The notes under the pieces are model-generated. The model did no database searches. It was given only the letters and a program-made list of their open reading frames with translations, and had not been told where the DNA came from. The position numbers and the translations under genes are program-made. 32,000 nucleotides of DNA from Opitutales bacterium (GTDB taxonomy: Bacteria > Verrucomicrobiota > Verrucomicrobiia > Opitutales > PNEW01), in assembly GCA_965219535.1 (NCBI GenBank), contig CBDCNV010000001.1, positions 450,001 through 482,000 on the forward strand, read 5' to 3'. This document shows, one piece after another, positions 1 through 32,000 of this stretch (its first letter is position 1; every line of letters begins with the position of its first letter).

Positions 1-2
1 GA

Positions 3-290
3 CGAAAACAGGGGAAAGTAAATCGAATGATAATACTGGTTCTATCCAGATTTTTAGAGTTGATCAAAAGTATCGATAAGCGGCTGCATAAAGTTGAGAT
101 TATACCTTTAAATAATTATCGCCATCATGACGAATCAGCTATGCAATCCGAAAACGAATTGCGAGCTACTGATGAATTAAAATCTGATTTAAAAGATATG
201 CGCCATAAATTAAATTTATTAGAAGAAGAAATTAATAAAATTGAAAAATCGCGTCCATCATCAGAGACGTCGCCTGTTAACGAGGTTTAA
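3..290 (+). CDS. Hypothetical coiled-coil protein, C-terminal fragment (frame is open to the left window edge)
   Basis: The frame-3 ORF has no stop between position 3 and the ATG at 27, so the gene probably starts upstream of the window. The sequence is charged and heptad-like (LKSDLKDMRHKLNLLEEEINKIEK). No recognisable catalytic motif. Confidence 0.35.
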   Translation, partial: RKQGKVNRMIILVLSRFLELIKSIDKRLHKVEIIPLNNYRHHDESAMQSENELRATDELKSDLKDMRHKLNLLEEEINKIEKSRPSSETSPVNEV

Positions 291-328
291 GTTTCGAACG
301 AGCGGGAGTTATCCCCTCGTATCTTAAT

Positions 329-1375
329 ATGAGGATTCTTATCACAACGACACAAGTGCCATTTTGTTATGGGGGCGCTGAAATGCTTGCTGAAACATTG
401 AAAAATGCATTCTTGGAAGAAGGGCATGAAGCGGAAATTGTCGCCATACCTTTTCGCTGGTACCCACCGGAAGAAATCCTCGATCATCTTTTAGCCTGCC
501 GGATGCTCGATATTAGAGAAAGCAATGGTGTTCCCATTGACCTGGTCGTAGGTCTTAAATTTCCCGCCTATCACATTAAACATCCTAATAAAGTTCTCTG
601 GATTCTCCATCAACACCGCTCGGCTTTTGATTTGTGGGAAAATACCGGCAATGATATGGCTGCTTTTCCCAACGGGGATAAAATAAAACAGGGTATAGGA
701 CATCTCGAAATGCAATTGCTTTTGGAGGCTAAACGCATTCATACACTATCTTCTAATGTATCCCGTCGACTTGAAAAATATAGCCGAATCTCTGCACCCC
801 CTCTTTATCCTCCACCTCCCCAGGCGGAAAGTTTCTATTGTGAGGATGCAGAGGATTATATTTATTATCCCAGTCGATTAGAAGTTCTCAAACGTCATGA
901 TTTAGTTATTCGCGCACTAGCTTGCACCAAAAAGCCAGTTAAAATTTATTTTTCCGGCCGACCGATCAAACCAGAATTCCTGAACGATTTGAAAAGTTTA
1001 GCAGAAGAATTAAAAGTTAGTGATCGTATTTCCTGGTTTGATTGGATTAGCGATGAAGAAAAACAGAAAAAGTACGCACGGTCGAGAGCAGTATTATTTA
1101 CTCCACTCGATGAAGATTACGGATACGTTACCCTCGAAGCTATGCTTTCCTCTAAGGCGGTCGTAACATGCAGTGATTCAGGTGGACCTCTCGAATTTAT
1201 TAATCATGAAGTTAACGGGTTGGTTGCCGAACCCACACCTGAGTCTCTGGGGGAGCGTTTGGACGAGATTTGGGGCGATCCCGGGTTTGCGATAAAAGCA
1301 GGGCGACTCGGTAATGAAAAATATCACTCGTTGAATTTATCCTGGAAACACGTCGTTCAGACATTAACACAATGA
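329..1375 (+). CDS. Glycosyltransferase, GT4 (group 1, GT-B fold)
   Basis: 348 aa. N-terminal MRILITTT..GGAE and a C-terminal EDYGYVTLEAMLSSKAVVTCSDSGGPLEFI block (E-x7-E type motif), both typical of group 1 glycosyltransferases. Its stop overlaps the next start (ATGA at 1372-1375). Confidence 0.8.
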   Translation: MRILITTTQVPFCYGGAEMLAETLKNAFLEEGHEAEIVAIPFRWYPPEEILDHLLACRMLDIRESNGVPIDLVVGLKFPAYHIKHPNKVLWILHQHRSAFDLWENTGNDMAAFPNGDKIKQGIGHLEMQLLLEAKRIHTLSSNVSRRLEKYSRISAPPLYPPPPQAESFYCEDAEDYIYYPSRLEVLKRHDLVIRALACTKKPVKIYFSGRPIKPEFLNDLKSLAEELKVSDRISWFDWISDEEKQKKYARSRAVLFTPLDEDYGYVTLEAMLSSKAVVTCSDSGGPLEFINHEVNGLVAEPTPESLGERLDEIWGDPGFAIKAGRLGNEKYHSLNLSWKHVVQTLTQ

Positions 1376-2685
1376 AAATCAATTGGTTTTCTCCTCTTCC
1401 TCCTGCACGTACCGATATAGCCCATTATACGGCGAGAATAATTCCTGTCCTTTCACAGGTTAGTGACTTAACGCTTTGGACTTACCAGCAAGAGTGGGAT
1501 AAAGGTCTTGAACACTATGCACCTGTTCTTTCTTTCAAAGAGGATAAACTGGATTGGTCGAAATTGAATAGAGCGGATGCGACACTCTACAATATAGGAA
1601 ATGATGGGATCTATCACAGAGATATTTTTTCATTCAGCCAACAGCATTCAGGTATTATTTTGCTTCATGACTTTAATCTGCATGAACTGTTTGAAGGCAT
1701 TTACCGTTCTCAAAGCGATTACAAGTACCTGGAAATGCTTCGCCGTATTTATGGTTCGAAAGGATTGGAAGAGGGAATAAAGTATATCAACGGTGAGACA
1801 TCTAAGGACGCGATGATTACAATGTTCCCATTTTACGAGCTTGCATTAAACAATTCTCTCGGAGCTGTAATTCATAATTTTGATAATTTAGAATACGCGT
1901 CGGATAATAACCCTGCGCCAGTTTTCTATACTCCGTTGCCCTATGCTAACGAAAATAATCTCAGGCCTTTGAATTCCAGAATTAGTTCAACGGAAAAAAG
2001 ATCGAGACTCTCTTTAATTTGCTTTGGATATTTCGGTGGGAAAAATCGTAGACTGATTCCCATCCTGAAGTCCTTGGCATCATATCCGAAAAAGGATAAG
2101 CTTAATCTTAATATTTATGGTGAGATTCAATTTCTCGATGAAATAGTTTCACTCATTGAGTCACTAAAGTTAAAAAAGAGTGTTACCTTCCATGGTTTTG
2201 CCCCAGAGAATAAATTGAATGCGGCCTTGGATTCCGCGGACCTCGCGATTAATCTTCGTTATCCTACTCGCGGGGAAGCATCGGGATCTCTACTCCGCAC
2301 TTGGAACCACGCCTTGCCCAGTCTCGTTACTAAAGCTGGATGGTTTAAACAGCTGCCGGAATCATGTGTCGCTTTCGTTCGTCCGGATGCGGAAGAGGAA
2401 GATATTCACCGCCACCTCAATGCCTGTCTTGCCGATCCTGGCCATTATCGAACGATGGGTTTAGCGGGGAGAAAATACCTTGAAGAAAATCACAGCTCTG
2501 AAACTTTCGTTCGAAATATAATGGAATTTATTCCTCAAGTTATCTCCTATAAAAGTAAAGCTTTCGCTTTGGAATTAGGGAAACGTACTGCTGGTAAAAT
2601 TGCGGATGATTTTAGTGATGATTATTTCCAGAAATATTTGCTAAAACGAACAGCAAAAGAAATATTTTCATGGACCCAGGGTTAA
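1372..2685 (+). CDS. Glycosyltransferase, GT4-like
   Basis: 437 aa. The N-terminal WFSPLPPARTDIAHYT motif is common in GT4 enzymes, and the C-terminal half has RYPTRGEASGSLLR in the donor-binding region. Translationally coupled to the upstream GT. Confidence 0.7.
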   Translation: MKINWFSPLPPARTDIAHYTARIIPVLSQVSDLTLWTYQQEWDKGLEHYAPVLSFKEDKLDWSKLNRADATLYNIGNDGIYHRDIFSFSQQHSGIILLHDFNLHELFEGIYRSQSDYKYLEMLRRIYGSKGLEEGIKYINGETSKDAMITMFPFYELALNNSLGAVIHNFDNLEYASDNNPAPVFYTPLPYANENNLRPLNSRISSTEKRSRLSLICFGYFGGKNRRLIPILKSLASYPKKDKLNLNIYGEIQFLDEIVSLIESLKLKKSVTFHGFAPENKLNAALDSADLAINLRYPTRGEASGSLLRTWNHALPSLVTKAGWFKQLPESCVAFVRPDAEEEDIHRHLNACLADPGHYRTMGLAGRKYLEENHSSETFVRNIMEFIPQVISYKSKAFALELGKRTAGKIADDFSDDYFQKYLLKRTAKEIFSWTQG

Positions 2686-2744
2686 TCGATTTTTCCGTGG
2701 AATTCATTTTCCGCATTAAGAAATAAAATCATAATTTAAGATCA

Positions 2745-3359
2745 TTGACTGAGAAAAAAGAAATTCCCTTAGAGCAAATGCTCAACGCACCTGATTTGTT
2801 CCATGTCTTCAGGCACTTGGTGGATCATCCTGAATTAACTCGCGCTTGCGGTGGGTGGATTTACAAGGATAATTACTACCCTGATTACTTAACAGTGGGT
2901 GGGGCATCGTTTGCTATTCATCGCGAAGCGCTCAAGCACTGTATCGGGCATGGAATTGATATCGGTGCGGGTTACTGGCCATTGCCCAAAGCTGAACCGG
3001 TTGATATCTGGCGTGGACCAGGCGCAGATAACAGCCTCGATAATTATCCCGAGCATTCGCTCGATTTTATTTTCAGTTCACATTGCCTGGAGCATATCGA
3101 AAATTGGCGGGAAGCACTTGCCACCTGGGTTGTCAGACTTAAACTCGGTGGAAGTATATTTCTCTATCTCCCTCACCCGGATTGCGCTATCTGGCATCCA
3201 GGATCACCCTTTATTAACGACGGACATAAATGGATTCCGACCCCGGATATTCTCCAAGAGGCACTAATAAACTTTAACTGTGAACTGATCGCCAGGGATG
3301 ATGGGCCCGACGCGATGCAAAGTTTTTATGTGTGTGCACAATTAAAATCAGCTGATTGA
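2745..3359 (+). CDS. Class I SAM-dependent methyltransferase (Methyltransf_11-like)
   Basis: 204 aa with a TTG start per the ORF track. Glycine-rich motif I (GIDIGAGYWP) and LDFIFSSHCLEHIENW (post-I/II region), both typical of small SAM methyltransferases. Confidence 0.6.
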   Translation: MTEKKEIPLEQMLNAPDLFHVFRHLVDHPELTRACGGWIYKDNYYPDYLTVGGASFAIHREALKHCIGHGIDIGAGYWPLPKAEPVDIWRGPGADNSLDNYPEHSLDFIFSSHCLEHIENWREALATWVVRLKLGGSIFLYLPHPDCAIWHPGSPFINDGHKWIPTPDILQEALINFNCELIARDDGPDAMQSFYVCAQLKSAD

Positions 3360-3397
3360 TTTTAATCTCTTATCTCCAGATCAATAAATAGCATTTT

Positions 3398-4585
3398 ATG
3401 AAAATCGGTATTAATCTTTGGCTCTTAGTCGAAGAAGGGGGCGGAGTATGCAATTACGTTCTTACACTCTTGCGCCACTGGAATCAGTATTTCCCAGATG
3501 ATACGCTTGTCATCTTCAGCTTTCCCCAGAATGAGGCATTACTCAATACCCTGCCATCACCATGTCGGAAGAATGAAATTCGGCTTCATGCCCAGGAAGA
3601 AATCTCCAATTACCTCAATCAGTTTGATCTCTATTTCTGTCCCATTGGCTCGTTATATCCCCGTCCATTGCCTAAGCCCTGTGTTGTAACATTGGTTGAT
3701 ATTCAAGAGCGTTTTTATCCAGAATTTTTTAAGCGAGAGGACTTGGAAAGCCGTCTACACCATTATGATGTTTCTCTGAAACTTGCAGATCGCATAATCA
3801 CCATATCAGAGTTTTCGAAGAAAACATTTGTCCGTATCGTAGGAATATCAAAGCGTAAGATTGATCGCATATACCTATGCGCTGACGAAATGCCCGAGGG
3901 AGTGCAACCCATAGAATGGCCTCTCACTGAAAATGAAGCATTTATAATTTATCCCGCTAATAACTGGCCGCACAAAAATCATAAATCACTTATCGCCGCT
4001 CTAAATATTCTTGATCAACGAGGAAAGAACATTCCCTGTGTTTTTACCGGTAGTCTATTAAACGGGAGAGAAGACTGGGAACGTGTCGTTAAATTGAAAG
4101 GGAATACGGACAATTTGTATCACCTCGGTCGCTTGAGTCGTGCCGAACTTTCATGGCTCTATCACCACGCTCGCATTCTAGTATTCCCTTCTTTATTTGA
4201 TGGATTCGGAATACCAATTGTCGAAGCGATGGAAAGTGGTTTACCTATTGCATGTGCCGGCCGCACGAGTTTACCAGAAGTTGCCGCGGATGCCGCTTTG
4301 TTTTTCAACCCCAATGACCCTGAATCCATTGCCGCAAATATTGAAAGGTTATGGGAAGATGAGTCTTTGCGAGAGAGATTGATACAAAAAGGACACGATC
4401 AACGGCATCGTTTTACACCTAAAAATCTTGTACAGGCCCACCGGTTGACTTTTGAAAGAGCTTGCCGTGCCTATAAGCCATGGCTCCATTCCTATCGCCT
4501 CTGGCTGCATCGCCGAAATGATAAAAAAACACGGACCACTTTAACCTCTAGAGAAAAACGAATCGCCGCCAGTCTGCTTAAATGA
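3398..4585 (+). CDS. Glycosyltransferase, GT4 (mannosyltransferase-like)
   Basis: 395 aa. FPSLFDGFGIPIVEAMESGLPIACAGRTSLPEVAADAALFFNPNDPESIA is a canonical GT-B group 1 C-terminal domain. Confidence 0.8.
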   Translation: MKIGINLWLLVEEGGGVCNYVLTLLRHWNQYFPDDTLVIFSFPQNEALLNTLPSPCRKNEIRLHAQEEISNYLNQFDLYFCPIGSLYPRPLPKPCVVTLVDIQERFYPEFFKREDLESRLHHYDVSLKLADRIITISEFSKKTFVRIVGISKRKIDRIYLCADEMPEGVQPIEWPLTENEAFIIYPANNWPHKNHKSLIAALNILDQRGKNIPCVFTGSLLNGREDWERVVKLKGNTDNLYHLGRLSRAELSWLYHHARILVFPSLFDGFGIPIVEAMESGLPIACAGRTSLPEVAADAALFFNPNDPESIAANIERLWEDESLRERLIQKGHDQRHRFTPKNLVQAHRLTFERACRAYKPWLHSYRLWLHRRNDKKTRTTLTSREKRIAASLLK

Positions 4586-4755
4586 ATGACATAAGTGCTT
4601 ATGTGAATATGCGTAAAAGCGGTAATGCGGGAAGAGAGATCTTATTAATTTAAAATGAATACTATCGACTACCGAGGACGTAATCCGAGATCCCTCCGGC
4701 CGGCAATCGTAACAGTCGACAATTACTTGTATTATTGTAAAACTTGAGGGCATTT

Positions 4756-6102
4756 ATGGAAATGAATGGGCCAGTAATAGAATTGGAAGGGGTGACTAAG
4801 TATTATACCCTGTGGGAAAGTCCGTCAGCGAGGATTAAAGCTCCTGTGCTACGGTATATGTCCTCTATGCCACTTGCACCCAAAAGATTATCTTTTAAAC
4901 TGCGCAACCGCGCTGAACAATTAGGAAAACCATTTTATGCGCTTCAAGATATCTCTCTCCATGTAAATCGCGGAGAAAGTTTAGGTATTATTGGACGCAA
5001 TGGATCCGGCAAAAGCACGCTCTTGCAAATACTGGCAGGAACTCTCAACTTATCCAGCGGAAGTTCAATTGTAAAAGGTAGAATAGCAGCCCTTCTCGAA
5101 CTTGGATCCGGGTTTGATTCTGAATTTACCGGACGCGAAAATGTATTCATGTTAGGCGCGCTTTTCGGACTGAGCCCAAAAGAAATTGAAGCGCGTTTTG
5201 ACGAAGTTGCAGAGTTTGCGGAAATCGGGGAGTTTATTGAACATCCGGTTAAGACCTATTCCAGCGGGATGATGATTCGACTCGCATTTGCTACCCAAAC
5301 CCTGGTCGAGCCCGAAATATTTATTGTCGATGAAGCATTATCGGTAGGGGACATTTTTTTCCAGGCAAAATGTATTCGTTTCTTCCGCGAGAGACGGGAG
5401 AAAGGTATGACTCTCCTTCTCGTCAGTCACGACCTGGTTACAATAAAAGCACTCTGTGACCGAACACTTGTGCTGCAAAACGGGCGGGCTAAATTCCTCG
5501 GTAAGAGTTCGCGTGCGGTCAGTCTTTATCATGAGATCAACCAGGAGACACTTACCTCCGCGAGCGCTTATAAACCGCTAACACCGGCAACTTCGGAAAA
5601 CGGCATTTGTCTACCGGATGGTGCAAAACCACGCAATTGGAGTGGAGGTGATGAAATTGGGACTCGAGAGGCAGAGTTTGTATACTGTAATGTGCTCGAT
5701 GCTGAAGGTAAAACACGGACAGATTTTGTCGTGGGTGAGGCGATTTCACTTTATTTATATTTGCAAGCGAGAGAAGCGATAACCGGGATGCATCTTGGCC
5801 TGCAGATTGTCGATCGGCATCAACGCGTAGTTTACGGCATCAGTTCGCGTCAGATTGATCAGGTAGTCAAGGATCTGGAACCCAATCGCGTTTACCGATG
5901 TGCTGTTTGGCTAGACGGGCGTCTCGGTGAAGGCGAATATCTGGTTGATGTCGCACTTGGATTAGGAGACCGTGGTGACGGTGCTCCTTCACACCAACTT
6001 CATAGGGTTGGAGGCATTACCGCGATACGTATTGGCAAACCCGGTCTTCAAGCCCCATTTTTTGGGGCTGCAGATCTGCGCGCACGCGTCGCCTGGGACT
6101 GA
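4756..6102 (+). CDS. wzt: Polysaccharide/O-antigen ABC exporter ATP-binding protein (Wzt/TagH type) with a C-terminal extension of about 190 aa
   Basis: Walker A GRNGSGKST, signature YSSGMMIRLAF, Walker B IFIVDEA, H-loop LVSHD. Residues from about 260 to the end are beta-rich (FVVGEAISLYLYLQA..GLQIVDRHQRVVYG), resembling Wzt C-terminal glycan-binding domains. The ORF track starts at TTG 4744; ATG 4756 is more likely. Confidence 0.85.
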   Translation: MEMNGPVIELEGVTKYYTLWESPSARIKAPVLRYMSSMPLAPKRLSFKLRNRAEQLGKPFYALQDISLHVNRGESLGIIGRNGSGKSTLLQILAGTLNLSSGSSIVKGRIAALLELGSGFDSEFTGRENVFMLGALFGLSPKEIEARFDEVAEFAEIGEFIEHPVKTYSSGMMIRLAFATQTLVEPEIFIVDEALSVGDIFFQAKCIRFFRERREKGMTLLLVSHDLVTIKALCDRTLVLQNGRAKFLGKSSRAVSLYHEINQETLTSASAYKPLTPATSENGICLPDGAKPRNWSGGDEIGTREAEFVYCNVLDAEGKTRTDFVVGEAISLYLYLQAREAITGMHLGLQIVDRHQRVVYGISSRQIDQVVKDLEPNRVYRCAVWLDGRLGEGEYLVDVALGLGDRGDGAPSHQLHRVGGITAIRIGKPGLQAPFFGAADLRARVAWD

Positions 6103-6104
6103 TA

Positions 6105-6189
6105 CAATTGCGGATTGATGGATACAAGATAAACTTTGAAATAATCGTTAGTATCAATCCGCAATCCAAGATTGGTATTTCGCAATCGA
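6105..6189. repeat. Heptamer-family inverted pair between convergent wzt and the GT2
   Basis: Perfect 12-bp inverted repeat TTGCGGATTGAT (6108-6119) / ATCAATCCGCAA (6153-6164). The right side continues as five in-phase units, CAATCCG CAATCCA AGATTGG TATTTCG CAATCGA (6155-6189), ending 1 nt before the GT2 stop codon. Confidence 0.8.
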
Positions 6190-6190
6190 G

Positions 6191-7123
6191 TTACACGGGC
6201 TTTTTGCTATAATTTCCCCATTGTTCTTTCAGGGACAGACCTTTTGGGACTATTTCTTCCCGAAAACTTTTAATAATTTCCGCCTGCCTGTGGGGCGCGA
6301 CCCATTTGAGAAATTTTATATCAAGCCAATTTATCAGTCGCAGGCGCATTTTTTCCAGACCCGAGAGGGGAAAATGTTTTTGACGCAATCCCTTAATGAA
6401 ATATTCGAGTGTATAAATTCTCAACGATCGCCGAGATAAAAAAAACGGTCCTGGTCGTGATGCAAGGACATGAATCATTTCCCGATAACGCGCGAGTCCA
6501 CCGGTATTCGTTTTAGTGTTTGAGTAGTCCCGGTTTAAAGCGATAAACGCAGGGAAACGTTGTCCTTTCATCCCACTGAGAAATATTCTGCCAAACCATT
6601 CGTAGTCCATTGTCCAAAATAAATCATCGCGTATCGGTGCTATTGAGTTGAGAACTGAACGGCGGAAAAAAAATGTCGGTTGGACAATGAAATTATGCGA
6701 ATAGAGATAACGGTTGGAGACAGGGTTTTCCGTAAATAAATTAGGACCTAGGATATTACCTAAGGTATCCATGTCGAGTGCATCACCGTATAAAAAATGA
6801 AGTTCAGGATCAGAGGAAAACGCCTCCGCAACACTTTTAAATATCCCTGGCAAATAAGAGTCGTCAGAGTTAATCCAAGCTACAATATCGCCGCTGCACT
6901 CGCGAAATCCCCGATTAATGGCATCTACCATGCCGTGGTCAGACTCTCGGATCCACATCAGCTGATTCTTATACTTTTCAATTATTTCAGGGGTACGATC
7001 AGTAGAATTACTGTCATAAACTAATAGTTCAATCTCGGTGCCTTCCTGATTGAGGACACTTTTTATCGTATCCTCGATAAATGCATCTTGGTTGTAGGTA
7101 GGGATGATTACGGAAATTTTCAT
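6191..7123 (-). CDS. Glycosyltransferase family 2
   Basis: MKISVIIPTYNQ..SNSTDRT..WINSDD (DxD-type) is the GT-A family 2 signature. The ORF track start at 7153 adds 10 aa; ATG 7123 gives the usual GT2 N-terminus. Confidence 0.8.
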   Translation of the reverse strand: MKISVIIPTYNQDAFIEDTIKSVLNQEGTEIELLVYDSNSTDRTPEIIEKYKNQLMWIRESDHGMVDAINRGFRECSGDIVAWINSDDSYLPGIFKSVAEAFSSDPELHFLYGDALDMDTLGNILGPNLFTENPVSNRYLYSHNFIVQPTFFFRRSVLNSIAPIRDDLFWTMDYEWFGRIFLSGMKGQRFPAFIALNRDYSNTKTNTGGLARYREMIHVLASRPGPFFLSRRSLRIYTLEYFIKGLRQKHFPLSGLEKMRLRLINWLDIKFLKWVAPHRQAEIIKSFREEIVPKGLSLKEQWGNYSKKPV

Positions 7124-7201
7124 TTTAGATAACAACACTACAAATAACCTCACCCTTGGAATCAGCCCGAAGATTCCTTAGAGAGATCAAAATTTCCACT
7201 T

Positions 7202-8224
7202 TTAATCTACTGATTTAGAATCTGTGCCGGAACGCGCTTCTTTTTTCGCCAGTTCATAATCGTGAGCAGTCATTAATTCAGCTAGTTCTTTCATCCGTGT
7301 TTCAGGTTCCCATCCGAATTTATTCTTCGCTTTACTATAGTCACCCGCGAGGATCTCTACTTCAGATGGACGTAGAAAGCGTGTATTCTTTTCGTAATAA
7401 TCGCGCCAATCGAGATCTAATGATAGGAAAGATGCTTCTAGAAACTCTTCGACGCTATGTGGTTCACCGGTTGCCAGTATATAATCATCAGCTTCGTCTT
7501 GTTGTAGCATCTGCCACATACCCTCAACGTATTCTTTGGCATACCCCCAATCTTTCTTGGCGTCCAGTGAACCCATTGTAAGCTTATCCTGAAGGCCCAC
7601 CTTAATGCGTGCAGCCGCTTGCGTTATTTTACGGGTGACAAAATTTTCTCCTCGACGTGGCGATTCGTGGTTAAACAGGATTCCGCAACAGGCAAACAGT
7701 CCATAAGCTTCACGGTAATTTATGGTAATCCAATGAGCGTGAGCTTTGGCGCAAGCGTATGGTGATCGCGGATGAAAGGGGGTTAATTCCGTCTGCGGTA
7801 TTTCCGTAACTTTCCCAAACATTTCTGAAGAAGAAGCCTGATAAAAACGCGTTTTATCGATTAACCCGGAACGGCGCACCGCTTCGAGTAACCGTACTGC
7901 TCCGGTTGCTGTTATATCGGTGGTACTTTCAGGAGTATCAAAACTGATGCGCACATGGCTTTGCGCCGCAAGATTGTAAATCTCATCGGGTTGAATATTA
8001 TTCAATAGATCAAGCAGCGAACTGTAATCCGACAAATCGCCGTAATGCAGGTTAAGCAACTCCCCGTCATTCCCGTCGCGCTGACGTAGTGGGTCGATAC
8101 GGCTGCGTTCCATACTGCTCGTTCGTCGAACGAGTCCATGTACTTCATACCCTTTTTCGAGAAGTAATTCTGCCAGATAAGAACCATCCTGGCCGGTTAT
8201 ACCTGTGATTAACGCACGCTTCAT
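7202..8224 (-). CDS. gmd: GDP-mannose 4,6-dehydratase
   Basis: 340 aa. [62 protein letters not shown] and [17 protein letters not shown] are near-identical in pattern to characterised Gmd enzymes. Confidence 0.95.
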
Positions 8225-8316
8225 TATTTATATAAAATTATTAAAATTAAACTTATTGTGTCTTTTTACCAGTAACGATAACAGCTTTTAATTATGTGAT
8301 TCATGCGCTATCTCAA

Positions 8317-8351
8317 CAATCGTCAATCAGCCATCGCAAATTGACAATCGA
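8317..8351. repeat. Heptamer array, 5 units, directly downstream of the wzm stop
   Basis: CAATCGT CAATCAG CCATCGC AAATTGA CAATCGA in perfect 7-nt phase. The wzm stop codon is at 8359-8361. Confidence 0.8.
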
Positions 8352-8358
8352 ACAGGGG

Positions 8359-9210
8359 TCATATCACATCGGCAAAAGCAGGTTTCATCTTATTAAAGGC
8401 AATAAATCCGATCCAAACAAAAACAATGCTGAATCCATACAAATAGACGAGCGATGGAATGTCAGGGCTCTGTTGCCATAATAAAGTCTGACGGGATAAC
8501 TCAATAGAATGAATTAGCGGATTGAATTTTATAAACTGCCAGATGGCGGCGGGGATCTGCTTGGAAGAATAGAAAACCGCACTCGCGTAAAGCAGGGCAA
8601 GACTTAGAAAAGTTGTCAGTTGATTAATATCGCGGAAGAATACACCGAGCGCAGAAAAAATCCATGCCAGCCCGAGTGCGGTGAGGAAAAAAGGAAAAAG
8701 GATGACAGGCATCCATAGGGCGTTAATACTTAGACCTGGTCCTAAAAAAACTATTCCCATGACGACAATGGTAAGTGTAAGACAAAAATGGTATAGGGCT
8801 GTGCCCACGACGGCAACGGGAAGAACATCCAAAGGAAAAACTACCTTTTTTACATAATTTGAATGGCTAACAATAAGTGTCGGTGAGACCATGAGAATTT
8901 CCGCGAGAAACTGGTATATCGTTATGCTTAAAAAAATACCCAACCCATAATCTAATTTCGTTTCCTCTGGGCTGGAATGGTAACTTCCTTTAAAAATGAA
9001 GCCAAAAACAAAGGTATAGAGCATCATCATGAGTAGTGGGTTTAGCACTTGCCAGATACTGCCGAGATAACTTCCTTTATGTCGTGACCTGATATTGCGT
9101 AAAATTAACTGGCGCAAAAGATCCCGATAACGATAAAATCTTCCCAACGAGCTGAAGATGTTCCAGCTCGAATCAGTTTTAATCGCATTTCTGTTTATTG
9201 CCGCCTGCAT
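8359..9210 (-). CDS. wzm: ABC-2 type polysaccharide exporter permease (Wzm/TagG type)
   Basis: 283 aa with about 6 hydrophobic segments. The N-terminal YRDLLRQLILRNIRSRHKGSYLGSIWQVLNPLL motif is characteristic of ABC-2 polysaccharide exporter permeases. Confidence 0.8.
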   Translation of the reverse strand: MQAAINRNAIKTDSSWNIFSSLGRFYRYRDLLRQLILRNIRSRHKGSYLGSIWQVLNPLLMMMLYTFVFGFIFKGSYHSSPEETKLDYGLGIFLSITIYQFLAEILMVSPTLIVSHSNYVKKVVFPLDVLPVAVVGTALYHFCLTLTIVVMGIVFLGPGLSINALWMPVILFPFFLTALGLAWIFSALGVFFRDINQLTTFLSLALLYASAVFYSSKQIPAAIWQFIKFNPLIHSIELSRQTLLWQQSPDIPSLVYLYGFSIVFVWIGFIAFNKMKPAFADVI

Positions 9211-9319
9211 TTAAATATAACCCTATTTTCATTATTGAAGGCATAGCAAACAAGCTTTTTCAAGAGGGTAAAACATAGAGATCAGCACTATTGCACGCTC
9301 GCACGATACGTCCGTTTTT

Positions 9320-9804
9320 TTATTCATCATGCCAGTGAAATATATTCATTTCTCCTTTATATTGCCAATCATTGAAGTTATTTACTAATCCATGACGCAT
9401 TGGATTATTCTGCACATACTCCCACTTTTCTGAATAGCTCTCAGCACTCCGGAGTTGTCGATCCCAATAACTTTTTTGCCATATGGGCTGTACCTCGGGC
9501 TTTGCCCACCTAAAGGAAACATAAGATTTCCAATATTGGATCCATTGCGTCAGAGGTTCCACCATAACCGTTGAAGGAGCACAAAATAAGTGAATATGAT
9601 CTGGTAAAATTACAAAATTACCTACTTTCCAGGATTAGGCTGCATCCCAAACTTGTTGAATTAGGAAAAATGTTTCGTTGTTGGCATATATGTTTTTTTA
9701 CCTTTCGAGCAAACAGTAACAAATACAATATTGGAACGATTAGGAATTTCTAAAACTGGTAGATGAGCAGGATATTTACGTTTTGGGAATTCCTGATAAT
9801 CCAT
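9320..9804 (-). pseudogene. Decayed REP-associated tyrosine transposase (RAYT) / IS200-like Y1 HUH transposase
   Basis: My minus-strand translation gives MDYQEFPKRKYPAHLPVLEIPNRSNIVFVTVCSKGKK, then a frame change, then ANNETFFLIQQVWDAA*SWKVGNFVILPDHIHLFCAP (HUH motif), continuing into the 81-aa ORF ...YWDRQLRSAESYSEKWEYVQNNPMRHGLV (Y1 region). Two lesions: a frameshift that restoring one A in the A7 run (T7 on + strand, 9693-9699) would fix, and an in-frame TAA at 9635-9637. Confidence 0.7.
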
Positions 9805-9851
9805 TAATATTAAATACGGTTATAATAGTATTTAAATTAATTCCTATGGAG

Positions 9852-9871
9852 GGCCACGCGTCGTCGTGGCC
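9852..9871. repeat. GC-rich hairpin GGCCACG-CGTCGT-CGTGGCC, 48 nt upstream of the RAYT-like pseudogene
   Basis: Perfect 7-bp stem with a 6-nt loop, read directly from the sequence. It stands out in an AT-rich spacer. Confidence 0.5.
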
Positions 9872-9947
9872 GTGAAAAATGTCGTTTATATTTTATGCTT
9901 TTGTAAGATGTTGTCCTTCAGTCGGGATTCTAAAGTGGCATTCTTTT

Positions 9948-9968
9948 CAATCGACAATCGACAATTGC
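9948..9968. repeat. Heptamer array, 3 units, upstream of the RND adaptor gene
   Basis: CAATCGA CAATCGA CAATTGC, 52 nt before ATG 10020. Confidence 0.75.
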
Positions 9969-10019
9969 ACTTTGTTATTGGAAACATTCCCAATTTATAG
10001 CGTTCTAAATTATATCATC

Positions 10020-11117
10020 ATGGAACTTTTTGTATTAGCTCGTAGGTGGTTATTTGCGGCGCTATGCTCAATAGGGTTTTTGGTTTCTTTATCTGGCTGC
10101 GGGAATAGTGAAGGGGAAGATCAGCCCCCGGAATTCGCAGTAAATGTTATAGTTGTAGAATCCAAGTTAAAACCAGTTTCCGATAAGATCAATCTTGTCG
10201 CTACGCTTGCGCCCAATGAGCGGGTAGAAATACAGAACTTAATCAGTGGGGTGGTTACAGTTATACATTTTAAAGAGGGTGAAAGAGTTGAAGCAGGTGA
10301 TTTGATTTTTGAATTGGATACCCAAAAGTTGCGGGCTCGGGTAGCTGAAGCAGAAGGTACTTTTGAACTCGCTGAAATAAATCGTGAGCGATACATCAAA
10401 CTTCTCGAGAGCAATACAGTATCTCAACAGGAATTTGATCAGGCGATGTCCAGATATTCTGTTTTAAGCGCGACGCTCGCACTACGCCGTCGTCAACTGG
10501 ATGACAGCATATTACGCGCTCCATTTTCGGGAGTAGTTGGCTATCGGCGGGTGAGTCCAGGTCAGTTTATCCAGCAAGGTGAGACGATAACTACTCTTGT
10601 CGATACCAATCCTATCAAGGCTGATTTTCAAGTGCCAGAACGTTTCCTGGGCGAATTAAGGATAAATCAGGAGATAAATATCACCGTTCCCGCTTACCCT
10701 ATGGAAAAATTTTCTGGAAATGTCTATTTTATAGCTCCTGAGGTGGCGCAAGAAACGCGCACCGTCTTTGTTCGCGCCACTATCGATAATACAAGTGAGC
10801 GTCTTAAACCAGGGATGTTTGGCAATCTTGAGCTTGTCCTGCAGGTAAAAGAAAAAGCACTTGTCATACCGGAGTCAGCGTTGATTACACAGGGTAATAA
10901 GATACAGGTAATGGTCGTAGGTAGCGACAATACGGTGCAGGTAAATTATGTTACTACTGGTTTGCGACTTGAAGGTGAAGTAGAGATTACGGACGGATTA
11001 AATATCGGTGAAAGAGTTATCACCGAGGGGCATCAGAAAGTTGAGTCCGGGTCCAAGGTAAATCCCTTATCTGTGGAAGCCGGCCGGCCTTCTTTGTCTG
11101 CCTACATTGATGGATAA
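10020..11117 (+). CDS. RND efflux periplasmic adaptor (membrane fusion protein, HlyD family), lipoprotein
   Basis: From ATG 10020 there is a signal peptide with lipobox LVSLSGC, followed by barrel-sandwich/coiled-coil content (GDLIFELDTQKLRARVAEAEG..., LRAPFSGVVG, KPGMFGNLELV). The ORF track start at 9879 adds 47 non-signal residues that overlap a repeat array. Confidence 0.85.
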   Translation: MELFVLARRWLFAALCSIGFLVSLSGCGNSEGEDQPPEFAVNVIVVESKLKPVSDKINLVATLAPNERVEIQNLISGVVTVIHFKEGERVEAGDLIFELDTQKLRARVAEAEGTFELAEINRERYIKLLESNTVSQQEFDQAMSRYSVLSATLALRRRQLDDSILRAPFSGVVGYRRVSPGQFIQQGETITTLVDTNPIKADFQVPERFLGELRINQEINITVPAYPMEKFSGNVYFIAPEVAQETRTVFVRATIDNTSERLKPGMFGNLELVLQVKEKALVIPESALITQGNKIQVMVVGSDNTVQVNYVTTGLRLEGEVEITDGLNIGERVITEGHQKVESGSKVNPLSVEAGRPSLSAYIDG

Positions 11118-11130
11118 TAAAATAATTTGC

Positions 11131-11195
11131 GATTGTCGAAATGCGATTGTCAATTGATAGGATACAGGATGCACGATGCAGGATTCATGATCCAT
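11131..11195. repeat. Two blocks with 7-nt periodicity in the adaptor-pump spacer
   Basis: Block 1: GATTGTC GAAATGC GATTGTC (11131-11151). Block 2, after a 9-nt phase break: GATACAG GATGCAC GATGCAG GATTCAT GATCCAT (11161-11195). Confidence 0.7.
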
Positions 11196-11273
11196 ATTGT
11201 ATTACCTCGCGACTACCTGCAGGCATAGTTCCTCGATTGCGAGCCAGCGACTGGTGGCTAACTTGGTATATAA

Positions 11274-14200
11274 ATGAAGCTACCTGAAATATGCATTAGG
11301 CGGCCTGTGCTTGCATCGATGATGAGCCTTGGGCTCATCCTTTTTGGGTTGATTGGAATCAGCCGATTGCCGGTACGCGAATTGCCTGACATCGATCCAC
11401 CTATTGTCAATGTTAACACTATTTATCCCGGTGCAAGTGCGGAAGTGGTGGAGACGGAGATCACGGAAAGACTGGAAGAAGTAATCAATACGATTGAAGG
11501 GATCAAAACGCTCACGAGTGAAAGTCGCGAGCAGGTGAGCAGTATTACAGTTCAATTTGTCCTTGCGCGTGATATTGACCTTGCCGCTCAGGATGTTCGG
11601 GATCGCGTTGCGCGCGCGCGCGAAGATCTCCCCGAGGAAATTAATGAACCCATAGTCGCCAAGCAGGATGGTGATGCCCGGCCATTCTTATGGATAGCCT
11701 TATACGGTGAACGTTATTCTACCTTGAAACTCTCCGATATTGGTGAAGAGATCCTCAAGGATCCCCTGCAAACTATTCGCGGGGTCAGTAATGTCATTCT
11801 CGGAGGAGAAAAACGCTTCGCCATTCGATTCTGGCTCGACTCCAATAAAATGACCGCCCATGGCATTACGGTCCTGGATGTCGAAGCCGCGCTCCGAAGT
11901 CAGAATCTGGAATTGCCCAGTGGTCGCGTTGAAAACCGCGAGCGTGAATTGGCCATTCAGACGCTGGGTGAGTTAAAAACGGTCGATGAATTTAACCGCC
12001 TTGTTATCCGTGAAGACGGCGATAACCTTATTCGCTTGCAAGACATCGGATACGCCCAAGTGGGAGTGGAAGATGAGCGCTCTGTCGCCCGTTACAATTC
12101 TAAGCCCGCGGTTGGCTTGGGTGTCGTCAAGCAGTCCAAAGCTAATACCATCGATGTGGCTAAGGGGATTAAAGCAGAGCTGGAACGACTTAAGCCTTGG
12201 ATCCCCGATGGCGTGGAATTTTTTATCGCTTACGACGAAAGTACCTTTGTGGAGAAAGCGATCGAGGAAGTATGGAGAACGCTTTTCATCGCTTTCATTC
12301 TCGTCGTCATCACTATATTTATCTTTCTGCGGAATGTGCGTTCCACGATTATCCCAAGTGTCGCCATTCCCGTGGCTGTAACGGGCGTCTTTGCCGTCCT
12401 CTACCTCCTTGGTTACTCTATTAACATTGTGACTATGATGGCAATGGTTTTGACGATTGGTGTTGTCGTCGATGATTCTATCGTCGTCCTGGAAAACATT
12501 TATCGTCATGTCGAAGAAGGGCAAAAGCCCATGCAGGCGGCAATCGAAGGTATGAAGGAAATTGTTTTCGCGGTAATCGCCACCACAGTTGCATTGGTGG
12601 CAGTATTTTTACCGATGGCATTTCAGACTAGTCTCACCGGGCGGCTTTTTATTGAATTTGCAATTGCCCTTGCGGGTGCAGTTATCATTTCCTCTTTCGT
12701 TGCGCTCACTTTAACCCCCATGATCTCTGCGCGTGTGCTTCGGCCGGTGAATAATGAAAAGCACGGGGTGTTATTTAAATTGTTCGAACGTTGGATAAAC
12801 AAGCTATCAAGGTATTATGAGCGTGCTCTCGCATGGTCGCTTAACCATCGACCGACTATCATAGTGGCAAGTTTAATCGTGGTAGGTTTGAGCGGTTTAA
12901 TTTTCCAACAACTGGAACGGGACTTTCTCCCGCAGGAAGATAAGGGAAGATTATTCTGTCTCGCTATTGCTCCCGAGGGCTCAACCAGTGAATACACTGA
13001 CCGTATGGTGCGGCAGATGGAAGTCATCATGCATGAAACGCCCGGGGTAGGGGGATTCTTTTCAGCAGTCGCCCTCGGTCGGGGTGGACCAGGCAAGGCG
13101 TCACAGGGTTTAATGTTTGTCCGTTTCCTGGACCGAAAAGACCGCGATCTTTCGGTCCAGGATATTGTCGAAGGTCCGAACGGTGTGGGAGCGCGTTTCT
13201 TCAACGAAGTTGAGGGGGCAATCTCGATCCCCATCTTGCCGAAGGCTATCGGGGGAGGGTGGGGACAATCCTTTCAGTTAGTCTTGCAACACGATGATCT
13301 TAATGTGCTCAGCAATTACTCTTTTGAATTAGCTAACCGACTGCGAAAAGAAGGATTTCTAGCCAATGTGCGGTCTCAGTTCCAGCTCGATAAGCCTGAG
13401 TTGCGAATAAATATCGACCGTAACCGCGCCGGTGTACTCGGTGTCTCGATCAGGGATCTTTCGCGCACGCTGCAAATTCTCTTTGGTGGGCAAGATCTCA
13501 GCCAGGTGCAGCGTGGGGGTAAGGAATACGATGTTATCGTTCAGCTGGACCGCGAATCGAGACTCACTCCGTCCGACATCGAGCGCCTTTACATTCGCAA
13601 TACTGAAGGAGAGCTTATTCAACTGAGCAATGTTGTTAATCTCCAACCTGGTGGTGGACCCAATACCATCTATCACTACAATCGCAGTCGGTCTGCTACG
13701 GTAGAAGGCACCCCGATGGGCATACCTCTCGGCACCGCCATAGACCGTGCGATGGCCATTGCGGATGAAACGATGCCTGACGGGTTTCGTTACACCTGGG
13801 CGGGTGACGCGAAAAACATGAAGGAATCGACGGCTAATATCTATTGGATCATGGTACTTGCGCTAATTGTTGTCTTCATGGTACTCGCAGCGCAGTTTGA
13901 AAGTATTCTCCACCCGCTTACGGTTATAGTGGCCGTTCCACTTGCCGCCTTTGGCGCTTTTGGTGCTCTCTACCTGCTTGGCTGGGTAAATCATTTTGGA
14001 GAGATGTTTTTTGGCTGGGCCAATTACGCACCCGATCCACCCGGTTTCGCGAAAATAATGACGAATATAATTCCGAGAATCCCCGCGATGAATATAAATC
14101 TCTTCAGTCAGATCGGGTTTCTCCTCCTCATCGCTCTCGCGACAAAGAACTCTATTCTTCTCGTCGAGTTTGCCAATCAGCAGATGGCCAAGGGTAAGGA

Positions 14201-14519
14201 CGCAATGGAAGCGATAAAGATATCCGGCAAAATCCGCTTTCGGCCGATCCTCATGACTACTTTTTCTACGATTGCCGGTATTCTTCCGATTGCCATTGGA
14301 TTTGGAGCGGGCGCGGAAAGCCGTCGACCCCTCGGTGTAGTTGCCGTAGGAGGTCTCATAACAAGCACAATATTCACGCTCCTCGTCGTTCCCGTAGTCT
14401 ACTCTCTCTTCGGTGAACTGACCCGGAAATTACGCAGTCGCTCTGATGAAGAAATTCCGCAAAAAGTAACCGGTGGTACCGTGCCCTCGGTTTCTACCCC
14501 GGAGTCTAAAGAGAACTGA
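11274..14519 (+). CDS. RND efflux pump inner-membrane permease (AcrB/HAE1-like)
   Basis: 1081 aa. N-terminal IRRPVLASMMSLGLILFGLIGISRLPVRELPDIDPP, 12-TM architecture with two large periplasmic loops, and conserved VVDDSIVVLENI and NSILLVEFAN motifs. Confidence 0.9.
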   Translation: MKLPEICIRRPVLASMMSLGLILFGLIGISRLPVRELPDIDPPIVNVNTIYPGASAEVVETEITERLEEVINTIEGIKTLTSESREQVSSITVQFVLARDIDLAAQDVRDRVARAREDLPEEINEPIVAKQDGDARPFLWIALYGERYSTLKLSDIGEEILKDPLQTIRGVSNVILGGEKRFAIRFWLDSNKMTAHGITVLDVEAALRSQNLELPSGRVENRERELAIQTLGELKTVDEFNRLVIREDGDNLIRLQDIGYAQVGVEDERSVARYNSKPAVGLGVVKQSKANTIDVAKGIKAELERLKPWIPDGVEFFIAYDESTFVEKAIEEVWRTLFIAFILVVITIFIFLRNVRSTIIPSVAIPVAVTGVFAVLYLLGYSINIVTMMAMVLTIGVVVDDSIVVLENIYRHVEEGQKPMQAAIEGMKEIVFAVIATTVALVAVFLPMAFQTSLTGRLFIEFAIALAGAVIISSFVALTLTPMISARVLRPVNNEKHGVLFKLFERWINKLSRYYERALAWSLNHRPTIIVASLIVVGLSGLIFQQLERDFLPQEDKGRLFCLAIAPEGSTSEYTDRMVRQMEVIMHETPGVGGFFSAVALGRGGPGKASQGLMFVRFLDRKDRDLSVQDIVEGPNGVGARFFNEVEGAISIPILPKAIGGGWGQSFQLVLQHDDLNVLSNYSFELANRLRKEGFLANVRSQFQLDKPELRINIDRNRAGVLGVSIRDLSRTLQILFGGQDLSQVQRGGKEYDVIVQLDRESRLTPSDIERLYIRNTEGELIQLSNVVNLQPGGGPNTIYHYNRSRSATVEGTPMGIPLGTAIDRAMAIADETMPDGFRYTWAGDAKNMKESTANIYWIMVLALIVVFMVLAAQFESILHPLTVIVAVPLAAFGAFGALYLLGWVNHFGEMFFGWANYAPDPPGFAKIMTNIIPRIPAMNINLFSQIGFLLLIALATKNSILLVEFANQQMAKGKDAMEAIKISGKIRFRPILMTTFSTIAGILPIAIGFGAGAESRRPLGVVAVGGLITSTIFTLLVVPVVYSLFGELTRKLRSRSDEEIPQKVTGGTVPSVSTPESKEN

Positions 14520-14520
14520 T

Positions 14521-14548
14521 TCGATTGCCGATTCAATCGATATTTTTG
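14521..14548 (+). terminator. Minimal heptamer hairpin plus T-run between convergent RND pump and TPR genes
   Basis: TCGATTG (14521-14527) / CAATCGA (14534-14540) form a 7-bp perfect stem with loop CCGATT, followed by TATTTTTG. It starts 2 nt after the pump stop and overlaps the TPR gene stop codon at 14533-14535. Confidence 0.55.
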
Positions 14549-16035
14549 AATTTCAGGCTGTCGATAATCTCTTCCATCCAGGATGCTGATTCTTTAAATT
14601 TATCAATTCCTTCATCCGGGTAAAAATTAAAGACCACCCAAATCATCTGGTTGCCAAGATATATCATATATTTTCTCACTGAGTACTGACCTTTTTTATC
14701 TTTTCCCGATGACTGTTTAAAATAATCTACGTATCCGGCTGGGTATTTATAGTCTTTTAAGAAATTCTTATGAATGGAAAACGTTCCCGAGGGGGTACCG
14801 GTAAATTTCGGATTCTCGAAAAGCATTTTAAATCTTTCATGGGTGACAGCTTTCTTATCACGATCCTGACCTGGGGGTACCATTATCGCGATACTGTCGC
14901 AGTAAGTAGAAGGATACTCCCAGAATACCTGTAAAGTATTTGCTCTTGTCGATTCTTTAGCTACCCATCCATTCGGGTAGTCGAGGGTAAAATTCAATTC
15001 ACCTGCTTTCTTATGTCCCTGACTATTAAAGGTATTAAAACCGGGTTCATGAGTAAAAAAATCAAGCGTCGATTGTGCTTTTTTCTTAAACATCCTTATC
15101 TCATTTGTCATCACTTTTAAATCCCCCGATTCTGTCAATTCAAGAAGGACTTCCAGTTCTCTTTTCGCTTCGTGATATTTTTTCTGCAAGGTCAACGCCT
15201 GGCCAAGATGCATCTGAATACGAATGGTCGCGTCGATTACCGCGTTTTTATCTATTATATTGTTAAGTTCATTTATGTTGGGTAGGGCGGCTCTGGCTTC
15301 ATTCAATATCTCTATTGCTTCCGATAATTTACCAACCCTCACATAGGCATCTCCCATGCGTGCCAATATTGGCGGATTGCCCGAAGTTTGATTAATATAT
15401 CTCTCATAGTATTTAATCGCCTCCTCAAAATTCCCTGAATTAAAATGCAGATCTGCCACATTTCCGATCGCAGTAAGATTTTCCGGGTTTCCAGCGATGG
15501 CTTTTTCGTAATAATAAAGTGCATTATCGATGTACTTTTTAGTTAGTTGTTCATTCAGGTTTCCCTGCTCCGATAGATTTTTATAACACCAGGCGAGACC
15601 TGAATAGAGTTCTGGCGCTGTATTTCCAAGACGTTCACTTTCACCATAGGCATTGAGCGTTTCAATCGTTCGGCCCGGTATCCTGGCTAACGCGTTCCCC
15701 TTCATTAGAAAGGCAAATGCGAAACTCGGATTGAGTTTGATGATTTCATCAAATTGTTCTATCGCTTTCTCGTATTGGTAGATTCCCATATAGATGTCTC
15801 CTAATAATCCCCGCAACCGCATTATTTCTACCTCTACTTCAGGTGTTGCACTGGAGGATGACCGAACGGCAATTTCATGTTCCAGGAGCCCCACTGCCTC
15901 ATTGTGCTGGCCGTTCATCATCAGTTGTTGTGATCCCTGGATTATCCCATCAATCGTTGTGCCGTTAGCACCTGAAAGATTTAATGCTGAGATTAATAAA
16001 ATGATGGCTATGCTTCCACTGAGTATATTTTTCAT
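14533..16035 (-). CDS. Secreted TPR-repeat protein with an uncharacterised C-terminal domain
   Basis: 500 aa. N-terminal signal peptide (MKNILSGSIAIILLISALNLSGA). Multiple TPR-like units in residues about 40-330 (YEKAIEQFDEIIKLNP, EEAIKYYERYI, AIEILNEA). The last 170 aa or so have no motif I recognise. Confidence 0.7.
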   Translation of the reverse strand: MKNILSGSIAIILLISALNLSGANGTTIDGIIQGSQQLMMNGQHNEAVGLLEHEIAVRSSSSATPEVEVEIMRLRGLLGDIYMGIYQYEKAIEQFDEIIKLNPSFAFAFLMKGNALARIPGRTIETLNAYGESERLGNTAPELYSGLAWCYKNLSEQGNLNEQLTKKYIDNALYYYEKAIAGNPENLTAIGNVADLHFNSGNFEEAIKYYERYINQTSGNPPILARMGDAYVRVGKLSEAIEILNEARAALPNINELNNIIDKNAVIDATIRIQMHLGQALTLQKKYHEAKRELEVLLELTESGDLKVMTNEIRMFKKKAQSTLDFFTHEPGFNTFNSQGHKKAGELNFTLDYPNGWVAKESTRANTLQVFWEYPSTYCDSIAIMVPPGQDRDKKAVTHERFKMLFENPKFTGTPSGTFSIHKNFLKDYKYPAGYVDYFKQSSGKDKKGQYSVRKYMIYLGNQMIWVVFNFYPDEGIDKFKESASWMEEIIDSLKFKNID

Positions 16036-16090
16036 GATGATTTCTGCTTCTATGAAAATTTCGGTTTGAATGAAGGATATTCCAACATTG

Positions 16091-17626
16091 TCAAAGGTGT
16101 TTTTCCACCGTTTGGGTTAACGAACTGAATTCATCTTTTAATGCGGGGTACAAGCTGCGATAGTGCGGATAAAAATCATCGTATACTTTTTTATCAGGTC
16201 CGGGTTGAGATTCGCCTGTTATCTTTATTGTCTTTTCGCAGGCGTCTTCCACCGAGTTATAAACTCCGGTCCCTACTCCCGCCAACAATGCTGCCCCATA
16301 GGCTGCCCCTTCCGTAGCGTTGACCGTGACGATCTGTGAATCAAAATTATCCGCCAGGAGCTGCAGCCAAAATTTACTTTTGGCTCCACCGCCAGCGGCG
16401 CGTACCTGACTCGGTTTTATCCCTAAATTACGCATGAGTTCAAATCCGTCCCGGAGACCATAAGTAACCCCCTCGAGCACCGCACGGGTCATATGGGCTT
16501 TACTGTGACGGAGCGTGAGACCGACGAAAGCACCTTTGGCATCCGGGTCTGGATAAGGTGTGCGTTCACCAGTAAGATAAGGTAAAAAGAGAAGCCCCTC
16601 TGATCCTGCTGCGACTTCCGAAGCTCTTTCCGTAAGCATGTCATAGGCGTCAACTCCGGTTTCCTCTTCAAGTGTCTTCTCTTCACTTCCCAATGTATTG
16701 CGAAACCATTGAAAACTTCCTGCTGCTGATAGCATCACACCCATGAGGTGCCACTTACCGGGTACTGCGTGGCAAAATGCATGCAATCGACCTTCGGGCT
16801 CGACCAAATATTTGTCCGAATGGGCAAAGATGACTCCCGAGGTCCCAAGCGTAGCTGAGACAACCCCATCCTTTACGATACCGCAGCCGATTGCTCCAGC
16901 TGCCTGATCACCGCCGCCGGCAATTATCGGCGTGCCCTCCAACAAACCGGTTATCTTTGCGGCTTCTGTATTTATTCGGCTCGAAGCAACGGGAGATTCC
17001 GTAACTTCAGGCAGCCAGTCCCGAGAAATTTCACAGCCGGACAACATCTCATCCGACCACTGACGCTTGGATACATCGAGGAGCGACATTCCGGATGCAT
17101 CGGAGACATCGGTATAGAACTCCCCTGAGAGCAGGTAGCGAATATAATCCTTAGGTAACAGAACCTTGGCGACCTCAGCATAGACTTCAGGCTCGTTTTC
17201 TCTCACCCATAATATTTTTGGCGCGGTGAAACCCGCAAGGACAGGATTTCCTGTGAGCTCGAGCACTTTGGCCGCTCCTATTCTTTTCGTAATTGAATCA
17301 CACTGTGACGCCGATCGCTGATCATTCCACATGATGCAAGGGCGAAGTACCTTTCCACGCTTATCGAGAAGCACCAAGCCGTGCATTTGACCAGTAAGAC
17401 CAAGACCGGCGATATCAGCTGAATGAATATTCTGTTCCTCTAATAGATGTTTAATCGCCTGAATCGTGGCCTGCCACCAATCATCAGGTTCAGATTCCGC
17501 CCATAATGGCTTAGGAGTAGAAAAATCGTACTCCGGTGCTACTTTGCTTTTTACTTCACCCGATTCATTAATAAGCACCGCTTTGGCACTCGATGTGCCG
17601 ATATCAATCCCGATTAAATAAGGCAT
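16091..17626 (-). CDS. xylB: Xylulokinase (FGGY family)
   Basis: 511 aa. IGIDIGTSSAKAVL, GLTGQMHGLVLLD, LRPCIMWNDQR, FTAPKILWVRENEPEVY, LLPKDYIRYLLSGEF, LPYLTGERTP and GGGAKS align by eye with E. coli XylB along the full length. Confidence 0.9.
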   Translation of the reverse strand: MPYLIGIDIGTSSAKAVLINESGEVKSKVAPEYDFSTPKPLWAESEPDDWWQATIQAIKHLLEEQNIHSADIAGLGLTGQMHGLVLLDKRGKVLRPCIMWNDQRSASQCDSITKRIGAAKVLELTGNPVLAGFTAPKILWVRENEPEVYAEVAKVLLPKDYIRYLLSGEFYTDVSDASGMSLLDVSKRQWSDEMLSGCEISRDWLPEVTESPVASSRINTEAAKITGLLEGTPIIAGGGDQAAGAIGCGIVKDGVVSATLGTSGVIFAHSDKYLVEPEGRLHAFCHAVPGKWHLMGVMLSAAGSFQWFRNTLGSEEKTLEEETGVDAYDMLTERASEVAAGSEGLLFLPYLTGERTPYPDPDAKGAFVGLTLRHSKAHMTRAVLEGVTYGLRDGFELMRNLGIKPSQVRAAGGGAKSKFWLQLLADNFDSQIVTVNATEGAAYGAALLAGVGTGVYNSVEDACEKTIKITGESQPGPDKKVYDDFYPHYRSLYPALKDEFSSLTQTVEKHL

Positions 17627-17632
17627 AGGTAT

Positions 17633-17688
17633 GATTGTCGATTTTCGATCGCCGATTGTCGATTGTCGATTGTTGAATTAGGATTCGC
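17633..17688. repeat. Heptamer array, 8 units, abutting the xylB start codon
   Basis: GATTGTC GATTTTC GATCGCC GATTGTC GATTGTC GATTGTT GAATTAG GATTCGC in perfect phase. The xylB ATG (minus strand) ends at 17626, 6 nt away. Confidence 0.85.
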
Positions 17689-17800
17689 TGCTTGTCGGCT
17701 GTAGTCCCACTACCTCAGGTAATATAGCACGTGATGACGCGCATCCCTCATTTAGAAATAACAGTATTCATAATATCATTCGACTACCGAGAGGAAAGTT

Positions 17801-17835
17801 CGACATTCGTCATTCGGCAATCGGAAATCGGAAAT
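17801..17835. repeat. Heptamer array, 5 units, inverted partner of 17633-17688, overlapping the GT1 3' end
   Basis: CGACATT CGTCATT CGGCAAT CGGAAAT CGGAAAT. The reverse complement of 17809-17829 matches 17640-17660 at 17 of 21 positions. The array encodes the GT1 tail ...NFRFPIAE and its stop codon. Confidence 0.8.
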
Positions 17836-19093
17836 TGTCACGGCCTTTATAGTTATTCACAAAATCTTCTAAAAGTTTTACGGCTTCTTTTCCTGCATCT
17901 TCCCTGGCGAGTTCGCGTGCGAAATATTCGGCGTTTTGACGAAGCTTTTGATCGTTTTCAACCCTAAGGACGTACTCAGTCAGCAATTCCGGCCATTGTC
18001 TTTTACTTATCTTAAGTCCAACCTCCATGCGACTGGTCTCTTTAGCCCATAAAAATTGATCGGCTATATGGGGGATGATAATACCCGGTTTTCCAGAATG
18101 CCAAACTGAAGCCGTTGTTCCAGCACCACCATGGTGAATTACCACCGAGGCATGGCGAAAAAGCTGATCATGAGATACATGGTCAATGCATTTGATATTA
18201 GGCAGATCCTCTTCAGGAGATAGTTTTGCCCAACCGCGTTGAATGATAATTTTTTTATTTTTCGGCCAGCGACTGAGAAATCGATGCATCTTCTTTTCTC
18301 GATCATCGAAAGTGACACTGCCAAATGTAATTACGGGCACTTCATTGCCCGCGCAGAAATCCTGGAGCTCCTTTTCTAATTGTGGATCTTGAGCGGACTG
18401 CCAACGGAGATGGCCGATGAATTGATATCGCGGATTGATCCGGGCATTCGTGGGAAGTAGATTTTTACTTACTGCTACAAGCGCGAGATCAGCCGGAGCG
18501 AATATAAACTGTTTGATGGAGGGTGTTTTACCCTCCTTGATACGCGTGGCCAGAATTTTATTTAACGTTCTGCTAATCAGCGCGTTTGATACTTTCCATA
18601 AGGTGGTATTCCAAAATTGCTGCAGCTTTTTTGGAAAAATTATGAGAGAAGGAATATCATGAGGTGGATAGTCAGGTGAAGGTACGATCAAATGACTAAA
18701 ACAGACAACGGAAAAAGGGACATTGTATCGATCAGCTGTCACTTTAAAATGGGGGAAAAGATAGGAACAGACAAAGAGGTCTGCATCCTTCAAAGCGATT
18801 TTCAGACGTTCTAAAGTTTCATCGAGAAATGGCATTCCGCTGCGATAAATGATTTCCAATTGTTTTAACGGATGCCGCGTGCGAACCAGCTTCAGCATGC
18901 ACGAGGCGAAAATTTCCTGATCCCAATCCGGAGGTATGTATATGTATTCCAACTCGGCGCGCTCTATCTCACCCTGAAAAAGTGGAGCGGCAGCTAAGCG
19001 AACGGTATGTCCAGCTTCGCTCAGCGCTCTACCCAAAGCGATTACCGGATAGATATCACCTGTCGATCCTGCGGAGTTTAGTAAAACGCGCAC
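17810..19093 (-). CDS. GT1-family UDP-glycosyltransferase (MGT / sterol-glucosyltransferase-like)
   Basis: 427 aa. N-terminal GSTGDIYPVIALGRAL and C-terminal VIHHGGAGTTASVWHSGKPGIIIPHIADQFLWA (UDP-sugar binding signature). The last ~8 codons and the stop lie inside a heptamer array. Confidence 0.75.
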   Translation of the reverse strand: MRVLLNSAGSTGDIYPVIALGRALSEAGHTVRLAAAPLFQGEIERAELEYIYIPPDWDQEIFASCMLKLVRTRHPLKQLEIIYRSGMPFLDETLERLKIALKDADLFVCSYLFPHFKVTADRYNVPFSVVCFSHLIVPSPDYPPHDIPSLIIFPKKLQQFWNTTLWKVSNALISRTLNKILATRIKEGKTPSIKQFIFAPADLALVAVSKNLLPTNARINPRYQFIGHLRWQSAQDPQLEKELQDFCAGNEVPVITFGSVTFDDREKKMHRFLSRWPKNKKIIIQRGWAKLSPEEDLPNIKCIDHVSHDQLFRHASVVIHHGGAGTTASVWHSGKPGIIIPHIADQFLWAKETSRMEVGLKISKRQWPELLTEYVLRVENDQKLRQNAEYFARELAREDAGKEAVKLLEDFVNNYKGRDNFRFPIAE

Positions 19094-19299
19094 TTTTCAA
19101 GTTTCGATTCTTGGATGAGGGTTGTCGAGCTTTGCTCTAGGAAGCCGATGGGAAATATCGCTCATGAAAAGGCGAGTCTCGGGTGTCGATTGAATGTAAA
19201 TCTTTAGTCACATCACCTGGACGACGACTTTTCGGTCCTGTGATAATTTTATTTATTTTCCACTTGAAAAATCACAAGTAAGGATTGAACTTTAGGTAC

Positions 19300-22200
19300 A
19301 TGCCTGGCGCTGATACGGAATTCGTACATCTTCATCTCCATACTGATTATAGTCTTCTCGATGGGGCCTGCCGTATCGACCGACTGATGGGTCAAGCGGC
19401 TGACTTCGGCATGAAGTCTCTCGCCATTACCGATCATGGTAATCTTTTCGGACTCGTCGATTTCTATCAGACAGCGAAAAAATTTGAAATAAATCCTCTC
19501 CTCGGTTGCGAAATTTATTTAGTGAGCGGAAGCCGTCTGGAGCGGCCTGAAAGAGGTCACCACATTTATTATCACATGGGGCTTTTGGCACGTAACTATA
19601 CTGGATATAAAAATCTTACAAAATTGGTATCCGATGCTCACATCAGGGGATTTTACTATAAACCGAGGACGGACATCGAACAACTTGCCGCCCATGCCGA
19701 AGGACTTATCGGGTTTACCGGTTGTTTACAAGGAGTCGTTCCCCAGATGCTCCTTCACGATCAATTTGAGGAAGCGCGTGAATGGATCGGACGCTTCATT
19801 GATATTTTTGGAAGAGAAAATTACATAGTTGAAATACAGGATCACCACATACCTGAGCAGAAAAAGATTATACCCTTGCTGCTTAAGCTTGCCGAGGAAT
19901 TTAAACTTAAAGTTGTTTGCACTAATGATGTGCATTTCGTCAAAGAAAGTGATTCTGCTTCACATGACGTGCTGCTTTGTATCCAGACGGGTTCGAAAGT
20001 TGAAGATGAAAAACGCATGCGATTCGCCAATGATAACTTTTATCTCAAGACGGGCGAAGAAATGGCGCATTTATTTAGCGAACTTCCCGAATCTCTTGAA
20101 AATACGAGGGCGGTGGCTGAAATGTGCGATGTGAAGCTACCTCTTGGTGAAAATCACTATCCGGTTTTTAAAATGGCACCTGAAATTCAGGCGCGTAGCA
20201 AAACCAACGCCGGCTATTTGAAAGAACTTTGCATTAATGGACTGCAAAAACGGTACGAAGTCGATTACCATAACCCGAATAAGTACAAACCCAAAGCGAA
20301 TGAAGATGCCGATTTAGCGAACACGCTGATCGAGCGAATAAACCACGAACTGGAAGTCATCGATAATACAGGCTACGTCGATTATTTCCTGATCGTTCAA
20401 GATTTCATCAATTGGGCCTTGAATCAAAGCATACCCGTAGGGCCGGGCCGCGGTTCGGGTGCCGGCAGTCTTGTCGCTTATCTCACGCATATTACCGACA
20501 TTGACCCGATACGCTTCAAGCTACTTTTCGAACGCTTTTTAAATGAAGATCGTATCTCTCCACCTGACTTCGATATTGATTTTTGTATGCGTCGGCGAGG
20601 TGAAGTTATTGAATATGTCCGCAATAAATACGGCAATGATTGCTTTGCTAATATTATTACCTTTGGAACCTTTGGAGCGAAGATGGTTGTACGCGATGTT
20701 GCGCGTGTTCTCGATATTCCATACGGAGAAGCGGATCGCATTGCGAAAATGGTGCCGGACGATCTTAAAATCACTCTCGATGAATCTGTCTTAAGGAGTT
20801 CTGAGTTACAGAAGGAAGTTGAGAACAATGAACTGGCCCGGAAAATAATCGAGCATGGTAAAATCATAGAAGGAATGGTGCGAAATACTGGTACGCATGC
20901 TGCCGGTGTTATTATCAGTGATCGGCCGCTTACGGAGTATATACCACTCACTCTTCAAGAAGGCGCGTTAACTACTCAATACCCCCAGCTTCCCGTGGAA
21001 AACCTCGGGTTGCTTAAGATGGACTTTCTCGGACTTAAAACGCTGACCGTAATTGCCGATGCAGAGGAAAACATACGTCTAACAGCTGATGAAAATTTTG
21101 ACATCAATAATATCCCTTTTAATGATGAAAAGACATTTCAACTTATCGATGATGGATTAACAACTGGAGTATTTCAGTTAGAGTCTGGCGGAATGCGCAA
21201 CCTTTGTCGGCAGATTAAGATCTCCAGCATCGATGAAATCGTTGCCCTTATTGCTCTTTATCGACCCGGGCCAATGGAATGGATCCCGGATTACATCCGC
21301 GGCAAACAGGACCCCTCGACGATAAAATTCCCCCATCCCCTTCTCGAAGAGATTTGTAAGGAGACTTACGGAGTCATGGTTTACCAGGAACAGGTAATTG
21401 AATCAGCTAAAGTTATCGCGGGCTATACCCTCGGGGCTGCCGATATTCTGCGCCATGCCATGGGTAAGAAGAAAGTCAGTGAGATGAAAAAGCAGCGCGT
21501 TGTGTTCGTGGAGGGCGCCTTTAAAACTCACGGCATTGAAAAGAAAAAAGCTTTAGAAATTTTCTCTATTCTCGAAAAATTTGCCGGCTACGGGTTTAAT
21601 AAATCACATTCCGCTGCCTATGCGATCCTCAGCTATCGGACCGCTTACCTGAAAGCAAATTATTCGGTACAGTTCATGGCCGCGCTTCTCTCCAGTGAGC
21701 TCGGTAATGCCGATAAGGTTGCCTTCATTATCGATGAATGTGGCGCTTTAAACATTCCCGTGCTTGGGCCTGATACCAACTTATCCCGGCAGAATTTTAC
21801 TCCTGTTTATGATGAAGCTACAGGAAAGGGAAGCATCCGGTTTGGCCTCGCCGCGATGCGGGGGGTGGGTGATGCGGCCGCAAGCAAAATTATAGAAGAG
21901 CGAGAAAGCAATGGAGACTATCATGACTTTCATGAATTTATTTCCCGAATAGATTCACGATCAGTGAATAGGCGTGTTTTGGAATGCCTTATAAAATCAG
22001 GTGCCTTTGATTATTCAGGTGATGATCGGGGAGCCTTGCTCGAAGACATCGATGGTATTTTGAATGAGATGGTTGAGCTCCAACGTGATCGCGAGCGCGG
22101 GCAGGAGTCATTTTTTGATTTATTGGATTCGGCAACAGAGCCCCCTGACGGCTCCAATGGGAGTAACGGACACCATGGTAATGGAAGATTAAGAACAAAC

Positions 22201-22884
22201 ACCGTTATGCCTTTGTTCGAAAAACTTAAGTATGAAAAAGAACTGCTTGGTTTCTATGTCTCGGGACATCCGATGAATGGATATAAGGATCTCGATATCG
22301 CTATTGATACGATCAAGGATAATAACTTACTTACTCTTGAAGACCGTTCATATTTTCGTCTCTGTGGCGTCGTTTCGAATATTTCAAAAAAAATCTCAAG
22401 GAGGGATAAGCGCCCCTGGGCTATCCTAAGCCTGGGAACCAGACATTCTACTTACAGCATTAACATCTATGCTGAGGCTTTTTCTAAATACAGTGAAATG
22501 CTTGTCAATGGAGAGCTATTGATGGTAACCGGCATTGTTTTGAAAAGGGATGATGATGTTCGATTGAGCGCTGATGTTATACACCCGCTTGATCCCAGTA
22601 TACCTGATGTAATAAAAAAGATTTGCTGGATAGTACGACCCGATGCGCAAGCTGATGATTTTCTTGATAAACTGAGGAACATAATCGGCGACAATTATGG
22701 TGATACTCAAAATGAAATAGGTTTTCTCGTGGATGATAATCATCTTGTTGTCACCAATATCGCAGCCTCGCTGACCTGGAAAGTGCGGCCTGACGATTTT
22801 TTAAAACTTCGCCAACATCCCGCTGTTGTTAGTGTCGAAATCCAGTCTAACATGCCTTATTCGAATGTAAATCACCCCTGGTAG
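19300..22884 (+). CDS. dnaE: DNA polymerase III alpha subunit
   Basis: About 1195 aa. PHP domain [15 protein letters not shown], polymerase core [14 protein letters not shown] and DFDIDF, and [10 protein letters not shown]. The ORF track starts at TTG 19285; ATG 19300 is an equally good start. Confidence 0.95.
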
Positions 22885-22893
22885 ATAATTTTC

Positions 22894-22921
22894 GAATTCC
22901 GATTTTCGATTGACGATTGAC
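22894..22921. repeat. Heptamer array, 4 units, directly downstream of the dnaE stop
   Basis: GAATTCC GATTTTC GATTGAC GATTGAC, preceded by a degenerate GATAATTTTC that overlaps the TAG stop at 22882-22884. Confidence 0.8.
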
Positions 22922-23103
22922 CCTAACGGTATCATGAGGGTGTAGCGACATCTTCCTTTCCAGAGGGTAGTATATTTCTGAGATCACTGAAGATAATCCG
23001 TGGATTGAGATAAAATTATCCTTGATATCGGCTACCTCTACTGAACCTGTAAGGCAACACCCTGCAACGCGTGGCCCGCCAACATGTATATTGCATTCTT
23101 TAT

Positions 23104-23152
23104 CAATCGACAATCGGCAATCGAAAATCAGCAATCCGACATCGACAATTGT
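23104..23152. repeat. Heptamer array, 7 units, inverted partner of 22894-22921, abutting the nitroreductase stop
   Basis: CAATCGA CAATCGG CAATCGA AAATCAG CAATCCG ACATCGA CAATTGT, ending 1 nt before the stop at 23154-23156. The reverse complement of 23109-23129 matches 22901-22921 at 19 of 21 positions. Confidence 0.85.
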
Positions 23153-23153
23153 C

Positions 23154-23972
23154 TCACGCGAGATCAAAGCCGTGATTGTTTAAAAAATCTTTGAATTCCG
23201 GCCGCTCGGGTAATGATAATTGTCGTGCCACATTTTCGGACCAACTGCAGCATTCAAGCACCCCATATTTGTCAGTATGGCGCTGCTTTTCTGGCGGGAT
23301 GGCATGCCGTTCATGCCTGCGTTTATCGTAATCCTCAATTTCAGCAGCGAGATCAGTATCTTTGTATCGATCTTGATGAATAATTGTTGATGGGGGGAGG
23401 CGCAGAGATACATAACCCTCGGATAGGGGCCAGCCGATGCAAAGACCGCAAATAGGGTAGACCCCGGGTGGTAAATCCAGAAGTTCACAAATTGTATTCA
23501 TGCGGTCTCTAATTGCGCTGATTGGACAGCAACCCAGGCCGATTGATTCCGCGGCAAGGATAAGGCTCTGCATTGAAAGAGCTGAGTCGATTGTCGCATT
23601 AATGAAACTATCAATGTTGTTGTTCTCGTATCCATGACCCCGCCAACCAGCGATCCTTTGGTTGCGTCTCATGTCAGCGCAAAAAATAAGGAAAACAGGT
23701 GCCTTACCTTCCCATCCGCCAATGACTTCACGAGCGTCTGGATCTCTGACAACAATTATTGAGTACTGTTGTAAGTCCGATTTCGAAGGTGCCGACTGAG
23801 CACAGGCGAGCAACACCTCCAAAAGCTCATCGTCTATGGGTTTATCCTCGTATTTTCGCTGTGTGCGGCGTGAGAGGATATCGGCAACTGTCCCCTCATT
23901 ACACATTTCAGCTCCGACTTCTGTTTTTATTCCAAAACGTTCTTCTATAAGTTGGGATATTTTTTTCATCAT
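23154..23972 (-). CDS. Nitroreductase family protein
   Basis: 272 aa. SRRTQRKYEDKPIDDELLEVLLACAQSAPSKSDLQQYSIIVVRD is a typical nitroreductase-fold N-terminal FMN-binding segment. Confidence 0.8.
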   Translation of the reverse strand: MMKKISQLIEERFGIKTEVGAEMCNEGTVADILSRRTQRKYEDKPIDDELLEVLLACAQSAPSKSDLQQYSIIVVRDPDAREVIGGWEGKAPVFLIFCADMRRNQRIAGWRGHGYENNNIDSFINATIDSALSMQSLILAAESIGLGCCPISAIRDRMNTICELLDLPPGVYPICGLCIGWPLSEGYVSLRLPPSTIIHQDRYKDTDLAAEIEDYDKRRHERHAIPPEKQRHTDKYGVLECCSWSENVARQLSLPERPEFKDFLNNHGFDLA

Positions 23973-23990
23973 ATAATAAGGTGAACGGAC

Positions 23991-24004
23991 GATTGACGAT
24001 TAAA
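23991..24004. repeat. Short heptamer array (2 units) upstream of the nitroreductase start
   Basis: GATTGAC GATTAAA, preceded by a degenerate GAACGGAC. Confidence 0.55.
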
Positions 24005-24052
24005 CTACAGAGTTGTCCAACCTGTGTCTTGCCCAGTATGTGGCTATCTTAA

Positions 24053-24087
24053 CATTCGACAATCGAAAATCTGCAATCGTCATTTGA
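24053..24087. repeat. Heptamer array, 5 units, downstream of the rnhC stop
   Basis: CATTCGA CAATCGA AAATCTG CAATCGT CATTTGA, ending 4 nt before the rnhC stop at 24092-24094. Inverted relative to 23991-24004. Confidence 0.8.
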
Positions 24088-24091
24088 TTGG

Positions 24092-25060
24092 CTATTTACT
24101 TGCCACAGGTAAACCAAGAACTTCGCGGGCAGTTTTAAAATGAAGTTTTGCGAATTCACCTAGTGCGTTGGGACCTTTGTTGGCGACTATCTTTTGCGCT
24201 TGTTTTTTAACCTCTGCGGAGGCCCCTTTTTTCAGTGTTTCCCCCGCTTTTTTAGAGAGAGTATCCATTTGTCTAACAAATTCAGCGCGGGCGCAAATAG
24301 AAGCCGCAGCCACTACTGGATCCCCCTCAGCTTTCGTTCGCATGCGTAATTCAAAGTCTTCATCTTTAATCATTTTCTGAACTAAAGGTTCTTTGCTGAA
24401 CTGATCCAGAAGACCCCAGCTTACAGGTTTCTTTTTTAGAGCATCTTCAAGCGCGCGCGCATGCAACCATGCCATGAGACGGTTGAGATTGGCGCGTGGT
24501 TTAGACATCAATTGGTTATATTTATTCATTCCGCAGTAGGCGGTTTGGACAACTACACCGCGTGTACTGCGGATTATCTTTTCTATGTCGATGACGGAAG
24601 AGTCTGTCATTCTCTTGCTATCTTTAACCCCTTTTTTCAACCAATCACGTACCATATCACCATCTGCAATGACACAGCAGGTAATAAGGGGACCAAATAA
24701 ATCACCTTTACCCGCTTCATCCAAGCCAGCGTGAGGTTCAAACCAATCTGGGTTGTAAAATTCTTCGTAACCCAGGCGTGGTTCACCGGTGATTTCTGCT
24801 TCCAGCGTATCGCGCACAAAATCTTCCGTCCCCTTGCCCTGGATTACTAATTTGCCGCTTTCATATGCGACAATGTTAACCTTTTCATGAGTGGCTTTGA
24901 ATGCGAATCGTGCGTAATCCACAGCGTAATACTCCCAAACTCGCTGATCACAAATATGCTCCAACTTTTTCATTTGCTCATCATTGAGCTCAATGGTGTA
25001 TAAAGTGAGCTTTTTAGGTTCGGTGTCTTTACTTAGAGCTTTTTTATTTTTCTTCGCCAT
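24092..25060 (-). CDS. rnhC: Ribonuclease HIII
   Basis: 322 aa. RNase HII/HIII catalytic motif GLDEAGKGDLFGPL preceded by an N-terminal extension of about 100 aa, which is the RNase HIII architecture. Length fits HIII rather than HII. Confidence 0.8.
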   Translation of the reverse strand: MAKKNKKALSKDTEPKKLTLYTIELNDEQMKKLEHICDQRVWEYYAVDYARFAFKATHEKVNIVAYESGKLVIQGKGTEDFVRDTLEAEITGEPRLGYEEFYNPDWFEPHAGLDEAGKGDLFGPLITCCVIADGDMVRDWLKKGVKDSKRMTDSSVIDIEKIIRSTRGVVVQTAYCGMNKYNQLMSKPRANLNRLMAWLHARALEDALKKKPVSWGLLDQFSKEPLVQKMIKDEDFELRMRTKAEGDPVVAAASICARAEFVRQMDTLSKKAGETLKKGASAEVKKQAQKIVANKGPNALGEFAKLHFKTAREVLGLPVASK

Positions 25061-25130
25061 TGATTATCTTTTAACCCCAAAATATTATTACAATCAATCT
25101 CCAACTTTCATTAATATACCTAAACAAGAC

Positions 25131-26183
25131 GTGAAGTTCAGGCTGGAAAAAGATATAACACTATTTCAGAAAAAGCTGCAACACTGGTATGCTAAACACC
25201 AGCGTGACTTGCCCTGGCGCCGTAACCCAACGCTCTATAAAACCGTGGTTTCAGAGTTTATGTTACAGCAGACACAGGTGGACACGGTTCTCCCTTACTT
25301 TCATCGGTGGATTTCAAATTTCCCTGATTTTGATTCAATTGCACGTGCAAATGAAGAGGTCGTAGTAAAAAACTGGGAAGGTTTGGGGTATTATTCACGC
25401 GCGCGAAATCTTCACCGTGTAGCCCGTATATTAACAAGTAATGAAAAGATTCCTTCTCGCGCAAAGGAGTGGGAGCAATATCCTGGTATCGGACCGTATA
25501 CTGCAGCGGCCATTTCAAGCATAAGTTTTCACTACCCAGCGGCAGTACTTGATGGGAATGTCATTCGTATACTGACACGTCTCACAGCGGACGCCACGCT
25601 GTTCAATGACAACAATTCTGCCATTCGAAAACTTACGCCCTTGGCAAATAAACTTCTCGACGTAATAAATCCGGGGACACACAACCAGGCAATGATGGAG
25701 TTAGGTGCGACGGTATGTATGCGTTCGAAACCACGTTGCTCAGTATGTCCCGTTCACTCTTTTTGCTCTGCAGGTAAACGTGGAGATAGGGATCAATTCC
25801 CTCGTTTTAAGGCTAAACCGCCACAGCGCCTGAAAATTAATCGTGTATGGATACAGAGGAATGGCGCTCTTCTCTTGCACAAAGCGTCCTCTAAAGCGAA
25901 ACGTCTAGCTGATTTCTATGAGCTACCTTCAGCAGAAGGATTTGTGAAAACCCTTACGCGGAAAGACCGGTTGGTGATAAAAAAGCGCGGCATTAGTAAT
26001 CAGTATATCGAGGAGAGGATTTATCGGGTAAAATCGAACGCTAAAATTACACAACTTGTTAGATCGTCTCCTGATCTTCACTGGATACCGGCATTCAAAA
26101 TGAATGCGATTATCCTTTCAGGTCCCCACCGCCGTTGGATCAACCAATTGATTGCGGATTTCGGATGTCGGATTGCGGATTGA
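25131..26183 (+). CDS. mutY: A/G-specific adenine DNA glycosylase
   Basis: LPWRRNPTLYKTVVSEFMLQQTQV, GLGYYSRARNLH, DGNVIRILTRL, the 4Fe-4S loop C-x6-C-x2-C-x5-C (CMRSKPRCSVCPVHSFC) and a C-terminal NUDIX-like domain. GTG 25131 avoids the overlap with rnhC. The last ~11 codons and the stop lie inside a heptamer array. Confidence 0.85.
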   Translation: MKFRLEKDITLFQKKLQHWYAKHQRDLPWRRNPTLYKTVVSEFMLQQTQVDTVLPYFHRWISNFPDFDSIARANEEVVVKNWEGLGYYSRARNLHRVARILTSNEKIPSRAKEWEQYPGIGPYTAAAISSISFHYPAAVLDGNVIRILTRLTADATLFNDNNSAIRKLTPLANKLLDVINPGTHNQAMMELGATVCMRSKPRCSVCPVHSFCSAGKRGDRDQFPRFKAKPPQRLKINRVWIQRNGALLLHKASSKAKRLADFYELPSAEGFVKTLTRKDRLVIKKRGISNQYIEERIYRVKSNAKITQLVRSSPDLHWIPAFKMNAIILSGPHRRWINQLIADFGCRIAD

Positions 26184-26184
26184 A
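26150..26184. repeat. Heptamer array, 5 units, covering the mutY 3' end and stop
   Basis: GATTGCG GATTTCG GATGTCG GATTGCG GATTGAA, preceded by CAATTG (26145-26150). The mutY TGA at 26181-26183 lies inside the last unit. Confidence 0.85.
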
Positions 26185-26335
26185 AAGAATGCTAAAGGTG
26201 GAACGCGCTGTCCCTAGCGCGTTGGTATTAAACTAGAATATATTATAGCGTGCTGGGGAACCAGCCGTTGCGAAGGCTATAGCGGTCAGACAGCCCGGCT
26301 CCACCAAGTGTAATGAGATTAGGGGTATTCTAAAT

Positions 26336-26370
26336 CAATCTGCAATCCGAGATCCGCAATCCGCAATTGA
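26336..26370. repeat. Heptamer array, 5 units, inverted partner of 26150-26184, downstream of rpsU
   Basis: CAATCTG CAATCCG AGATCCG CAATCCG CAATTGA. The reverse complement of 26335-26363 matches 26155-26183 at 26 of 29 positions. Confidence 0.85.
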
Positions 26371-26384
26371 ACGAATCGATTCAT

Positions 26385-26585
26385 TCAACTATTTTCATGG
26401 CGAAGCCTGAGCATATTCGTAAATGCCGCCACTTTTTTCTTCCGCCTTCTAATCTCTGATGGTTTTTCAAAATAGCGTTTAGAACGGACATCGCGAATCA
26501 CACCTTCGCGGTCGAGCTTTTTTTTAAGCCGACGGAGCGCGCGTTCCATGGGTTCACCCCTTCGTATTCTAACTTCTACTGGCAT
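26385..26585 (-). CDS. rpsU: 30S ribosomal protein S21
   Basis: MPVEVRIRRGEPMERALRRLKKKLDREGVIRDVRSKRYFEKPSEIRRRKKK is a canonical S21. ATG 26585 gives the usual length of about 66 aa. Confidence 0.9.
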   Translation of the reverse strand: MPVEVRIRRGEPMERALRRLKKKLDREGVIRDVRSKRYFEKPSEIRRRKKKVAAFTNMLRLRHENS

Positions 26586-26656
26586 ATCGCTATATGTGAA
26601 AAGATTGAAATCTGCAATTTTAGACAAAAGGGTCAATCCTTTTTTGAATGTGACAT

Positions 26657-26688
26657 GGGTAATAGGGTAAAAGGGGTAAAGTAATAGG
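26657..26688. repeat. 8-bp direct repeats (GGGTAAnA-like) in the rpsU / nucleotidyltransferase divergent spacer
   Basis: GGGTAATA GGGTAAAA GGGGTAAA GTAATAGG, read directly from the sequence. Confidence 0.5.
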
Positions 26689-26771
26689 AATAAACAAAAA
26701 ATTAAGTAAATTGAGCTATTTATAGCATAATCTCTTTTATTCTAGCCAGCCATACTATAGAACATAACAAA

Positions 26772-27677
26772 ATGAAACCGACATTGCTTATTCTCGCAGC
26801 GGGTGCCGGCAGCCGTTTCGGAGGCTTAAAGCAAATGGAATCTTTCGGCCCTAATAATGAAACGATTCTTGAGTACTCAATCTACGATGCCATTCGTGCA
26901 GGATTTGGAAAGATCACTTTTGTCATTCGCAGCGATTTTGAGGAGGCGTTCAAGCAACGCATCGGAGCGAAAGTCGCAGAGCGCATAGCAGTAGATTATG
27001 TTTATCAGGATTTAAATCAACTGCCAGCTGGGTATTTCCTGCCCTCGAAAAGGACAAAACCCTGGGGTACGGGTCATGCGATATGGGTTGCCAAAGACGC
27101 TATCGCGGAGCCGTTTGGGGTAATCAATGCAGACGATTTTTACGGTCGCAGCGCTTTCGAGGCTTTATTTAAATTTCTCTCTCAAGCGAACGAGAATGGT
27201 GATGGCAACTTATGTCTCATCGGCTACCGCCTCGCGAATACGCTCTCCGATTTTGGATCGGTTACACGTGGCATTTGCAAAGTAGATGATAATGACTACC
27301 TCGTAAACCTGGAGGAGCATTTTAAAATAGAGAATACCGCCTCCGGTCCCCGTTCATGTGATGCAAAAGGTAATATCAATACCTTGAGTGCGGACGCGGT
27401 CACTTCAATGAATCTATTTGGTTTTACACCCTCGGTGTTTGTAAACCTGGAATCGCTATGGATTGAATTTCTGGAAAAGCATGGTGGAGATTTAAAAGAG
27501 GAATTTTTAATCCCCACTGCCGTCGGCAAGATGATCAGTCTCGGTCACGCGAAACTTAAAGTCCTGATGACGGACGAAAAGTGGTTCGGGCTGACATATC
27601 CTGAAGATGTCAAGGTAGTCAGAACTCAAATTGAGGATCATGTGAGCAGAGGAACCTATCCCGCAGTGCTGGTGTAG
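26772..27677 (+). CDS. Sugar-phosphate nucleotidyltransferase (NTP_transferase family)
   Basis: 301 aa. N-terminal LILAAGAGSRFGGLKQ (GxGxR signature), KPWGTGHA, NADDFYG. Sugar specificity cannot be told from the sequence alone. Confidence 0.7.
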   Translation: MKPTLLILAAGAGSRFGGLKQMESFGPNNETILEYSIYDAIRAGFGKITFVIRSDFEEAFKQRIGAKVAERIAVDYVYQDLNQLPAGYFLPSKRTKPWGTGHAIWVAKDAIAEPFGVINADDFYGRSAFEALFKFLSQANENGDGNLCLIGYRLANTLSDFGSVTRGICKVDDNDYLVNLEEHFKIENTASGPRSCDAKGNINTLSADAVTSMNLFGFTPSVFVNLESLWIEFLEKHGGDLKEEFLIPTAVGKMISLGHAKLKVLMTDEKWFGLTYPEDVKVVRTQIEDHVSRGTYPAVLV

Positions 27678-27710
27678 GATAAGCCCAATGCGCTCTGGCA
27701 CAGTGGGAAA

Positions 27711-28463
27711 CTATGAGATAAAAATAGCGATGCCGGTCGAATTATCGGGACCGCCCCGATCATTCGCGATATCAATGAGACCGCGGATTAAGTTTTCCGG
27801 TGTGTCGGCTATAAGGGTTTCCTCATGCAGCTCTTCATCAGTCAATGTTTTAGAAATTCCGTCACTACAAATAAGAATGCGATCACCGGCTTTGAGGTCC
27901 TTATTATAAACATCCGTCTCAATTTCACCCTGTTGGCCAATACAGCGAGTCAAGGTGTGGGAAAAATATTCCGGAATTTCAGTGTCATCATCAGGTGCTA
28001 GACGCGAACGGATTTCCTCTTCCATCGTATGGTCGGTTGTAAGTTTATGCCATTTATTATCCCGGCAAATGTAAGCGGTGCAATCACCGATGTGGCCGAT
28101 GTCCATAGAGTTGTTCTTAAGATGAATGACAGTAAGCGTTGTGCCAATTCCGACTTCTTCGCTGACTTTTTTACCCTCTAAATAAACTGTTTCGTTAATA
28201 TTGTTAAATAGTTGCTCGAAATTGAGTGTACCGTTACTTTCTTTTTCAATTGATTTTTCAAGTACCTTGATCGCGAGTTTGCTCGCCAGTGCCCCGCGTG
28301 GAAGACCGCCAAGACCATCGGCAACTGCGTAGACTCTCTTGCTATCATCCACGTAAAGCATGTCTTCGTTTTTCTCACGCATTTTTCCACGATCAGAGAG
28401 CCCAAAGGAAGATACCTTTAAATTATCAACCACAGTATAGGAATTTGATTTAGAGGGGCACAT
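27711..28463 (-). CDS. PP2C-family serine/threonine protein phosphatase
   Basis: 250 aa. SDRGKMREKNEDM, AVADGLGG, LICSDGI and GGPDNSTGIAIFI are the conserved PP2C metal-binding motifs. Confidence 0.8.
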   Translation of the reverse strand: MCPSKSNSYTVVDNLKVSSFGLSDRGKMREKNEDMLYVDDSKRVYAVADGLGGLPRGALASKLAIKVLEKSIEKESNGTLNFEQLFNNINETVYLEGKKVSEEVGIGTTLTVIHLKNNSMDIGHIGDCTAYICRDNKWHKLTTDHTMEEEIRSRLAPDDDTEIPEYFSHTLTRCIGQQGEIETDVYNKDLKAGDRILICSDGISKTLTDEELHEETLIADTPENLIRGLIDIANDRGGPDNSTGIAIFIS

Positions 28464-28590
28464 ACCTGAATTACCTAAAAACTCCCCTATTGAGTCTCAA
28501 ATAAAAGAGGGTAGGCGTAGTCGCAATAGAAGGATATATTTCTATATTCGAACAAAAAAAACTTATATCAAATTATCCGTAAAACCTCAA

Positions 28591-30654
28591 TCATAAAGCT
28601 TCCAGGGGACAAAAGACGGTCTTTCTGTTGTCCCTGTTGAATTTTTCAAACTTATGATTGGGTAAGACAGATAAGAATTGCCGTCCATATTCCTTGTTTA
28701 GCAATCGTGAGTCGAGAATAGTTATCGTGCCACAATCTGTTTTCTTTCTAATCAAACGACCTATCCCCTGGCGGAATTTAATAATGGCTTCAGGTAAAGT
28801 AATTTCGAGAAAAGGATTTCCACCGCGAGCGGTTATCCAATCATTTTTTGCTTCACTCACGGGATGTGAAGGATTTTCGAAAGGGAGCCGCGTTACGACT
28901 ACCTGAGAGAGCGATGGACCAGGAATATCAACACCAGCCCAGAAACTGTCCGTGCCAAAAAGAATGCCGTTTCCAATTTCTGAAAATCTATGAACAAGAT
29001 CACTTCGAGAACCATCGCGTCCCTGCATTAAAAGTATTCGTTTCTTTTTATTGAATTGTTCTTCAATCGTCTTAGCTACCTGCCTCATATCCGTATAACT
29101 AGTAAATAAAACAAGACTTCCTCCTTGGATCTGAAGTGTGCAAAATGATATCGCATCACTTAAAAAAGCGGTATCCAGTTTTGCGGATTTACCGCTCGGT
29201 GGTGGCGAGTCTGATGCAATGAAAATGCGCATATTGTTTTCATAATCAAAGGGTGAATTAACCTGTTCCATTTCCACTCCTAGCGCCCCAACTTTCTCCC
29301 TGAAACCATCCATATCGGAACCTTGAGCAATTGTTGCGCTCGTAAGCAAGGCAGACACACCCCTGTCAAATAGACATTGCTTTAAATGAGAAGCTACATT
29401 GAGGGGGGCAGTACGCAGAACCACGTTTTGCCTGTTACGCCCGATGCGCTCTGCCCAATAAACAAGATCTTCATCGTCAAGGGAGATACACTGGTTAATG
29501 CCAATCTTAAAACCGGTTAATCGCGTGCGGAATGTTGTTAATTCATTCTTCATTGGCCCATCCTCCTGCTTGCTTGCCATTGTGGATACGCGATCGATGA
29601 GTTCCTGCAAATGAGGGCTTAGAGTAGGTTCACACCAATTTTCATGATATATTCGGACTATGTCCTGCTGATCGAGTAAATCGCGTCTGATACGGGTAAA
29701 AAAAATACTAGCTTCACGGATTATTTTTTCTACGGCTTCACAATCACCGGGGCTTCCGCAACGAGAGAGGAGACCTTTCTTTCGGCGAGGATTGTAAAGG
29801 CGCTTGAGCAATCGATCCAGTCCGAGTGAACTAATGCGATGCCCCAGCTGATCTGTAGCTACATCAGGTGCGGTCTGTGCTTCATCAATCACGATAAAGT
29901 CATTTGCATAAAGAATTCCACGTTCCTGATGGGGTACAGCTCCTGCTCCAATAAGGGAGAAGAGCAAACTGTGATTTATAATGATAATTTGAGCATTCTG
30001 TAAGCGTGCACGCGCTTTTTGAAAATAGCACGAATCAGGGTTGCAATGACGACGGTTACAGGCCGACGTGTCGGCGTTCACCCATTCCCAAACGGCGGGG
30101 TGAGGCATTGGGTTTAATTCATGAATAATGCCACTTTGTGTGTGGCGCGACCACTCAATTATACGATCGAGTTCTTGCTGCTCTGGGGTGGGAAAAAGGT
30201 CTAATTTCGACTCAATGGCTTGAGAGAGCCGTGTTGAGCACAGGTAATTGCCACGTCCTACAAGGAGGGCAGTCTTAAAGTCTTTATATTTTATCAGATC
30301 GGGCTGTTCTTGAAATAACTGTCTGCACAAAGGGAGGTCTTTTCTTTGGATCTGCTCCTGGAGAGCTATAGTATGCGTTGATATAATACACTGTCGATTA
30401 GTATCGACGGCGTAAATAATCGCGGGAATCAGATAAGCCATACTTTTTCCAACACCCGTTCCGGCTTCAAAAATCAGGGAAGAATCCGTCGTAAATGCCT
30501 GGGCAGTGGCAATTGCCATTTGTTCCTGTTCAGGTCGATACTCTAAATCTAAAGCATTTTGCAGCCACCCGTCCTCACAGAACGTATTTTCTGTAATATC
30601 GGGAACAAAATCTGGTTCCCTGTTATTATCATACGCTTCTTTCAGGCCGATCAT
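28591..30654 (-). CDS. DinG/XPD-like ATP-dependent DNA helicase (SF2, Fe-S type)
   Basis: 687 aa. Walker A EAGTGVGKSMAY, a DEAQ box, four cysteines in the expected Fe-S insert (YLCSTR..., ACNRRHCNPDSCYF), and C-terminal LFTSYTDM, VTRLPF and GRLIR motifs. Confidence 0.8.
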   Translation of the reverse strand: MIGLKEAYDNNREPDFVPDITENTFCEDGWLQNALDLEYRPEQEQMAIATAQAFTTDSSLIFEAGTGVGKSMAYLIPAIIYAVDTNRQCIISTHTIALQEQIQRKDLPLCRQLFQEQPDLIKYKDFKTALLVGRGNYLCSTRLSQAIESKLDLFPTPEQQELDRIIEWSRHTQSGIIHELNPMPHPAVWEWVNADTSACNRRHCNPDSCYFQKARARLQNAQIIIINHSLLFSLIGAGAVPHQERGILYANDFIVIDEAQTAPDVATDQLGHRISSLGLDRLLKRLYNPRRKKGLLSRCGSPGDCEAVEKIIREASIFFTRIRRDLLDQQDIVRIYHENWCEPTLSPHLQELIDRVSTMASKQEDGPMKNELTTFRTRLTGFKIGINQCISLDDEDLVYWAERIGRNRQNVVLRTAPLNVASHLKQCLFDRGVSALLTSATIAQGSDMDGFREKVGALGVEMEQVNSPFDYENNMRIFIASDSPPPSGKSAKLDTAFLSDAISFCTLQIQGGSLVLFTSYTDMRQVAKTIEEQFNKKKRILLMQGRDGSRSDLVHRFSEIGNGILFGTDSFWAGVDIPGPSLSQVVVTRLPFENPSHPVSEAKNDWITARGGNPFLEITLPEAIIKFRQGIGRLIRKKTDCGTITILDSRLLNKEYGRQFLSVLPNHKFEKFNRDNRKTVFCPLEAL

Positions 30655-30767
30655 CTTATTATTTTTCGGTATTTTTTAGCTGCGGTAATTATTGAAGGAA
30701 GATTGTGGCAATGACGATTAAGATTTTGAGTTTGCTTTTTAACAGCGTCGTGGCAAGGAGTAGAGAT

Positions 30768-31475
30768 ATGCCAGATTCGTTGATCCAAAAACTGCTTGTT
30801 CTACAGGATTGTGATGTAAACTGCGACCGGTTGGAGCAGCAGATAAAAAACATTCCTCTTGAGATCCAAAGGTTTAAAAATAAAATAAAAGAGGAAATAG
30901 CCAGTATCGAGTTACTTAAGGAAAACTTGATTAATCTGGAGGTCAAAAGAAATGATGTGGATACACGTCTTGGTACCGTTGAAGAACAGCTTGGCAAATA
31001 TAAAACCCAACAACTGGAAGTTAAAAAAAATGACGAGTATCAAGCTTTGGAGCACGAAATTTCGACCCTCAACGTGCGCAAAGATGAACTCGAGGATGAG
31101 GAAATAACTGTGCTCATCGACATCGACGAGCAAAAAGAGAAGGCCATAGCAGAAGAATCGAGCTACAATAAAAATATTAAGGAGCTCGAGGGGCACATAG
31201 CCAGATTGCGTGAACAGGAAAAAGAAGTGGAAACACAATTGGTTGAGGCGAAACGGGCCAGCGATAATGCCTCTGCAGAGATTGATTCTAAAGTTTTAAG
31301 TGTATTCAAAATGATTAAAACCAGTATTAATCGCAGCCCCTATGTTGTGCCATTGGAGGGGAGTAAATGTACAGGTTGTTACATTCGTGTCTCTAAAGAT
31401 GTGGAAAACGCCGCGCATAAAACTGAAGAATTGGTACGTTGCAGCAATTGCAACCGGATAGTTTATCAGCTCTGA
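30768..31475 (+). CDS. Coiled-coil protein with C-terminal C4 zinc ribbon (COG1579/DUF164-like)
   Basis: Long coiled coil followed by CTGC...x...CSNC. ATG 30768 sits 7 nt downstream of AAGGAG (30755-30760), one of the few clear Shine-Dalgarno sites in the window. The ORF track start at 30705 is less likely. Confidence 0.7.
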   Translation: MPDSLIQKLLVLQDCDVNCDRLEQQIKNIPLEIQRFKNKIKEEIASIELLKENLINLEVKRNDVDTRLGTVEEQLGKYKTQQLEVKKNDEYQALEHEISTLNVRKDELEDEEITVLIDIDEQKEKAIAEESSYNKNIKELEGHIARLREQEKEVETQLVEAKRASDNASAEIDSKVLSVFKMIKTSINRSPYVVPLEGSKCTGCYIRVSKDVENAAHKTEELVRCSNCNRIVYQL

Positions 31476-31545
31476 ATTCGTTTTGCTCTAAAATTAATGC
31501 AAAAAGTCCCTTGCTCCCTGAAATAAAAAGGCTTATGTTTTAATT

Positions 31546-31950
31546 TCGGTTTTCGGGGAGAATGCATTCGCTCTGATTCTTGCAATTGGAGAGGAAAGTC
31601 CGGACATCAAAGGGCAGGATTCCTCGCGAAAGCGAGGGCGTTTTCGGTTCAAACTGAGAATGACGGATAGTGTCACAGAAAATAAACCGCCCTGTAGGGT
31701 AAAAGCTGCAGGGTAAGGGTGAAAAGGTGGGGTAAGAGCTCACCGCCCTGAGGGCAACCAAGGGGGCATGATAAACCCAATCCGGTGCAAGACCAAATAG
31801 GGGACCGGGTGGCCCGCCCATCGGTCCCGGGTGAGTCGCACTCCTTTTACGAGGAGATCGGGTCGCGATTTCGCGGTCTGATAGATAGATGAATGCACTC
31901 GTCCTTTTAGGACGGGACAGAATCCGGCTTAATCTCCCCTGAAAACCGAC
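31546..31950 (+). ncRNA. rnpB: RNase P RNA, bacterial type A
   Basis: Universal conserved regions are present: GAGGAAAGTCCGGAC (CR-I), GTGTCACAGAAAATAAACCGCC, GGTAAGGGTGAAAAGGTGGGGTAAGAGCTCACC, and ACAGAATCCGGCTTA (CR-V). P1 pairing between 31546-31560 (TCGGTTTTCGGGGAG) and 31934-31949 (CTCCCCTGAAAACCGA). Confidence 0.92.
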
Positions 31951-32000
31951 TTTCAATTTAGAGGCTGTCGGGCTCTGCCCGCGGTAAGATGTAGGATTGC

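Follow-up and report, generated by a model that had tools for sequence, protein, structure and literature searches.

Tandem heptanucleotides of the STRR (short tandemly repeated repetitive) type were reportedly described by Mazel and colleagues in 1990 from heterocystous cyanobacteria (Calothrix, Nostoc), with no emphasis, to our knowledge, on their pairing or polarity. Heptanucleotide LSSRs are among the repeats treated by Mrazek et al. (2007). Heptamers are also found in Xanthomonas (GGGAATC) and Nostoc PCC 7120 (GGGGA(C/T)T), with variable units, 2–26 copies and about 185 arrays per genome, 89–93% intergenic and scarce between divergent genes (Rehm et al., 2015, PMC4692102). They adjoin stop codons on the coding strand, form 70–75 convergent pairs per genome that are potential stem-loops, and differ in array length among related species; formation of G-quadruplexes was proposed, and no function was assigned (Rehm et al., 2015, PMC4692102). 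TAACTGA direct repeats have a patchy phylogenetic distribution over marine Beggiatoaceae, cyanobacteria and Bacteroidetes (MacGregor, 2015, PMC4679880). Heptads may also adjoin start codons in an A/C-rich orientation, and binding proteins have been proposed for those of Beggiatoaceae (TAACTGA) and Nostoc (PMC4679880; bioRxiv 10.1101/2022.06.06.494920).

Comparison With Described Repeats

Here we analyzed a 32,000-nt stretch of DNA (the window) that belongs to an uncultured member of the verrucomicrobial class Opitutae and carries arrays of the unit GATTGNN. The suggestion that arms built from heptads form an undescribed class of element did not hold, as the same layout is present in the genomes of Rehm et al. 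(2015, PMC4692102); rather than founding a class of their own, the window arrays add a new case to a kind of bacterial repeat that is known from the literature and as yet has no explanation. Their genomic layout matches that of the G-rich heptamers of Xanthomonas and Nostoc, and the Nostoc array (GGGGATT)n can equally be written (GATTGGG)n, with a GATTGNN unit. The window arrays differ in their verrucomicrobial host, the outermost AATTG, the cores swapped between strains and a small conserved hairpin nested in the arms. With STRRs and LSSRs, the likenesses that we list are tandem heptamers, mainly non-coding, in multiple unit families per genome, with copy-number polymorphism and about 100 or more dispersed copies; the unit sequences and the phylum are different.

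Like TAACTGA, the window repeats are intergenic heptamer arrays (2–6 units; PMC4679880), and the right-hand arms adjoining the FGGY and nitroreductase starts do so in the A/C-rich orientation. TAACTGA arrays are mostly upstream of starts and are single direct arrays, with one indirect repeat among 170 (PMC4679880), whereas the window arrays mostly follow stop codons and are often paired. The REP/BIME elements of enterobacteria and pseudomonads are likewise extragenic, dense, hairpin-forming and sited between genes that converge or are co-transcribed (Di Nocera et al., 2013, PMC3733652), and provide the likely working analogy of 3' hairpins that stabilise or end transcripts. REPs are single 20–40-nt palindromes, tagged GTAG or CGTC and associated with RAYT transposases (Di Nocera et al., 2013, PMC3733652). 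The window arrays have no 20–40-nt unit palindrome, no GTAG/CGTC tag and no RAYT link, and the original prediction rightly set them apart from both REPs and CRISPR. A variable core flanked by inverted terminal arms, polymorphism for presence or absence, and gene-end sites are shared with MITEs and with mosaic intergenic elements such as the Correia elements and NIMEs of Neisseria, as are multi-copy families in some genomes (L012, L438). Unlike these, the window elements lack a target-site duplication, have cores that are single-copy in 49 kb, and have slippage-prone tandem heptads as arms instead of fixed inverted repeats.

Identification and Placement of the Arrays

All 13 arrays of the original prediction were located. 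The elements are as follows.

6105–6189, no strand: paired element between convergent wzt and GT2; left arm 6105–6119 (AATTGCG GATTGAT), core 6120–6152, right arm 6153–6189 (CAATC units); arms 3 nt past the wzt stop and 2 nt past the GT2 stop
8317–8351, minus strand: single array of five units, 8 nt past the wzm stop, GATTG in the wzm sense
9946–9968, minus strand: single array, exception to the 3'-end rule, AATTGTC GATTGTC GATTGAA on the minus strand, 53 nt upstream of the MFP start
11131–11195, plus strand: array with two heptad types, 14 nt past the MFP stop; GATTG-type at 11131–11158, then GATGCAN at 11159–11195
14521–14540, no strand: minimal palindrome between the RND pump and TPR genes, TCGATTG-ccgatt-CAATCGA, overlapping the TPR stop and followed by TATTTTT
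17633–17835, no strand: paired element of GT28/FGGY (tandem, minus strand); arm 17801–17835 over the GT28 stop, core 17689–17800, arm 17633–17688 ending 6 nt before the FGGY start
22894–23152, no strand: paired element between convergent dnaE and nitroreductase; left arm 22894–22921, core 182 nt, right arm 23104–23152 ending in CAATTG
23991–24087, no strand: paired element of rnhC/nitroreductase (tandem, minus strand); arm 24053–24087, 5 nt past the rnhC stop, core 48 nt, short arm 23991–24004, 18 nt before the nitroreductase start
26146–26370, no strand: paired element between convergent mutY and rpsU; left arm 26146–26184, encoding the last mutY residues and the TGA stop, core 151 nt, right arm 26336–26370

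An independent run of Tandem Repeats Finder returned period-7 arrays at 9948, 11159, 17633, 17814, 22907, 23104, 26150 and 26336. Scanning for runs of GATTGNN, with a unit accepted at four or more of five core matches, gave 17 arrays of at least two units in the window against 3.5 ± 1.9 in 100 Markov simulations, and 7 of at least three units against 0.13 expected from such simulations. Seven is the sole period in excess (11 hits in the 32 kb, whereas 752 kb of DNA from other Opitutae gave about 2 per 32 kb). The GATTG core is conserved and positions 6–7 are free to vary, mostly TC, CG, AC or CC; several unit types occur in the genome (GATTGNN, GATGCAN and GAACAGT). Of the 49 kb that comprise the window and the 17 kb flanking it on the same contig, only the window is dense in arrays; the flanks added one small array. 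CAATTG had been described as often outermost: AATTG is indeed preferred as the outermost unit of arrays, but the copy at 11151 is internal.

Gene calls from the public contigs leave 11.8% of the window as non-coding or at most 35 nt from a 3' end, and this fraction contains all 13 arrays (naive p ~1e-12). The arrays survive only in non-coding DNA abutting stops or over the last codons of a gene, and the claim that they are extragenic was borne out, with overlap limited to the last codons of TPR, GT28 and mutY (three arrays). An array lies within 15 nt of, or overlaps, 12 of 25 gene 3' ends, namely the eleven named originally and rpsU, at 15 nt; the distance from stop codon to array is 0–15 nt and is not spread across the spacer. 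Arrays are present in 4/8 convergent spacers and in 1/7 divergent, promoter-bearing spacers. The array at 9946–9968 does not lie at a gene 3' end as had been claimed, but in a divergent/5' region, with the 5' side of a transposase-like pseudogene on one flank and the membrane-fusion (MFP) gene start on the other. Three arrays in divergent or 5' regions were observed: this one (9946), one in the relative L539 (15981) and one in the relative L540 (13259).

Orientation and Pair Polarity

Constant orientation relative to the gene was found as predicted, with GATTG reading in the sense of its own gene in 12/12 gene-end arrays; the same holds for 10/10 arrays at most 35 nt after a stop codon in three more distant relatives, L538, L539 and L540. 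The inverted pairs expected at six loci were confirmed, with cores of 6, 33, 48, 112, 151 and 182 nt. Pair polarity is fixed, (GATTGNN)n...(NNCAATC)n, with the G-richer arm always 5' and the C-richer arm 3' (6:0 in the window). Among viral-classified IMG/VR contigs, polarity is 23:0 for GATTG pairs; three further heptad cores with G>C give 13:0, 9:0 and 15:0, for a total of 60:0 over four heptad cores and 66:0 with the window. The gene-sense orientation rule results from this fixed polarity together with adjacency to gene ends, and is not independent of pairing. Single arrays in a mixed IMG/VR sample adjoin ORF ends in 20% and 14% of cases versus 4.6% at random positions; the orientation bias of IMG/VR single arrays was gone (23 versus 16) once in-array stop codons were excluded.

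Folding and Terminators

Folding of the arm pairs into hairpins was upheld for four pairs (z = -3.0 to -9.1), but not for the nitroreductase/rnhC pair, where the minimum-energy fold pairs the arms at a non-significant z of -1.1. Arms are paired in the RNA folds of 6100–6192 (-23.8 kcal/mol, z = -3.15) and of 17627–17840 on the minus strand (-63 kcal/mol, z = -3.8); the dnaE/nitroreductase element has z = -3.0, and the mutY/rpsU element folds whole, core included, as one long hairpin (-107.8 kcal/mol, z = -9.1). The palindrome at 14521–14540 gives -6.7 kcal/mol (z = -2.3). The single array 8317–8351 self-folds in wzm-sense RNA through G.U pairs (-18.1 kcal/mol, z = -4.9), and 11131–11195 has no inverted partner and no significant fold (z = -0.28). 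In 11/12 arms the GAUUG-sense RNA out-folds the CAAUC sense; as this G.U self-pairing is limited to CGAUUG, it cannot account for the identical polarity of other heptad families. Matching of the NN positions from arm to arm is 0.56 versus 0.36, a difference confounded by genome composition.

No U-tracts were found 3' of the hairpins except at 14521–14540, and consensus intrinsic terminators are not enriched (18 versus 16.1, and 20 versus 16.4, in shuffles). The only consensus match at a gene end is itself this mini-palindrome, the sole heptad element that also fits the intrinsic-terminator pattern.

Strain Variation and Persistence

The presence/absence polymorphism raised by the original prediction was found between strains about 97.5% identical: their arrays differ in length by multiples of exactly 7 bp, and elements have lost or gained their entire interior or had the core replaced. 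Whole 7-nt units are gained and lost, as slipped-strand mispairing predicts: array indels are 7, 7, 7 and 21 nt, and the (GAACAGT) array ranges from 1 to about 14 copies. At 9946–9968, strain L002 has two extra CAATCGA units (+14 bp), one of just five differences over 18 kb between strains 99.9% identical. The GT28/FGGY left arm varies by -7 and -21 nt, and in L212/L213 this element has another core and no right arm. The dnaE/nitroreductase element has three alleles: L124, L210 and L211 carry a 24-nt minimal palindrome, the window, L208 and L209 carry the 182-nt core, and L212/L213 carry an unrelated one of about 115 nt. One 7-nt unit is present or absent in the rnhC/nitroreductase element, and in the seven other strains mutY/rpsU has an unrelated core with (GAACAGT)n, n = 1, 6, 11 or ~14. 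The convergent inverted pairs of fixed polarity surround a non-conserved, replaceable core; since unit losses in one arm are unmatched in the other and whole cores are swapped, exact pairing is only weakly constrained.

Down to about 73% nucleotide identity, relatives retain arrays at the same gene ends. The ends concerned are dnaE, rnhC and GT28/FGGY (73–82% identity, even after a change of gene order): the GT28/FGGY pair is retained in L539 (82%), the rnhC stop is followed by an array in L538 and L540, and the dnaE stop in L538 and also in L540 despite its changed gene order. GATTGNN arrays were absent from 44 other Opitutae loci (752 kb), and none were found in Oceanipulchritudo or in L541.

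A small hairpin module occurs in about six unrelated contexts, always nested in arrays; covariance-model matches in the window are the following.

4663–4696, minus strand: weaker match
19117–19150, plus strand: further copy, in the GT28/dnaE divergent spacer, E = 2.5e-4, with the compensatory stem variant GAGC-TTT-GCTC
31960–32000, plus strand: small conserved hairpin GCTGTCGGGCTCTGCCCGCGGTAAG, then GATTGCG GATTTGC, 32.5 bits; about 15–50 nt past the RNase P RNA gene, the array continuing beyond the window end

Possible Origin and Function

The arrays are very probably lineage-specific dispersed heptanucleotide simple-sequence repeats with the unit GATTGNN, of the kind of STRR/GGGGATT and Xanthomonas GGGAATC. 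We favor, with moderate confidence, an account that combines this known kind of repeat with a role as 3' hairpins; the 3'-hairpin function of the paired arrays, drawn by analogy, is itself a tentative proposal. Convergent inverted pairs around a replaceable core allow the transcript of either strand, or single-stranded DNA, to fold into a long imperfect hairpin. Such hairpins may act in a REP/BIME-like manner at the ends of transcription units. There they would stop 3' exonucleases or read-through and shield neighbouring genes, convergent or tandem, from one another, at gene ends that here lack canonical hairpin-plus-U terminators. GATTG-sense single arrays could self-fold via G.U pairs, and the fixed polarity may prevent the C-rich arm from being exposed unpaired to Rho.

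It is somewhat unlikely that the arrays are a neutral or selfish by-product, born of slippage, for which 7 nt is a favoured unit in many bacteria, and piling up where harmless, after stops and between convergent genes. Purifying selection alone predicts the bias against divergent spacers, and the hypervariable arrays, unequal arms and replaceable, mutually unrelated cores are in agreement with this, as are the abundance of heptamer arrays of any core in environmental contigs and the fact that no function could be assigned to the heptamers of Rehm et al. (2015, PMC4692102). Against it, arrays keep close to the stop codon instead of spreading through the spacer and are retained at the same gene ends at 73–82% identity, even after gene-order change; fixed polarity would have to be a trace of inverted-copy formation, and at a strict 66:0 demands a dedicated explanation.

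We consider it unlikely that a transposase or recombinase moves or copies a MITE- or REP-like hairpin, AATTG-(GATTGNN)n-core-(NNCAATC)n-CAATT, of which the arrays are the terminal repeats. Presence/absence and core-replacement alleles would fit, as would the preferred outermost AATTG and the small hairpin nested in unrelated contexts, but variation in multiples of 7 indicates slippage, not transposition. IMG/VR contig L012 carries two copies 8 kb apart whose 94% identity extends exactly from AATTG to CAATT, between flanks that are unrelated, and L438 and L357 carry several copies each with common cores; in the window, however, the six paired elements have no core in common, nor does any core recur within 49 kb of this genome, and no target-site duplication was found at filled versus empty sites, nor at the L012 copies. 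An IS200/RAYT-like pseudogene, located 130 nt from one array, would fit as well. Immediately before it, however, stands a different, GC-rich palindrome, GGCCACG-N6-CGTGGCC; this palindrome is found again elsewhere and is likelier than the heptad arrays to be the cognate repeat of the pseudogene, and tblastn with the pseudogene protein found no homologue in loci with arrays, 5.5 Mb in all.

The periodic GAT(T/G)G at 7 nt could serve a protein that binds DNA or RNA (e.g., a nucleoid protein, regulator or translational factor) as a multi-site platform, which we regard as quite unlikely. An analogue would be the ToxR/H-NS site on TTTTGAT heptads in the Vibrio cholerae ctxAB promoter. No candidate protein emerged and copy number varies freely across strains, and the same polarity and layout in unrelated heptad cores of other genomes argue against one sequence-specific binder; a conserved core with free positions 6–7, head-to-head polarity suited to a dimeric binder, and arms adjoining the FGGY and nitroreductase starts, as for the Beggiatoaceae and Nostoc heptads with proposed binders, speak for it.

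Finally, G-quadruplex repeats or canonical intrinsic terminators are highly improbable: the layout resembles that of the published G-quadruplex repeats and 14521–14540 fits the hairpin-plus-T pattern, but GATTGNN units, with their mostly TC, CG, AC or CC ends, have no G-tracts, unlike those of Xanthomonas and Nostoc, and so cannot form a quadruplex, their own sequence effectively refuting this reading, and terminators were rejected as the other hairpins lack a T-run and consensus sites are not enriched. The palindrome at 14521–14540 is near invariant over 8 strains, the window differing by one right-arm G/A substitution.

Genomic context of the arrays

The gene content proposed for the window was confirmed by Pfam scans and by the gene calls of the public contigs. 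The relevant features are:

O-antigen-type cluster, wzm and wzt
RND pump and its membrane-fusion adaptor (MFP)
TPR protein, FGGY kinase and GT28 glycosyltransferase
dnaE, nitroreductase, RNase HIII (rnhC), mutY and rpsU
31552–31946, + strand, RNase P RNA, bacterial class A (225.8 bits)

As the RNase P RNA occupies 31552–31946 (+), the 138-aa ORF at 31540–31956 (−) is regarded as spurious. An ENA metagenome contig (L001) contains the window with 1 mismatch in 18,224 nt. The best organism-named relatives of DnaE and RNase HIII all belong to the Verrucomicrobiota, class Opitutae (55–69% identity), and include Opitutales, Puniceicoccales and Oceanipulchritudo. A contig search with DnaE yielded, among the matches listed, only Opitutales and Puniceicoccales at no more than 64% identity, and the window's own species is not among these matches. 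A cyanobacterial origin was ruled out, as the window has no HIP1 sites and the best protein matches are verrucomicrobial.

Heptanucleotide arrays are enriched in the window

The 13 arrays described in the original prediction are all present in the sequence, and at 8 of these sites Tandem Repeats Finder reports a period of 7. The units are exactly 7 nt long and arranged head to tail, as in dispersed heptanucleotide arrays of the STRR, LSSR or Rehm type. Both strands were scanned for runs of 7-nt units of which the first five bases match GATTG at four positions or more. This identified 17 GATTGNN arrays of at least 2 units and 7 of at least 3 units; the numbers expected from 100 simulated sequences are 3.5 ± 1.9 and 0.13, respectively. 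The pentamers GATTG, CGATT and CAATC are among those most enriched in non-coding DNA (4.4- to 4.8-fold), and among periods of 4 to 12 nt there is an excess at period 7 only (11 matches in 32 kb; other Opitutae DNA, 752 kb in total, has 47).

In the DNA that was read (49 kb of this genome, plus orthologous stretches of relatives), arrays reach 19 per 100 kb within the window and approximately 0 in its 17-kb flanks. As these flanks add a single small array to the 49.3 kb formed by the window and its same-contig neighbors, the window represents a dense array patch. At 11159–11195, directly continuing the GATTG array 3′ of the MFP gene, a third heptad type is found (GATACAG, GATGCAC, GATGCAG, GATTCAT, GATCCAT). 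The constant part of the unit across heptad types is GAT.

Arrays are located at gene 3′ ends in a constant orientation

All positions were counted using corrected gene boundaries. The window is 91% coding, and all 13 arrays are non-coding or lie over stop codons, in line with the predicted extragenic placement. Non-coding DNA and the 35 nt next to each 3′ end together make up 11.8% of the window, and every array falls in this fraction. Three arrays, at the TPR, GT28 and mutY genes, reach into the coding sequence no further than the last codons. An array overlaps or lies within 15 nt of 12 of the 25 gene 3′ ends. At each of these 12 ends GATTG is in the sense of the terminating gene, so that the constant orientation holds; it is, however, not a separate fact but pair polarity plus adjacency, since a paired element reads identically on both strands and any gene ending beside it meets GATTG first.

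In the joined 49.3 kb, arrays are present in 4 of the 8 spacers between convergent genes, in 5 of the 19 between tandem genes and in 1 of the 7 between divergent genes. Right-hand arms are found 6 nt before the FGGY start and 18 nt before the nitroreductase start. One array is an exception to the gene-end rule:

9946–9968, array located 53 nt before the start of the MFP gene, in a divergent spacer

The last residues of MutY and its TGA stop are encoded by an array (26150–26183), as are the last residues of GT28 (17810–17835). GATTGA units provide TGA stops and, since a 7-nt unit does not hold a whole number of codons, gain or loss of a unit shifts the reading frame. In the orthologous locus L208, a 31-nt deletion joins dnaE to the array (1204 versus 1194 aa). 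In terms of annotation, the C-termini of MutY, GT28 and DnaE are altered by arrays, and ORF callers are misled.

Inverted pairs are predicted to fold as hairpins

At six loci in the window two arrays form an inverted pair around a core, (GATTGNN)n–core–(NNCAATC)n, always with the GATTG arm first and never in the reverse order. The proposed capacity of these pairs to fold as hairpins is borne out by RNA folding, in which the arms pair with each other.

Predicted RNA folds of array loci in the window
6100–6192: z = −3.2
14516–14545: mini-palindrome, z = −2.3
17627–17840, − strand: z = −3.8
22885–23156: z = −3.0
23985–24092, − strand: arms paired in the minimum-energy fold, weak score (z = −1.1)
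26140–26375: −107.8 kcal/mol, z = −9.1; the core prolongs the stem

With G·U pairing permitted, CGAUUG is self-complementary, so that the GAUUG sense of a single array is able to self-fold. The single array at 8310–8358 (−) reaches −18.1 kcal/mol (z = −4.9), and the GAUUG sense folds better than the CAAUC sense in 11 of 12 arms. Consensus hairpin-plus-T terminators are not enriched in the window (18 versus 16.1 and 20 versus 16.4 in shuffles) and do not mark gene ends, with the exception of the heptad mini-palindrome at 14521–14540, the only element that fits the pattern of an intrinsic terminator (GC-rich stem-loop and U-tract).

Arrays vary between strains while their position is conserved

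The original prediction had suggested a comparison with related strains for presence or absence of arrays. This comparison revealed filled and empty alleles, core swaps and differences in unit number. The near-identical locus L002 is 99.9% identical to the window over 18 kb, and one of the five differences is that the array at 9948 is longer by two CAATCGA units in L002. The sole coding indel seen between these two strains is an in-frame one of 3 nt (GGC) within wzm (8545–8547).

Seven further orthologous loci are approximately 97.5% identical; several are on contigs of 1.8–5 Mb, two of which are circular. Their coding DNA shows a few small gaps at most, and their spacers differ in four ways. 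Some differences are exact multiples of 7: the left arm at FGGY|GT28 varies by −7 and −21 nt between strains, and the right arm at dnaE|nitroreductase and the rnhC arm by −7 nt each. At dnaE|nitroreductase, three strains have nothing more than a minimal palindrome of 24 nt (TTCAATTGCGGATCGACATTTGTC), three a 182-nt core and two an unrelated core of approximately 115 nt. The core is also swapped between strains at FGGY|GT28 and mutY|rpsU. In the latter spacer, L208, L210, L124 and L212 carry another heptamer, (GAACAGT)n, whose copy number among these strains is 1, 6, 11 or approximately 14, and in its place the window strain has an unrelated core of 151 nt (26184–26335). Finally, one arm contains a 27-nt hairpin insert in related strains. 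No target-site duplication is visible when the strain alleles are compared, and the cores show no similarity to each other or to the other compared sequences.

GATTG arrays are also present in three more distant relatives with an RNase HIII 93, 88 and 83% identical (94, 82 and 73% nucleotide identity). The rnhC stop is directly followed by an array in L538 and L540, and so is the dnaE stop, in L540 despite a different neighboring gene. In L539, arrays directly follow the GT28 (as a pair) and rpsU stops. Arrays at new gene ends are found at FGGY in L539 and at a helicase gene in L540. All 10 stop-adjacent arrays in these three loci are in the sense orientation. Three arrays are right-hand arms, and two lie in divergent spacers. 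As no GATTG arrays were found in L541 (68% identity), in Oceanipulchritudo coccoides (L542) or in 44 other Opitutae loci (752 kb), the family is limited to approximately the genus level. L541 carries another heptamer, (GTCAGTG)8. Array position is thus conserved well past the turnover of the array sequence, and copy number changes between relatives while position is kept, as in other dispersed heptanucleotide arrays.

Eight strains at approximately 97.5% identity, together with relatives at 94, 82 and 73%, constitute a natural experiment in which the same gene ends carry alleles differing in unit number, filled or empty sites and swapped cores. Several are on contigs of more than one megabase, of which two or more are circular with a size of approximately 5 Mb, and allele effects on transcript ends could be read directly from metatranscriptomes.

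A small hairpin is nested in the arrays

The insert, GGAT-GTCGGGCTTTGCCCTCGG-TAGC, sits in the arms at two loci of related strains, and the hairpin has the sequence GTCGGGCTTTGCCCTCGGTAG. A variant and further copies, two of them identified in the window with a covariance model, are:

4663–4696, − strand, weaker copy (covariance model)
19117–19150, copy (covariance model)
31960–31993, variant
8670–8703 in L124, copy
12013–12046 in L212, − strand, copy
L216–L230 (JGI metagenome stretches), copies

In an alignment fitted to the model, the 4-bp stem is 97% paired, with compensatory changes at three of the four pairs (variants GGGC/GCCC and GAGC/GCTC), and on four of five measures its covariation is higher than in any of 500 shuffles, as well as higher than in every slid control. 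An exact-match scan of JGI metagenomes identified 15 stretches from approximately six distinct contexts, with a GC content of 39–51% and no homology to the window. Nearly all of these copies lie in or beside GATTG or GATGT heptads, in the same polarity (an exception is L217/L221), and the contigs bearing them contain 14 GATTG arrays per 100 kb. A covariance-model search of other Opitutae loci gave no convincing copy. Rfam holds no family matching the arrays or the nested hairpin, in the window or in five metagenome loci. The published literature, searched for these particular heptamers, gave no relevant match.

Pair polarity extends to unrelated heptads

IMG/VR contigs (classified as viral) were retrieved by a search with four GATTGNN units. 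Adjacent pairs at most 400 nt apart show the order GATTG…CAATC in 23 of 23 cases. Contigs retrieved with control cores likewise have the G-richer arm first (13:0 for GTTAG, 9:0 for GTGTA and 15:0 for GGAAT), giving 60:0 for four G>C cores in IMG/VR and 66:0 with the six pairs of the window. Such strict polarity across unrelated heptads calls for an explanation.

Other signals were discarded or are confounded. The search gave at least 120 GATTGNN matches in IMG/VR, and the three same-composition controls gave at least 120, 68 and at least 120 matches. Heptamer arrays are thus common there whatever their sequence, and the raw GATTG count is not specific. An orientation bias of single arrays (41:14) fell to 23:16 after exclusion of within-array stops (GAT TGA) and was not used. 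The match between arms at positions 6–7 of the unit reaches significance, but genome composition is a confounding factor.

Some IMG/VR elements are multi-copy with conserved cores (in L012, L438 and L357) and often begin right after a TGA, and some have sharp ends. Two copies in L012 share 94% identity over precisely the stretch between AATTG and CAATT, both included, and their flanks are unrelated.

The arrays belong to a described kind of repeat

The first dispersed arrays of heptamers became known in 1990 (STRR), and among the long simple repeats of bacteria such arrays are the most common. To our knowledge, nobody has established their function. In two xanthomonads, 186 and 183 GGGAATC arrays were described, and in Nostoc 7120 89 GGGGA(C/T)T arrays, with variable units, (GGGANTN)n, in 2–26 copies (Rehm et al., 2015; PMC4692102). 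The xanthomonad arrays are 89–93% intergenic and scarce between divergent ORFs, 70–75 cases of two convergent arrays could form stem-loops, and position is kept in 83% between species while lengths have changed; no function was found and a G-quadruplex rationale was put forward (PMC4692102). Other heptamers are placed differently: TAACTGA arrays adjoin start codons (MacGregor, 2015; PMC4679880), and a Nostoc preprint reports eight GAC(C/T)AAT units over a start codon. The STRR and the heptanucleotide LSSRs of Mrazek are cited in both papers.

The window arrays share every positional feature of the Rehm-type repeats, and the Nostoc (GGGGATT)n equals (GATTGGG)n in another register. Only the G-quadruplex property differs: units such as GATTGTC, GATTGCG, GATTGAC and GATTGCC contain no GGG run, and the four G-tracts needed are missing. 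Both G-quadruplexes and canonical terminators were ruled out for the GATTGNN family by sequence. Since the full Xanthomonas/Nostoc layout is present here without G-tracts, layout and G-quadruplex explanation can be separated. The claim of an undescribed class thus does not stand, the same layout having been published (PMC4692102). We consider it very probable that the window arrays are a non-G-rich, verrucomicrobial addition to this described, functionally unexplained kind of repeat.

Other classes fit less well. As originally argued, the arrays are not CRISPRs, which have repeats of 24–48 nt and unique spacers of similar size, whereas these 7-nt units are joined head to tail without spacers. 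A REP/BIME unit is a single imperfect palindrome of 20–40 nt; here, the arms are tandem heptads around unrelated cores in elements of 20–260 nt. The REP/BIME end tag GTAG/CGTC is missing, the elements ending in AATTG…CAATT; GTAG occurs only 3′ of the nested hairpin, the wrong side for a GTAG REP.

Possible function and origin of the arrays

The original observation was confirmed and its interpretation partly supported. The arrays show slippage-type length variation, are kept out of coding DNA and largely out of divergent spacers, adjoin stop codons, pair convergently in strict polarity, can form hairpins and persist at given gene ends. By analogy, they may act in the manner of REP/BIME elements, the hairpins being situated between cistrons or at the 3′ ends of transcripts.

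It is possible, if doubtful, that the arrays are tolerated junk, with their polarity a trace of how they form. That they are copied, MITE-like elements seems improbable. The L012 copies and the conserved-core elements in L438 and L357 point in that direction, and as such multi-copy elements exist, a process of copying or moving is possible in general. However, no target-site duplication is seen between filled and empty dnaE|nitroreductase alleles or at either L012 copy, and no core recurs in 49 kb of this genome. It is rather unlikely that heptad-armed hairpins form one cross-phylum class under a single unrecognized rule and mechanism, with the G-richer arm 5′ whatever the heptad, sharp ends, replaceable cores and a nested covarying mini-hairpin. 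Such a class would imply dedicated formation or mobilization, for instance by snap-back synthesis that is specific to one strand or by an unknown enzyme with single-stranded DNA as its substrate, or alternatively a selected anti-Rho or 3′-end RNA function; in either case the published G-quadruplex rationale would be irrelevant. Protein-binding platforms are very unlikely.

Transposase-like pseudogene and other features of the region

A degenerate transposase-like gene and a palindrome lie close to one of the arrays:

9320–9815, − strand, IS200/RAYT-like Y1 (HUH) transposase pseudogene with one stop and one frameshift
9852–9871, GC-rich palindrome GGCCACG-N6-CGTGGCC, 37 nt upstream of the pseudogene

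The pseudogene retains the HUH motif (DHIHLF) and the tyrosine (in WEYVQNNP), and its repaired translation matches Pfam Y1_Tnp weakly, with a score under the threshold of the family (E = 0.007). Its C-terminal piece is the 81-aa ORF listed at 9320–9565. A heptad array lies 130 nt away. A second copy of the palindrome is found approximately 6.8 kb left of the window (~1853–1872 in L215, the left-hand stretch of the contig), with conserved flanks, ACGGCCACGACG..GCGTGGCCCTCCA. The palindrome is likelier than the heptad arrays to be the cognate repeat of the transposase, and is a candidate for a true REP in this genome that is separate from the arrays. No homologue of the pseudogene protein was found by tblastn in 5.5 Mb of array-bearing loci. 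A RAYT link of the arrays appears not to be supported, as it is the other palindrome that adjoins the pseudogene and tblastn gave no homologue in these loci.

By eye, a tRNA-like sequence can be read at ~1510–1585 in L215, approximately 7.1 kb left of the window start. The surrounding 722-nt convergent spacer has no heptad arrays and contains a CTTCGT hexamer array and the second copy of the GC-rich palindrome. Beyond the right end of the window (~110–480 nt; ~8170–8550 in L214, the right-hand stretch), there is an rpsT (S20) gene that is absent from the gene calls of the contig. The same interval of L214 contains a 31-codon ORF, likewise absent from the gene calls in this strain, that encodes a very basic peptide resembling bS22.

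Follow-up and report, generated by a model that had tools for sequence, protein, structure and literature searches.

A REPIN probably nested in the loop of a heptad-repeat hairpin between mutY and rpsU of an Opitutales bacterium

The window, that is, the whole 32-kb stretch of DNA analyzed here, carries an element of about 225 nt between two convergent genes, mutY and rpsU. This position had been proposed in a first-pass annotation made from the sequence alone, and it was borne out by the NCBIfam matches of both genes. The features of the region are, in order:

25083..26183, + strand: mutY, encoding A/G-specific adenine glycosylase (NCBIfam TIGR01084, E=8e-81)
26145..26183, no strand: left heptad arm, with a CAATTG cap followed by ATTGCGG ATTTCGG ATGTCGG ATTGCGG ATTGA (inverted repeat I1, TRF)
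26184..26196, no strand: left linker AAAGAATGCTAAA; its GATTGA-AAAGAATGC motif at the arm/loop junction goes with the arm layer
26197..26223, + strand: REP unit 'a' (GGTGGAACGCGCTGTCCCTAGCGCGTT), with its own 8-bp palindrome AACGCGCT/AGCGCGTT, matching the 22-nt signature of the family
26224..26246, no strand: REPIN spacer, AT-rich and variable among copies (alignments A2 and A3)
26247..26305, - strand: REP unit 'b', inverted (AGCGTGCTGGGGA...CAGCCCGGCTCCACC), which aligns with the long-form copies of L017, L027, L032, L042, and L043
26306..26334, no strand: right linker AAGTGTAATGAGATTAGGGGTATTCTAAA (from the MFE structure and the sequence)
26335..26369, no strand: right heptad arm, TCAATCT GCAATCC GAGATCC GCAATCC GCAATTG, CAATTG cap included
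26385..26636, - strand: rpsU, encoding ribosomal protein S21 (NCBIfam TIGR00030, 63.6 bits vs. a cutoff of 28.95)

The element reaches into mutY. The stop codon of this gene (26181-26183) lies within the left heptad arm, which encodes the last 12 codons and the stop. The MutY C-terminus reads ...RRWINQLIADFGCRIAD here and ...RRWINEIIAD in near-identical strains, and the protein is 7 residues longer here. At the other end, the rpsU stop codon (26385-26387) is found 15 nt past the right CAATTG cap.

The two arms had been described as complementary at 26 of 29 positions and as capped on the outside by CAATTG. Our sequence check gave the same 26/29 identity between 26155-26183 and the reverse complement of 26335-26363, and located the caps at 26145-26150 and 26364-26369. 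Both caps are flanked by a possible 3-nt AAC, the sole candidate for a target-site duplication. A repeat finder extended the arms to 33 nt with 91% complementarity (26151-26183 and 26335-26367), enclosing 151 nt. They are built of CGGATTG-type tandem heptads: TRF reported a period of 7 at 26150-26182 (4.7 copies) and at 26336-26367 (4.6 copies). When up to two mismatches were allowed, CGGATTGCGGATT had nine sites in the window vs. 1.3 expected, and none of 100 shuffles reached nine.

The predicted fold of the 229-nt stretch has an energy of -107.8 kcal/mol vs. -62.8 +/- 4.5 for shuffles (z = -10.1), and the opposite strand folds at -86.1 kcal/mol (z = -6.9). In the MFE structure, the outer stem is made longer by pairing between GGTATTCT of the right linker and AGAATGC of the left. 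The window holds five further heptad hairpins, with other fillings or none, and the GATTGA-AAAGAATGC junction recurs in it at 9938-9952(-) and 23092-23108(-).

Inside the arms, positions 26197-26305 (109 nt) are a REPIN of a RAYT-associated REP family. REPINs are defined as doublets of inverted units with a less conserved spacer, able to form a long hairpin (PMC3116915). Each REP unit here is a short imperfect palindrome of 27 nt with an 8-bp stem, AACGCGCT/AGCGCGTT; the units start with GGTGGA, finish with TCCACC, and have no terminal GTAG or CGTC tetranucleotide in alignments A2 and A3. The copy in the window –the only one within its 32 kb– is a long variant, in which a 31-nt module, ACCAGCCGTTGCGAAGGCTATAGCGGTCAGA, interrupts the right unit 'b' at 26260-26290. 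Short-form copies do not have this module.

Three nested pairings had been reported within the core, and all of them exist, two to some extent displaced and one by a single position. TCCACC was correctly placed at 26300-26305, and its partner GGTGGA lies at 26197-26202, not 26201-26206. The 8-bp hairpin AACGCGCT-GTCCCT-AGCGCGTT is at 26202-26223, not 26206-26227, and the GCTGG-GGAA-CCAGC hairpin is at 26252-26265, not 26253-26266. The reading of the latter as a GNRA-type structural element found no support: it is the junction of the right unit with the 31-nt module, and it is unpaired in most other long copies.

The core belongs to a multi-copy family. Among Verrucomicrobiota genome contigs, the 22-nt signature GGTGGAACGNGCTGTCCCTAGC was retrieved at 44 sites in 41 loci: 31 in OY829953.1 (a 4.49-Mb Opitutales MAG), 10 in CBDANS01, and three single sites. 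The signature is also present in L005, at a locus other than mutY-rpsU. Doublets account for 28 of the 46 core copies, and the others are singlets or decayed doublets. The doublets (GGTGGAACGCGCTGTCCCTAGCGCG) consist of two inverted units of ~27 nt, near-invariant, around a variable spacer of ~20 nt; the invariance of the left unit is partly imposed by the search, since 22 of its 27 nt are the search pattern, while the right unit is conserved although it lies outside that pattern. Across copies, 92.4% of cells are paired in the 27-pair long hairpin of the doublet, and 93% in the alternative fold of twin local hairpins. Most copies (42/46) are extragenic, meaning outside ORFs of at least 90 aa. 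Regarding the orientation of the neighboring genes, 13 of the 46 are in convergent, 22 in tandem, and only 3 in divergent settings.

A RAYT gene flanked by core-family units was found in a related genome only, the Opitutales chromosome of about 4.5 Mb that holds 31 of the signature sites. At L046, positions 2822-3292 match NCBIfam NF047646, 'REP-associated tyrosine transposase' (80.4 bits, cutoff 80), and Pfam Y1_Tnp (24.3 bits, cutoff 23), and the sole PDB relative of the product is E. coli TnpA-REP (4ER8). Units and doublets of the core family border this gene on both sides, with the nearest ones inverted. L029 holds another RAYT, which is truncated and has a core-family unit 16 nt downstream. 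The RAYT remnant of the window itself (9320-9804) adjoins a different REP family.

We compared the mutY-rpsU site among relatives. The core family was not found there in L002/L003/L004, L049, L050, and L005, and there was no copy in the 49 nt of the site reached by the L001 contig. In L006/L007 it is present and inverted (nhmmer best strand '-' with 41.1 bits vs. '+' with 40.5 bits in the window). Heptad arms are found at this site in all the relatives examined, down to 63-75% MutY identity, and their filling differs. Neighboring orthologous intergenic sites in the relatives also contain heptad arms with different contents, and the arms vary in length and units from site to site and from strain to strain.

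The close strain L050, with an identical S21, retains an orthologous but shorter right arm that includes the odd GAGATCC unit, a left arm of 1.5 units, and no REPIN. Compared with the window, its whole filling is replaced, linkers included, so that the difference is not a simple insertion; no clean empty site was found among the strains compared. Of the contigs, L001 stops within heptad arrays immediately past mutY, and L055 stops close to the RAYT locus.

Heptad arrays are abundant in these genomes. In 481 kb, period 7 was the most frequent tandem repeat (105 of 300 arrays, plus 32 of period 14), and 100 of 115 such heptad arrays are intergenic. For arrays that have an inverted partner, the intergenic regions are convergent in 7 cases, tandem in 10, and divergent in 1, and 2 further cases are classed as genic. 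Short tandem arrays were present in 26 of 39 REP-bearing vs. 50 of 172 REP-free intergenic segments (Fisher p = 3e-5), a comparison confounded by segment length.

The GATTG-N(1,2)-AAAGAATGC arm/linker junction had no match in the 48 loci searched. A metagenome scan for GATTGNNGATTGAAAAGAATGC gave 13 matches, and only those of L055, L061, and L063 were relevant; the other 10 were set aside as coding sequence unrelated to heptad arrays, with 8 of them in one conserved ...WGLEIEKNAI... gene. The GATTGA-AAAGAATGC junction is present in L055 and in the hairpins of L061/L063, which are REPIN-free (CGGATTG)n hairpins sharing the CAATTG cap and the AAAAGAATGC loop start of the window element. The L063 hairpin is only a possible insertion in an SBBP-repeat gene, since homologs show a variable linker of similar length.

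Taken together, we suggest that the 225-nt element probably comprises two nested layers of repetitive DNA, a REPIN within the loop of a heptad hairpin. The arms are regarded as a separate layer because the core family has other flanks elsewhere, the arms have other fillings, and L050 keeps an arm without the REPIN. The first layer (26197-26305) would be a REPIN from a multi-copy Opitutales family, with two inverted palindromic REP units of ~27 nt around a variable spacer. By analogy with characterized REPIN/RAYT systems, the doublets would be non-autonomous elements forming hairpins in single-stranded DNA, with a single-copy HUH/Y1 'REP-associated tyrosine transposase' acting in trans to cut and rejoin them. 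This mechanism is inferred; direct observation covers how the doublets are built, their copy number, their extragenic location, and, in a related genome, an adjacent RAYT gene. The second layer (26145-26196 and 26306-26369) would be a hairpin with a stem of tandem GATTG-type heptads and a loop starting with AAAGAATGC, in which the REPIN appears to sit. Such hairpins would lie just downstream of genes throughout the lineage and change in length by whole units.

The two layers may not always have moved apart from each other. In OY829953 and CBDANS, many core copies lie within a larger recurring order of inverted GACGAAG-type arms, semi-conserved linkers, and the REPIN, an arrangement suggesting that arms, linkers, and REPIN might sometimes have spread jointly. 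An inverted-repeat test of the REPIN flanks gave no separation from mismatched-flank controls; this test does not discriminate because identical arm types recur between loci.

Any effect of the composite on the cell would putatively be a by-product; a very stable stem at the 3' ends of both convergent transcripts is one candidate. We only infer a function beyond selfish spread, be it as a 3'-end hairpin or as a landing pad for REPINs. A bidirectional terminator or insulator had been among the original proposals, and retention of the element for its work as a bidirectional transcript-end structure for mutY and rpsU (terminator, insulator, or 3'-end stabilizer), as REP/BIME hairpins can be in E. 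coli, is compatible with the nested repeats, but as an explanation we hold it to be on the unlikely side. The genes are convergent, the stem starts at the mutY stop codon and is located ~15 nt past that of rpsU, both strands fold very stably (z-scores above), and heptad arms are kept at orthologous 3' ends across relatives. However, the filling is not conserved even between close strains, and a scan of 25900-26800 detected no canonical intrinsic terminator (GC stem plus T-run) in or beside the element. Divergent, promoter-only intergenic regions hold just 1 of 20 heptad hairpins and 3 of 46 REP copies, a scarcity that purifying selection against insertions there predicts equally well.

A broader and more speculative version seems quite unlikely to us. 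It regards the inverted heptad arrays as Opitutales-wide modular hairpins that evolve unit by unit and stand at gene 3' ends in a recurrent order of GATTG-, ACGATGC-, and ACAGTGA-type arrays. They would serve as non-canonical transcript-end structures and, in their loops, as single-stranded landing pads for RAYT-driven REPINs, and a putative dedicated protein would recognize the arms and the AAAAGAATGC loop start.

Of the three original proposals, a MITE-like insertion came closest, because the region does consist of mobile-type repetitive DNA; conserved terminal inverted repeats bound the inner 109 nt (26197-26305) and not the whole 225 nt. That the whole element is one MITE-like unit, moving together with the heptad arms as its terminal inverted repeats, is decidedly doubtful. 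It would explain why the arms mirror each other unit by unit, odd third unit included (ATGTCGG vs. ATCTCGG), with a CAATTG cap at each end. Moreover, the segment that differs from L050 covers the additional heptads of the left arm as well as the REPIN with both linkers, and inverted short-repeat arms with semi-conserved linkers and a REPIN recur at many loci in other Opitutales genomes. A (CGGATTG)n hairpin that shares the cap and the loop start was also seen in an unrelated, GC-richer metagenomic organism, which suggests that the hairpin itself spreads. Nevertheless, no second copy of the composite was found, either in the 48 loci or in the metagenome scan, where the junction motif appears only with other fillings, and the flanks of core copies elsewhere are quite different from those of the window and unrelated to them. 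The arms are not fixed terminal repeats; every relative, down to 63-75% MutY identity, has them at this and neighboring orthologous sites regardless of what they enclose, and no target-site duplication is demonstrable beyond the possible AAC.

An independent small RNA or elaborate structured RNA was the remaining proposal, and we found it unsupported; the 225-nt element is not a dedicated RNA gene. We consider it highly improbable that the core is a small or cis-regulatory RNA with the arms as a processing stem, despite the strong predicted structure, the sequence conservation of the family across genomes, and a homologous core at the same intergenic site in a relative with 63% MutY identity. 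Rfam gave no match in the element, either at gathering thresholds (window) or at E<=10 (26050-26450), and the best Rfam 15 score in 26050-26450 was 17.4 bits vs. a gathering score of 90. The family is multi-copy, quasi-palindromic, and found in both orientations, and closer relatives lack the core at this site. A promoter scan detected no sigma-70-like promoter in the element.

Compensatory substitutions in the proposed stems were not borne out either, since the stems are invariant rather than covarying: 19 of the 27 pairs of the long hairpin never vary, and one pair has changes on both sides. Of 500 shuffles, 19 reach the observed percentage paired, both-side-change cells, further pair types, and covariation score, and 450 reach the number of pairs with a both-side change. 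The twin-hairpin model has no both-side changes. A 15-codon ORF from 26189 that seemed conserved in two relatives was rejected: since each of the 46 copies has a different sequence upstream of GGTGG, the reading frame is not conserved. Elsewhere in the window, RNase P (31552-31946) is the only Rfam match.

Finally, the inverted L006/L007 copy prompted the idea of an invertible DNA switch with the arms as recombination sites flipping the core, which we rejected as unsupported and most improbable: there is no recombinase gene nearby and no promoter-like site in the core, which is nearly symmetric, so inversion would change little, and intermediate relatives do not have the core, so independent insertion is the simpler account.

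The composite of REPIN and heptad hairpin is not a new kind of system, and such repeats are widespread in this Verrucomicrobia group. E. coli BIMEs are mosaics of inverted REPs and other short motifs. The blocks described here are likewise intergenic mosaics of several short repeat modules that follow genes in a recurring order, but here the additional motifs are heptad arrays in tandem, which build long stems. The nearest known counterparts of the core are the GI-GIII REPINs and RAYTs of Pseudomonas fluorescens SBW25, with a GI REPIN of 71 bp between 16-mers (Bertels & Rainey 2011, PMC3116915). Like these and the REPs of E. coli with their TnpA-REP (4ER8), the family has conserved inverted ends with a short imperfect palindrome in each, a less conserved spacer, and a predicted hairpin of ~75 nt. 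Its copies likewise number in the tens per genome, lie mostly outside genes, and occur as doublets and singlets, and a RAYT gene is bordered by the same units.

The differences lie in the units and in the host. Described REPs typically carry a GTAG or CGTC tag, and some RAYT-flanking repeats have TIR-type flanks instead (PMC3733652), whereas the units here begin with GGTGG. They are also systematically non-identical (a/b), with two fixed mismatches in the long hairpin, and in many copies the loop of one unit contains a module of 31 nt or longer. The host belongs to Opitutales (Verrucomicrobiota), and the cognate RAYT was seen in a related genome.

Correia elements of Neisseria are MITEs. The element shares with them a short, non-coding, intergenic insertion bounded by inverted repeats, with a long hairpin in transcripts, but its arms are tandem arrays of variable length rather than fixed terminal repeats, and a target-site duplication cannot be demonstrated. 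We know of no related DDE transposase or parent IS for the element, in contrast with MITEs.

Regarding the arms, heptanucleotide arrays are known as STRR in cyanobacteria, together with the csR1/csR4 repeats of Nostoc (PMC2408588), and the TAACTGA heptamer repeats of Beggiatoaceae, Cyanobacteria, and Bacteroidetes are direct repeats just upstream of start codons (PMC4679880). Like both, the arrays here are tandem intergenic 7-nt units, which vary in copy number and fall into many unit families per genome. The Nostoc csR4 repeat ATTGCGAATTGCGAATTG resembles the ATTGCGG unit of the arms, which we take as a likeness only and not as homology. In contrast to these systems, the arrays here are commonly inverted pairs that give long hairpins enclosing other repeats, and they are mostly downstream of genes, unlike the TAACTGA repeats. 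No description of such inverted heptad arrays for Verrucomicrobia was found in the searchable literature, and literature searches with the exact unit and heptad sequences gave nothing relevant.

For genome annotation, structured intergenic blocks of this type in Opitutales should be masked as REPIN and heptad repeats, not annotated as sRNA genes. The same repeats account for short-read assembly breaks at such sites in Opitutales, as in the L001 and L055 contig ends. For the biology of the group, our findings add a REPIN/RAYT system in Verrucomicrobiota, whose unit carries an atypical GGTGG tag and, optionally, an inserted module, and suggest that inverted heptad arrays altering the 3' ends of genes are abundant to an extent not yet described, as in the 7 extra residues of MutY.

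The element between the convergent genes mutY and rpsU combines a core from a RAYT-associated family of REP doublets with arms from a lineage-wide class of heptad hairpins. The first-pass annotation had described complementary arms capped on the outside by CAATTG: 26155-26183 and 26335-26363 do pair at 26 of 29 positions, both caps are present, and the neighbouring genes are indeed mutY and rpsU. The nested pairings that it proposed also exist, with three sets of coordinates shifted by 1-4 nt and corrected here:

26145-26183: left heptad arm, with the CAATTG cap at 26145-26150
26197-26305: core
26197-26202: GGTGGA
26202-26223: 8-bp hairpin
26252-26265: GCTGG-GGAA-CCAGC
26335-26369: right heptad arm, with the CAATTG cap at 26364-26369

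The repeat finder reported an arm pair of 33 nt with 91% complementarity and 151 nt enclosed. Both arms are made up of CGGATTG-like units in period-7 tandem, and the stop codon of mutY falls within the left one. Across the window there were 9 heptad matches against 1.3 expected (at least 9 in 0 of 100 shuffles).

The core is one member of a dispersed repeat family. In the species-representative genome collection, its left-end 22-nt signature (GGTGGAACGNGCTGTCCCTAGC) was found at 44 sites in 41 loci: 31 in OY829953.1 –a 4.49-Mb Opitutales chromosome–, 10 in another Opitutales MAG, and one each in Opitutales, Verrucomicrobiae, and Chthoniobacterales MAGs. A further copy lies between dapA and xseA, at another locus of the relative's contig L005. 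The consensus of the aligned copies (~75 nt) runs from GGTGGAACGCGCTGTCCCTAGCGCGTT through ~20 variable AT-rich nt to AAGAAGCGTGCTAGGGACAGCCCGCTCCACC and consists of two inverted units of ~27 nt, each with the small palindrome CGCGCT GTCCCT AGCGCG. Doublets represented 28 of the 46 copies, and the others were single units or decayed doublets. In the long forms (n = 9, including the window copy), the right-unit loop holds a module of ~31 nt (ACCAGCCGTCGCCAAGGCTATGGCGGTCAGG-like) or more. Extragenic copies were 42 of 46, with 22 in tandem, 13 in convergent, and rarely (3) in divergent intergenic regions. Two loci from Verrucomicrobiae/Chthoniobacterales MAGs (L026 7818-7844 and L045 1508-1534) carry one identical 27-nt unit each, flanked on both sides by a repeated start-codon region, an apparent duplicated gene 5' end.

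At locus L046 of OY829953.1 (2822-3292), a 156-aa ORF matched the NCBIfam model 'REP-associated tyrosine transposase' (80.4 bits, cutoff 80) and was also above the Pfam Y1_Tnp cutoff. It presented the HLH (HUH-type) and YIxxNP tyrosine motifs, and its sole PDB relative was E. coli TnpA-REP (4ER8). Core-family units and doublets flank this RAYT directly upstream and ~50 nt downstream, the nearest ones inverted; a second, truncated RAYT copy (L029) has a core-family unit 16 nt downstream. REPIN/RAYT systems are defined by conserved inverted ends with a variable spacer, doublets and singlets, extragenic multi-copy occurrence, and RAYT adjacency (PMC3116915; PMC3733652). The core family shares these features and thus fits the definition. 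It lacks the usual terminal GTAG or CGTC tag, and its units begin with GGTGG.

The region 9320-9967 (-) of the window also harbors a frameshifted RAYT (9320-9804), with an 81-aa C-terminal fragment (NF047646, 53.5 bits) and the HUH motif PDHIHLL in a different frame. A second REP family is represented upstream of it by one unit (GGAGGGCCACGCGTCGTCGTGGCC, 9848-9871), beyond which lies a solo heptad arm with the same GATTGAAAAGAATGC junction as the element (9938-9967). This 9.9-kb junction region is orthologous in the metagenome contig L055 (92-95% nucleotide identity), which ends near the RAYT.

MutY homologs assigned the window to Opitutales-like members of the Verrucomicrobiota. The order dnaE, nitroreductase, rnhC, mutY, rpsU was kept in the relatives' contigs L001-L007 (MutY identity 97%, 85%, 75%, and 63%) and in L049 and L050, where S21 is identical to that of the window. 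Nucleotide alignments between the window and its relatives end exactly at the edges of three heptad-armed blocks (17665-17828, 22886-23126, and 26144-26374). In 481 kb of these genomes, period 7 was the dominant tandem repeat (105 of 300 TRF arrays; period 14, 32 of 300), with many unit families, and 100 of 115 heptad arrays were intergenic. Those with an inverted partner avoided divergent regions (1, against 7 convergent, 10 tandem, and 2 classed as genic). Further arrays in the window lie just downstream of genes:

6103-6190: heptad hairpin with a mere 25-nt loop
17633-17838: heptad hairpin, unrelated filling of about 110-180 nt
22888-23150: heptad hairpin, unrelated filling of about 110-180 nt
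23990-24091: heptad hairpin, filling of ~50 nt
11128-11195 and 8317-8351: degenerate heptad arrays

The 22888-23150 filling holds a degenerate unit (GGCGGGCCACGCGTTGCAGGG, - strand) that belongs to the second REP family.

Relatives always presented GATTG-type arms at the orthologous intergenic sites, with varying arm lengths and fillings. The closest informative comparison was L050 (identical S21, MutY ending in ...IAD*), with the same right arm (TCAATCCGCAATCCGAGATCCGCAA...), a left arm of 1.5 heptads, and ~130 nt of other repeats, without a REPIN, between them. The window has three occurrences of the arm/loop junction motif GATTGA-AAAGAATGC: 26178-26192 (+), 9938-9952 (-), and 23092-23108 (-). 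Scanning metagenomes for it gave two relevant results: L055, at the ortholog of the 9.9-kb site, and the contigs L061/L063 of a GC-richer organism, where a perfect (CGGATTG)n hairpin without a REPIN has the same CAATTG cap and loop start. This recurrence in REPIN-free hairpins argues that the linker is part of the heptad hairpin and that the REPIN is located in its loop.

The L061 (745-860) and L063 (1060-1175) hairpin lies in frame in the variable linker of an SBBP-repeat protein gene, and the linker length is that of homologs. Its CAATTG cap is at the left end only, the right arm ending in CAATCG; both contigs share the left flank and hairpin and then diverge immediately (rearrangement or assembly chimera). 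Heptad unit types also showed a recurrent succession, from GATTG-type to ACGATGC-type to ACAGTGA-type, with nested two-unit-type hairpins possible (L001 11160-11219; L050 560-735 (-); L005 11040-11120 and 18700-18790; window 11128-11195; L008 3671-3904); the L001 contig terminates within such an array. Other recurring small intergenic modules included a long hairpin GTCATTGCGAGGAGC...GCAATGAC and CTACCGAG-N(10-12)-GACATC (L005 11150-11260 and 7790-7900; L013 2780-2900; L002 8805-8825; window 17780-17805 and 4668-4690). The otherwise collinear L055 has no counterpart of window 14667-16095, with a 500-aa TPR-protein ORF (14533-16035), nor of ~400 nt at 18629-19034. Window 31552-31946 (+) is a full-length bacterial RNase P RNA class A (225.8 bits, E = 2.5e-72).

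REPINs nested in tandem-repeat hairpins are a recurrent arrangement, since about one third of the REPIN copies in other genomes also lie between inverted short-repeat arms (GACGAAG and other unit types) with semi-conserved linkers, and tandem arrays were commoner in REP-bearing than in REP-free intergenic segments (26/39 vs. 50/172, p = 3e-5, confounded by segment length). One possible explanation is that hairpin loops are preferred as REPIN targets, a plausible choice for a transposase of single-stranded DNA. The other is that the REPIN sometimes spreads along with its arms and linkers, e.g. through gene conversion among the many similar arrays.

By analogy with the characterised systems of E. 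coli and Pseudomonas, a RAYT that acts on single-stranded-DNA hairpins would copy the doublet in trans. Unit-wise length differences between strains suggest that the arms change by slippage, and the mirrored unit variants ATGTCGG vs. ATCTCGG indicate that palindromic similarity between both arms is maintained. Both convergent mRNAs could carry a predicted very stable 3' stem, starting at or within ~15 nt of the stop codons. Stems of this kind are able to influence mRNA decay, termination, and translation termination in E. coli. We consider it improbable that the heptad hairpins function as a 3'-end or landing-pad system.

A dedicated structured RNA, one of the options in the first-pass annotation, gained no support, with no Rfam match for the element and effectively no covariation. 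The predicted fold of 229 nt was stable on both strands (+, -107.8 kcal/mol, z = -10.1 vs. shuffles; -, -86.1 kcal/mol, z = -6.9). In 19 short doublets, the long hairpin (27 pairs) and the two local hairpins were both ~92% pairable, and 19 of the 27 pairs never vary; such invariant stems have the look of a recently amplified DNA repeat rather than a selected RNA fold. The proposed GNRA hairpin turned out to be the junction between the right unit and the 31-nt module, unpairable in most other long copies, and searching the element for promoter-like or terminator-like sites retrieved none. The first-pass interpretation holds in part, as the element is mobile-repeat-like, with other boundaries than those proposed and no special RNA.

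STRRs of cyanobacteria and further heptamer repeats (PMC4679880, PMC2408588) are similar to the inverted heptad arrays, for which no description in Verrucomicrobia was found in the literature searched. The core adds to the REPIN/RAYT kind, with an Opitutales host.

Finally, seven genomes were compared (window, L001, L002, L005, L006, L049, and L050). In five of them the mutY stop lies inside the heptad array (GAT TGA, ...D*), the exceptions being L002 (...SPQ*) and L049 (...CRA*). Four of these five MutYs end in ...IxD*. The window MutY presents seven more residues from three extra in-frame heptads (IADFGCRIAD* vs. IAD* in 97%-identical strains), and this lengthening is a visible, concrete side effect of the heptad arm.
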